A stretch of DNA of 56,240 nt, filler included, from Perkinsus olseni (lineage: Eukaryota): assembly GCA_013115125.1 (NCBI GenBank). It is 2 parts of 2 records of this genome, joined end to end, with 100 filler letters (N's around TTAATTAATTAA, not from the genome) between each part and the next. Parts side by side here need not be neighbours in the genome. Positions count along the whole stretch, not along the records: positions 1 to 28,086 come from JABANN010000455.1; positions 28,187 to 56,240 come from JABANN010000456.1. One strand, given 5' to 3'. Made by a program: the position numbers and the translations under genes. Within the stretch, counting starts at the first letter, position 1; each line of letters begins with the position of its first letter. Under the pieces are notes generated by a model, which saw nothing but the letters and a program-made list of their open reading frames with translations, was not told where the DNA came from and searched no databases. Below are positions 1-56,240 of this stretch, in pieces.

Positions 1-1037
1 GGCACGAACTGGTCATTGATGAACCTTCCGGCATTAGCTTCTACAAGGATAGACTCCACCCTTCTGATATGGGCGGTGACTCTGAAGATATCCCTTAGGC
101 CACTGATACTGAGCTTCCCTACGGTACCGGCATCACAGAACGGTTTACCCGTCGCCGCAGCAGCTGTTCTCTGTTGCGAACGACCACGCTCCATGTGCAT
201 CTGGTACTCTTGTCCCTGATCGCGAGCACACCTAGCCGCCTCGGATATCGAATCTTCCGGGCGAAGGTTGACCATTTCCACCGGCTGGCCGAGAGGCAGA
301 ATGGAGCCTGCTTCTCGACCTGTTGAGACTCGGGATCGTGATGCCAAGTCGAATCTCTCAACCTCATGGTGGGTGGATCGAACAGGCGCTTGAACAGGTG
401 GAGGCTGTGACGGGGTGATTCGAAGGAAACCCTGGTTAAGCTCCTGGTGGGTGTGCAGAACTGGCAGAGGTGCATTGGTGGATGAGTGAACATGCTCTTG
501 TTGCTGGCTCTCGAATAACATGGCTCGTGGACTAACCCTTCCACTGATCAATGATCGCTGATCACCCTCGGAACCTATGTCGAATCGCAATTGCGCTCGA
601 CTTGACGCCCCTGATCGCGATCCTCCCGCGCGAGCAATCTCGCGCGAATTACGCTCGTTGAGCTGGTCGTACCTCATTTCCAGCGCAAGAACATACGCGC
701 CTGCCTCAGCCAAGGCCTCTCGCCACTGATCTACCTCTTCGCCGAGCTTAGCCACCAACGCCTCATCGTCCCCGTCAGTGATAATGATGTTATCAGCCTG
801 CTCTTCAAGGCGTTTGATCTGTCCGCGGATCCGGCCTTTACGAATTCTGGCCTTCCTGAGCTCACTCGCCAGAGACTTCGTTGACTCGAAAGCCTCGGCG
901 GACTCGATCCACGACTGCCGAAGTTGAACTGGCACCTGACTCTGTGCCCCACCGTCGGCAACTGCGATTGACGTTTGCTGAACCTCGCCGTTGATGAGCT
1001 TGTCCTGGAGGTGTTCGGAAGGTGGAGGTGTCGCCAT
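1..1037 (-). CDS. Gag-like ORF of an LTR retrotransposon, running off the left edge of the window
   Basis: Hand translation from the ATG at 1037 gives 345 codons without a stop (MATPPPSEHLQDKLING...ELRKARIRKGRIRGQIKRLEEQ...RRVESILVEANAGRFINDQFV). It is absent from the ORF track because there is no stop in the window. It is intronless, has a coiled-coil N-terminus and starts at an LTR/PBS junction. The Gag assignment comes from context, not a recognised motif. Confidence 0.6.
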   Translation of the reverse strand, partial: MATPPPSEHLQDKLINGEVQQTSIAVADGGAQSQVPVQLRQSWIESAEAFESTKSLASELRKARIRKGRIRGQIKRLEEQADNIIITDGDDEALVAKLGEEVDQWREALAEAGAYVLALEMRYDQLNERNSREIARAGGSRSGASSRAQLRFDIGSEGDQRSLISGRVSPRAMLFESQQQEHVHSSTNAPLPVLHTHQELNQGFLRITPSQPPPVQAPVRSTHHEVERFDLASRSRVSTGREAGSILPLGQPVEMVNLRPEDSISEAARCARDQGQEYQMHMERGRSQQRTAAAATGKPFCDAGTVGKLSISGLRDIFRVTAHIRRVESILVEANAGRFINDQFV

Positions 1038-1193
1038 GATGTAACACTTTAACCAAACGAGCCGATTGGCGCAAAATACTAACTCTTACTAAAAACAGGG
1101 CAATCGTGCAAGAGCATGGTGAACAGCGATCAACTCAACCGCAGATCATCACGTTAATTAACTATCGCTCGCCCTTTAACACAATCCTCATCA
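1037..1193 (-). mobile_element. 5' LTR (157 bp) followed by a putative primer-binding site
   Basis: The minus strand begins TGATG (1193) and ends CATCA (1037), a 5-bp terminal inverted repeat with TG..CA ends. It is followed directly by TGGCGACACC (PBS-like). Homology of the neighbouring gene to its paralogs stops at 1193. Confidence 0.7.
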
Positions 1194-1747
1194 GAGGAAA
1201 CACTTCCCCGATAGGCATTCAGTCGGGCCCAGTGGTGATGCTGGGCAACTCCCGACAGAACCTCCTAAGGCTCTGATACCTCCAGCCTGACCCAAGGCCC
1301 TTCTGCCACATGATGGGGCGCAGACATCCGCAACGAGTTTTCCACCATTCTGAGTCAACCGGTAGGTTGAGTGAATTCAAGAGGGAGTGTTCAACAGTTA
1401 CGAGGCCTCCGACGGGTTCTTCGCCTCCCTGGCAGTAGCAGTTGAGGAGTATCTCCCCACTTGCTCCACTGGGCGTACACTTACCAATGGGGCGCTCGTA
1501 AAAGGGCCCTAGAATTCGTCATTCTAGTCAAACCATCGGAGAAACTATTCTTACCAGATCTATCCAAGTCCGTGAACTCGTCCGTATGATCTTGAGAGTG
1601 CCTGAATCTGACCGGAGGGGAATAACCTGACTGCTTAGGCAATAGTGATGCTTACGTGCTATGCCCTCTAGCTACTGACAAGATGCCTTCGTCCAGAGTA
1701 GAGCTGCCAATGGCAGCAGCAGCAATAACTGTAGCGAATCGGAGCAT
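1191..1747 (-). pseudogene. Cys-rich secreted protein family, copy 1, 3'-truncated by the LTR element
   Basis: Signal peptide MLRFATVIAAAAIGSS and the same introns as the paralogs. YERP..C..CYC..EEP and CAPSC..SCPASPLGPTECLSGKCFL are followed by a TGA supplied by the LTR. The last exon (GCP..VCMY) is missing. Confidence 0.75.
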
Positions 1748-2190
1748 TGGGGGGTATTGACTCAATACGATTGAGAATTGTTGCATCAATTGATGCGCAC
1801 GGTTCCCCCGGTTCTGCTTTACTGGCACGCGGACGCACAGTGCCCCGTGAACTTCGCGCACGCTTGGCGCCGAAGCCGATAGTGTCTCGTCAAGAAGAGT
1901 TATAATTACCTATATTGGTGGCATTGGTTCGGCTCCGTCACAAGAGAGCAACCGAGCAAACTGCCTGAAAATGCTGAAATGCTAAATCACATATTGCCTA
2001 CTGCGCTATATTCGTGCTCAATCAGTTAGTTTAGTAGGCACTGTCTCGGAGACAGTGTCTCCCTCTGTACATGCGTGGCGCACCGTGCAGGTGGTCTTCT
2101 GCGCTAGCGTGCTAGTGAAGGAGGAACTGCTTATCATGGGCCTTCCAGCCGGCCCAAGTTGAGTATTGAGCGTCTATAGCTCTCTAGTCT

Positions 2191-2900
2191 GTGGTAATCT
2201 TAGCTCAAGGTCTCAGTGTACATTTGGTTGATGCGTCTCTTCAGCTTTGTGACAAAGCTTGTCGACAAAGCCTTCGTCGGGTCGTGTTGACTCCAGTAGC
2301 CACCAAGAGGCACCGAACAGCATCTACCAGCCTGCAGAGTCTGAAGTCCACCAGAACAACGGCGAGAGCGGCAAGAACGCGTCTGGTTACCCGGCTTGCG
2401 GCCGAGCGTCTAGTTATTAGAGATCGAGAAACCGTGGGAGTCAGCGAAAACGATCCCGAGATACAAGTAGATCTGGAAGGGGAGGAGGCGCCCGAGGAGC
2501 AGTATGCTGACGCATGTGCCAAGGTCACACTCGGCGAACGAGCCTTAGTGCAAGCTCGTAGTCCTGAGCAACCTGATACACCTGAGTAGACTACTTGCGG
2601 ACTAAGTCCGCAAGAGACGAGGACTGACCCCATCACTTGGGAAGGGATTCGTTACGCCTTTAGCAGGGAGTGGCGCCTGAAGCTTAAGCTCTCAAAGAGC
2701 GATGAAGCCGAATACGATGGTCCCGAAGGTGTTCCTGCAAAGGCTGAGAGATAGATTCCGCTTTCGGAAGCACAGCGAGATGCCATCTCGGAGATGGTTC
2801 GCGTCATCTTTCACGAGGCTGGACTCGGCACTTAAGATGATCAGGGTAATTTCACCGCAGCAGTACCACAGACGACATTGCTGAGCAAGTACCTATAGAG
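2191..2900 (+). pseudogene. Degenerate Gag-like relic
   Basis: Stop-interrupted frame. ..EMVRVIFHEAGLGT*DDQGNF.. (~2790-2855) loosely resembles ..RRVESILVEANAGRFINDQF.. of the 1-1037 ORF. Confidence 0.3.
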
Positions 2901-4417
2901 CTCGCATCTCGTTAACAATTCTCCGCCACCGAGGTTCGAAAGGATAGTTTTCTATCAAAAGGAGCATTCACAGACGGAAATTTCGATTTTGGACCCTTTC
3001 ATGAGATCCAGTGACAAAGCTTCACTCCGAGTTGTTTCAATACCTCGGCATGTAAGACTTACATTTCACATTAAACTGACAGTATTGAGGCAGATGCGAG
3101 ATCTTGTTCCCGGAGGTACTCGTGGTAGGCCGGCTATGAAGACGGGGAAACTAATTGCGGCTCCATCTCCGAGAGTGGGTAGTAGGGGCGCTACTATTGA
3201 CCATCACTATGGACTTGTTGATCCATGTGACTACGTTTCTGTACCACCTCTCTTCTGCGCACTGCGGGAAGCGCTAGCGTTTCGTGGTCGTGCGCAGCCC
3301 CCGCAGCTGTGGACGCGGATTCTGCCAGGAGGAAAGGACGTTCCTGACGCTGACCTCGCTCTCAGAGCAACACTCTTCGGCTTGATGAACAGAGATTATT
3401 CAACAGGGCCTGTTGAACAGGCTGAACTAACCCCCTTCAGATGATACATCGGTGCTAGTCTAACTAAGCCTTGGATCGTTGGACTCTAAACTCACACGCA
3501 CCTTCCTTCCTCGCATGATAATCGAACCCTTCATAGCGCCGATTCCAGTGCAAGCTGTGATACTCGCCTCCATTCGTCAGGGAGCTGTATTGAGCTATCG
3601 GGCCATGCCAGCCGCTTTCTAATATTCTCATATTCCCATCATGACAGCTCGTATGCTCTTCATCCAAGTAGATACCAGCTTGCCTTCTTGTACCGAATTG
3701 CCTCATCCAGGTGTTCTCTCTTATGGTCAGCCTTCTGTTCTTAGTCAGTCGCGAGAAGGGGCAGATGAAGTCGCTGTAACGCATCGAAAACTTCCACCGA
3801 CCAGCCCGGGCATCAGCAATGCTGGTTCAGCATCACCGCTAGACTAGCGGAGTAGAGATGTGTGAAGCGCCCAGCTTGAGGAGGAGGGAAAGCTCAATAA
3901 TCTAGGGCCTATCAGCGTGAAAGTCCTAATGGAGACCTTTCAGCTTTGTATTTATCCAACGATAAGAGTCATAAGTGCTAACGTCGACTCGTGTAAGGGC
4001 AGAGCCTGAAGGCTCCACTACCAGTTGTTCACTCATCGGAATAGATACCCGCTGGGACAGCGAGCCAAACCAAAAGATTTCGTACTGTTCCCCGCTCGTT
4101 CACGTTGAAGAAGGTAAGCTACTCATCGACACCTTCTCCCATACACAGCGTATTGGCTGCACTTGTAACGCAAAGCTGGAAATGGAAACTACCAGCTTCG
4201 GAAGCTGAGCCAAAGCTGAGCTTCCGAGTTGAGAGACTATGTAACGGAAAGTGGAATAGAAAACAGATACGCAGTCTGACTAAAGGAATGGCTGCTGTCT
4301 ATGATGATGAGCAAGATAGAGGGAATGAGAACCTCCTTACGCTTGTCACACGGGGTGATGCCAGCTGAAGCCGGGAAATCTCGCCCAACATCAACAAGGG
4401 GGGCGCTGAAGCGACCC

Positions 4418-5096
4418 TCACTTCGGGTACATGCACACCGGGCCGAACTTCAGGAAGGAGAAACCTTTGGTACCCGCCGGACATCCCTGAAGGAAAGAGA
4501 TGAGACAGAATCGAATCAACCGTCAGGATATCATCCCTCACTGGCGTAGGTGAGAGGAAACACTTCCCCGATAGGCATTCAGTCGGACCCAGTGGTGATG
4601 CAGGGCAACTCCCGACAGAACCTCCTAGGGCTCTGATACCTCCGGCCTGTCCCAAGACCCTTCTGCCACATGATGGGGCGCAGACGTAGGAAAGGAGTCT
4701 TCTACCACTCTGAGGCAACCGCCAGGCTGAGTGAGATGGATGAATTGTTTCCGCAATTACGACGCCTCCGACGGGTTCTTCGCCTCCCTGGCAGCGACAG
4801 TCGAGGAGTATCTCCCCACTTGCTCCACTTGGTGTACATTCACCAACGGGGCGCTCGTCCAAGGAACCTACAGTTAAGTATCAAAATCGGGTGAGCGGCG
4901 AAACCGTCCTCACCATCGGGTCCACCCAAGCTTATGAACTCCTCCTCCGAACCTCCGAATCTGACGAGGATGGAATAATCCAAACTGAAGGGTTGTGATG
5001 CATACGTGCCGTGGCCTCTAGCGACAGACAAAACTCCTTTACCCTGGGCAGAGCTACCGACGATAACAACGGCGATAACCGGATGAAGCGGAGCAT
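4418..5096 (-). pseudogene. Cys-rich secreted protein family, copy 2 (5 exons, 1-bp deletion in the signal peptide)
   Basis: ATG at 5096. Alignment to copies 1 and 3 shows 'atc cg- gtt atc gcc', a frameshift after codon 5. The last exon is GCPAGTKGFSFLKFGPVCMYPK*, and all four GT-AG introns are present. Confidence 0.7.
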
Positions 5097-5768
5097 TGGG
5101 GGAGGCGTAGAAGGCGCAGCCAGCTGCGGAGTACGGCTCTGTTTATTAGTGCAAGCCAGCTTAGCTCGCTCGATGGCAGCTCAAGGGACGCTCGCAAAAG
5201 GCGAAGGTGGTAGTGTAACAAACCCAGGAGCGTTGCTCGCTGCATCAGCGCCCAAGTACGCATGTGGACGCCTCCTGAAACTCCACGTAAGCTGAGTCAC
5301 GTCATGCAGATACCTGCACGCCTACGCAAGACTCCGGAGAGGAGTCCTCCGAGATCTCGCACGGCTTGCCTCTCAGCTACGGCAACTCAGAAATACTTAG
5401 TGCAGCGCCCACCCTCACTATCGTATGTCGGTCTTCCCTCCTGAAAGACGGCGTTTGGCTCCGAGAATAAGATATCATGGACACCCGTCCGCCCCTTGCA
5501 CGAGTCACGGCTATGGTTACGTGACGTTGAGCTAGAGCTAGTTGCGTACGTGTGTTCAACAAACTTGGTTGCGGTCCCTCGTAAAGCGTTGCCCCGCCGT
5601 GTCGTGGTTCCAAGAGTTCGGACGAGCTGTACGACCTCCCCTCTCACCTAGCCGGAGCATTGCTTGCCCCGTCACCAGGGCTGAGTTACCTATATTGTGG
5701 TGAAAATGGAACGCGAACCGATTTAGTTAAGCGCAAGGCATACGCTCCAGTCCTAATTGCTCAAACCC

Positions 5769-6450
5769 ATGCTCCGCTTCGTCACTTTTTTTTGCAGCTG
5801 TCGCAGTCAGCAGCTTTGCTCAGGATGAAGCCATCCCGTCTGCCGTGCTGGAAGCGTACGTATCTTTGCTGCCCATGAGATCGAAGTCTCCCTCACAGGT
5901 CCAGGAATTTCAAAGAAGTGAAAGACGAAGCCGTTGAATCGACTGAGCTTGGCAGGGTCCCATCAGGTGAAGGTGGCTACACCGAGAATGGCCTTTCCGA
6001 GGTGGTTATTGGTCCCTCATATGAGCGGCCCACCGGCAAATGTCAGCCTGGGTACGGTGGGGTTTGGGGTTGTGCCTGCGAGGGAGATGAAGAAGCCTTC
6101 GGCGTTCTGGTAGGTCATGCACGCCTCTCTTGCAGACGACACGTGCGTGTTAGAACCAGCAGGGATATGTTCAAGCAGTCGTATGCACCCCGTATTGTGA
6201 TGACACAAGAGTCCGTAGAATCCTGAGGCAGGGGGCCCTGGAGGGGTCGGATGACGAGAGCTGCCCTGCGCCTAAGCACGACAAGGCTGAATGCATATCA
6301 GGGTTGTGTTTCATCGCAGCCGGGAAGGTGAGCGGAGAGGCCGGCTATAACGAATGCAAAGATGCTTTGCTGTCTCCTCAGGGGTGCCCGCCAGGGATGA
6401 GGGGTACCTCCGTCAAAGGACTCGGTGATGTGTGCATGTACTTCTATTAG
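5769..6450 (+). pseudogene. Cys-rich secreted protein family, copy A (frameshift in a T8 run, intron-2 acceptor lost)
   Basis: With T7 instead of T8 it would read MLRFVTFFAAVAVSSFAQDEA. Downstream exons are YERPTGKCQPGYGGVWGCACEGDEEAFGVL / NQQGYVQAVVCTPYCDD..SCPAPKHDKAECISGLCFI / GCPPGMRGTSVKGLGDVCMYFY*. Confidence 0.7.
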
Positions 6451-7163
6451 CGACCGCCCGGTTAGACGGGTGTCTCTTCGTTGACTCCACAGGGTCTGTA
6501 GGTTGTCGTTAGCTTCACTTTACTCGTCAAGACAGTCATCTCTCCGGAATTTTTATGTACTTCATCAAACCTGGCGTTCGTCGTCAGATCGGGTCAGCCA
6601 GTGGCCCTTTTCGATGCTCAACTTTGCGGCCTCGGCTGATCTCAGCTCGATAAGGAGATCCGTGGAGTTGTTGGGGTTAAATTTTAAGGTCTGCATCCCT
6701 CATACCGAGGTTGTAAAGGAATTGCATAATAGCTAGAACTTCTAGCCTACAGTAGAAGCAGCGAATCTGTACCTCGTCGCTTGCTGCGGAGGCTCTCGTC
6801 ACATGCAGATTTGACTGAGAGTAGTCATTCATCCGCAGAGACTGTCCGCATGTTTTCGATCCAAGCAGATATCAGCTTGCCTTGACGAACTGGCTCATGA
6901 AGTGGCTACCTCTGATGCTCACTTATTCTTGTAACGCAAAGCTGAAAATGGGAACTACCTAGCTCCTGAGTTGAGATACCATGATGGCAAGTTGAATAGA
7001 CAACAGATACGCAGTCTGACTAAAGGAATGACCACTATATGTGATGGTGAGCAAGATATAGAAAATTAGACCCTCCTGACCTCTGTTACACGACCCCGTT
7101 GAGGCCGGGGAAGCGCACCAAACACCGGTATTCGGGCCAACAGCAGGTGCTCTGAAGCGACCC

Positions 7164-7865
7164 TCACACCGTGTACATGCACACCTGCCCGAAGTTCGAC
7201 AAGGAGAAACTTTTCATGCCTGCCGGACATCCCTGAAGAAAATAGAAAAGACACAATCGAATCAACCGTCCTATCAATATTCGCTCACATTCTTAGGTGA
7301 GAGAAAACACTTCCCTGATAGGCATTCAGTCGGGCCCAGTGGTGATGCAGGGCAACTCCCGACAGAACCTCCTAGGGCTCTGACACCTCTGGCCTGTCCC
7401 AAGACCCTCCTGCTACATGATGGGGCACAGACGTACGAATGTAGTGTAAGTCCGATCTGAGGAAATCCTGAAGCTGAGTGCAAAGAAAGGACATGCTGAG
7501 CAATCACCGCGCCTGGGATGGGTTCTTCGCCTGCCTGGCAGTGACAGTCGAGGAGAATCGACCCACTTGGCCCCACTTTCCCACTGGGTCTACATTCACC
7601 TTTGGGGCGCTCGTACAAGGGTCCTACAATTCGTCATACTAGTCAAACCATCGGAGGACCTATCCCCACCAGATCCGTTCAAGCTCGTGAGCTCCTCCAT
7701 CGTATGATTTTCAGGGTGCCCGAATCTGACCGGAGGGGGATAGTCCGACTAACTATACTACAGCGATGCTTACGTGCCGTGCCCTCTAGCTACTGGCAAG
7801 ACGCCTTCGCCCTGAGTAGAAGCGCTGATGGCAACAATGGCAATAACAGTAGCGATTCGGAGCAT
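7164..7865 (-). CDS. Cys-rich secreted protein family, copy 3 (apparently intact, 5 exons, 10 Cys)
   Basis: MLRIATVIAIVAISASTQG / FGHPENHTMEELTSLNGS / GPLYERPKGECRP..DCHCQAGEEP / ..VCAPSCS..GSCPASPLGPTECLSGKCFLSPKN / GCPAGMKSFSLSNFGQVCMYTV*. All introns are GT-AG and phase-compatible. Confidence 0.8.
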
Positions 7866-8679
7866 GGGGGAGGGTGTGAACGAGATCGATCGACTGCCTT
7901 AAGTGTGGTGGATCCAGTCGAGGACTTCTAGTATCAAGTTCGAGCCCGAGTGCATAGAAGGACATCTGGGCTATAACCAAGTACAGAGTGGCTATTTGAG
8001 ACGAGTATCAAAGGGCGCTAAGACCAGTCTAATAATAATAGGGAATAGGGGAGTTGAGCGATAATGTGATCTCTACCATGACCTGTAGCTGAATGTAGCA
8101 CGTGTACTCCTGCACGCGGGTGCAAGGCGCATAATGGCGCCAGGTTAGACGGGTGTCCAAGCCAAACTATACACAGTAGCAGTAAGGGTAAGTGCAGCGA
8201 CGATGGTGTAAGAGCTGAGCAGTACTTTGCCGGCTGGCAGCTGTTACATAACGTATAGTTGTCACTATGCTCTCAATATCGTGCACATCGCTGAGGCGCG
8301 GCGTATACTCAGTCACGTCACGCATTCGTCTGCACCCCTACGCTGTGGTCGGGACTTGAATGCCGTGTAAGCTGTATGACCTGCCCTTCAATTCTGGCGG
8401 CTTGCTGAAGCCCTGTCACGGCCTTCTTATCACCACTATTGTATGGCAATTTCCGCCTTAGAGGGACATGTCTTGATGAATAAGAAATGATGAACCTCCT
8501 TCCGTCCCTTGTGCATCACGTGACGCGGCGTTGAGCTGAAGCTACTTGCTCACGTCTCTCAGCTAGCTGATCTCGTCGTTTAGCCGTCTGTCTCTGACTT
8601 CTAGATTGACTCTCTCTTTCGAGCCACCCACAGTATCGCTTCCTTGAACTTCATGCGGAGTCCGTGGAGTGCTCATTCA

Positions 8680-9361
8680 ATGCTTCAACTCGCCGCTCTT
8701 GTTGCAGCCGTTGCAGGAGTCAGAAGCTCCGTCCAGACCGGAGTCTCCTTGCCTGCTAGCGGACCGCTGGAGAGGAACGTACCCATTACTTCGGACGTAC
8801 TCCCTTTGATCAAGCTCACGAAGCCCAGGGAATTGAGAGACGAAGTCGTGAACTCGACTGAGGCTGGTAGAGTCCTCTCAGGTGACGTTCCTCCTCCCAG
8901 TTGTGATTGCAGGTCCCCCATATGAACGCCCAACTGGTGACTGTAAGCCCGCGTACGGTGGGGTCTGGGGCTGCGCCTGTACAGGAGACGAAGAAGCCTT
9001 TGGGGTTCTGGTGGGCCATCGTGCTCCTCTTCCTGCCTAAGTGGTGACGCTTGTTAGAACAAACAAGGGTATTTGGAGGCGGTCGTATGCGCGCCGTACT
9101 GTGACGACAGAAGAGTTCGTAGAACTCTGAGGCAATCGACTAAGAGGGCCTTAGGGGGGTCGTCTGTTCCCGAAAGCTGCCCCGTGCCCCACCACGGCAG
9201 GGCTGAATGCTTATCTGGGCTGTGCTTCATCGCATTGGAGGGGGTGAGGGGAAAGCCTGGCCACTATGAACATGGAATTGTTTCCTTTTCAGGGGTGTCC
9301 GCCGGGTATGAAGGGTGCTGCCGTCCAAGGACTCGGTAAAGTGTGTATGTACTTTTATTAA
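8680..9361 (+). CDS. Cys-rich secreted protein family, copy B (apparently intact)
   Basis: MLQLAALVAAVAGVRSS signal peptide, then YERPTGDCKPAYGGVWGCACTGDEEAFGVL / NKQGYLEAVVCAPYCDD..ESCPVPHHGRAECLSGLCFIALEG / GCPPGMKGAAVQGLGKVCMYFY*. Confidence 0.8.
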
Positions 9362-10492
9362 GGACTGTGCAGGCCGACGGGTCTCTCTAAATACCCTCGG
9401 CCCGGCTATCGATATCTCGCTGAGCATCATGCTCATACTTCCCACTCAGTCGCAGCAGTACTTGCATAGTCTACGAAGTACCAAGTATCTTCCTTCATTC
9501 GTCAACACAAGGAATAGTCATTCCACTAGGATTTTTGTGTCCTCATCCGCCCTGGCATCCTGAGTATTCACAGTCAGATCGCTCAGCCAGTATTCTTTTC
9601 GATTCCTAGCTTTGCGTTACCAGTCAACTTCTCAATATGGGGGAGAGAGGTCGTGGAGGCCTCAGGCTCGAATCGCAGCACTTGCTCTCGTACTCTGAAG
9701 AGGTCCAATACGGTAAAGCCTTCGACATCTGCGCACTCTCTATAGCCTCACATTGAGGTCTCACTGTATCATTCAATAACCCTTCCCCATACTTGGTCTG
9801 TCGATATTAATGCGCTACTAGCTCAAATAACCGTTGTCACCAGAGTGCAAACGGATGTCGCTATCCGGGACTGTGAGAGCCGCTCTCGAACGACAGTCTG
9901 CGTGAACACCTACAAATCTTGGACACTCGAACACAGGTGTTGGAAACTCTTCGAGGCATGGGATTTTTTTAACCAACTATGAACTGGGGGAGTCTAATAA
10001 CCCCATGGAGGCCATGGGAGCCATTGGACGATGGCCTGAAGCGCCCTTACAGTCACCACTAGTTCACTCCTAATTCTGTCCACTTCAACCACACTTGGGC
10101 TTCGTGGGGTCTTTACGCGTCCCGGGGAGTCACCATCAATCCGTATCGTCCATGCGCCCCGGGTATATCTTTCATAGTGTTCGGTACGGATGAGTTTGTA
10201 ACCTTCTCACATTAAGAGAGCGTGTTTAGGATGCTATAGGTTCTTCTATGAATGTCAATGGGGCCGGACTTCATACTAGAGGTACGCCTGACCACCGAGA
10301 TGATGAGTTTTCCCTCGTCCGCATTCCCATGGGGCCTCAGTAGCCCTCGGCCTAGTTTTCCTCTGACTATAACACTACGCAAGAGGATGTGCCGAGGACA
10401 AACGCCACTGATGATACTCTCAGCACATGATGATCAAACTAAGAATTGGACATGATAAGAATAATAACGGCGTATTAGAACCCATGAGAGCC

Positions 10493-11685
10493 TCACGCGA
10501 ACGACTTCACCACTGAGGTGTTGATCGCGTCAACGAGTAGCAGAACTAACATCGCATGGGGAGCAATACGAGTGTAGTAGGTCGGGAAGCCCGAATAGAA
10601 AGCTAGTGGACCTTCCTCACGGAGAACCTAACAAATATACCGTGACAGAGAATCGAACCGGAGACCTCCTGTACCTTGGCAAAACAGTTGAGAGTACCGG
10701 TGTAGGGCATGACCCCATTAGCATCCGGTCTCATTTTCTGAATTCTTGTCTTTACAAAATCAAATGGCAGGGACATAACCGATGCCCCAAAGCCCGAGCA
10801 TGCGGATGCTGTTAGTGTAGCCCCCCATCCAGGGCCCATGAGGTGGCTGAAATATTCCTTACCCTGAGAGGAGCGACATCACGAAGGCATAATAGTAAGA
10901 ACAGCACGCCGTGCTGAGCACGGTTACCTGGTCAAAGGTTGCCAGCATTCCGACATTGAGAGCCATGGCCCGCGTGACGGTGGGAAGAGACCCTTTCCAC
11001 AGACCAGTCACCCCCTCTGCTTTAACAATCTGGCTCATGGCGTCAAAAACCCCCTTGTAATTACGACGCTCGGCTGGGGGGAGGGTGGCGTCGGCCTGAA
11101 CAGCGATAATAACCGACAATGTAGATGGCTGTGCTCACCTGCAGACGAACCAGCGAGAGGTCCGCCGGGGTGCCCACGAATGCTCCCACTCCACCGGCGA
11201 ACCTAAAGGAAGGTCAGCAACTCGAGGACGTTGTGGCGGCGTTACAGTCCAGCGACGCCCTTCTTCCAGAAGGGCAGGGTCTTCTCATGAGGCGACTGCA
11301 ACGCCATCGACGTGAGACGAAACACCCCCAACCTAGTGGTAGTGTAAGTGAGCTGCCGGACTATACCCGCATCCAGGCCCTGAGGTGAGTCCAGCGCGAA
11401 GAGGAGAAGAAGAGAGAGCTACTTTGTAGAGGCTGAGAAAGCCTTCGTTGGCTATGATGTTCCGAGCGATGACCACAGGGCTGCGGGTTGCGCCAGCCTC
11501 GGCTATTTGGATCCGTACCTGTGGCCCTCAGTGATGATAGTCAAGATCAGGTTGTTTACTTTTATCATGTCAACGGGTTGAATGACGCAGGTCGCCAAAG
11601 ACCCAGCAAGACCTCCCGCCGCGAAGGGTTGGGTTATTTTCAACCACTGCGGACGATTGTCCTTAAACCCAGGAGGAAGAGTCAT
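10493..11685 (-). CDS. Mitochondrial 2-oxoglutarate/malate (dicarboxylate/tricarboxylate) carrier, SLC25 family, multi-exon
   Basis: Three carrier repeats with PxD/ExxK/R signatures: QPFAAGGLAGSLATCVIQPVDMIK; GTPADLSLVRLQADATLPPAERRNYKGVFDA..GLWKGSLPTVTRAMALNVGMLATFDQ; SLPFDFVKTRIQKM..FYSGFPTYYTRIAPH. Confidence 0.93.
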
Positions 11686-11761
11686 CACACTACCGAAGCT
11701 GGACACTACTGAGCCATGGCCGTCACGAACAAAATCAACACAACACCGTTCACCGATGCGA

Positions 11762-12929
11762 CTAAAGGATCGTTCGCTCAGCGAGGATCATCAACTCAGT
11801 GGAAATCATCCAACTGCCTCTTATTCTTGTTAGGACAGGACTGCTGTTCATGATATTGCCCTGCTCGTTTACAGCCTTGAGGACCCTCACTATCGCCATG
11901 AAATGACGGAGGCCTCTCAGGGAGTAATCGTATCTAACGTGAATGGTCAAGAGACGGTCCAACGATGACCCTACATCAGTGAGCCTTGGATACATCTTCA
12001 ACGTTTGCAACTGCACCTCAGCCGTACCATCCGGTCGGACTCCCATAAGGACCCCAACGCCGAAAGAGGTGCGAACTAGGGGTCCGATCTTCTCGTGGAT
12101 CAACGCGTTTTGGTAACTGAGGGCCCCACAGTGATGACGGTGACGGGCGACATTCTCACCTTAGAAGATCCGTCTCGCTATTTTCTCTCATTAATTTATT
12201 CGTTTCGTACAGGAACCCTCTAGCGTTGTGATAACGTTCGTCATCATCAGAAGTCAGAGAGTAAGTCATAATAATATACTGAGAAATTCTTGGCAATGAC
12301 CCGCCCCCCAAGAACAGACCACATGACGCGCCGAGGAAATAGCGCACGCCCAGATCGGGCGAGCGCTATTTCCTCCACGACTCGGACCGAATCGTTCGGT
12401 ATACCATGTCTGATAGATAACACATTGAGTGCTTTAACGCGCCGTACAATAGCCCGTTCGGGAACCGGGGCTGGGAATAGCAGAGTTCTAGGACTCAGCT
12501 AGGACTCTGCTTCGGCCACGAATCCCCACCCCGGTTCGAACCCAAGCACGGACATTTCTCTATCCTAGAATAGCATTGCCAGCCAGAATCGGAAGTTCGT
12601 TCTCAGAACAGAATGGGCAGAATGGGCCAGTAGTAAGAAACCGAGGGGAGGGAGTTCCGTGAAGAAGATGTGCGCAGCCGAGGGAGGTGACCTCTGAAAG
12701 CCAACGGCCTCCACACTCGAACCAACTAGGTGGTGATTGTCACAGGTCATAACCGTCTTTGGGAAGTCCTCTCTCGAACGATCAGACTAGGCCCTCTACC
12801 AGTACAGGTGATGACCGGAGCCGACAGCCCAACACATAACTGATCTCGGCACTCAACAGTCCACTGTAGGTCAATAGAAACGCATTTGGCACTCGTAACA
12901 GAAACATGACACACTATCTCCTCAGCCAT
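11762..12929 (-). CDS. Hypothetical multi-exon protein (boundaries approximate)
   Basis: Successive minus-strand ORF segments separated by short GT-AG introns (..VRTSFGVGVLMGVRPDGTAEVQL..; ..ARGFLYETNKLMRENSETDLLR). No family recognised. Confidence 0.4.
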
Positions 12930-13259
12930 CTGGACTCGTTCTTAGCTCGCTCAGCTGCGAAGTCAACAACCTTCCCTGATCGTGTAGGCTGCCGCCTCTT
13001 GCTGTTGTTGGGACGCTCTGTCGTCTGCAGCTCGATACCGGCCATACGCTGATTATTCAGTTGATTCTTAACCACCTGCGCGAACACGGGAAGTATCTTT
13101 CAACCTCACCTACGACAACCAAGGCCGCCTAACATATCACACCCAAATGCCTCTAACAAGCCAGAACTAGGTGTCTCATTCCCTTCAACTCGAAGGCTTC
13201 GAGGTGCGGTCGTGTTCACAAAAAAACAGCGCAGGGAGATTGTGACCGTCCCTTAGACA

Positions 13260-16200
13260 TCACACGGAGCAACATGGACCTACTATATCCAACAGACCCG
13301 CCAGGAAGTCGCAATTCACATCAGATGCTCCTCCGCCGCTACCCTCGGGGAACTGGTCATCTCCGATACCAAACACGGCATATCCCCTACAACTGGATGA
13401 TGATGATGATCGTAATGACCGAGGAGGCGGCTCACTTGGCATTCCAGATTCGATGCCTGAGTTTGGCAGTTCCCGTCGTCAGCCCGCTGTAGTAATGTAC
13501 AATCTGGGACTTCCTCAATTTCGGATCAATCACGCAGCTCAACTCGGACATCAAGATTGGCATTTCCCATAGCGGCCACTTGTAACCAACCTCCACCTCC
13601 ATTTGATGGGATATGTCCAACTGAGCGACTAGCGCTCGCCCTAACGATCGATTTACCTCAAGAAATTACCTTATTGAGAATCTCTTCCCATGGCATTCGG
13701 CTAGGGGGGTCTTGCTGAGCCTGTGTACCTGCGAGTTGAGGAACTGTAAGTTAGCAAGATCGGTGGGGTTTTACTCCTCCAAGCCACTTTCCACTTCTCC
13801 ATACCCGCTACGACTGACGGCTCGTCAATCACGAACCACTTCAGGGCAGCTGCACTTGCTAAGGCCTCGTATCTGAGGTCCAAGCGTGCAATATACGAAC
13901 GTTGCGAACAGCACAAAGACTGAATCCCTCTAGGATAGTAATTTTCCCTACAGTAAAGCCGCTTGATGAGGGTCTCCCTTCACGCAGTCGCCATGGTCAT
14001 CGAACTCGACATCGCCAACTGCTCTCGCGGGGTCTTCGATGATTCGCGAGCCTAAGGACACGAAAGAAGGAGGTAACGCTAGTCTGGTGACACTCCCTTC
14101 AAATCGGGGGTGGTCTCGCTGCGCTGACCATTCAAGACTGTTTCCTATAATGCAACAAAATCCCCGATCGGGATGAAGTAACGAACCCCGTCCGGAGAGT
14201 ATGGAGGGCACTGCGTAGGGTGTATTACAGAGGACACTCCATGGTAGGGGACGGCTGAAGTTGGCGACGACTAATGACCAGGCTAGGGAGGGAAGGGCCG
14301 ATACAGACGATTGACGTATGATCTGACAGTTACGGCACAGAGGTTGACGCTGGCAAGATACAAAATAGGTTACCTTCTCGATATCCACCTTCTCTACCAG
14401 AGCATCATCATTGACAAGTCCAGCAAGGCTCATCGAGTAGAAGGCATCGATGAAACTTAGAATAGAAAAAGGAGTTATCACCAGACACAGTGGTGCCGGG
14501 GCGGTAGTTGAGCATAAAATCCATAAGACACCCCCGGGATTTGTCGCCTCTCCTCCCAGGCCTGTACGATGCTCACAAGATCTCGATCTGCCTCTGCAGG
14601 AATCAGATTTCTCGGTAGCGTGTAATTCTTCACGCGCCACAAAATTAGGCACACGGTACGAGGCCCGCCAACGCCAATGTCTTACTCTTCCGGATCGAAT
14701 TGTCTTGCACGGTCCAGACACTCGCCGTACAAGGCAACTAAGGCATCCTTCTCTCGCACTAAAATAACCAAAATTGTGGTATAGGATGAGGATGATATTG
14801 TTACTTCCTCCAGCTGCCGCTGCTAGACACAGCTTAGCGATTCCCTTCGGCTGAATTTCCCGCAGACCCGCCATAGCAGATATCTCCAATTCCCGCATAG
14901 GTTTCTAAAATCAGTTGCCAACCTCACTTCGTGTAATCCTAGGGTGAAGATAAGATACTCTTTCACAAGCGTCGACCGATAGATGCAGACCCCAGAAGAT
15001 ACTACTCCTTCCGCGGTGTACAGCAGTAGAAGTTGCGGCAAAACTTCTCGGTCTAGGTGATTGGCTGACGTACGGATCATCTGCCGGAGGGGGTAATTTC
15101 GTGGCGCAGTGACAGATCTGACTCACCTCGGCTGACTCGTCAAGGACACCATCTGCTACAGTAGGCATTTTAGCGAGCTCAACCACAAGATGCGCGGCAT
15201 CGTTACGATTAACCTAAGGAGTGGTATGCACGCACGCACACGCTAGAACCTTACACTCTGGTCAGCGAGGACATCCGACAGCCGCTTTCTGGCGTAAGCA
15301 GCAACAGGAGACATGTCGGGGCTGGCCGGGTCGGTCGAGCTAAATAGTGAAGGACGCGGGGTTCGAACCGGGGACCTTTCGATTACCCACCTTAAGAAAC
15401 CCGCTAATGCCGGTAAACTCCTGTCAGGAATCCTTCCAGGATTCGCGGCCAGCCTAGTAAGAGCCTTGCTGACGATGGATTTCTGATGATGTGGTTTATA
15501 CGACAAGATTTATTGATACCAGAAATTCCGTAAATCACCTGCGCCTCGTGTTTCCCCAGCGCTCTGACCATGTCCACAACTTGATGAACTTCCAAACGAT
15601 CAACCATTCCCTCCATGCGAGTGAAAACCTGGATTCGACCCATTTCGTATCCTCCACTCATCAACCTAAGATACGCCCCACCTTGGGTTTAGTCAGAACC
15701 TTGTGGCTGCGCTTCCGCATACTAGGTTCGCACAGAAGATACCTACGAGAGCATCTTTGCTCACAATCGTCCAACTTTTGATCTTCCCTACAGGGCCGGT
15801 AATACCGCAGCATCATCAACTTCCGGGGAGTCGATCCAAGAATCGATCGACTGGTGTAGAGCCCAATGGGTGTAATCATCGAGACGAAGCCCCATCCACT
15901 GAAAAATAACATTGAGAGAACGCTTCGCTCCGCGTAGAAAATCAGCGATGTGTTAGTCAATGCTCAGGGCAGCTGCTGCGACGGAGTAAAAACTGGCGCG
16001 ATGGCGTCAGAGACACGACGAAGCTACGAAGTCTACTTGGTGAAAGGCGAGCCACGATCTACGGCGTATTTTGTCTGCGAATGTTGATGCGACGAAAGCA
16101 TCGACAGGATTGGTAAAAATGAGCCTCTCTCCACGTCGGGCAGGAAATTCATGAGAAGTTTGCAACGAGAATGAGCTCATTTTCCTGCGGCCAGTACGGT

Positions 16201-17846
16201 GACTCTGCTCCCACTCACAGTAGTGATGACGTAGATAGTGCGAATCCTCTCCACAGGACTTAGTTCATGTAAACGTTCGCATATTTGAAACTGAGCAGAG
16301 TCAACCTAAGATACGCCCCAATCGATCAACTTACACTCAGCCGTTTCGCCATTTGTCGTGACGGATTGGCAACTCCTGGAGCGCCCAGTATCTTCAACAC
16401 ATCATTCACCGATACTAAGGTCGACATATTCCGTATCTTACACGGAAGTACTCTGCGAGCTCGGATATCTCTGGTCCGGAGAATCTCGCCAGATCCAGGG
16501 CGGCGCCCATATCGTCCAACAATCGTTGGTATCTTACAAAAGATCAAATTCTTCCGCGTGCGCGGCTACCAACCTACTCCGGTAAATTCTCGAGCCCTTC
16601 TATTTCCTCAACATTCTGGTGATGCCCGGCCAGCTGCTTCAAGGCTATCACAATTCTGCCAGGCTGTGAAGACACCCGGTTCGATTCCTGCACCCGTCAT
16701 TTTAATACTACCTCGCTCTTCCCCGATACGTAAACCTTGAGTATCTCCACAGCTCCAGGAGTAACCTCAGTGGCAATTTCCCTTGTCGATTTCGGAACCG
16801 TTAGACTCGCCGGGGGCGCACCTGCGACGCATCTTCATCTACGTTGGACGATTATGCTCGATACTCTCAACGCGGTTTCAACTACTACTGTTTTTCTCAG
16901 GTAATTCCGAGCCATCTTTACAAGCCTCATGCCCCCCTTATTGAAGTTTCGTCCAGACCCAATCCCTCCTTTCAGATGGCTGATGCCTCGAATAAACTTA
17001 TCAAACGACTTAGCGGAACTATAAAATCGCCAACACGCCGAGCGAAGGATAGACTCTCATAGCGGACATAGTAGATTCCAATTCTTTCTGATTTCACCAA
17101 CATCATGAGCAACCTCCCTAATTTTAGTACCCATTTTCAGAATACCGTCCTTCGCCCAACTTACTGCTCTCAACTGGAGTGATCATAACCCCACCAGCCA
17201 TGCTCGGCCGTTGGACTACCGGTATGGTTCCTCGAGGGGCCTGTGGGTGTCGAGTCGAATTCGTCGATTCAAAACTTGCTTCGCTCCGCCCTTCAAATGA
17301 AATATTCTCCAATTTTTCTCTCCTCACCGGGGCCGCATTCTCCAAGTCAGTTATTCTCTTGAGCCCCTGCGGCAACTCAGCGTCCACGAGCACATTCATA
17401 CCAACTTTCGCCGAACTTATCGGTGTGACCCCCCTAGGTAACCCTCGCTCAGCCCTCTTCTCCGCCTCTCCCACTTTAACCAAACCCTTCGGAAGCCTCA
17501 TCGCCGAAGCTTCTTCGACCGGCGGTGGTGGCGGAGGTCGGCGTAGCTTCACGTTCGGTGTCTCCCGGCCGACCCTAGCCATGCCCTTTGGCAACTCCCG
17601 TGGTATCCTCGGCAAGTCATCATCCTCACCGACCCTCCTATTATCCTCGCCCGGCCATGATTGACCCGAGCCCGTCGCTCGACTGGTGACTCTGGAGATC
17701 CCCGCAGGAAGGCCACCGTCGCCAGAAGAGGTAGGAGCAGCGGAGTTCTTCTCAAAGGAGCGAAAGACCCCGCGGGGCAGCTCTTCCCTAGTAGAGGTCG
17801 CGAAGGCACGGCGGGTGACGGGGAGGATACGGCGGGAGGTCATCAA
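13260..17846 (-). CDS. RAP-domain, helical-repeat RNA-binding protein with a putative mitochondrial presequence (may be two genes)
   Basis: The C-terminal exons LDISHQMEVEVG..HYYSGLTTGTAKLRHRIWNAK/GYAVFGIGDDQF match the RAP pattern. Helical segments include LPSLAWSLVVA, QPKGIAKLCLAAA and LHELSPVER. The N-terminus MMTSRRILPVTRRAFATS is presequence-like. Joining of 16-17.8 kb to the RAP exons is inferred. Confidence 0.6.
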
Positions 17847-17929
17847 AAGCTGCAGTCATGCATTCACCCCTACGCAAGTGAACACAAGTCGATATCAAAG
17901 ATACTACGCTCCGCTGATATCTTCGTGAT

Positions 17930-19000
17930 CATCAGATAATATCGTGACCTCTATGTCATCGTCGTGGTTCGACCTAAGATACCATCCACCGCGAGACGTA
18001 TCTTCACAATTCCAACCTTACTGCGCATCTTGGAGGTCATAAACCAAATCATTACTCGGCAGTTCAACGCTCCTCCTGGACTCTCTCATCTGCTCCTCCA
18101 ACTCACCTATTCGATCCTAACATAGCAAATCTTGCAATCTTGCTCAATCTTGCTTTTCCTTACCTCGGTATCCTTCAGTCTTCCACCCAGTTTTAGTGGC
18201 CTGAGCTGCTCCGTGCCCACCCTCATGCAAGAACTGCTTGTGTGAAGCTCACACGCCAAACGCCACAATTTACGACACGCCCGGAGAGCATCCAACGTGT
18301 AGACCTAGAAACGGAGTATCTTAGGTTGAAGCTAGGCTAATATCCTGAGGTCAACAACAATACCACTCCAGCGTTTACCTGTAATTTCAGGTCACTAGTA
18401 GTGGTCTCGAGCGCGGTCATCTTAGCCGGCATCTGTGCAGCGGTTACCAAATGCTGAGGATACCTACCAAAAAATCATCGAATTAAACGAAGTGGACTAG
18501 ATCGGAGGTGCACTGAATATTAAGTAGGTGAATTTTCCCTAAGCAAGTCGCCGGGATCGAACCTGCGCCCTTCACCTACGCTGAGAGGACGGCTAACTGC
18601 TCGTCGATGACTCTCTTGGTGATCGTCGCCGCAGTAGTGAGGGCGTCAGTAGACCCCATCGTTAGTCCAGCCTGTTCTGCCATTATATATTAATCTTGGT
18701 AAAACTGAACCGCTTCGCTCCGCTAATAACCCTCCCCTCACTCGGACTCAGACGCCAGGATGATCATCGTCAATATTACAGTGAAAACAAGCCGTCAACG
18801 AATTTCCTCCGGGATCTTCGTGCAGCTTCCCCACAAAGACAAGCTTCGGAAAAATCGTAAAAATCTTTACATATCACAGAATTCACGCTGGGGACTGCTC
18901 CGAGCTTTCTCTCTTTAGGAGAGTCCTTTAGTGTTCAGGAGAGTCTTCTAAACTCCATGACGCTCCCTCGACCGAACAGAATCACCACGGCGCATCCGAC
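17930..19000 (-). CDS. Hypothetical multi-exon protein (approximate)
   Basis: Short exons bounded by GT/AG (LEEQMRESRRSVELPSNDLVYDLQDA; DALRACRKLWRLACELH; DALTTAATITKRVIDEQL). Confidence 0.35.
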
Positions 19001-19216
19001 CTTGAAGCAGTAAATTTCCAGCGCGAGTAAACCTAGCGGAGCGAAGTTTTTCGATAAACTTTTCGTCAAAAAAATGTAATACGAATATTATTTCATGGGA
19101 AATATAATTACGCCGCTAAGGAGCTATTCCATCACAAGGATGCGATCACAAATCGATCAATCGATCGATATTGAAGAACAACTCAAAAGGGAAGATGTGA
19201 GAAGAATAAACAGTGC

Positions 19217-22200
19217 TCATGATCTCCTCCCAGCCCCGAACAGGAGTTTGGCAATGAGTCCGGCCGTGATGGCACCGATGCTCACCTCGTTGATCGTGAT
19301 GGGGACCTGAATGATACCGAGCATAGGGTAGAAGGGTGCGAAGCAGAGAAAGCGTTTGTTTTCAAGTCCTTCAAAGTTCGACGATAGCTATAGATAATTG
19401 ACAAGCCCGCATGAACACAAAGATACCCACCTTAGCGATGATTCTGAAAATCGGGTTACGGTATGCCGATTGGGGACACCATCCCTGTGGGAGAGTCACC
19501 ATCAGCCCCGCCGGCACTCCTGTAATGGCAGCCGATCCAGCCGACGACCACCTTGAAGGAAGAACACCGAGGAGTGACTCTTCAGCAGCGAGGAGAGTAT
19601 TCTCTCGATGAATCCAGTGAGCGGCCCAAGACGTATTCAGAATTCCTGATAAGAGCCTACAGTAGTTCCACCCGCACAGCGGCGGAAGTATCGAACTTCC
19701 GGAGCTGTAGTGAAATAAATAAATAAAGTTGAACAACGTCTTTCCCGAGCGCCAGCCGGAGTCCGATAATAATAATAATTCCAACCTAATTGAGTTGAAG
19801 CGACATATAAATTTACTAACAACCGTACACGAATAAAAGGGTCAGCTTTCAACAGATATCTACAGCGAGAGGCGGCCTTCAAAACGAAATACAGAGTGTC
19901 GGGATCGAACCCGCGGCCTGCACAGCTTAGTACCAATATAATCCGTATTTATCATCGGTCACCTCCCATTTTCGGCTGAACGCCACCAAGGCTCGACGCC
20001 CGAGATCATCTAAACAAGTATCTCAGGTCGCAGCTGGCAAGATGCAGAATAGGTCAATTATTACCTTGTACCAGTCTTCGTCGAGGATCCCCTTCATTCT
20101 CTTTCGGCAGTAGTACCCTCTCCGCGAGTCTACCACATTTCTCCGGCATCGCCAGACAAGTGCAGAGGAGCTCGACCAGGAATGGCTTCAACGACCTACA
20201 AACGGGGCACAAATCACGCACATGATGATCAGAGGTAACACAGCTAGATTGAAAACCGCGTTAAAATGCGAAAAATAAACCCTAGTAGGATAAATAAAAT
20301 ATTCAGTAATTATCAACACATCCCGACTCACGGCTCATCGCCAAATCACCCGAGAGAGCGGCAGAAGGCGGAATTATAGGACTACTATAGGTCAGCGTTG
20401 ATGCTGTAAATGAACTGTACGTCTAGGAGAATGCAGAAAACGTGACATTGGCCCCTCCGAATTTCGATAGAATCATAATGTCATAATCAGCTTACCCCAG
20501 CTTTTCCACTTCCTCCTGAGTGTGCAACTTCCAGACTAAATAGTCCACCCTAGGATGATAGAAGGATAAGAATCTTGGACGTTGATCTGACTGAAGACAA
20601 AACAAAAGATACGCGGCAAGATACCCGTCCGGCTGGTAGTGAGCCTTCGACTACAACGAGACGCGCAAACTGCAATTGGTTCTTCGACGAACTTCGGTGT
20701 GGTCCAATTTCCCCGAGCGAACTTGAGGACAGCAGAAAGGTATCCGAGGACTACGACAGCCCGCGTCAGCAGAGAAGGGAATACTATTCAAGTAGTCCAA
20801 CCACATGTAGCGGCACACAGGCGGAAAAGCGTCCAAAATTCTCGCGCGCCCCGAAATTATTACGTTAACCGAATAAGGCATATTAAGCTCCCATACCCCT
20901 TCCATGCTGTGATCAGGATTCGGCATCTATCAGTAGCAGAGGCATAAAAAGCGCTCGCCCAAATGATCGATAAAAATACCCCTTCGGCCTGTACGTGGAA
21001 GGTGAGGGCGCTTCTACCGTCGAGGGTGTGTGGTACGGGAGGACCGAAATTTCCTGCCAAAAATTTCTCGGCATAATTTCGTAGCGCGCGAAACTACCAC
21101 CGCGCTCCTCAGAAACCATCGCGCTACGAACGTACGGTACCGGTAGTATACCTGCTTATGGCATCAACTTGACCTATCCCGTATCTTGCTTACTCGAGCT
21201 CAAGGTTCCTTCCATATCATAACCGACGACATCAGTCGTTCCGATCAGCCAAGCGGTGGCGACAGCCACTAAGGTCGCTGCCACACGGATTGAAAAACCT
21301 CCTGAAGAAAGGGAAAATCGGCAAAAAACCAAAATCTGAAAACCACGAAAACGCTAAAGAGGATATAATCCGAAAAAGGCGTAAAAACGTCCGAGAAAAT
21401 AACCAGCAGAACTGTTTCGTCAAGCAAGCTGCTAAATACTTTCATTTTTCCCTCCTCCAACAAGGCCATAGACGACCGCCAACACTCCCGGGATAGTAGC
21501 AAGGACACTCCAAAGCCCAGCAGGCCTGACAGGACCGCGCTCGCCCTGGTGATCGATACGGTGTTGAACGGTGTATTACACAGAGTCCCTCGACACCACT
21601 GGACCGAGAGAGCCGTACTTTAGTGCCAATAAGACGGCCGGTAGATGTACGACGATGGTGAATATAATAGAAGGGACAATCTGAGACAGAAAAGTGGGCT
21701 TTCGGAAAAATTCTATTTTTCTGACATTTTTCACGAATGTTCTCCGCCTGAAATTCCGGGAAAATCTTCTCCGGGAATTCACACGCAGCGAGACAAACCT
21801 TTCTGTCCCCGTCCCGAAAAATAAACAATTTCCCCAATTTTTTCATACTCCAACTTTTCAAACGGAATGGAATAACGACCGAGCCTTCTTGTACGGCAAA
21901 GGTCTCAGGTTCGATCCCACCACCCGACATATTACCGCCTTCACAATGGTCTTTTCCACTCTTTCCTCTGTCAAAGGTGCCAATACACGCTTACAACCTG
22001 GTGCGAAAAGCGCTCGCCCTGGTGATCGGATCTCACACCACTTACCAAAGCGTTGGAATATATCCGTTCCTACTACAGCAGCGATGATTTCCTCATCGAT
22101 CGTCCCAACACTCAGAGCTAGGAGTGTCAGAATAGACCAGTTCAAATTACCTGCAAAATGCTCCAGCCGATATTCGAACCAGAGACCTTTCGATTACCCA

Positions 22201-23560
22201 CACAAGCTGACCACACCGCCAAAGCCGCCATCGAGACATTTGAAAGGAATTCGAAAACGCTGGCCGGCGGGGACGCCATCAGAATTAATGAGGCCGCGAT
22301 TTCAACGGCGATAGTCAATCCCCCAATAATACTGTGAAGAACCTGTCAGGAAAAGTGCGAAACGAAACTTGCTTCGCTCCGCTAAGCTCACGGGAGGAAA
22401 TTTATCGGCATGCCAGATGAAAGGTAGAGGGAATGGGGCGTCTAACATGCTCGACCAGGACATGTCAGCCAAGCTTGTCCAGGCCAAATCTGAAGAAAAC
22501 GCAAGATTTAGCAAGATTAGCAAGATCCACGCTTGGCGGTGGATATTTATGGGAGCGGATCAAGCACGCTTCGAGATACGTCGCTTAACACGACAACCAC
22601 CTGGGGTACCATTTACAGCAGTCCTAAAGGGGACTATTATTATCAAACCCACTTCCATCGATGATGATGAGAATCGAGGAAAAAGAGTTCGCTTTACGGA
22701 TAGATCCCCGGTTCGATCCCAGCATCTCACCATTCTTCACAATAGCGTACAGGCCGGCAGAGAGGAAAACTCTCGACAGCAGGAACTTCAAGTAGACCGT
22801 ATCTAACATACAAATCGATCACTCGGGCGCGCGCATTCCGCAACATACTGTTTGTGAATTCTGCTATGAAGACCATCAACGAGGCTTCGACCAGTAGCTT
22901 GTCATAACCGCTCCAAATCAACTGCGGGCCGACCTTGGATACTTCGGACTCGTAAGATACGCTTTGAAGCAACCTAGTGCAGCTCTTCGGGATTTTTCAC
23001 CGCGCCACGAAATTGCTTACACCAGATGAACCGCAGCAAATAGCAGACCGTGAATCGCCACGGCCACCGAACTGAATGAAAAAATTGAAAAATAGATGCT
23101 CGACAGAAGACAACATATCTGAAAAGGTTCCATCATGTAGTCGAACAAAATGCGTATCTTAGGTCGATCCACGTCTTTCACAGACATAAAAGATACTACC
23201 TAGTAGGTAGTACCTACCAGCATGATGCTGATGGCCATGCTCACCATGGGGCTGATCGAAATAAACCCGCACGGGCCGAAGATGACCTCCGAATCTTCGA
23301 GGAGACTCGAAAAGGCAAACACTTGTGCAACGACTGAAAAAAACACACTTAAAGACAGCAAAAAATGCAGAACATGCATCGCTTCGCTCCGCTAGACCTT
23401 ACACATCAATTTGATGCACAGGAAGCTGGACAGGGAGACGGTGCTCTCTTTCTGAACCACCATTGAAAGATGAAAACTGCGTTGAGAAAGAGCAAGATTG
23501 CAAGATTTCCAACTTAAACCCAACAATCCAACAACATGGACAACTTCCCACGAATCATGA
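19217..23560 (-). CDS. Hypothetical polytopic membrane protein(s), many short exons (approximate)
   Basis: Hydrophobic exon fragments (IIFTIVVHLPAVLLAL; WSILTLLALSVG; LVEASLMVFIAEF; IGAITAGLIAKLLFG) between short introns. The number of genes is unresolved. Confidence 0.35.
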
Positions 23561-24484
23561 TCATCCCACAACAACGAATTTTTCCATCACCCCTCGTAAA
23601 ATCGATCGCGTGATCGATTTCCAATCGATATCACCGTCACTGTTATCTTTCACGCCCGTCTTCACCCCGATCTCGGACACATCTTCCACCATGACCTCAA
23701 CCCTAGGCTTCTGATTACTAAAACCCATCGTATCAATTTCTGATATTTTTTCCACCAATCTAAGTCCCGCCAGCACCCTCCCAACAGCCACTCCATTACC
23801 GTCCAAATGCTCCAACGGTTTAGTAGTAATATACAACTCCTTGCCGTACAATCCGGGCTTCGCTCCGCTAGGACATAAGCCAATAATACCGCCCACTTCG
23901 TGATGCACCGCGAAGGATTCTCTCGCGATTCCCCCCTCCGCTCCGCCGTCCTCACCGAGTTGAATCCATCCTCCCTTTATCGCCCGAGTCACCGAAGATT
24001 CCGACAATTTCTTCTTCAAAAATTCACAACTTTTCGGGCAAATGTCATCGTAAAACTCGATCAAAACCGAGCCATTATAGTCATTCTCGCGCGCCACAAA
24101 ATTCATCCGGACGTACGACCTTTCAGGATTCATCAAATCACGTAGATCTCTCTCCGCATTCGCCTTCATATTCTCTTCGAAATCGCCACACTGCCAATCG
24201 TCGGAGAAAATTGCGTAATTTTTTCCGACCCACTCCTCGAACGATTTAACACCAAACTGCAGAATTCTGTCCTCCCCCTTCTCCTCTACAAAAATCAACA
24301 CTTCTACGTCGATCAGCGGCACGTGAGATTGCACGCGCGCACAAATCCTCTCGAAGTCCGCCTCAAAAAATCCGCGGATCTCGATTCTGCCCTCCGAGCT
24401 CGTCTTGAGGAACTCCGCCAGACACTTGACCTTCTGATAATGCTGACAGTTCACATTGCCGATGATGGTGATGGTCGAACTCAT
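23561..24484 (-). CDS. Divergent cyclophilin-like protein, PPIL6-like (N-terminal extension plus a probably inactive PPIase domain)
   Basis: ITIIGNVNCQHYQKVKCLAEFL N-terminus, then YVRMNF..GSVLIEFYDDICPKSCEF, TRAIKGGWIQLG, ESFAVHHEVGGIIGL, ELYITTKPLEHLDGNGVAVGRVLAGLRLVEKI..NQKPRVEV. Single uninterrupted ORF; start placed at Met63 of ORF 23561..24670. Confidence 0.8.
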   Translation of the reverse strand: MSSTITIIGNVNCQHYQKVKCLAEFLKTSSEGRIEIRGFFEADFERICARVQSHVPLIDVEVLIFVEEKGEDRILQFGVKSFEEWVGKNYAIFSDDWQCGDFEENMKANAERDLRDLMNPERSYVRMNFVARENDYNGSVLIEFYDDICPKSCEFLKKKLSESSVTRAIKGGWIQLGEDGGAEGGIARESFAVHHEVGGIIGLCPSGAKPGLYGKELYITTKPLEHLDGNGVAVGRVLAGLRLVEKISEIDTMGFSNQKPRVEVMVEDVSEIGVKTGVKDNSDGDIDWKSITRSILRGVMEKFVVVG

Positions 24485-25089
24485 AGGCAAAGTGAAATCA
24501 ACTGAAGGGAAGAGAAAGTGAGCCGATTCCTTCCCGCAGTGGGAACGCCTCTCAACTGCTTCGGAATCGAACCGCCCTCGAAGACCGTAATTTCGGCCAA
24601 CCTCAGAAAAAGCGCTCATAAGTTTGAACATCGGGGGTGTTCGGGGTCCGTCACCACTGACTCTTCCCATTGCACACGATAATTACACCTCCTGGAAGGA
24701 CCAGGAGCTGGTCCTATATTCTAGAGTCAGTAAAATAGTTTTGGCTACACAAAAGAAAAGTATTTATCAAAATGATACACTTTACAACCACAACTCTTAA
24801 ACTCAAAAACGAGCAGTCCCTTCAATTCCTCCCACAAACGCCAACACTCAGCTTGAATGATGAATTGATGCTTCCAGACGAAAACTCCTATAAAACGATG
24901 CAAAAGAATCTCCACTGGTCTCTTGTGATAAATAACCGATACGAAAGCAGCAGGCGAAGAGCCCCCCCTCCAAATTAGAAAACAAACAGACACCCATTCC
25001 TGTGAAATAACACCATAACGGCGATCTGCATTCAGTAATATACATATCTTATACCTGGCGTAAAAAGCGCGCGCCATTGTGATCGATTT

Positions 25090-25807
25090 CTAGGCAGACA
25101 ACAGAGCTTCAGTTAGAGGAGGGTTGTCGGTTCTGGCTCCTTCCTCCCGAGTGTTGTTCTTGAGGGTTAGGTCGAGGCACTCCCTCAACAGTCGTTCCAA
25201 TACGAACCCGCCAAGACAGGACAATACGACCAGAATGTTACTCCGATCTGAAAACTATGAATGACGAGCTTCGACCTAAGATATGTCTGGGAAAATCGAA
25301 ACAGCAATGTTTTCAGACCTAGAACGAATGGCGAAACTCCTAAAACTGTCACCATGGACCTACTCGCCAAACCTAGACACTGCACGAGAATTGAAGACGC
25401 TTATCCGGCGAATCTTAGGGGGGTCGATGACGAAGTGTCCTTCTCACCCTTACCGCGACTACCTGTTATATAGCAAACCGCCAAGACGATAACGTTCTCC
25501 CAACCCCACAGTTGTGATAGGAATTCCAACAGGGAATAAGAAGCATCCCACTCCTCTGCATCGAATGCATTCACAGTCCGCCAACCTGAGAGAGTCCAAA
25601 CACCTTCCCTGTGCGCCCGAGCGAAGATACTCCACGTCTCAGACACTGCAATACTGATTTCTTTTCAAAACTCGCCCCCTCAGGGCGGAATCCTTCTCTG
25701 TGCGCAAAGATACTCACTGGTCCACCAACAGCCCAGTCCAGCCAGTCCAGAGATCGCTGCGCCTGATTGTGATCGGGCTCGTGAAAAGGAGAACGCCTGA
25801 GGGGCAT
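25090..25807 (-). CDS. Hypothetical multi-exon membrane protein
   Basis: MPLRRSPFHEPDH.. / ..WDASYSLLEFLSQLWGWENVIVLAVCYI / ..MVTVLGVSPFVLG / ..ILVVLSCLGGFVLERLLRE..LLSA*. Confidence 0.4.
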
Positions 25808-28015
25808 ATATGATAATCACCAACGCACCACCAGCAGTCAGTTTTCGCAACCCGAAAATTGAGGGAAGATCGTGGCAAAAAAATCTAAGAACTAATTTTA
25901 CATTTTTTCGGATTTATTTCAACGCTATTATAACGCTATTGTCCCAAAATTCGTAAAACTTTAACGAGTAAACAAATTGACGAACTTCTTTCTCGTTTAT
26001 TTCGAAACAAACCTTTCAAGCATTCACCTTCGTTCTCGACAGAATTTCCGCCGCACGAGGCCCCTTCCCCTATTACACATAATATGACTGCGACCGCCAT
26101 ACTGAGGAGGACGCAATAGCCGTTCCAAGGGCCGATGCGCCGCGATGGCCCCGAGGAGAGAAATAACACTACTAAAGTCGTTCTAGCACATGCTGAACAC
26201 GAATAGTATCTAACACCAGGTAATAGTAGCGCCACAGTAGACCTTTCTGCACTTGCATGAATCGAGCGGTTTCGGATTCATGCGGTCTCGCCATTCCATT
26301 GCTCTGTGATTGGTCTGAGTATCTCCTCATGGCACGAATGATTGCTGTCATTTCAGTTCAGTTTATTCTGTTCTGCCTCTGCCCTTTGCTGTTGGGCTCG
26401 TCTCTCTCTGGCTCTATACTGTCGTCCGTGCATCTGTCTTCACCACCGCTTGGCTGAAGACTACCGTCAGTATATCCCTCCCTGCTCTACTCTACTATTG
26501 CTATATCTATACGCAGTCTTGGGTGTTGCGTCCCACAAGCTCCGCAGTGATCTCAATCCCGCTGCTATTAGGTCACGTATTTAGCGCGCGCCCTGATGAT
26601 CGAACCCAACTTACAGCAACGACATAATTTGCCTTATAATGGACTTTGGTGAAATGGATTTGTCCACCTCTGATCGAGCCAACAGCACACCCACGAAAAA
26701 GGCCGAAAGAAAGATACCCCACAGTGAGACTCTCCTGAGAAAAAGCGAAAGAGTCTGGTGACCGGTGATTGGATGGCAGAAGCCCCCATGGACCAGTCAG
26801 AAGGGAAGACTGTGGTCGGATCGGCGCAGTGCAGCAAGGAGGCCACGATTTCGACGACATAGAAGAATATTCCCGCGCGCCACGAAATGACCGCTCTCAC
26901 CTGAGTGATTCTTCATCAAGAACCACTTGCGGGTCCACTCGATACTGCATCCACTCTGCCGACCATGACCCCAGTGGACCGGGCAGCTGAAGACATAAGC
27001 TAGAGGTGTCAGAAAAATGCTGACACGGTCGAAGCCACCGGGTTAACGATGGTAAGACCTTCACATGAATATTCAGACGTCGCCACAGAACCAATGGCGA
27101 TTATGATGAAATGGGAAATCCAACTCAGGAGAGCAGCAGCAGCAGTCGCCTGCTCCATCTGAGTATCAGATGGAGCAGATGATGATTTTGGACTGCGCAA
27201 GAGGAGACTGAGGCTGATCGACTATGACAGTTCCACGGTGATGATGCGTAACGATGCGAATTGGAACTAGTGGGCTTTCCCTTTACTACGGAGTAATATC
27301 TGAATCCATTGCCCTGTATTCTGCTGTAGGGCGTCTCCACACTCACAAGGATACTCCCATAGAGGGCCAGGCTCGGCATTATCGACATTCCCGCATACAC
27401 CACTTGGACCTCCTCGAACTTATGGGAATCCTGCAAGACGGTAATATCAGAACCAAACGATGGCGGGATCGATCATCAAGGCGCGCGCTAAACTCCGGGA
27501 AGCCTTTCTTCTTCCACAGGTTACAGATTGTGGACTCTCCATCATACAGTGGAACGACCAGTTCGGCCCCACTGTGAGCTAAAGCACGATTTCTCGCCTC
27601 CCTCTACTCGGAGATGCTCCAATTGTAGCCAGGCCCTGGACTTAAGTTCTATTCAAACCTCGGGGCTTTGCTGCAGTAGTTAACACCAGTTGAAGTACGG
27701 TACCATAACTCCGTGACATTACCTTGCATCGAGAGAGGGACTTTAAGCACAAAAACAGAGGGTAGAGGCCAAAAGCCGCCAAGAAAGCCTTAAAGAAGCT
27801 CCTATGGTATCTGTCAAAATATAATAATGACACCCCAACCAGGACATCCTACTCACCCTAGTTGGACTGCATAATAAAGGCATGGTGCGGTAGGGAGGAG
27901 GGCTAGGGGCCATCCCCACTGCCGGAGTTCCCTTCTAGGACAGGTTACTGCTACCCAAGTAGCGTAGTACTGGAAGACCAGCCAACAGACGTAACTGAAG
28001 AGAGACATCAGTGAC

Positions 28016-28086
28016 TACAGGGTGTTCCAATTCGATATGCAAATCACAAAAATCAGTCTAATTCAGCACATACTACGTGTTTGAGG
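28016..28086 (+). mobile_element. Tc1/mariner-like terminal inverted repeat cut by the assembly gap
   Basis: TA followed by CAGGGTGTTCCAA, a typical mariner-type terminus. The partner TIR was not seen. Confidence 0.4.
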
Positions 28087-28186
28087 NNNNNNNNNNNNNN
28101 NNNNNNNNNNNNNNNNNNNNNNNNNNNNNNTTAATTAATTAANNNNNNNNNNNNNNNNNNNNNNNNNNNNNNNNNNNNNNNNNNNN
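28087..28186. other. Assembly gap spacer (N44-TTAATTAATTAA-N44)
   Basis: 100-nt artificial linker with stops in all six frames. Confidence 0.97.
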
Positions 28187-29372
28187 GTGGAAAGCTCTAT
28201 GAAACCGGCTCAGAATCGCTTAAAATGGGTTTTGAAGAAAAATTTCAGAAAATTTCAGATAAATTCTGAAAAATTCAGAAATATTTCACTTGAAATATTT
28301 CACGGTGCTGCGGGACTAATCTCAGCCACCCTGCTCAACACAACCTCATCGGATGCAACCTAGGGGAGCCGTTGTATAAGAGGTAAACTAGAGACTGAAG
28401 GATCGCCAGGTGTTGGTCCATGACATCACCACACCTACACGTATGCCCAGTATCCCTGGCAGGGATTCCCTGCGACGCAGGGTCTGCGTGACCTCACAAC
28501 ACCTGTACGCATGACCAGCGTCCCTCCGTGACGACGTCACAACTGTACGCATGCCCATCGTCTCTCCATGACATTGCTCAACCTACAAGCATGCTCAGGG
28601 CTCGACTGTTCGCGCGCACGCACGAAGCTGAGATTCGGAATCTCGCTCGCTCGTTGCATGAAACGGTTGCAGCCCATCGGCCGAAAGGGATAGAAGAAGA
28701 AGCTTTAATTCCCATTATACTCAATCCCGTGTCCATCCCAGGTGCTGTTGAGTCAACCAGTGCGGGTGTTACTACTAGCATCCCCCCTGAGGCTACACGG
28801 ATGTGGTCTACAAGCATGGCGAGTGTTCTTCTGTGACACCACCACGCCTATATGTCTGCTGGATTAACAGCCCTGTATTATACTCCCCCGCCACGCCTTT
28901 TTCATATTAGTTGCTCTCGTTTTCTTTCGATTGCCTATCCATTGCCTACCGATTGCCCTATTTCATAGGGGCGAGACAAGGCCTCAAATTGAGGCCCTCA
29001 ATAACCCCCCTGTGAGCAGAGCTGTGGGGGGTTTCATGTAGAGGCCTCGGGGACCTTTAGCGGCACGACGTCGAGGGGGAGGTATCTGGGGAGGCTGATC
29101 GACCATTAGAGAGTGAAGTGCAAAACAGGTTGCGGACACCGAAATCGAACATACCATTTGCGGAGTCGAATCCCCCCAAGCCGCGAAAATGAAAGTTCCA
29201 AGAACCGTCCACGGATATGGAAGGTTCGAATGCGAATTTGAACCTCATATTTTGAAGTTCATTGTTTCTGAAAGTCCCATCGTGTCGGAATTGAACTTAC
29301 GAAGGACTAACATGCGCATTTGAAAGTTCCACCACGGAATTAGAAGTTATCCGACCTACCCAGACTTCCCGT

Positions 29373-29790
29373 CAGTTCTTAATCAACAACAAGACGTAGG
29401 TCATTCGTCGGTGAACGCGGAGAGCGTTCTTTGCTACGCTTCCGCCAGTCATGCTGAACCCCCCCACACCGGCGGAAAGCGCACCGATGTAAGGGTTCCA
29501 GGCTTACCACTCCACGGACGTCGGGGGCCGGAGTAGGGCCGGTTTTGGTCTTATCGGGGTTATCCGGGTCGTCCTCAACCTCGTCGGACGACGTGCTAGA
29601 CTTCTTACGGCCACCGGTTCTTTCCCATCCTCGACCTCGTGATCCTCCACGACTTCGCCAGAGGTGACGCCCGCACTGCACGGCGTGCAGTGCACGCGCA
29701 CGCACAGACCAGTAAAGACATCCCCAACCAAAAGTTGTCGCGCTCAAGGTCCTTAGCCTAGTCTAATGGCTTGTTGTTGATTAAGAACTG
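29373..29790. mobile_element. MITE-like element, 418 bp, perfect 21-bp TIRs
   Basis: CAGTTCTTAATCAACAACAAG (29373-29393) and its exact reverse complement (29770-29790), with GT on both flanks. Confidence 0.7.
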
Positions 29791-30970
29791 GTGGTCCTGT
29801 TGACAATCACCAGGTAATCGTATCATACGATTCGTATGTGTCTATTCTACCCGTTCATTGGGACACTCTTGTGTTAGCTTCGTGGGTGTTCCGCTGTTCC
29901 CTTTGTGCGCCCTGCGACCCCCTCGGGATCGGACGGAAACCGTCTCCAGTCAATATCTTCTAACGTTCGTTAGAACACTAACTCCAATTATCCGTGCGGA
30001 ATAGATATTCCCGTTTCAGATTCGTACATTTAACCTCGCTCGCCAGGCGAGCCTCGCCTCTACGAACTTGATGATTCCATTGAGTGACTTCGTCTCGGAC
30101 ACGGCATTTTTCTCTCAAAGATTCTATCTCACATAATATAGTCCTGCTCCATCACGCGTCATGATTAAAACCCAAGGAGTCTCCAAGTAGCTCATTGAGC
30201 AGCCCTAGCCTGCCAGCGGTTTATTACGCTCTCAGGACCAGCTGGTAGTATCGGAAGGTCATCACTCTCCCATGGACTATTGCCAACGCTTCTCTTTTTG
30301 TCCGTTTACGGAAATGAGATATGTTCTCAGAAGAACCGAAACTTTCGAGAAGCACTGAACCCGAGGAAGCCGGGTGCGATGCACACTCGTGGACCAATAC
30401 CCGACAGCGCCACTGCGCTACTGCTACAGTAGAGTGCGCTTGAGGCTGGTTCTGTACCGCAGTGCTTCAATTCAATTCAAACTTTATTGCCTGGCCGTTA
30501 CAAGCTCGAAGCTTATCGCTCATCACCCGACCCGCGCAAGCGGATCCCGATATGGCTAGACCCAACCATAGAGCCTTAAAACAACGGAGGTTAATCAATC
30601 TTTCATCATCAGCTCGGAGTTTCTTGAGAGGAGCTTCATCACAACTACGTCGTGTAGCCAGGCAGGGCGGTGAGTGAGGCCTGTCACACTGGCCAGCCTA
30701 CTAGACATGAGGGAGAAAAAGGTGAAAGGAGAATTAAGTTGTCCCAGGACCAACAACTATGATTGCAGAAACTCACATGATTAGATGGTGAGAGGATTTG
30801 CAGCAGGGGAGGGCCCAACCAATACCGTGTCACCAGCAAGGGGTATGCCGTATGGGTACGGCAGGTTCGATCTCTACTTTGTACCGGGAAACCCCGGCCA
30901 CCCTCACGCGACGCTGACGCGTAGAGACCTGTGAGGGCCGCTGTGTTTCCTGTATGAACTGTGACGCTGT

Positions 30971-31183
30971 TGCTTCTCCATTGTTGCTCATAGTCAACGC
31001 GAGGCGAGAAGGAGTGTAAAGTCTTCTACTTGGTTCTCTTCGGGGGGGGGGGGGGCGGGTGTAAAAGTGTTACTCATTGCGCGTCGATCATCTTGTGCAT
31101 GCGTGCACAGCCACTACTCCAGCTGAGTAGATGAGTTCCGCCCTCCTCGTCTTCCGTTGACCATGAGCAACAGCGGAGAAGCA
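30971..31183. mobile_element. Foldback/MITE-like element with imperfect long TIRs and an internal G14 run
   Basis: TGCTTCTCCATTGTTGCTCATAGTCAACG matches the reverse complement of 31155-31183 at 26/29, with weaker similarity further inward. No TSD. Confidence 0.55.
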
Positions 31184-31264
31184 CCGAATGCTGGCCCCCT
31201 TAAGTGGCACGCAAACCGTTGCACCCTCAACGTAGTGCCGATTCCTCCTTCGTCACCAGTGGTG

Positions 31265-31313
31265 ACGGCCACGGCCAGTGGTGAGTCACTGACTCACCAC
31301 TGGCCGTGGCCGT
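31265..31313. repeat. Perfect 49-bp palindrome (24-bp arms, 1-nt spacer)
   Basis: ACGGCCACGGCCAGTGGTGAGTCA-C-TGACTCACCACTGGCCGTGGCCGT. Confidence 0.95.
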
Positions 31314-31358
31314 TGCTCCGGCGGCACTGAACGACACTCCGAGAGAATATTGAAACCA

Positions 31359-33416
31359 TCAGAAACACCATGCACCTCTCAGACACATCGCCGCGTAGAG
31401 GGACATCCGAGCCTTCTGACAAGCTTCGCATCGAACGTGCAACTTGGAGACACCGCACTCAGAATTCACCGCCAAACGCCTCGCCACTGATATCGGTTTC
31501 CCAGGAGGCCTGGAGTCTCGGGGACCCTCCTCAGTGTCGTAATACCGGTCCACCGGACTCGGAAGCGTAGCGATCGGAAGACAGAGCTCACCAAGCACCA
31601 TAAAGGAAGCCACTGCAGTGACCCAGTCAGCCTCGAAATTCCGCAGTTCTCCCAGAAGGGCGTGGAAGGTTTTCCGAGAACTCCGCACGCGTGACGTGAG
31701 AAGGAGTCGTGCTAGATGATGAGCCGGAAGAAAGCTCCTGTACTCGCGCAAGTGGCGCATCCTCAGCCTTCTCCCCACCGAACCTTCATACAAGGTACCA
31801 TCGATAACACGACCAATCACCCCTATCGGTCTTGCGCCAGGATCGACCTTGGATACCAATCGTGAACTGGTCCAAGACCCGAACCGATGGCAATATGCCA
31901 AGGCAGCTGCGGCCTGACTGGAGTCCGCACTCTTACTGAGCGCGTTGAACAGTCGCCTCTGCCGAGCTCGGTCGTGCAGCCCCACCGCGTTGGCGGCCAC
32001 CAGAGCCAGCGCAGCAGCGGAGGGCGTGATCTCCTTCGACGACGAACGACCGATGCTGTCTCGTAATGAAGCCCTGTACTCATACAGTAAAGCGCAACCT
32101 CCGACCTCGGATACTCCGATCACCAACCGACTCATCTCCTCCAGACTAAGATCGAGCCGAGCCATAACTTCCAGTATTCTCCGCAATATCTCCGCTCGAT
32201 CTACTCCGCACAGCCTCCCTCCAGCGACGACGCACTCGACGCTCTCCACCACCACTTTTCCGCTGGGCAAATCTTCCTTCTCGAACCCGCTGTCATCTAA
32301 CTTGAATATGACGTTACTTTTCTCGCCTTTACGCTCGGTCCTTCCCTCCCCTGAGAGCCTCGATGTCAACACCCGAGCAATCGATTCTACAATACTTTCG
32401 TCAGCCCGCACTTCCAAAGCCGCACACGCCCGCTGGAACTTCACAAGGTCATCGAGGGTTTCCCTGACAGAGCCTCTCGTAGCGACCACGAGACTTCGAA
32501 CTCTCGAGTCAGCGCTCTGTGCTGTCTCCGCGAAGGCCTCGACAAGTTCGGCAATCGCCGAGAAACCGCATCGCGCCACAAAAACTTCCGCGGAGTAATT
32601 TGTTAAAATTCTATCAGAAATTGCCTTCAACACCAACCGATTACGAATGGCTCCGGCAATCTCGCAAACTTCTTCCGGAGTCGCCATGCTGAGCAACCGA
32701 AGCGCGCGCGCAGCCAGTGCGGCATCCAAGGTCGAGGGCCGCGGTCCAGCAGACTGCCGGGCGAAGTCCAGGAGCTCTGGCACGTTCATCTTTCGGATCC
32801 TCGTCAAACCTTCGGTGTCGAGCATCTTCGAGATTATTTTCGTCGGCGGCCCCACTGGGTCAATCTGGCAACAGGAAAAGAATCTCCAAAAATACATGAG
32901 ATCAAAATCGAGCGACACGCCATCCCGTGGGCTATGATTCTGTGGCATGAGCGAGTCGGAAGATACCAAAAGATTCACGAGATTCGATAACAGCCAACAC
33001 AAGAAAGCATTGCTACTGTAACGAGTGGGACAGCTAAGGACAGCCACTGCATCTAAGGAAGCCCACCACCGAAATGCACCACCATCTCCGAGCAAACGAT
33101 TATTCAATCAATAAAAACTAACAAAAAACTTTTTTGAAAAAAGCTAACAATTGTTAGGGACACTATTTCGGGAAAAAATTCTTCCTTTCCTTACCGTAAA
33201 ATAATGAAATTGCATCGAAGACCTCCGATCGTTATACATCTCTTTAGCATCTCTCTTGGCCACGGTAATTCTGTCCCTTCTCTCGAGCTTCCAAGTTCGA
33301 TGGGCAATCTCATTGGCGAACCTGTACTTGGTCTTCTTTATTTTAATTTCTTGCGCTTTTCCGGGAGTGCTCAATTTCGCAGCCAGAAGACACCTCCCTC
33401 GCCGCAGGGCCGCCAT
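31359..33416 (-). CDS. Hypothetical alpha-helical protein with a putative mitochondrial presequence
   Basis: First exon MAALRRGRCLLAAKLS..(33416), then a long ORF 31359..33107 with Ala/Leu/Arg-rich helical segments (MATPEEVCEIAGA; LSLEEMSRLVIG; ITPSAAALALVAA). Confidence 0.6.
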
Positions 33417-33503
33417 GGGGCAAAAGTAGCTGTTTTAACCCGCGTTAAAACGTCCGATTGATAACTCTGATCGCGCTCGTTTAGTAAGAGGAAACTGAGC
33501 AGC

Positions 33504-36500
33504 CTAGGATCGCTTGAAGAACTGAACCAACGACTCGACGGCACTGTACAGACCGATGACTGTGAAGACCAGGAAGGCCTGAAGTTAAGCGTTGAGGAAT
33601 CGCGAGAACGCAAGTGAACCTTATCTTACCACAGTGATGACCCCGCTACGCAATGTCAGTCCTTCATGAAGGCACAGCACGCAGGCGGGGAAGACGAAAA
33701 TCAGCATCACTGCGCAGAAGCCTCCCAGAACGCCCAGCAGATCAACCAATGACGGTACCTACAGCCATAAACGTCTAAGGGATAGAGCATCGGTTTATCA
33801 TCCGAAAGGTATCGGGATCGATCCTTCGACGCGGCACTTACTGCTATGGCACATAGTGCACATATCACGCACAGAAGAAGCGTCGTAGTCGTAACTGACA
33901 AGGATTGCTCGGAGGGACCTACGCGACGACATCCCCTTGAAGGACGCGTCACCCTTCTCTCCTCGTTAAGACTTTTCCTCTTCACTGCGGGAATTCCTTC
34001 AACAACTTTTCATCAACGGACGAGCGATATAGAAGAATGAAAGAAGAGATATATAAATAAGAATCAGATAATAAGTAGGGAATCTTGAACGAAGGTCTTT
34101 CCAAAAAAATAATATCTTTTCGACTCGTCAAAAGCAACCTTGGAACGCTCAAGCCGGATATCATACAGACCTTAAGAACAGAGAAATCCTGTGTGACTTC
34201 TGGCGATGATTTTTCCTGTAGGAAAATTCAGACCCTTCCAAAAGCACGACAGCGCTGACGCTTACAGGCGATCTTCGACACGCGCGAGGCCGCCGTTTCG
34301 GAGCTGTGAGCTGGAGAGGCTCCGTCCTGCCCGTTGGAGGTACCGTTCAGAAGTGGCTCTGACCTATTTCGTCTCGACCCCTGATCAACCTAAGATACGT
34401 CACGCGGCTACTCACAGGCCCTTACGTCCATTGACGGGAAAGCCGCTAGCATCAACCTCAGGATATTCTCCCTAGCTGGATTCAAACACAGTACCGAACC
34501 TAGAAAAATCTCGATCTTGCTCTCTTGCAATTCCTCAACGCCAGCGCCTACAGACTATCAACATCGGCGTCATCGCGACTCTCGCAATGGTCGCCAAAAC
34601 AGAATTTGATGGCCAACACGACAAAACCTGAAAGATACTCAAAGATACGCATCACGTATCAACCTAAGATACCTAGGACAAAAATCAAAAGCGACCCAAA
34701 ACAGCATCATCAACGGAACCACAACGAGCGCTATATGGCCTCACCCTCGCGCGAATGAATTGTTTAACTGATGGTCGTCCGAACGTCGAGAAGGACGCGA
34801 GGCAGACCCTAACCTCTTTCAACTTGACAGTTTTTCACCCGCGTGTACGAATTCCCCAAAACTTACATCAGCGCCGTCCTCCGCCGTGAGCAGTCCACTT
34901 CCCCAGAGATGATACCTGAGAATTACCAACGCCGACTCCTAGCGGTACATATTTTAGCCACCAAAAATCCTGTAGAGTCACGATAGACGACAAAACAAAT
35001 ATTTTTCCTGCTCTTGCAGTGGTCCGATCCAGCAGTACTTTCTGCGCCCGATACTAGGTCATGCCGATGCACCCCTCCGCTCTTCGGGAGCGCGAGGGCT
35101 GTGTAACTGATTTTTGAGTAGCTCCTAGAACGACTCTATTTGTGTCTAAGTATCTTAAACCCTTCTCAAAACCCACCACTAGGTCTGTGTTGCTCGTGGT
35201 GAAGCTGACTGAGGTGACATTCCAATTTGAATTTCCATTTCATGATAGGTATTATTATAAATAGATTATGATCCTTTAGTATACAATAACATATTGAATT
35301 AATAGATATCTCAAAATTTTATATTAATGGTTTCATGGACCCAATTTTCAAATTTTCATGGACCCAATTTTCATGATTCCCATTTGGAGCACTGTATCAT
35401 TTCCATGACATCCTTCGCCCTGGAAACCCACCCGAACGCTCCAACCGCTCCGTAAGCGACAAGCATGCAAATTGTGGCGGAGATGAGCATCTTGTTTGAC
35501 CGTTTCACCGTGGGATTGGCGAGCTCAGAATTAACCGGAAAAACCTATGAAAAAAATACAAAAAATAACGACAACTTCAGCTGAAAAAAAGGATACGTCG
35601 GGAGAAAACCGTCTCGAAAAAAATCCAACTAATACACGGAAAATTTGCGAAAAAAATTCTACCGCACAAAAAAATTTCGGGAAAATGATTCATGTCTATT
35701 TTATTGCAGGAATGATACTATAAAAACGGACGGAGATAATAGTGATGTGCGGAAAATATCCAAAAAATTTGCGATTTTTTTCCCGGAAATTTCCCAAAAA
35801 ACTCAGCCATTCTTACGTTCATGTGACACATAAATGCGAAGAAAAATATACTGCATGAATTGGCCACGCCGTTGAAGGTGACAGGGGGAGGCACTCGAGG
35901 GGAAGGACAGTTGGACGATTCTGAAATAAAAATTATCAGGACGGGAATCTTAGGTCGACCCATGTGAATCACAGAGGTGCGGTCGACAAGGAAGTTGTTC
36001 TCTGGATCCGAATATCTTAGGTTGAAGCTAGTGTTTCATAGTATAATAGTTAGAGTATCTTAGGTTGAAGCTAGTGTTTCATAGTATAACANNNNNNNNN
36101 NNNNNNNNNNNNNNNNNNNNNNNNNNNNNNNNNNNNNNNNNNNNNNNNNNNNNNNNNNNNNNNNNNNNNNNNNNNNNNNNNNNNNNNNNCAGTTTGAGTA
36201 TCTTAGGTTGAAGCTAGTGTTTCATAGTATAACAGTTTGAGTATCTTAGGTTGAAGCTAGTGTTTCATAGTATAACAGTTTGAGTATCTTAGGTTGAAGC
36301 TAGTGCTCCACAGTCCGCAGTAGAACTCACCTCGGTCCAACGGCAGGAAGGTCGACACGAAGAGCATCAGTATCTGCAAAAATTCCGATTCGACACATAA
36401 AACGTTTAAAGATACTCAGATTCCATCGAGTGCACGCGTCAACCTAAGATATTCGACATCCTGCCTACTAATGTTGCCAGAGACCATGAAGAGTATCTTT

Positions 36501-37484
36501 CGACTCCGTAAATGCCACACTCGACCTCGGATTCTTACCACGTAAAAAATGGGCAGCGTGCACAGGGCCGTGAGGAACCTCCATCGAGTGACGGATTGGG
36601 GAAGGCAGAGCGGAAAAATGAACTAAAAAATACCTCAACCAGGAATTGAACCCGGGACCTCACCAGTAGCGTCAGAATCATTATTATCAACGCCTTATTG
36701 TCAAACCACGCGGAGGTGGTGAAGATTCCTATGAAATCATGAATCTGAAAGAAAACGTAAAAACCACAAAAAATCCGAAAAATCCAAAAAAACCACGAAA
36801 AAAATTGCAAAACCTCTCAGAGGGACAAAATTAAGAAAAAACGGAAACTCGAAGTGCTTAGATAAAGAACGTGAGAATTTCTCACTGAGAAAAATGCGTG
36901 AAAAATCAACAAAGACGGAATAATTTTCCCCGGAATGTTTTGCATCTTACAAAGTCGAACATGAAATTCATGAAAGCCGCCGTCGCTCCGAAACAATCCA
37001 GAAACAGGACAGCCTCCACCACACGACAACTGGCGGATCCTGACAAAAACACTTCGATGTAAAAAGCGCGCGCCCTGATGATCGATTTGTTACCCATATA
37101 AAGTTTCACGCAGTCCTGATAGCTGTTCATTCCGGTCGCCCTGCCAACGTCGAGAAGGACTTTCATCGACACCAGCGAAGCGACGCCGCTCAGAATCAGA
37201 ATGGCCATCCCCCACCACATTCCTAAATCTTGCAATCTTGCATTTCCTCAACGCTCAGGAATCCCACCTAAAACTGCAAACGCCCAGGGTAAGCTCAGGA
37301 TACCAACACCAACAGCAGAAAACACCAATGTAAATACGCAGACCCGTAGTGAACCTAAAGATACCAAAATTTAATTTCGTGGCGCGTGACGTTTGTCCTT
37401 GCCTGGATGCAGCGGACTGAACGCCCGTTCGAGCCACGATCGGTGACCTCCCTCATGAACAGAACTCTCCGCAGGTCCGGCCAT
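33504..37484 (-). CDS. Amino-acid transporter, AAAP/SLC38-like (Aa_trans), multi-exon, spans a gap
   Basis: GSLRVCVFTLVFSAVGVGILSLPWAFAVL/GMWWGMAILILSG..SYQDCVKLYMG; VEAVLFLDCFGATAAF; C-terminal VPSLVDLLGVLGGFCAVMLIFVFPA../AFLVFTVIGLYSAVESLVQFFKRS*. The first intron (37355-37402) is GC-AG. Confidence 0.88.
36010..36305. repeat. 43-bp tandem repeat (minisatellite) in a transporter intron, interrupted by an N gap at 36092-36189
   Basis: Unit GAGTATCTTAGGTTGAAGCTAGTGTTTCATAGTATAACAGTTT, with starts at 36196, 36239 and 36282 (partial) and two more copies before the gap. Confidence 0.95.
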
Positions 37485-38016
37485 CAGAAATGAACTGGAA
37501 AAATCGGAAAACTCAGAAAAAAAACGGAAAATTCCACGAAAAATATCGAAAATTCCCGTCGCGATTGATGATATTTCAGTCAACTTTCGATGAACTTTTT
37601 TTCAGAATTTTCTTCAACGGCAGAGCATCTTTCCCAGGCGACAAAAAAATAAGAAGGGAGGGAAAATGCAGCCGAAAATTCTCCGGAAAGTTTTTCCGAA
37701 AATTACCGTGAGAGGGGCCACGCTCGCCAGAACTCACAAGCGACATAATAACAAGAAGACAGGAAAAAGCCAAAAATTTCCGGAAATTTTCGCAAGAAAT
37801 TCGCCACGCAACTTTGAACTCAACAGTCAAAAAATCCCGAAAACTGATTGGTCACGCGACCCGCACGCGGAAGATTTTGAAAGATACTCATGGCGACACG
37901 ATAGCACACACTAACCTATGATACTTCAGATGCACAAAAACAATATTCTAACCAAATTTTTCACAATGAAAAAAACGCTTCGCTCCGCCTTTTTGTAATT
38001 TCGTGGCGCAGTGACG

Positions 38017-40364
38017 CTACACCCAACTTTCCGCCTCTTCGTCTTCCCCATCTTTTACCATCTCCAACGGCAATTCTCGAATTGTCTTCAAATTTTTCTG
38101 CAAACCCAAACTCATCGCTCCGCTTTCTCCTACCATCCCAAACAAAATCTTGCAATCTTGGCTAGCTTGCATTTCCTCAACGCCCTCAAACCTCAACACA
38201 GTCGGCCGCCTCTCAGCGCCCGTCAGCCTCGGCGACACAATTTTCGACGCTTGCTTCGTCGAGATCATCTCCACGTCAATCAGCGCTTCCTCGACAGCTC
38301 TCGCCGGCCGCTTCGACGCATCCAAGCTCGGCCCACGCTCATGCAAATCGCGCGCGCCCTGGTGATCGATTTCCTCCTTTCTCCGACCTTCCAATTCTCG
38401 TATAAGGCCTCGCAGCTCCTCGACACGGTCCCTCAGGCGACAACACAACGCCGTATCGATCCAGTCTGCCTCAGCATCCCCCAGTAGCGAATCGTCACCA
38501 GTGGAAATTCCACCGCTCGAAAGATTAGCTTTTCTCAAAGCCAAGATATATCTTTCTCTTGACAACGAATTCTCGTCGTCGGAAAATTTATCATGAAAAT
38601 CTGCTGTTCCAAAATCTGCGTCCGCAAACGCTTCAAATTTTACCCCGAACATTTCCACGTCCAAACAGCGGCGTTGGGAAGTCTCCGTGACATAACAGAA
38701 TCGGAGGTGAATCAACTTGGCCGGTTCGGCACTGAAAGAAGGGAAAATTAACCGTGAATTGAGTAAAAAGGATTAATATTTAATAAACTTGCAGTCGAAA
38801 TTAAAACTGCGCAATTTATTTTCCCGGCAATCTACTGTGTGCGCCAGTTTGATACGAAAATGACATTTATGCTTTTACACGACTCTCGATGGAATCCCGG
38901 GATGAATCATACCTCAAATGGAAGGCAATCGTGATATCAATCCAAACCGTGACCAAGTTCAAATCGATCAACCGTTTCGCGGAAGATACCACCGGAAAAC
39001 CGTTTCGCGACGAAAATCACTGTGCCATTTTCGATACGCAAGTTGTGTTTTTCCATCAATCAAAATTGGTTGTAATTTAATAACAGTTAAAATGAGAAAC
39101 AACCGTTGCAATTTGATTTTATTCGAGCTGACAAAAGTTCACGTGCTTCGCTCCGCTGCGCTCGAAACGAAAAATTTCCACCATGAATCACAGAGCTTGG
39201 CACACCTCCCCCCAACTGCTGCGCGGTATGCCGTCCAATACACACAATAAGTGCATCGAACGCCCGCACGGCGAAGGATTCCTGTACAGCGTTTCCGAAT
39301 CTATATTACCCCAGCATCGACCTAAGATTCGCTTTGACCTTATACAGTGTCCGCGCCCATAGAACACGCTGTCAACATGACGATGTAAAAAGCGCGCGCC
39401 CCAGATCGATCGAAAACCGTTTCACCCCTCATTATTACCAATTATTTCCCTCACTTCCCAGGAGCCGCATGTAGTTGTAAAATCTTTCATACTCGCTCTC
39501 CCGTCTGTTCGGCGCCGTCCGCGTCCAAGATTCTCCGTCAACCTCGTCAGCTCCCAACAGCGACAAAAGATTCATCCCAAGCATATTCATTTGCCCGCCG
39601 AAAAACTCATCCAACTTCTTATTATCATTATCAATAATTTCGAAAGATTCTCCTCCTACCACGAAAACCGTATCAAAAACCGCCGCTAATAATCTTCGCT
39701 GTGCGCTGTAAAACGGTTTCACTTTCCTATGCAGCGCCATCTCCGAACGGACCGTTCGACCCTGGATGAACCTATGTCGCCAGCCGATGTCGCATCTTCT
39801 CAGCGCCAAGAAAATCACCAAAGATATCAACGCCAGGGCAGCGACGTGAAGGAGAATGTATTCCCACCAGGTCTGATAGGGCTCCTCACTTAGCAAAATT
39901 AAATACAAAAAAAATAAACAAATCGTGTAGCAGAGCAACATGAAGACCTTAAAGACGCTCAGACGTCCGCACAGACTGGCTGACGTGAGTCCGAAGATGG
40001 CCACCAGAACCGCAACCCCCTCGTCGTACAGAGCCGGCCCGTGATTGTCCTCATCCTTCCAACCCGTAAAAAATTCTATAAGGACTTGAGCTCGTTGCGA
40101 ATCGAGAAGCGTATAAAAGACATGATGCATAATAAAAATAACCGCACCAATTTCGACGAATTTTTGAAAACACTCACAGGCCCGCAGCGTCCAATGGGCC
40201 ACCCCAAGATAGATCAAACTGATCAGCAAATTGAGAATGAAAAACTGACCAGCAACCCCCGGCCAGAACTTGGATACTGCTTGGTCGCGAGAGTCGACCA
40301 GTGAGATATATCGAAACAAGAAAAGGGCGATCAAGGCCAACAACCGCATCTGAAAAAAATGCAA
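38017..40364 (-). CDS. Hypothetical multi-pass membrane protein with a cytosolic/coiled-coil C-terminal region (approximate)
   Basis: ORF 39435..40364 has about six hydrophobic segments followed by RRLLAAVFDTVFVV..KLDEFFG (possibly PAS-like). ORF 38017..38715 is coiled-coil-like. Linkage of the two is inferred. Confidence 0.5.
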
Positions 40365-40749
40365 AAACGAGTTGCTTCGCTCCGCCTAACTTGCGGCAAA
40401 CTAGCGGGAAGATACGACAATCCCCGATTAAAATTTCCGCCAGAATTTTCGCACACCCAGCGGTTCGCGAAAACCGTTTCTCGTCAGCGACGATTCCGTT
40501 GCTGTTCGCTCGCTTGCTTGCCGGCTTGCAGTAAAAGTCACCGCTTCACTCTTACGAGCTTCCATCACACAACGCCGTTCCCGTCTACAAAAATTCATAG
40601 TCAAATTACTTCAAAAACTTCAAAAACGATTTTCCAACGTCCATTAATTTTTCCCTTTTAATTTTTTGTTGAGAATAAGAGAGAGAATCAAATACGTAAT
40701 CAGTAAATTTCTGACGAACGCGCCTCCAGAATTTCGAGCAAGGGATTGC

Positions 40750-41690
40750 CATGGCTCACGGTAGTCTTCTATCCTATCTGTCCAGACAGCAGCGACCGTC
40801 ACGCGCCACGAAATCTCATTTTCAGAGGGCCCTCTCACAGAAGCAACCTCAGCTCACACTACATGAGAAAAGCTCCGTTACATACACTGATGAGCTGATG
40901 GAAGATTTTTCAACCGCTTCTAAAATTACCCGAAAATTCCCGAAAAAATTACGCTCCTAGGCGGGATCTAAAAATTTCAATCCGTCGCAAGAAAACCCGA
41001 AATTTTAGTGCTTCCACACAATACCTATATTCATATAAAGCGCCAAAGAAAACTCCCCGGAAAAAAATTTTCCAGGCAAAATTTTTTCGGAAAGAAAATT
41101 TTCCCGACCATCCCTCCGCTACTACCATTGTTGCGGTTCGAAGTGAATCCAAGAATCCTTGTTGGTCGTGTTTGTAAACATTATATTCCCTCTCAACCCC
41201 GAGGGGCTCGAACCTCGGAAATATCTTTTCGAACAGCGTCTCTCTGGGCCATTCATCTCTATAATAAACCCAGGGCTCGGGAAGGGCTTTAGCGGAGCGA
41301 TCCGTTTTTTCTTTCTCATTTTTCCGCACCAGCAGGGCGCTAGTACTGCCAGCCCGTGAACTGTCCATCTCGTCTGGTATTTCTCGCGCGCCACGAAATT
41401 GATCGATCGGCGGGCGGGAGCTGTGAGAGGCAGGCTCGAGGTCTACCGAGGAGGGCATAGGAAAATCTCCCAAAAACAAACTCTTCTCGGAAAAATATCT
41501 TTAAGCTGCGCCCGAGACTAGCTTCAACCTTAGATACGCCTCGCTAATAATAATAATAATACAATACTCGAGCGACCACGCACCTTCTCATCGTCGTCTG
41601 CAACTACGTCCACCCCTCATCTCACCCGAGAACAGGACCGTCCTTGAGACTTTCCAGAATGCTCGGGTCCTAGGCAAAGCAAGCGCATGA
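40750..41690 (-). CDS. Hypothetical protein (approximate)
   Basis: Exon-like segment LPEPWVYYRDEWPRETLFEKIFPRFEPLGVEREYNVYKHDQQGFLDSLR. Confidence 0.35.
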
Positions 41691-41826
41691 GGTTCCGCGT
41701 CGAAGTGAGGTGCCCCTCCAAGTGAGTGAGAGCCCGCCTAGTCCGCCCAGGCCGGCGATCACCCCGAAATTATTAAGCAACTCGAAGCCGACCTCAATCA
41801 CGCCAGAAGATACTCTAAAGATACTT

Positions 41827-43989
41827 CTACTGTGCAGGTTGTTGTTGTTGTTGTTGTTGTTGTTGCTGTTGGGCGGCCATCTTCTGCTGCATCACCGCCA
41901 TGCACATTTCCAAATTTTGACGTTTTTCGCCTAGGACCTACGCATGATACCAACTTCTCACCAAATCTTGAGACTATGGGGTTTTCGGAGAAAGAGCAGA
42001 GATCGCGTCATCCGCGCTACTCGACGAACAAATGCCCTATCTACATAACACAATGGAGCTGTGCTCATACTAGCTTCGCATTATCAATCCATTCTCTCAA
42101 CTACTCCACCTTTCTATCTACTCTATCTCGTTCACTATGAGCCCAATCTACTTATGTTGTGTTCTACAACCACGTCTGGCACAACGAGATAGCGCAGTTA
42201 TGTCACCAACCCAGACCAACTCTACGCATCTTAGGTCGATGCTAGTAGGATGCAAAACTGGTCAACACGAGGCATTTTTCTCGCCCCATATAGGCAGAAC
42301 AGTGACGAGTCACCGACATAGACTACGGTTCCCGAGCGGGATCAGACTACAGAAAAGAGCTCGCGCTGCCGACTTCATCATTCTACATCTCGAAAATGCT
42401 CTCGCCGCTCTCACGTATCTCTACACGAGTCATCTATGCTGTGACGCCTGTACTGTCAACATCAATCCTGACCATGTCTGGCCCAATCCAACGGCATAGC
42501 AACGACTACCGAGATTTTCGTCAAGTCCGCAGCGATAGATACTGTGTTTTACAGAGCCACTCGACCGCCCTTCTCGTTCCCTGGGGCATACCGTCCTCGT
42601 TTTTGCATATGAGAATTTTTTTTGTTACGGCCAATACGAAAAACACATCTCACTTCGCGTCTCACGGGTAAAACCAGAGAAAAGGTAAAGCAGGTAAAGC
42701 AGAGATAACCATGGCAAAGTCTACAAGCGTGATATCGCCCATCAAAATTCTGGAACCGTCCTCCCAGTTCTTCCTCTTCGAAGGATGACTGCTGATTTTT
42801 TTTACGCTCCGTACCGCTATTTCTTAACTCATGCTTGAAACCACTCATTTCCTGTAGTTTTGGAGAAATTACAATAATTGAGAATTGGAGAATTCTTAGA
42901 GGAAAAATCGGAGTTGACGAAATTCGCCCCCTCCGTACCTTCGCGAGACTGCCAATATTTCCATTGATCATCCCTGATCGATCCTCGCAGTGTTTCTGAG
43001 CTGCCGCGGTCGGTTTCTCGACAAAATATCTAACAAACACCCTGGCGTGATACAGGTTAACCTAAGATACGCATTCTCACCCCGTTCCAACGTTCAACAA
43101 AACTCTATCGACCTCGCACGCTTTACCTGATAGAAACACAGACCCCGGTTCGATCCCGGCACCCCGCATTTTTATTACCTCGAACATAAACAGAATTACT
43201 AAGCGGCACCAAAGTCTCCTTCCCTTCGTCCTTATCGGCGCTCACTCCTCCCAACGCCCGAGCACTCATATCATACCTGTCGAAATTTTATGCTACTTTT
43301 ACTGCCACAACCAGTTACTACGCTTGCTGAGCAACTCTGAGCTTGGTAATGGTGTCTGTCAATTGACCGACCTCCTGAACAAGACAGAATCGATGATGCC
43401 ACGAAGAACTATTTTCAAGTTCTTCGAAACGACCAAAATCACCAAGTAAAAAAACATTCGAACCATCACAGGGTTCGGCGGATCATCAGAGAATCTTCAA
43501 GCAACTTGAACAAAGCTCTGCTCAGCCCTTCCGAACGGACCTCGCGGGACAATTCTCGCTTAGGTCGTTGAAAATACTTTCGATCAGTCGTACCACGGTA
43601 AAAAATTAGGAGAATCCAATGATTTTGAAGCCCTAGATTTTCTCTATACCTACGGTAGTACACGATAAACGTTGGTTCGCTGCCCAATTCCGAGCTATCC
43701 GAAGCGGCCCGATCCTCGGGGCGTGGTATTTGACATTGTCATTCCTGCATCCCGGCATAGTGGTTGCCTCATTTTTGCATGTGGCCATCCGTAAATGATA
43801 TTTTCTACTCCCATTGACCTAAGATATTCCTCGTCGCAATTACCAGTCACAAATTTTCATGACGTAAAATTATAATCATAACCTAACTACCTGTTCAAGT
43901 TTTTGTTTGTGCTGATTGAGCTCAGGAAGAGACAACTGCGTCGGGTTGACGGTTGACGGTGGCGAGGAAGTGGCTGCCGCTGCGGACAT
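41827..43989 (-). CDS. PFDN5: Prefoldin subunit 5 (alpha type), 6 exons, C-terminal Q11
   Basis: MSAAAA..QLSLPELNQHKQKLEQ / EVGQLTDTITKLRVAQQ / ..EGKETLVPLSNSVYVR / GKACEVDRVLLNVGTG / YFVEKPTAAAQKHCEDR..SLAK / VLGEKRQNLEMCMAVMQQKMAA(Q)11PAQ*. Confidence 0.9.
42033..42196 (+). mobile_element. 164-bp solo-LTR-like repeat, copy 1 (in the last prefoldin intron)
   Basis: TG..CA ends with a 9/10 terminal inverted repeat. Highly similar to and the same length as 48757-48920 (inverted). No TSD. Confidence 0.75.
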
Positions 43990-44935
43990 CGTTAATGGGA
44001 ACAAAACTGTGCACCACGACTGATATGATAGATCATACGAAACGCAGGCGAAACGCTTCTCAATCATCCCCGGCCATTTCCCACTCGCTCGTAAGAGTGA
44101 AACCATCGCTGTGTCGAACTCGACGAATAATAACACTAAACTCTAATACCCTCTATACGCGAAAATATCATGTTTCTAATATTTTCCACTACAATACGAA
44201 AATATAATATACTTTACCTCCACCACCCTCCTGCAGGCTCGCGTCCTCGTTTACTATGACCAGTGAGCAGCCCAGGGCGATCAAATGACGGTAGTTTTCC
44301 TCTACATTCGACCCAGATTAATACGCTACTAATAACACGGCCCAGCAAGCCTTAGTAACAGCGTCTCCATCAACATCATGATTCAAGGCTTATCTTTCTG
44401 CTGGATCGTGCCGTAGTCACGGTCAAAATCATTTCTCAACGGCCTCATCTCGCCACGAGTCGGTCTGACGTCCTGGGTTGTCCCTTTCCGCATGTCAACC
44501 GCAAAGTCCAGAAGCCCGGCAACAGGGTTGGCAACCCACTTTCCCAAAGTCACAGCGCCACGTAAAGCATCTTCTTTGACGAAGTTGTTGCGCTCAAGAC
44601 TCTGGTGGCTGATCAGATTGCTGCTGTTCCCTATGACGAACAATGTCACCCCTAAGACACGTCGCATTGGTACTTGGGTTCGCACAAACTGAAAAGATGA
44701 GACCCTTCGGAAGACCATCAAGCACGTTGTCTCGACGGACACGAAGAGGTCTTTCGAAAAACAATTTCTGAAACTCAGTACCACAACTTACGCGTAAAAA
44801 CTAATCCCAGAACGAATCATGAGTTTCCGAAGGATTACATTCTTCAGGAGGAAATTCTACAATTTTGCAAGATTTCTAATTCCCAACTTCAATGGGAGAT
44901 GTTAAGTTGGAAGGTGAAGAAGTGGGAAATTTTCT

Positions 44936-45400
44936 TCAAAATTTTGAATTGCACAATCCCTGAGGGCAATCACTAAGGCGGGCAAGAACCACCCTCGCGT
45001 GTGACACCAACGCGATAGGCGTGCATTTGGTAGAGTGCAAACAGCTTATATAGATTCTCCGAGACACTTCCCAAGACGGGAGGGAAGGGCCACCGGAAAA
45101 CCCTTGACCGCGGTGGAAGGCAGAAACCCGGAAATTGTAAGCTCGTGCTTGTTCGTGTTGCTGTCTGAAGTTCCAACCAACTGCGCTTTCATCCACAAGG
45201 AATTGAGTCCTGGCGACTCTGCACAGGTCAATAAAGTTGTTATTCTCTACGACTTCGACGTCCAAGGGTCGCGTCGTGAACTACTCAGTGGCAGTTTTCA
45301 TGCATTCACTCTTGAGTACGGTAGCCATGCTTGGCACGATTCAAGGGATCAAATCCGAGCCGGGCGATTGGTCTGAAGCACATTCTCAATACATGTCTAT
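44936..45400 (-). CDS. Hypothetical protein fragment, possibly related to 48616-49247
   Basis: Shares GP(S/P)xxPSWEVSxR with the 48.8-49.2 kb ORF. Confidence 0.25.
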
Positions 45401-46291
45401 GAAGAGATTCTCTTATCGGGTGGAAACCGAATCACACAGTCTGACAAGGTGGATTATACAAATCGCGAGTGAAACGTTTATCAATGGCCTTAACCAGCCA
45501 AACGGACAAACAAACAGCGCCCACAAGCAGCAGCACAGGCTACCAATCAAAAGTAAGTAGTAATCGTTGTGGCTAATGTGGACGAAGAAGAAAGAAGGAG
45601 ATGCCCGTCTCCATTCACGATGTGCGACAATTTTTGGGCGCGCGCTTTTGTCGGCGCAAGATTCAGCACGAAGTTTGATTTTGTGAACCAAACTGTCCAA
45701 ACTGCTTCCAGCGGTCTTGTGAGTCATATGAGGTCTATCCAGCACCCTCAGCGCTTCTGCAGAAGAAGTCCCGCTGTAGCTGCTGCTCCTGCTGCACCCG
45801 AACGGGGTCGAGTCAACCACTGTACCGACTTCTAGGCTCATCCTGTCTTTCTCCGATGAGAGGCTAAGCTTAGTGGCCGACGGTGAGCGAATCAATGATT
45901 TGACGTTAGACGGCAAAACGCGGCGGCTGTGTCCTCTCAGAGGACTCCTCTGTGGGTCAGAAAAAGGTTCAAACTCCATAGGAGTTACTCCAATTCACCC
46001 TACTTAGCTCACATTCACTTGCTACATTTCTCAGAATCTACTCATGAAACGGTTTTGATTACACTTCCAATCTTTATGCATTGCCATTATGCCGAACATA
46101 TCCAAGAAACAGCTGCTGGTTTGTGATTTTTATTTAGGTCTTAGTCGCTCTTTTAGGAAATATTCTAACTTTATTTGGAGCACTGCAGTATGTTTGTGGA
46201 ATCGCGAAGACAGCAGGTGAAAGATTGGATTACAGACGGCGAACCTGTCCGTATTGTGGTCCCAATCGGTCCGTCTCTTCGCACTCGGCCT

Positions 46292-46300
46292 TCATCATCG

Positions 46301-46333
<33 letters not shown>
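46292..46333. repeat. (TCA)14 microsatellite with one TCG, probably a poly-Asp tract of a minus-strand hypothetical gene
   Basis: Direct reading of the sequence. Confidence 0.9.
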
Positions 46334-48615
46334 CGCTGGCGTGGGCAAGTATTGAGCGTTGACCAACTCTGCCACGCTCTTGCGTCGGCGTAGTTGCTGG
46401 ACCGTCATGCTTCCCCGATTTCCCAGGTTGAGCAGCAGACTACCCGATTGTGATTCTGGCGAGCTGTCGACGACAGTCTGTCGTACCTGATGGTTACGCA
46501 AGGCATCACCACAAATATAGCGTTCTGTTCAACACAACCTAAGGTGTTGGACGGATCCTAGGTCTTCGCCTTGAGTCTGCGCACACTGGCACGCAGACGC
46601 ATATTTTCTCGAAGCGAAAATACAAATCTTAGAGCGAGGAGTGCTCTCGCTCTACTCGATGGAGCTGCTATCGGTTGTAGCTGTGAAAGTAGCATAATTT
46701 CATCATGTCCATATTAATCGACTTCGACACGTACAATATTGAAGATGACAGAGGAGAAAAAAAGAAGGTTGACAAACCGCGGAGTATCCTAAATAAGATA
46801 CGCCACTGGATGAAGCGGTGTTGTCGTACGGCAAGGTTAAGCATGATAATAATAAATAGAAAGATACTCAGGTTTTTCGCGCTGCGAAAGATTCATCATA
46901 ATCATGGGAAGATTCCTCCTGGAGATGATCCTCGGAATCTTAGCTTGCTCCATGACTATCACGGGCATTCAAGATACCACAGAGTAATTTCCACGATAGA
47001 GGGAACAGTAACGCGCCATTTAGCAGGTACCATTCTTGGCTGAAGGGAAATTGCACGATCCAGGATTTCGACCGGTCCACCAGTTGCCATGATTGCAATT
47101 TCCGAGTCAATTTGGTGAGAGAAAAGTGAAAAAAGTTCAAAAACTGAAATCAATTATCATGATGAAAATATAGATTTCATAATACACTGAGTCTTGTGAG
47201 ATAATTTCGCCATTCCAAGGCGTTTCTCCTCGACTAGCCGACATGCTAAGATTCAATGGAAAATTGACAAAAGGGATTCCTCTGAGCGTTACCGAGCTGA
47301 AAAACTGTGACTGTCTTATCCGACTTTCTCGCAAAATTTTTTCCGCGTCGAACAAGATCTCCTCAGCGTTTGACGTATTGTGTTTCCAAATTGGTGCAGA
47401 AAATCACTCCGACACGACTTGGCAATTTTTATAGAAAATTCTTGCCCTCTGCGACGACCTCGATTCATTGAAGGTATCCTCGGACGATGCGCCTGAAGTA
47501 GCCAATACTACAGGCCCATGGAAGCCCATCTTCGCTCACAACGTGAGTTCGCTCATCATCGCTGGCTGATTTTCTTGAAGAATTTCATCGCAATTTAAAT
47601 TTTTAGTCTTCGCTCTCACTCTTTCCTTCAGCGCAGAACTCGCTCCGCTGCGTAGACGATTCGGATGATCGTAAAAACGGAAATAAGCATTAGTCAATGA
47701 AAGAAACTCACTCTCACCCTGTCTCACCTGGGGCACAACATCTCTCTAACCAGGTTTTTGGACTTGCACGAAAGGCAAAACGCGCGCTCGGTCATTAGTA
47801 ACTAACTGGTCGTTTCAGATGGCGTTGAGCACTGAGAAGTTCATGGTGAGGAAAAATGACATATAACTTGAAAACTGAGATCGTTCTTTAGCTGTGAAAT
47901 TCTCAGGAGAACTCTTCCGCTCGGCGTTGGTACAACGGAAAGGTGCAACGACTGTTATCATTTTTCAGTATATTACTAAGCGCGCAATGGTCGTGCCGGA
48001 AGACACTTTCAGATGCTGCGGTCATCCGGAACCAGAGGTGAGTTTTTATCACAACTGTTCAAGGCACTCTTGGAGGCGATAATTATAGACAAAAATTCTC
48101 GAAACACTTTCGAGAATTATTTTATTCTTCAGCGATATTTTCGAATATCTCTAAATGGAGCATTCGAGAACTATCAATAGGGATTTCTTGCAACTCTGGA
48201 AAGTAGATGAATTTCCGACGGAAAATACCTTCCCGCTTATTTCAGAGATCGTCGTCTCCAAGTCTCCCGCCTGGCACTACTCCCGCGCTCGACCCAACTG
48301 CAACTTTCTCGTGCTGTGAGTTCAAGATTCGTTCCTTCTTCGCTCCCATTTGTTGACGGTAAGATTTACGTCACCCGTCGTTCCTCTAATTAACAGATGA
48401 AGAACTAGTCCTCGTGAAGAGGAAAATTATTCTTCCTGAAAATAACACAAAATAAATCACGAAATATTTTTTCAAAATTATGTTATTTTGTCACTTACAA
48501 AGGATATAGCGCACCCCAGCGCCCTAAGATATCCTCCCTAAACCCTCCGCTTGTTAGGTAATTTCTATTCCTCGACATCGAGTCTCTTTTGCGATGCGTG
48601 GACAGCTCCATCGTG

Positions 48616-49247
48616 TCAGTCATCGACGCCATGGCCTTGCAGGTAGGCTATTACCAGAAGATATGCTCGAAAATGAATCTTGAACAGATTCCGAATCGGC
48701 GAAGGTGGCCCAGCGAATGGTGAGTCGAGTGGAAAGAATGATTCTTCGCACGCGTGTGCACTCTCTCGTTGCAGTAGGTGTAGTTGTAGAACACAACATA
48801 AGTAGATTGGGCTCATAGTGAACGAGATAGAGCAGATACGAGAGCGTAATAGTTGAGAGAATGGAGTGACAATGCGAAGCTAGTATGAACACAGCTCCAT
48901 TGTGTTATGTAGACAGTGCACGCGTGCTCTACTGAAAATCCTTGAAACTTGAACGAATAAGAAAAGAATCTTTGTTTATAAAACTCCTTTGGATATTTCA
49001 TAAATTTCACAAGCTTCAAGCGGAGAGAGACTTCCCAGCTGGGTTTGTGGCTGGGTGGTCCGTAGGCTGTGCTATAGCACTTGGGACCCAAGTCTTGGAA
49101 ATGATGAGTCCCCATAAAATACAGTAAAATCACACCTTCAGGATTAATAATTCCGAAGAATCCTGGAATATCACGCGTTCCGGGGAACGGGGAAAAATAC
49201 AATTTTACAGTCGCTGAGGATACCGCGCGCGTATGTTTTCGTATCAA
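48616..49247 (-). pseudogene. Hypothetical gene disrupted by a solo LTR
   Basis: Removing 48757-48920 plus one TSD restores the in-frame sequence ..FQGFSVEHACEESFFPLDSPF.. Confidence 0.55.
48757..48920 (-). mobile_element. 164-bp solo-LTR-like repeat, copy 2, with a 6-bp TSD
   Basis: CGCGTG|TGCACTCTCT...AGACAGTGCA|CGCGTG. Confidence 0.85.
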
Positions 49248-52200
49248 CCGTCATTGCAGACTCGAATCCGTCCCGGGCGAGCACGAGCATCATCACGGCC
49301 GTTGAGGCAGGAAAGCTCCCGGACGGCATCCAAGAGCTAGTCGTTGCAGGCGTATCTTTCATTGTGAGGTTGAGCTGGGTTTGCAGGCATCAAGTCCTAC
49401 TTACCAGGTTCTGATAATTTTACTGCTCACCCACTCAAGAGTTCGCGAACGAGTAGCCCAACTTGGCGCGTTTCTGTGGGGCACATTGCCGTGTCGTCTA
49501 TTGCGAGAGGGGATTTCTCTTCTCATGTAAGTTGAGAAGATTCCTCGACTCGGAAAGGATGCTTCGTTACGGGATTATTACTCGCCTCCGCAGCAACGGA
49601 ACAATCACTCGGCCAACTGAGCTCGAGCATCTTCTCTCACTTGACGGTAATTGTGTGCGTAAGCAATTTTCCAGTCCGATTCGGAAAAGATATGAAAACG
49701 AAGAGAACATCACTCGAAGGGCCATGGAATATGAACTCGAACGTCATTGAACAACTCATCTGCTACGGCGCAGCAAACTTGAAAGAAATAGTTGGCCGAA
49801 AGAAAAGATTTGTGGGGAATCCCCACGGGGGATCGCACCCGAAAATACCAGGTTACGTAGAATTTCGGGAGCAAAGGGCTAGTAGAGCGAAAACTTGTCC
49901 GTGTGAAAATAATGGCGTTGCGGCTAAGACTTGGAAGAGCGGAGGGGGGAAATGAAGTTGAGACTTCGTGATTCTCAACCGTCGGTCTCGTGGCGGTTCC
50001 GGAATCTCCGACTGTGGAAGCCTAATTTGCAGCTCTGGTACCTATTCGAGAGTGTGGTGTGAGTTTAAAGTCCAACGCCGACATTACGGCTTAGTTGGAC
50101 TGGCGTTTCGAGTTTCTTTGTATATTAACGTTGGTATAGAGCTTCAGTTCGAATCAAAGAGTTCCGCGAGAAATGCTCATGGTCTCGACCGTCGCGAAGC
50201 CATTCACTACCGGAGAACTATCTTGGATAACGGCGGAGCACTGAGTAGACGAGCTGGCTGTTAAATGACTACGCTCGTACTTGACAAGATACGATCGGTC
50301 TAGCAGAAAGCTGCTCATTTGCTGCTTTCAGGAGGCCGATCATCTCGGCGATAAAAGCCTGTCGATCGATATTGACGAGGACCTGCACTTTGCTCATGAA
50401 AGTGAGTGAGCTACTGTAGCTACTCCGTTGAAATGCCCAGGAGTTTTTTGCGACATTACGATTCTGCACAGGCTCGTGACAAGCTGTGCTGCAGAGCTAG
50501 CCCTTTGAATAGAGCGGCTTCTCGATCATTTGACCGAGGGAGAGGAGCAAGGAAAAAAGACGTGAGAATAGCCATCTGCGAGACTCGAACTTGGGTCACT
50601 CGGCTAGGAACCTGCCAAGACTGCGAAGGTGCACTCTGTCGTCGATCGCGTCCCGGTGAGCTCCATCGTGAAGTCGTCCTCGAGTGAATCTTTTCTTCCG
50701 TCAGCCTGCCTTGACCCCGCTCCAGCCGTCGGTGCTTGAGGCCCTCCGAAGCGAGTACAAAATTCGCGCCATGCCGCACAGTTTCTTCGAAGTAAGTGGG
50801 CGGTAGAATTTTCTACACTTCCGTCTCCCTTTTCGAAGGAATCCTCGAGAAGGATTGGGTAACGACTTAAAGAATTTCCCCTCTAAGTCAACTCCTTCAC
50901 AATAATACTGTAGCAGAAATTTTGATGATCACCTCAAGTCGCTTGTGAGCTTTCTGAAGAAGTTTATATCAATGTTTCATAACGGATACGATTCAGCAGC
51001 TCAGCTCGGATCTTCGATATCTTAGACAGCTAGACACAACGAATTCGGGTAGCACACAATCTGTCCCTGACAACAGTACCAGGATGTCAATTTAGAACCG
51101 CCGATTATGAGCAACTAGGACAGTACCTAATTTACTGTATTACCTATGGGTATTACTGAATAATGTGGGAACTTACATTGTTCGTTCACGACGTATGTCG
51201 ACCTAACGCGCTCGAAGGATTATTTCCTCTGTCATGCAGTGCGCTTTGTGTAGCAAGATTTGCTATTAAAGTTGAAAGGTTACTCACTTTGAGAAGAAGG
51301 AGCTTTCCAGCGCAGATTCGTTCTGTCAGAATTCCGCCGTCCTGAATGAGTCGCCGCATACGACACGAGTAGTGCATATCGTCAACCACGAGGCTCATGC
51401 GGGAAAGCGGGTGAGATCCCAGAGGGATACATGGTCCACTCCGTCCTTCCATTCTAATCTAACCCGCACGAAAACTCACTATCAGAGTTGTTGATTTTGA
51501 GGCAGATCATCTCTCAACCCGCCGTGCCGCAGCGTTCTACGTCTCAGGAAAAGAAATCGTTTCGTAAAGCTCCGCATCGGTTTCCCAATCACCCGATCAC
51601 AGCGTGGACGGCCAGGGGTACGGACAGCCCCTGACGCTCTGCCACGCGTGTGTGCTCAGAGCCTATAGCCCAGTCAAGCAGGCCTTCAATCGGATTGCCT
51701 AGGAGAAAGCATGTTTCCTCTGACGAGACTAAATTGCCCCTGTCTCCTACGTTACCCACCTGTTCTCTCAGTGATGGTCGCCCGGCAGGCCGATATATCG
51801 GGTGAGTTTTTGAAGGATCGGGGCGTGTTTTCTCGGGTGTAGATGGGTGACCGAACACGGGTCTCCCGAACAACAGCCGTGCCGGAATCCGAAGTGGATT
51901 CCGAAGATGGAAACTGTAAACAGTCAGCATATTTGATCAGTCTTCAGTGTATCGATTCCGGAAGATACTTCTGATAATTTTATTTCCATCCGAGCCTACT
52001 CCGAATTGAGAAACTTACACTGAAAAAAAGCCCTGTAACCCTCTGATAGTGACTGTCAGTCACTGACTGAAGACACATTGTGTCGAAATGATTTTGAGCG
52101 CTTCACCGCTGTATTAATTATCTATATATTCGGTTCTTACTTCAGCTACCGTAAATGGCTGCCAGAGGCCAGCTCCGTGCCGAACGGCAGCAGTCGAAGG

Positions 52201-52765
52201 AAGCCAACAAGACCAGTCCTGAGATGGGCGTTGAACGATGTGTAACTATGCTCCTTGTCTGTTATAGATGTGCTCTTGTTCATTCCTCCCATCGAGTTGA
52301 GTTGTCTCGCAGTCGAGCCACTGGCTCGGAGCCAGAGTTCGCCCAGATTCACGAATTCCGTAAACCCGTTGAAGCATCCTACTGCTCGAAGTAGGTTGAC
52401 GAAGTAGGTTTAGCGAGCTAGCGCGGAGTGCTCAACTGAGCAGAAATTGCGGTCCAGAAAGAGAAACGCACTCCAGCCCGTCGCTTATAGGCAGTGAGCT
52501 CTCCTGAAATGGCTGGGGTTGAGTCAGTTAGTAGTCATCCTAGAAGCTAGGACCTAGCTAGTTCAGGAATTCTGACATGACTATGGAATGTGAAGATGGA
52601 CCGGTTCAACGGGCCCACGACATGGGTGACGCACAAACATGCGTGTGTCCGCAGTCTCTAGGCTGTCATTCACTTCGAGTTCCCGATTGATGCATGTCGA
52701 AGGCATACAGTAGGCCCATAGCTAGAGGCACATGAAGCTGATCTCTAGCTACAAAAGGCGATGTA

Positions 52766-52845
52766 TAACAGCTGAGAGGTTCGAACCCACGCCCTTCCGG
52801 GCTGACGCTTAAAGCCAGCGCCTTGGACCACTCGGCCAAGCTGTC
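52766..52845 (-). tRNA. tRNA-Leu(TAA), T-stem weakened (possible pseudogene)
   Basis: GACAGCT TG GCCGAGTGGTCCAAGGC G CTGGC TTTAAGC GTCAG CCCGGAAGGGC GTGGG TTCGAAC CTCTC AGCTGTT A. Long variable arm; the T-stem has one T-T and one G-T pair; a T4 follows shortly after. Confidence 0.85.
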
Positions 52846-52850
52846 GGTGA

Positions 52851-53433
52851 TGTAATATGGTCTCTGGCGATCCAATAACGTAGCTCCTGTCGCCAGGAAT
52901 ATTCTGTTGGAGAAACGTAATAGAACACCGGTGGATTCCCTAGTGCTCGTAGAACGACAGCCTCTGGCGAAACGTCGTGATGCCGACTCGGCGTAATTTT
53001 GTTTTATTAAATGATCCTTTGATGTCGAAGGACTACAGTATAGATGACTACAGTATGTGGTCAATACTCGGGAAGTTATCCCACTACAGTCACGCTCAAC
53101 CTCTGGTCTGTGTTGGGAGACTTTGCGCAGTTCGACTATTAAGTGGTAAGTGCGTCATTCTGTGGCGATTCTGAGTACTGATCTGCGTTGATATTGATCT
53201 GTGTCATTGTCTCTGTCTCTATATGTGTTAGCTGCGTAGCTAGCCGCTGTGTAAGTCTGTATAAGACTGAGTATTGAGTAGGTGAAGTTATAAGACTTAT
53301 TGGTAAGCCTTATTCCTGTGGTGTTTGCTGGGTTATTATCTGTGTATTCCTCTAAGGTATCTATTGCTCTTCAGATACGATTGGGTTTACACTGTGTACA
53401 TCACTCGGTTATCAGTAAGGATCATTGGTTACA
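52851..53433 (+). mobile_element. Putative LTR (TGTAA...TTACA)
   Basis: 5-bp terminal inverted repeat and TG-rich non-coding body, followed by AGAACTGGTT and a short ORF at 53460. No second copy in the window. Confidence 0.3.
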
Positions 53434-53781
53434 AGAACTGGTTATTGTGTTGATTAGTCATGGTTAGTGAAAATGGGCGTAACTCTGAGTCATCCGCAGA
53501 TGGGACTCGAACGGCCGTCAACAATAACTCAGTACGTGCTTCCGGCCCCCAACATCTGTATTGCCAAACCCAGGCCCCGGTTTTCCGGCCACGAGCCTGA
53601 GGATTTGTCATCACTCTCCCATCTTCAGTGCAAGTGGGATTTCTGACGAAGCCATGTACCGTTGCAATGCAACGGTTGCATATCGGAATGGAACACCTGG
53701 CGCGCGCGAAATTCTGTATGCCCTCCAACATTCGAAGAGACGCCCACCGCCGGCCAGCACCGTATGTCGCAATTGATTTCG

Positions 53782-53855
53782 GCTCTGGTGGCTCAATCGG
53801 ATAGAGCGTTGGACTTCTAATCCAAAGGTTGCGGGTTCAAGTTCCGCCCAGAGTA
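53782..53855 (+). tRNA. tRNA-Arg(TCT), intronless
   Basis: GCTCTGG TG GCTC AATCGGATA GAGC G TTGGA CTTCTAA TCCAA AGGTT GCGGG TTCAAGT TCCGC CCAGAGT A forms a full cloverleaf. Confidence 0.92.
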
Positions 53856-54854
53856 TATGTGCGGCACATAATGTGCCAACACATAGATCAGAACCGCCTG
53901 TTCTAGCTCCTCAACTAGTGCCAATTTTGTCAATTTCGACAGCCGAATCATTCTACTCCCAGTTCACCTCTGCCTGAGGCAGAGGTGATTGAACAGGCAG
54001 CAGAACAAATCGGCTCATGAGAATAGCAACTCCTTCTAGGGAGTCCACCCACAAGCTACTGAGCATAATAGACTAGGCCACATGGGGGATTCGTTTAAAC
54101 TTTGAACTTCAAAGGCAGCACTCCCAAACTATACGATGTCCCAAACAAGGAAGTTATGATTCCTGCCTGTAAGCAAGCGTGGAGCGGCACCGCGCGGCTC
54201 CAGAAGTAAGTGTAACCTCACTGGTCCTCAAGTATGGGTCATCACCCTAGGAGTATCGAAGGCGTGAACAGCTTCAACTTTCGAGTCGCAGTTAACTCAA
54301 CTCAGCGGACGCCGAGTCGATCGTAGTGGTTAATTCTCTCTCAAATTGAATTCTTTCGCATCGCGGGATTGACTCATCTCATGAATCAAATTGAGTAACT
54401 GATTAATTTCCGTCACTGATTGGACACGAGTCCTCTTTGACTATCCACGGAACCCAAGCTTCAACTTTAAACCCAACGATCATAAATCCTCACAGCAAGT
54501 GCGCCATCCTGCTGAAGCTCGCGTTCTCGTTATTCAAAAAACGGGGGCTAATTGCCTTCACCCATCCCGTTATCAGCTTTCAAGCTCAAAGACGATCTCT
54601 TACCCCTGCTTGGGGACTGATCGGCTTCCTCGCTACCTGAGCAGAATGACTTGAGCTTGTCTCACCACCAGTTGATATCATGTAGCCTACATGATGTAGG
54701 TAGAGGTGAAGCACGAGTGACGACGACTGTGAACGAGAGTGGATACCGGCTCACTGAATCCTCACAAGCCCATTCGTTGCTTTCCAGATCAATCAAGGTT
54801 TCCGGGCGCTTAGAGCCGCTACCACCATTCCCGACTGGCGAGTTCTCGGAAACA

Positions 54855-55076
54855 TCATCGACGTCTTTGAATTCGCTCGGTCCATGTGGGCTCCTGAGTC
54901 CTCGAGTCTTGTGAACTCGCCATTTCGGGGTTCCTCGCTACTTGCGTGTAGCTATAGGGCCTGTCCGCTCCATTCCGCTTGAGCATCCCCAACAACCTCT
55001 TAAATATGGACGCCTCACCAGGCGTTGTCAGGATGCCGAGGACAGCGAAGGTGCTGCGGATGAAACCAAGACGCAT
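54855..55076 (-). CDS. Hypothetical secreted protein, 5' part
   Basis: Signal-peptide-like MRLGFIRSTFAVLGILTTPGEA. Downstream structure unresolved. Confidence 0.3.
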   Translation of the reverse strand: MRLGFIRSTFAVLGILTTPGEASIFKRLLGMLKRNGADRPYSYTQVARNPEMASSQDSRTQEPTWTERIQRRR

Positions 55077-55250
55077 TGTAAGAAGAAGATCTGATCTGAA
55101 CTGGAGAGTGGGTTGGGAAATGCATTTTCGCGCGTGATCCTCGAGTCAGGGCGGGCCAAGAATTACGTGACCGACATGTTTCTGAGCGGCGGAGTCCTCT
55201 GGTTGCATCAGGATACTGCATGGTTAGAAGCGAGTACACTTGACGTAGAT

Positions 55251-56240
55251 TAGAGATGGGCATCAGTACGGTACGGAGCCGTCCCGTACCGAGTACGGGG
55301 TACGGGAGTATGCCGTAACCGTACCGTAATTGTGACCGTATCACGGGTACGGGCGTGCGCTATGGGAATTGTGTTCATGATCATGAGAATGGCCCATCTG
55401 AGGTGGCCCGAGGTTCAGAAGGGTCGTATTGTGAGCAGCTCTATGCCTATAGTTTTCCTTCTTCGGTGTTTCGCGCATGCCCAACTCTCAGTCCTCCCTC
55501 GATGACAAAATCTCGTGTGAGTTTCCCGAGTGGAAAAGAGTCACGGGCGATAAAAACGATGAATTCGGCTTGTGCCCAAGATGCGGTAGAAAGATCAAGA
55601 TCAGCAAACAGTCCCTCAGCGGGGTCCGGAAGCACGATAAGCTCTGTTCGGAGAACTCCTTGAAATCTAACGGCAGGGGCAAAAAGAGGCCGCATTCAGC
55701 CGACATACAAGCTGCATTCGATGCCTCGTTCCTCGAATACGTCGTTCATTCTGGTGCTGTACTCAAGACCGCTGACGACAAGTACTTCCGAGCGATGATC
55801 CAGTGCTTGAACGGGTCGGTGCAAGTCCCGTCACGCCGAACACTCTCGCGACGCATCGCCACACAGACGCAGTCCCACTACGAGCGAGTCAAAGGTGACC
55901 TTGTCGGTCATGTTCGAGGCGATTCTCTTCACTCAGATGTGCTAGCCACGTGCCCAAGGGTCCACATCAGCCTAGATCTGTGGTCGAGAAGTTCCCGAAG
56001 TTCCTATTTGTGTGGGTTGTTATCACCATGTAGCTGTTGAGACGGTGATGCGAAATTATCAGGTGCCATCGGCCATGCTTGGACCCAGGACGGACTCCGG
56101 CAAGTTTTGCTGGACTTTCGTAGAATCACTGGAAAGCATACAGCCTCCAACATTAGAATTGCACTGAAATCAATCTTGGATGAGAGCAACATAAATGCCC
56201 AAGGAACCCAGCTCGGAGCAATCGTGAGTGATGCGGCATC
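55251..56240 (+). mobile_element. hAT DNA transposon, left end (runs off the window)
   Basis: TAGAGATGGGCA terminus of the Ac/hAT type, clustered GTACGG/CCGTAC subterminal repeats at 55266-55352, followed by the transposase. Confidence 0.85.
55477..56240 (+). CDS. hAT transposase (BED zinc finger, dimerisation domain, first two catalytic Asp), intron-containing, partial
   Basis: W..CPRC..SGVRKHDKLC BED finger; DDKYFRAMIQCLNGSVQVPSRRTLSR; HISLDLWS. After removing the 51-nt GT-AG intron at 56012-56062 it continues SYLCAIGHAW..LLDFRRITGKHTASNI..IVSDAA. Confidence 0.88.

Follow-up and report, generated by a model that had tools for sequence, protein, structure and literature searches.

Gene array and recurrent words

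The window, a stretch of Perkinsus olseni DNA of 56,240 nucleotides analysed at its full length, is a minus-strand array of genes receiving a spliced leader. It includes a gene model with 28 introns, an LMF1-like gene, and two conserved single-exon genes, one for a PPIL6-like cyclophilin and one termed ORF38k (Table 1). The leader acceptor of the LMF1-like gene lies at 23478, as marked by a spliced-leader loose end. The stretch upstream of such an acceptor that is removed when the leader is added is the outron.

An earlier note, made by eye, had described at least five unrelated families of short words and relics of tRNA genes in this array. Their recurrence is confirmed, being far above shuffled expectation in the window. 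Compared with dinucleotide shuffles, F1 (GTATCTTAGGTYGA) has 19 sites at ≤1 mismatch (0.05 expected), F2 (GCGGAGCGAAGC) 10 (0.30 expected) and F3 (AATTTYGTGGCGCG) 11 (0.01 expected). The 25-mer F4 (ATCGATCAY...) has 6 sites at ≤3 mismatches against 0.00 expected, and 10 at ≤4 mismatches. The F5 30-mer is found twice against 0 expected from the shuffles, and its 16-nt core at 5 sites with ≤2 mismatches. F1-F5 thus total 55 sites, while shuffled sequence gives fewer than one per family. The tRNA T-loop motif GGTTCGAWYC has 14 exact matches at 11 places (0.72 expected), one of which is a real tRNA-Leu gene; the 10 places left with that gene excluded (0.7 expected) are T-loop relics. An unbiased k-mer count on the window against a Markov background gave 46 canonical 10-mers with at least 5 occurrences, a count that includes a 43-nt array and paralog repeats at 1-8 kb, versus a mean of 1.4 (maximum 4) in 30 order-4 simulations. 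The word cores are almost invariant (9/10 F2 copies exact), and their flanks appear random. Self-BLAST of the 56 kb found no long repeat behind the words, in keeping with the view that they are not parts of a longer element.

The words are concentrated between 13.6 and 27.5 kb and between 34.3 and 44.9 kb. All 55 sites fall within 13628-44875, inside the range of about 12-48 kb given earlier, which was slightly generous. The density of recurrent 11-mers exceeds chance only at ~15-27 kb and 34-44 kb, and is at chance level at 27-34 kb. Outside 13628-44875 there are T-loop relics at 10650 and 12533 and a palindrome of F4-like arms. Both orientations occur, as had been noted: the minus strand carries 37 of the 51 non-array sites, the plus strand 14. 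It should be mentioned that 27 of the 55 sites fall in unannotated stretches.

Table 1. Positions of genes, word copies and tRNA-like pieces in the window.
Feature	Position	Strand	Context
P0008 multi-exon gene model	12917-18683	-	28 GT..AG introns; threads 1031/1031 aa
LMF1-like gene (PF06762)	21195-23478	-	spliced alignment to P0002, 288/329 identical; P0001/P0002 Pfam tags
PPIL6-like cyclophilin coding exon	23582-24484	-	Pfam PF00160; tblastn P0001-P0003
ORF38k, conserved single-exon gene	38020-38652	-	tblastn with P0004 and P. chesapeaki P0005
F1 GTATCTTAGGTTGA	15661-15674	-	model intron 15629-15681, also with T-loop-like piece
F1	16301-16314	-	model intron 16291-16334
F1 spanning 3' splice site, last 5 nt exonic	17969-17982	-	RNA-confirmed intron 17974-18021
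F1 antisense	18316-18329	+	RNA-confirmed intron 18305-18378
F1 antisense, 7-bp inverted partner	23154-23167	+	5' intron region of LMF1-like gene
F1 (ATATCTTAGGTCGA)	25271-25284	-	RNA-confirmed intron 25248-25462
F1	34385-34398	-	~78% alike to 15661 copy across ~46 nt, by eye
F1, then two GTATCTTT sub-words	34659-34672	-	
F1 variant	35945-35958	+	edge of 43-nt array
43-nt minisatellite, unit contains F1	36012-36305	+	broken by assembly gap 36092-36189
F1 variant	36439-36452	-	
F1 variant GAATCT..	39317-39330	-	matching inverted partner AGATTC
F1 variant, then AGCTAG	41524-41537	-	
F1 variant GCATC..	42226-42239	+	matching inverted partner GATGC
F1 variant	43057-43070	-	
F2 GCGGAGCGAAGC	15922-15933	-	23 nt before 3' end of model intron 15899-16218
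F2	17278-17289	-	87-nt in-frame segment 17241-17327
F2	18712-18723	-	outron, 7 nt upstream of spliced-leader acceptor 18706
F2 antisense	19036-19047	+	upstream of gene start 18706
F2	22371-22382	-	49-nt intron 22343-22391 (LMF1-like gene)
F2	23381-23392	-	first intron, LMF1-like gene
F2	37977-37988	-	just past ORF38k stop; 8 nt from antisense F3 37997-38010
F2	39145-39156	-	context resembles short intron (putative)
F2	40374-40385	-	candidate 41-nt intron 40350-40390
F3 AATTTTGTGGCGCG	14633-14646	-	model intron 14456-14685
F3 antisense	15095-15108	+	46-nt model intron 15081-15126
F3	20845-20858	-	spacer downstream of LMF1-like coding sequence
F3 antisense	21075-21088	+	spacer downstream of LMF1-like coding sequence
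F3	23001-23014	-	47-nt intron 22974-23020 (LMF1-like gene)
F3	26876-26889	-	RNA-confirmed intron 26735-26900
F3 antisense	37373-37386	+	
F3	40802-40815	-	
F3 with CGAGAAA extension	41387-41400	-	within 183-codon open frame
39-nt palindrome, two inverted F4-like arms	12335-12373	-	55 nt upstream of spliced-leader acceptor 12280
F4	13628-13652	-	model intron 13621-13669
F4	20947-20971	-	spacer after LMF1-like gene
F4	21533-21557	-	intron 21526-21579 (LMF1-like gene)
F4	22006-22030	-	intron 21998-22045 (LMF1-like gene)
F4 antisense	22814-22838	+	46-nt intron 22803-22848 (LMF1-like gene)
F4	25063-25087	-	
F4	26580-26604	-	28 nt 93% alike to inverted copy 27468
F4 antisense	27468-27492	+	
54-nt candidate intron, core F4 37062-37086	37040-37093	-	Aa_trans-like gene (weak Pfam hit)
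F4 with indel, preceded by GAAACGGTTTT	39381-39413	-	
F5 unit	18117-18163	-	is RNA-confirmed 47-nt intron
F5 antisense	23479-23508	+	abuts spliced-leader acceptor 23478
F5-like GT..AG unit, 40 nt	34500-34539	-	
F5	37223-37252	-	3' part of candidate 45-nt intron 37223-37267
T-loop relic	10650-10659	-	RNA-confirmed intron 10628-10674, sole word-bearing intron of flank genes
Model intron	15340-15390	-	first 29 nt (GTGGGTAATCGAAAGGTCCCCGGTTCGAA) match junction of intron 22151-22197
48-nt model intron	16664-16711	-	antisense T-loop relic
RNA-confirmed intron	18464-18579	-	T-loop relic 16 nt after 5' splice site
Intron	21681-21935	-	opens with antisense tRNA 3'-half relic through acceptor strand
47-nt intron	22151-22197	-	tRNA-like core
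Intron	22490-22730	-	antisense T-loop relic at 5' end, three tandem AATCTTGC (F5 sub-word) at 3' end
41-nt GT..AG unit	36623-36663	-	tRNA-gene 3' half; putative intron
52-nt GT..AG unit	43127-43178	-	antisense tRNA 3' half incl. T5 run; putative intron

Words as cores of short introns

Based on intron maps that rest partly on the predicted protein models P0002 and P0008, 28 of the 41 mapped central introns carry a word, mostly in mid-intron and in introns of 44-56 nt. The central introns are GT..AG, and the word is usually the core of an intron of roughly 47 nt. Just one of the 8 introns in the flank genes, which are highly expressed, carries one (P = 0.005). All seven RNA-confirmed central introns have a word or sub-word. 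By word scan, 15-17 of the 28 introns of the P0008 gene contain a lexicon word or sub-word, 4 of the introns being confirmed by RNA joints; in the LMF1-like gene, one word each was found in 9 of 10 cleanly mapped introns. In these two multi-exon genes, 12-mers with at least 3 copies cover 209 of 3599 intron bases versus 5 of 4045 exon bases. Some introns are patchworks with two different words, and among words in mapped introns sense copies outnumber antisense copies 19:6. The tiny introns and spacers of the cluster, mostly built around copies of a few 12-30-base words, offer a rare insight into the origin of new intron sequence.

The earlier note had set the words apart from introners, which are whole-intron copies. 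That distinction fails for F5: four of its units, an RNA-confirmed intron among them, resemble one another over their whole length, GT to AG.

Copies in conserved codons

Four indel-free word copies lie in conserved codons of the two single-exon genes. The PPIL6-like exon contains F3 at 24090-24103 (NFVAR), F2 at 23857-23868 (SGAK) and a partial F4 at 23610-23622. These words have 12-mer partners, and the tblastn alignment with P0001-P0003 is continuous with no indel at the words, which bears out the note's placement of at least two words in homology-supported codons, here those at 24090 and 23857. P0003 retains NFVAR and SGA. Exon copy 24090 and the F3 copy at 14633 both have TCGTAC at the same offset. 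Beyond this gene, two further codon copies are found in ORF38k, F4 at 38346-38370 (IDHQGAR) and, at 38145, F5 within the unit 38130-38181 (GVEEMQASQDCKILFG). The peptides are conserved, P. chesapeaki retaining IDH.GAR and GVEEMQASQDCKILFG, and the reading frame carries on past the F5 unit.

The segment 17241-17327 is an intron in the P0008 model, yet RNA contigs read through it and a similar peptide is present in P0007. The F2 12-mer is found in two conserved coding contexts and two reading frames (23857 and 17278), which a single-source model does not explain without conversion.

tRNA-like pieces

The 36623-36663 unit follows the order of the 3' half of a tRNA gene, with a variable loop, a T-arm, an acceptor strand and finally six T. 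Among the T-loop relics, GGTTCGA stands without a mismatch at 10 places, whereas by eye the 3' stem strands keep only 1-4 of 5 complementary bases, so that the B-box portion survives but not the RNA hairpin. The tract common to the introns at 15340 and 22151 reaches 4 nt into the upstream exon of intron 22151-22197.

Evidence for copying

The sequence comparisons show that the words spread by copying and not by convergence, because exact tracts of 19-30 nt, a shared 9-nt deletion and tracts crossing splice junctions are found. The F4 copies at 39381 and 37062 have 19 nt in common (GCGCGCGCTTTTTACATCG), and F5 at 37223-37252 is identical to the ORF38k exon sequence except for 9 missing nt, which the copy at 23479 lacks as well. 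In flank comparisons, 23 of 500 have at least 7/10 matches versus 1.9 expected. Copies are independent of splice borders and strand, as seen in the exon-crossing tract, F1 at 17969, the 14 of 51 opposite-strand sites and the outron copies at 18712 and 23479. Adjacent inverted copies (the 12335-12373 palindrome, and F1 with an inverted partner at 7 of 16 sites versus 8.9% in controls), tandem repetition as in the triple F5 sub-word and the 43-nt array, and patchwork introns are as expected of template-switching products. No TIR or TSD was found behind the words, and the intron borders have no end repeats beyond GT/AG.

The explanation that we favour, tentatively and with somewhat less than even confidence, is that short patches are copied from templates over and over, which seeds intron cores and renews them, in effect like introners though not as a classical transposon. 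The words would be the shared cores of families of copied DNA patches of ~12-55 nt, and such patches would make up most non-coding DNA of the spliced-leader-trans-spliced array, namely 44-56-nt introns, outrons and spacers. Short stretches may be copied and pasted at the DNA level via template-switching or ectopic short-patch repair. The donors would be few, namely the 3' halves of tRNA genes and parts of exons nearby, some of them bounded by GT..AG. The copying would probably run from exon or tRNA gene to intron. Patches in non-coding DNA may be neutral and persist freely; within genes they would be retained if they lay in a spliceable mini-intron or gave rise to one, and in codons only as length-neutral replacements. 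The net effect could be a micro-introner process without a classical transposon.

Of the three alternatives in the earlier note, two fit and its interpretation is to that extent upheld. Modular intron-building blocks agree with the word content of the mapped central introns, and templated micro-insertion or conversion agrees with the exact matches, shared deletion, border-crossing tracts and indel-free codon copies. Towards the third, protein-binding marks, the evidence is neutral. Several features sit less easily with patch copying. The left boundary of F1-F3 shows no blurring at all (0 of 205 pairs with at least 7/10 matches in the left flank; means 2.65-2.87 versus a null of 2.50), unlike ragged patch copying, and points to a discrete unit or selected site. 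Near-invariant cores in random-looking flanks require very recent copying or constraint. A neutral process acting solely on DNA would not yield the sense bias (37:14 overall, 19:6 in mapped introns) unless antisense copies were removed. The two coding contexts of F2, the 27 unannotated sites and the partly predicted intron maps also weigh against it.

Alternative explanations

A rather unlikely but serious alternative is that the words are selected cis-acting motifs, putative targets of factors that recognise specific DNA or RNA sequences. They could include B-boxes bound by TFIIIC away from any tRNA gene (the T-loop words), sites for transcription or chromatin factors, and intronic splicing enhancers, which would lie in introns and spacers because a compact genome has hardly any other non-coding DNA. 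Sharp-edged, near-invariant cores in random-looking flanks, retention of the B-box part without the hairpin, both orientations, and codon copies without length change, as in motifs arising by substitution, are consistent with such selection. However, exact 19-30-nt identity and shared indels mean copying, and six unrelated motifs at nearly one site per intron would be an odd density for regulators. Seven of the eight introns (41-64 nt) of highly expressed neighbouring genes are spliced without words, which are thus unnecessary for splicing as such, and introns with words exceed the rest in structure only slightly (mean z -0.2 vs +0.4 and +0.6).

Another serious though unlikely alternative is that the words are what has survived best of true mobile elements (introners of MITE type or another kind), old and decayed in the window and possibly linked to Dada of P. 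marinus. The complete consensus and the autonomous partners would then lie in other parts of the genome. The families have multiple copies, with positions and flanks that are specific to subfamilies, and the extended similarity between the copies at 15661 and 34385, the GT-to-AG likeness of F5 and the frequent short inverted partner of F1 all suit an element, as do the introners reported in the related Amoebophrya (PMC7789003) and Dada in P. marinus tRNA genes (PMC3706591). Against this stand the borders without TIR or TSD, the lack of a longer repeat in the 56 kb, the shared tracts across exon-intron borders and the indel-free codon copies; moreover, uniform decay would not spare mid-intron while the ends vanish.

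Intron transposition appears improbable. Excised introns, including cryptically spliced GT..AG exon stretches, would reverse-splice into the same long precursor RNA and be fixed via reverse transcription and recombination, giving local, sense-oriented look-alike introns. The intronic sense bias, the GT..AG-bounded F5 units with one copy in an exon, and the one-strand trans-spliced array could be so explained, but not antisense copies, some in minimal 46-48-nt introns (22803-22848, 15081-15126, 16664-16711), nor copies in outrons and spacers; in most families only the core is shared, not the splice sites, whose borders are crossed by shared tracts. A chance, compositional or assembly artefact, for which the scaffold gaps at 28087-28186 and 36092-36189 might be cited, has a negligible probability, being refuted by the shuffle and Markov controls, by six DNA runs containing all sampled words of 14001-24000, and by RNA contigs from four runs that reproduce the word-bearing introns and their removal.

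Comparison with known systems

At repaired double-strand breaks, a templated insertion (filler DNA) is usually a one-off copy of flanking sequence close by. The patches resemble these and break-repair intron gain in their short copied stretches, either orientation, lack of TIR or TSD, adjacent inverted (snap-back) and tandem copies, and multi-source patchworks, but here a small set of words comes back 10-19 times across at least 30 kb, always with the left edge fixed. Driven oligomers such as bacterial DNA uptake sequences are exact 10-14-mers throughout coding and non-coding DNA without mobile-element structure. The words share this placement, both orientations and the lack of such structure; in contrast, they belong to a eukaryote, are several and unrelated, strongly avoid most exons, and have longer matches that denote copy-and-paste and not point substitution. 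Like tRNA-derived SINEs and extra TFIIIC (ETC) or B-box-only sites, the relics place the B-box sequence of tRNA genes (GGTTCGANNC) at scattered sites outside such genes, but they have no A box, SINE body or tail and lie inside spliceosomal introns on either strand.

Introners and introner-like elements occur in Micromonas, Aureococcus, fungi and dinoflagellates, some families without TIRs and TSDs, as described in a survey (PMC9860276). Sequence common to many introns of unrelated genes, and copies that generate or fill introns, are shared with the system described there. However, most Perkinsus copies share only 12-30-nt cores, with several unrelated cores per gene, and are also found in outrons, spacers and conserved codons, on both strands. 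The survey screened introns plus flanks at a BLAST E of 1e-5 or better (PMC9860276), so words this short in ~47-nt introns would probably be missed. In Amoebophrya, a parasitic early-branching dinoflagellate of a related lineage, repeated introns spread like transposable elements. They are marked by inverted repeats of 8-20 nt that link one intron end to the other, by direct repeats of 3-5 nt at their borders, and by splice sites that are non-canonical (PMC7789003); the Perkinsus introns are GT..AG and have no such end repeats. Dada DNA transposons of P. marinus, 4.7-11 kb long, are described as inserting into tRNA genes and splitting them at the A box (PMC3706591). They share the genus and the tie to tRNA genes. 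By that description the relics are set apart from Dada, being pieces from T-arm to terminator within introns.

Enrichment and Range of the Words

The five word families (F1 to F5, with cores of 12-30 nt) that the earlier note had described are real and far above chance, and the counts against expectation sharpen that observation. F1 (GTATCTTAGGTYGA) has 19 sites in the window at ≤1 mismatch, compared with 0.05 expected, F2 (GCGGAGCGAAGC) has 10 at ≤1 mismatch with 0.30 expected, and F3 (AATTTYGTGGCGCG) has 11 with 0.01 expected. The F4 25-mer ATCGATCAYCAGGGCGMGCGCTTTT is found at 6 sites at ≤3 mismatches, where none is expected, and at 10 sites at ≤4 mismatches. The F5 30-mer occurs twice against an expectation of 0, and its 16-nt core is present at five sites. 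The tRNA T-loop GGTTCGAWYC, which marks a sixth family of tRNA-derived relics, matches exactly at 11 places in the window including one real tRNA gene, with 0.72 matches expected. A k-mer check of the window against a Markov background, which used no word list, agrees with these counts: 46 canonical 10-mers occur at least five times, the mean in order-4 simulations being 1.4, and clustering of the 10-mers returns the known families and a few minor ones. That no long element stands behind the words was also borne out. Self-BLAST of the window (E ≤1e-3) found only 22-33 nt tracts in common between dispersed sites, apart from repeats between paralogs (1-9 kb), a minisatellite with a 43-nt unit (36.0-36.3 kb) and an inverted duplication of 169 nt.

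The 55 main-family sites are all contained in 13628-44875. The density of recurrent 11-mers rises above chance at ~15-27 kb and 34-44 kb but nowhere else; 27-34 kb and both flanks are at background. A metagenome scan with a 21-nt F4 pattern gave 42 loci, all of 55-74% G+C with one match each and no co-occurring lexicon, which we take to be chance hits in prokaryote-like contigs. Scans of viral contigs with an F1 20-mer and an F3 20-mer gave 0 hits, and a literature search by word sequence returned only unrelated primer coincidences.

The Gene Array and Its Spliced Leader

The cyclophilin-like ORF (the PPIL6-like gene) is 95% identical to Perkinsus olseni proteins, and the library protein P0008 threads on the window over 1031 of its 1031 residues. 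The CT..AC joints in RNA contigs (four runs) correspond to GT..AG introns of minus-strand genes. Three RNA-contig loose ends on the minus strand match, in reverse complement, the spliced leader of Perkinsus, ACCGTAGCCATCTTGGCTCAAG, as printed in PMC3101222. They thus mark trans-splice acceptors and hence gene starts, and together with the minus-strand joints they define the region as a one-strand array of spliced-leader-receiving genes. From 12 to 48 kb the G+C skew is negative and the A+T skew positive throughout, with a G+C content of 0.41-0.52, below that of the flanks; skew and composition fit one-directional transcription of the whole array. That the PPIL6-like and LMF1-like genes are two separate genes is indicated by the leader acceptor at 23478 together with the stop of the PPIL6-like gene at 23561.

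Words in Introns, Outrons and Spacers

Introns were mapped from RNA joints (15 listed of 70), for the LMF1-like gene from a spliced alignment with the P. olseni model P0002, and from exact threading of P0008, which gave 28 introns. Our own gene finder spliced too much or found no more than 8-12 of 15 known introns, and the protein-guided maps were used in its place; a local intron heuristic, tried on 26 unannotated sites, was unreliable. A word or sub-word (AGTATCTT, AATCTTGC) is present in 28 of 41 mapped central introns, compared with 1 of 8 RNA-confirmed introns, among the joints listed, in the strongly expressed genes of 10.4-12.2 kb (P = 0.005). Word-blind 11-mers give a similar picture (24 of 37 model-mapped central introns versus 1 of 8 flank introns). 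Since seven of the eight flank introns have no word, the words are not needed for the splicing of short introns as such. Among the joints listed (15 of 70), a word is present in each of the 7 RNA-confirmed central introns, in one of them as a sub-word only and in another straddling the 3' splice site. Nine of the ten introns of the LMF1-like gene have one word each, typically 6-25 nt past the 5' splice site of a 46-54-nt intron. In two multi-exon genes, recurrent 12-mers cover 209 of 3599 intron bases versus 5 of 4045 exon bases. RNA structure was rejected as a reason for the words, the word-bearing introns being only slightly more structured, with a weak z-score shift.

Words are also found in outrons, the stretches removed when the spliced leader is added. 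One at 18712 lies 7 nt ahead of its acceptor, and another at 23479-23508 adjoins its acceptor. Spacers carry words at 20845-21088 and 37977-38010, and 27 of the 55 main-family sites fall in stretches without annotation.

Copies in Codons

The placement of words in homology-supported codons of the PPIL6-like gene, also claimed in the earlier note, stands. F3 encodes NFVAR and F2 encodes SGAK, and the 61%-identical relative P0003, which like P0004 and P0007 may be a plain ORF call, has NFVAR and SGAE in a gap-free alignment. In ORF38k, a conserved single-exon gene, F4 encodes IDHQGAR (IDHSGAR in P. chesapeaki). The peptide of the F5 unit, GVEEMQASQDCKILFG, is identical in P. chesapeaki, and its reading frame runs on past the unit. 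These two single-exon genes are word-rich like introns, with 85 of 1536 bases covered. A fifth copy, F2 at 17278, reads GRSEA and is part of an in-frame GT..AG piece of 87 nt that is spliced out in the P0008 model and read through by RNA contigs. P0007 has RRSEA at this place; because P0007 may be a plain ORF call, coding by this copy is probable rather than certain. The piece may be a retained intron within coding sequence (exitron). The ORF at 13951-14904 (NFVARE) was rejected as a third coding copy, as the P0008 model puts it in an intron.

Comparison with Known Element Types

The closest known kind of element is the introner. The words of six families are common to introns of non-paralogous genes, and the host genes are unrelated. 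The survey in PMC9860276 required BLAST E ≤1e-5 between introns plus flanks and reported TSDs or TIRs in only part of the introner families. No whole-intron likeness at this threshold was found among the window introns. Because the common pieces, at 12-30 nt, are too short for such a threshold, we infer that screens of the type described there would probably miss this pattern. The introner elements of Amoebophrya are defined in PMC7789003 by inverted repeats that join their ends, direct repeats at their borders and splice sites of non-canonical type; none of the three was seen in the window introns. Dada transposons split tRNA genes in P. marinus (PMC3706591). For Perkinsus, our literature search turned up no publication on introners or on words repeated among introns.

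Information content is zero outside the word cores, F5 being a partial exception to this core-only likeness. No TIRs and TSDs at fixed ends, as in a MITE or DNA transposon, were found at intron or word borders beyond GT/AG. A short inverted partner (≥5 nt) accompanies F1 only, at variable distance (7 of 16 sites versus 8.9% of control positions), with variant arms having matching partners; in addition, F4 forms one palindrome. Of the cloverleaf, or the A box, B box and tail, of a tRNA gene or tRNA-derived SINE, the relics hold the T-loop (B box) only, and ARAGORN and Rfam identified only two true tRNA genes in the window, at 52.8 and 53.8 kb. Rfam covariance models at E up to 10 gave no hit on the words except SNORD121A at chance level (E = 1.1, 25245-25319). 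As in a DUS-like system, coding and non-coding DNA hold an exact oligomer on either strand, and no element structure goes with it.

The 5' splice site of U12-type introns is RTATCCTT. F1 was rejected as such a site: of the RNA-confirmed introns, 17974-18021 has it at the 3' end, 25248-25462 internally and 18305-18378 in antisense. A relic spliced leader, as in dinoflagellate retrogenes, was rejected for all words including F5: none matches the leader or intron primers by eye, and the true leader occurs only as RNA-contig loose ends. We dropped snRNA fragments (AATTTYGTGG, Sm-site-like, and GATCAC..CAGGGCGAG, U1-like), as well as E2F-like or telobox-like sites, in each case no more than a resemblance. 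A transposon between the inverted F4 pairs 26580/27468 or 22006/22814 was rejected, since expressed, spliced exons lie inside the interval.

Proposed Copying of Short Patches and Its Alternatives

Our leading reading, held tentatively, is that copy-and-paste of short patches builds and renews intron cores and is introner-like in effect. Three lines of evidence show that copying took place. F5 comprises four GT..AG units, of which the one at 37223-37252 equals the ORF38k exon minus 9 nt; the copy at 23479 is without the same 9 nt. Conservation between species of the form found in the exon makes the exon the likelier origin. The non-coding F4 copies have a common TTTTTAC tail that is absent from the exon copy, so they descend from one another and not each from the exon. 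Two tRNA relics, both without CCA, look like copies of tRNA genes; the T-arms of the two intact tRNA genes are unlike the intronic relics, and those two genes are therefore not the donors. A 29-nt tract common to introns 15340-15390 and 22151-22197 takes in 4 nt of exon in the second gene, and F1 at 17969 has its final 5 nt in the exon, past the splice border. Copies that lie inverted next to one another are common, as are tandem copies and patchworks of two words.

Several observations do not sit well with simple patch copying. In F1-F3 the left flanks match no better than the null (0 of 205 close pairs), while the right flanks show a graded, subfamily-wise likeness; over all families, 23 of 500 flank pair-sides are close, with 1.9 expected. 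The cores are nearly invariant, and there is a sense bias of 37 versus 14 overall and 19 versus 6 in mapped introns. The null left flanks, invariant cores and sense bias together favour a discrete unit or some constraint and keep rival readings alive. Selected binding motifs are a possible explanation, if a rather unlikely one. That the words are decayed true introners is a slightly less likely reading still. Transposition by reverse splicing, for all the sense bias, is improbable beside the antisense copies.

A further reading, which we consider doubtful, is a dedicated Perkinsus copying system, a eukaryotic 'motif drive'. It would draw on exons and tRNA genes for discrete units of 12-30 nt, fixed at the 5' edge, and carry them into transcribed DNA, making or renewing introns. 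If this were true, units of about small-RNA size would be written across a gene array, spliceosomal introns would be created and renewed, and codons would occasionally be overwritten without change in length. The origin of new intron sequence is an old open question, which introner transposons answer for some lineages only. In this array, a tiny lexicon is visibly the material of which the majority of short introns in several unrelated genes are made, and two of its sources can be named, the 3' halves of tRNA genes and conserved stretches of exon in neighbouring genes. Should the process be a general by-product of repair, it may account for the turnover of introns in other protists with compact genomes. 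Perkinsus is culturable and transfectable.

Additional Features of the Stretch

Coordinates of genes, word units and other features along the stretch
Position	Feature	Observation
1193-1752, 4219-4872, 6961-7870	Tandem paralogous segments	Left flank; 77-87% identical; source of most repeated k-mers outside the word domain
12280 (-)	RNA-contig loose end	Spliced-leader acceptor; letters of the ends here, at 18706 and at 23478: TGAGCCAAGAT, TGAGCCAAGA and TGAGCCAAG
12335-12373	F4 palindrome	39 nt
12917..18683 (-)	Gene of P0008	
17241-17327	In-frame GT..AG piece	
18117-18163	F5 unit	RNA-confirmed intron
18706 (-)	RNA-contig loose end	Spliced-leader acceptor
21195..23478 (-)	LMF1-like gene	
23478 (-)	RNA-contig loose end	Spliced-leader acceptor
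23478-23636	Gene fusion in public P. olseni models P0001 and P0002	Joins PPIL6-like and LMF1-like genes
23582..24484 (-)	PPIL6-like coding exon	
25586-25717	RNA-confirmed 132-nt intron	Two direct copies of a ~30-nt piece (GAGTATCTT.GC..GCGCACAG.GAAGG), ~80 nt apart
31259-31319	Near-perfect long hairpin, ~28 bp per arm	Just downstream of 582-codon ORF 31359-33107; below-threshold matches to miRNA-precursor models; three copies of CCAGTGGTGA spaced at 19 nt
34500-34539	F5 unit	
36012-36305	43-nt minisatellite	Units 100% identical, F1 inside; broken by assembly gap 36092-36189
36623-36663	tRNA relic	Variable loop, T-arm, acceptor strand, run of six T
37223-37252	F5 unit	
38020..38652 (-)	ORF38k	
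38130-38181	F5 unit	ORF38k exon
38346-38370	F4 copy	In ORF38k
38996, 39413, 40470, 46046	Minor word GAAACGGTTTT	At one place directly before an F4 copy
42033-42196 / 48757-48920	169-nt inverted duplication	87.6% identical; homology stops ~30 nt before F1 variant 42226
43127-43178	tRNA relic	Same tRNA parts, antisense
52766-52845 (-)	Leu-TAA tRNA gene	Intact; right flank
53782-53855 (+)	Arg-TCT tRNA gene	Intact; right flank

The minisatellite array may be longer than assembled, perhaps much longer. The inverted duplication was uninformative as an empty-site control, its homology stopping short of the word. Directly after intron 17974-18021, the exon opens with the codon TCG (Ser) in this sequence, where the P. 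olseni protein P0006 has Leu. This difference, at 17969-17982, fits the C/T variable position of F1 (GGTYGA), which suggests that the other strain has the other F1 variant at the same place.
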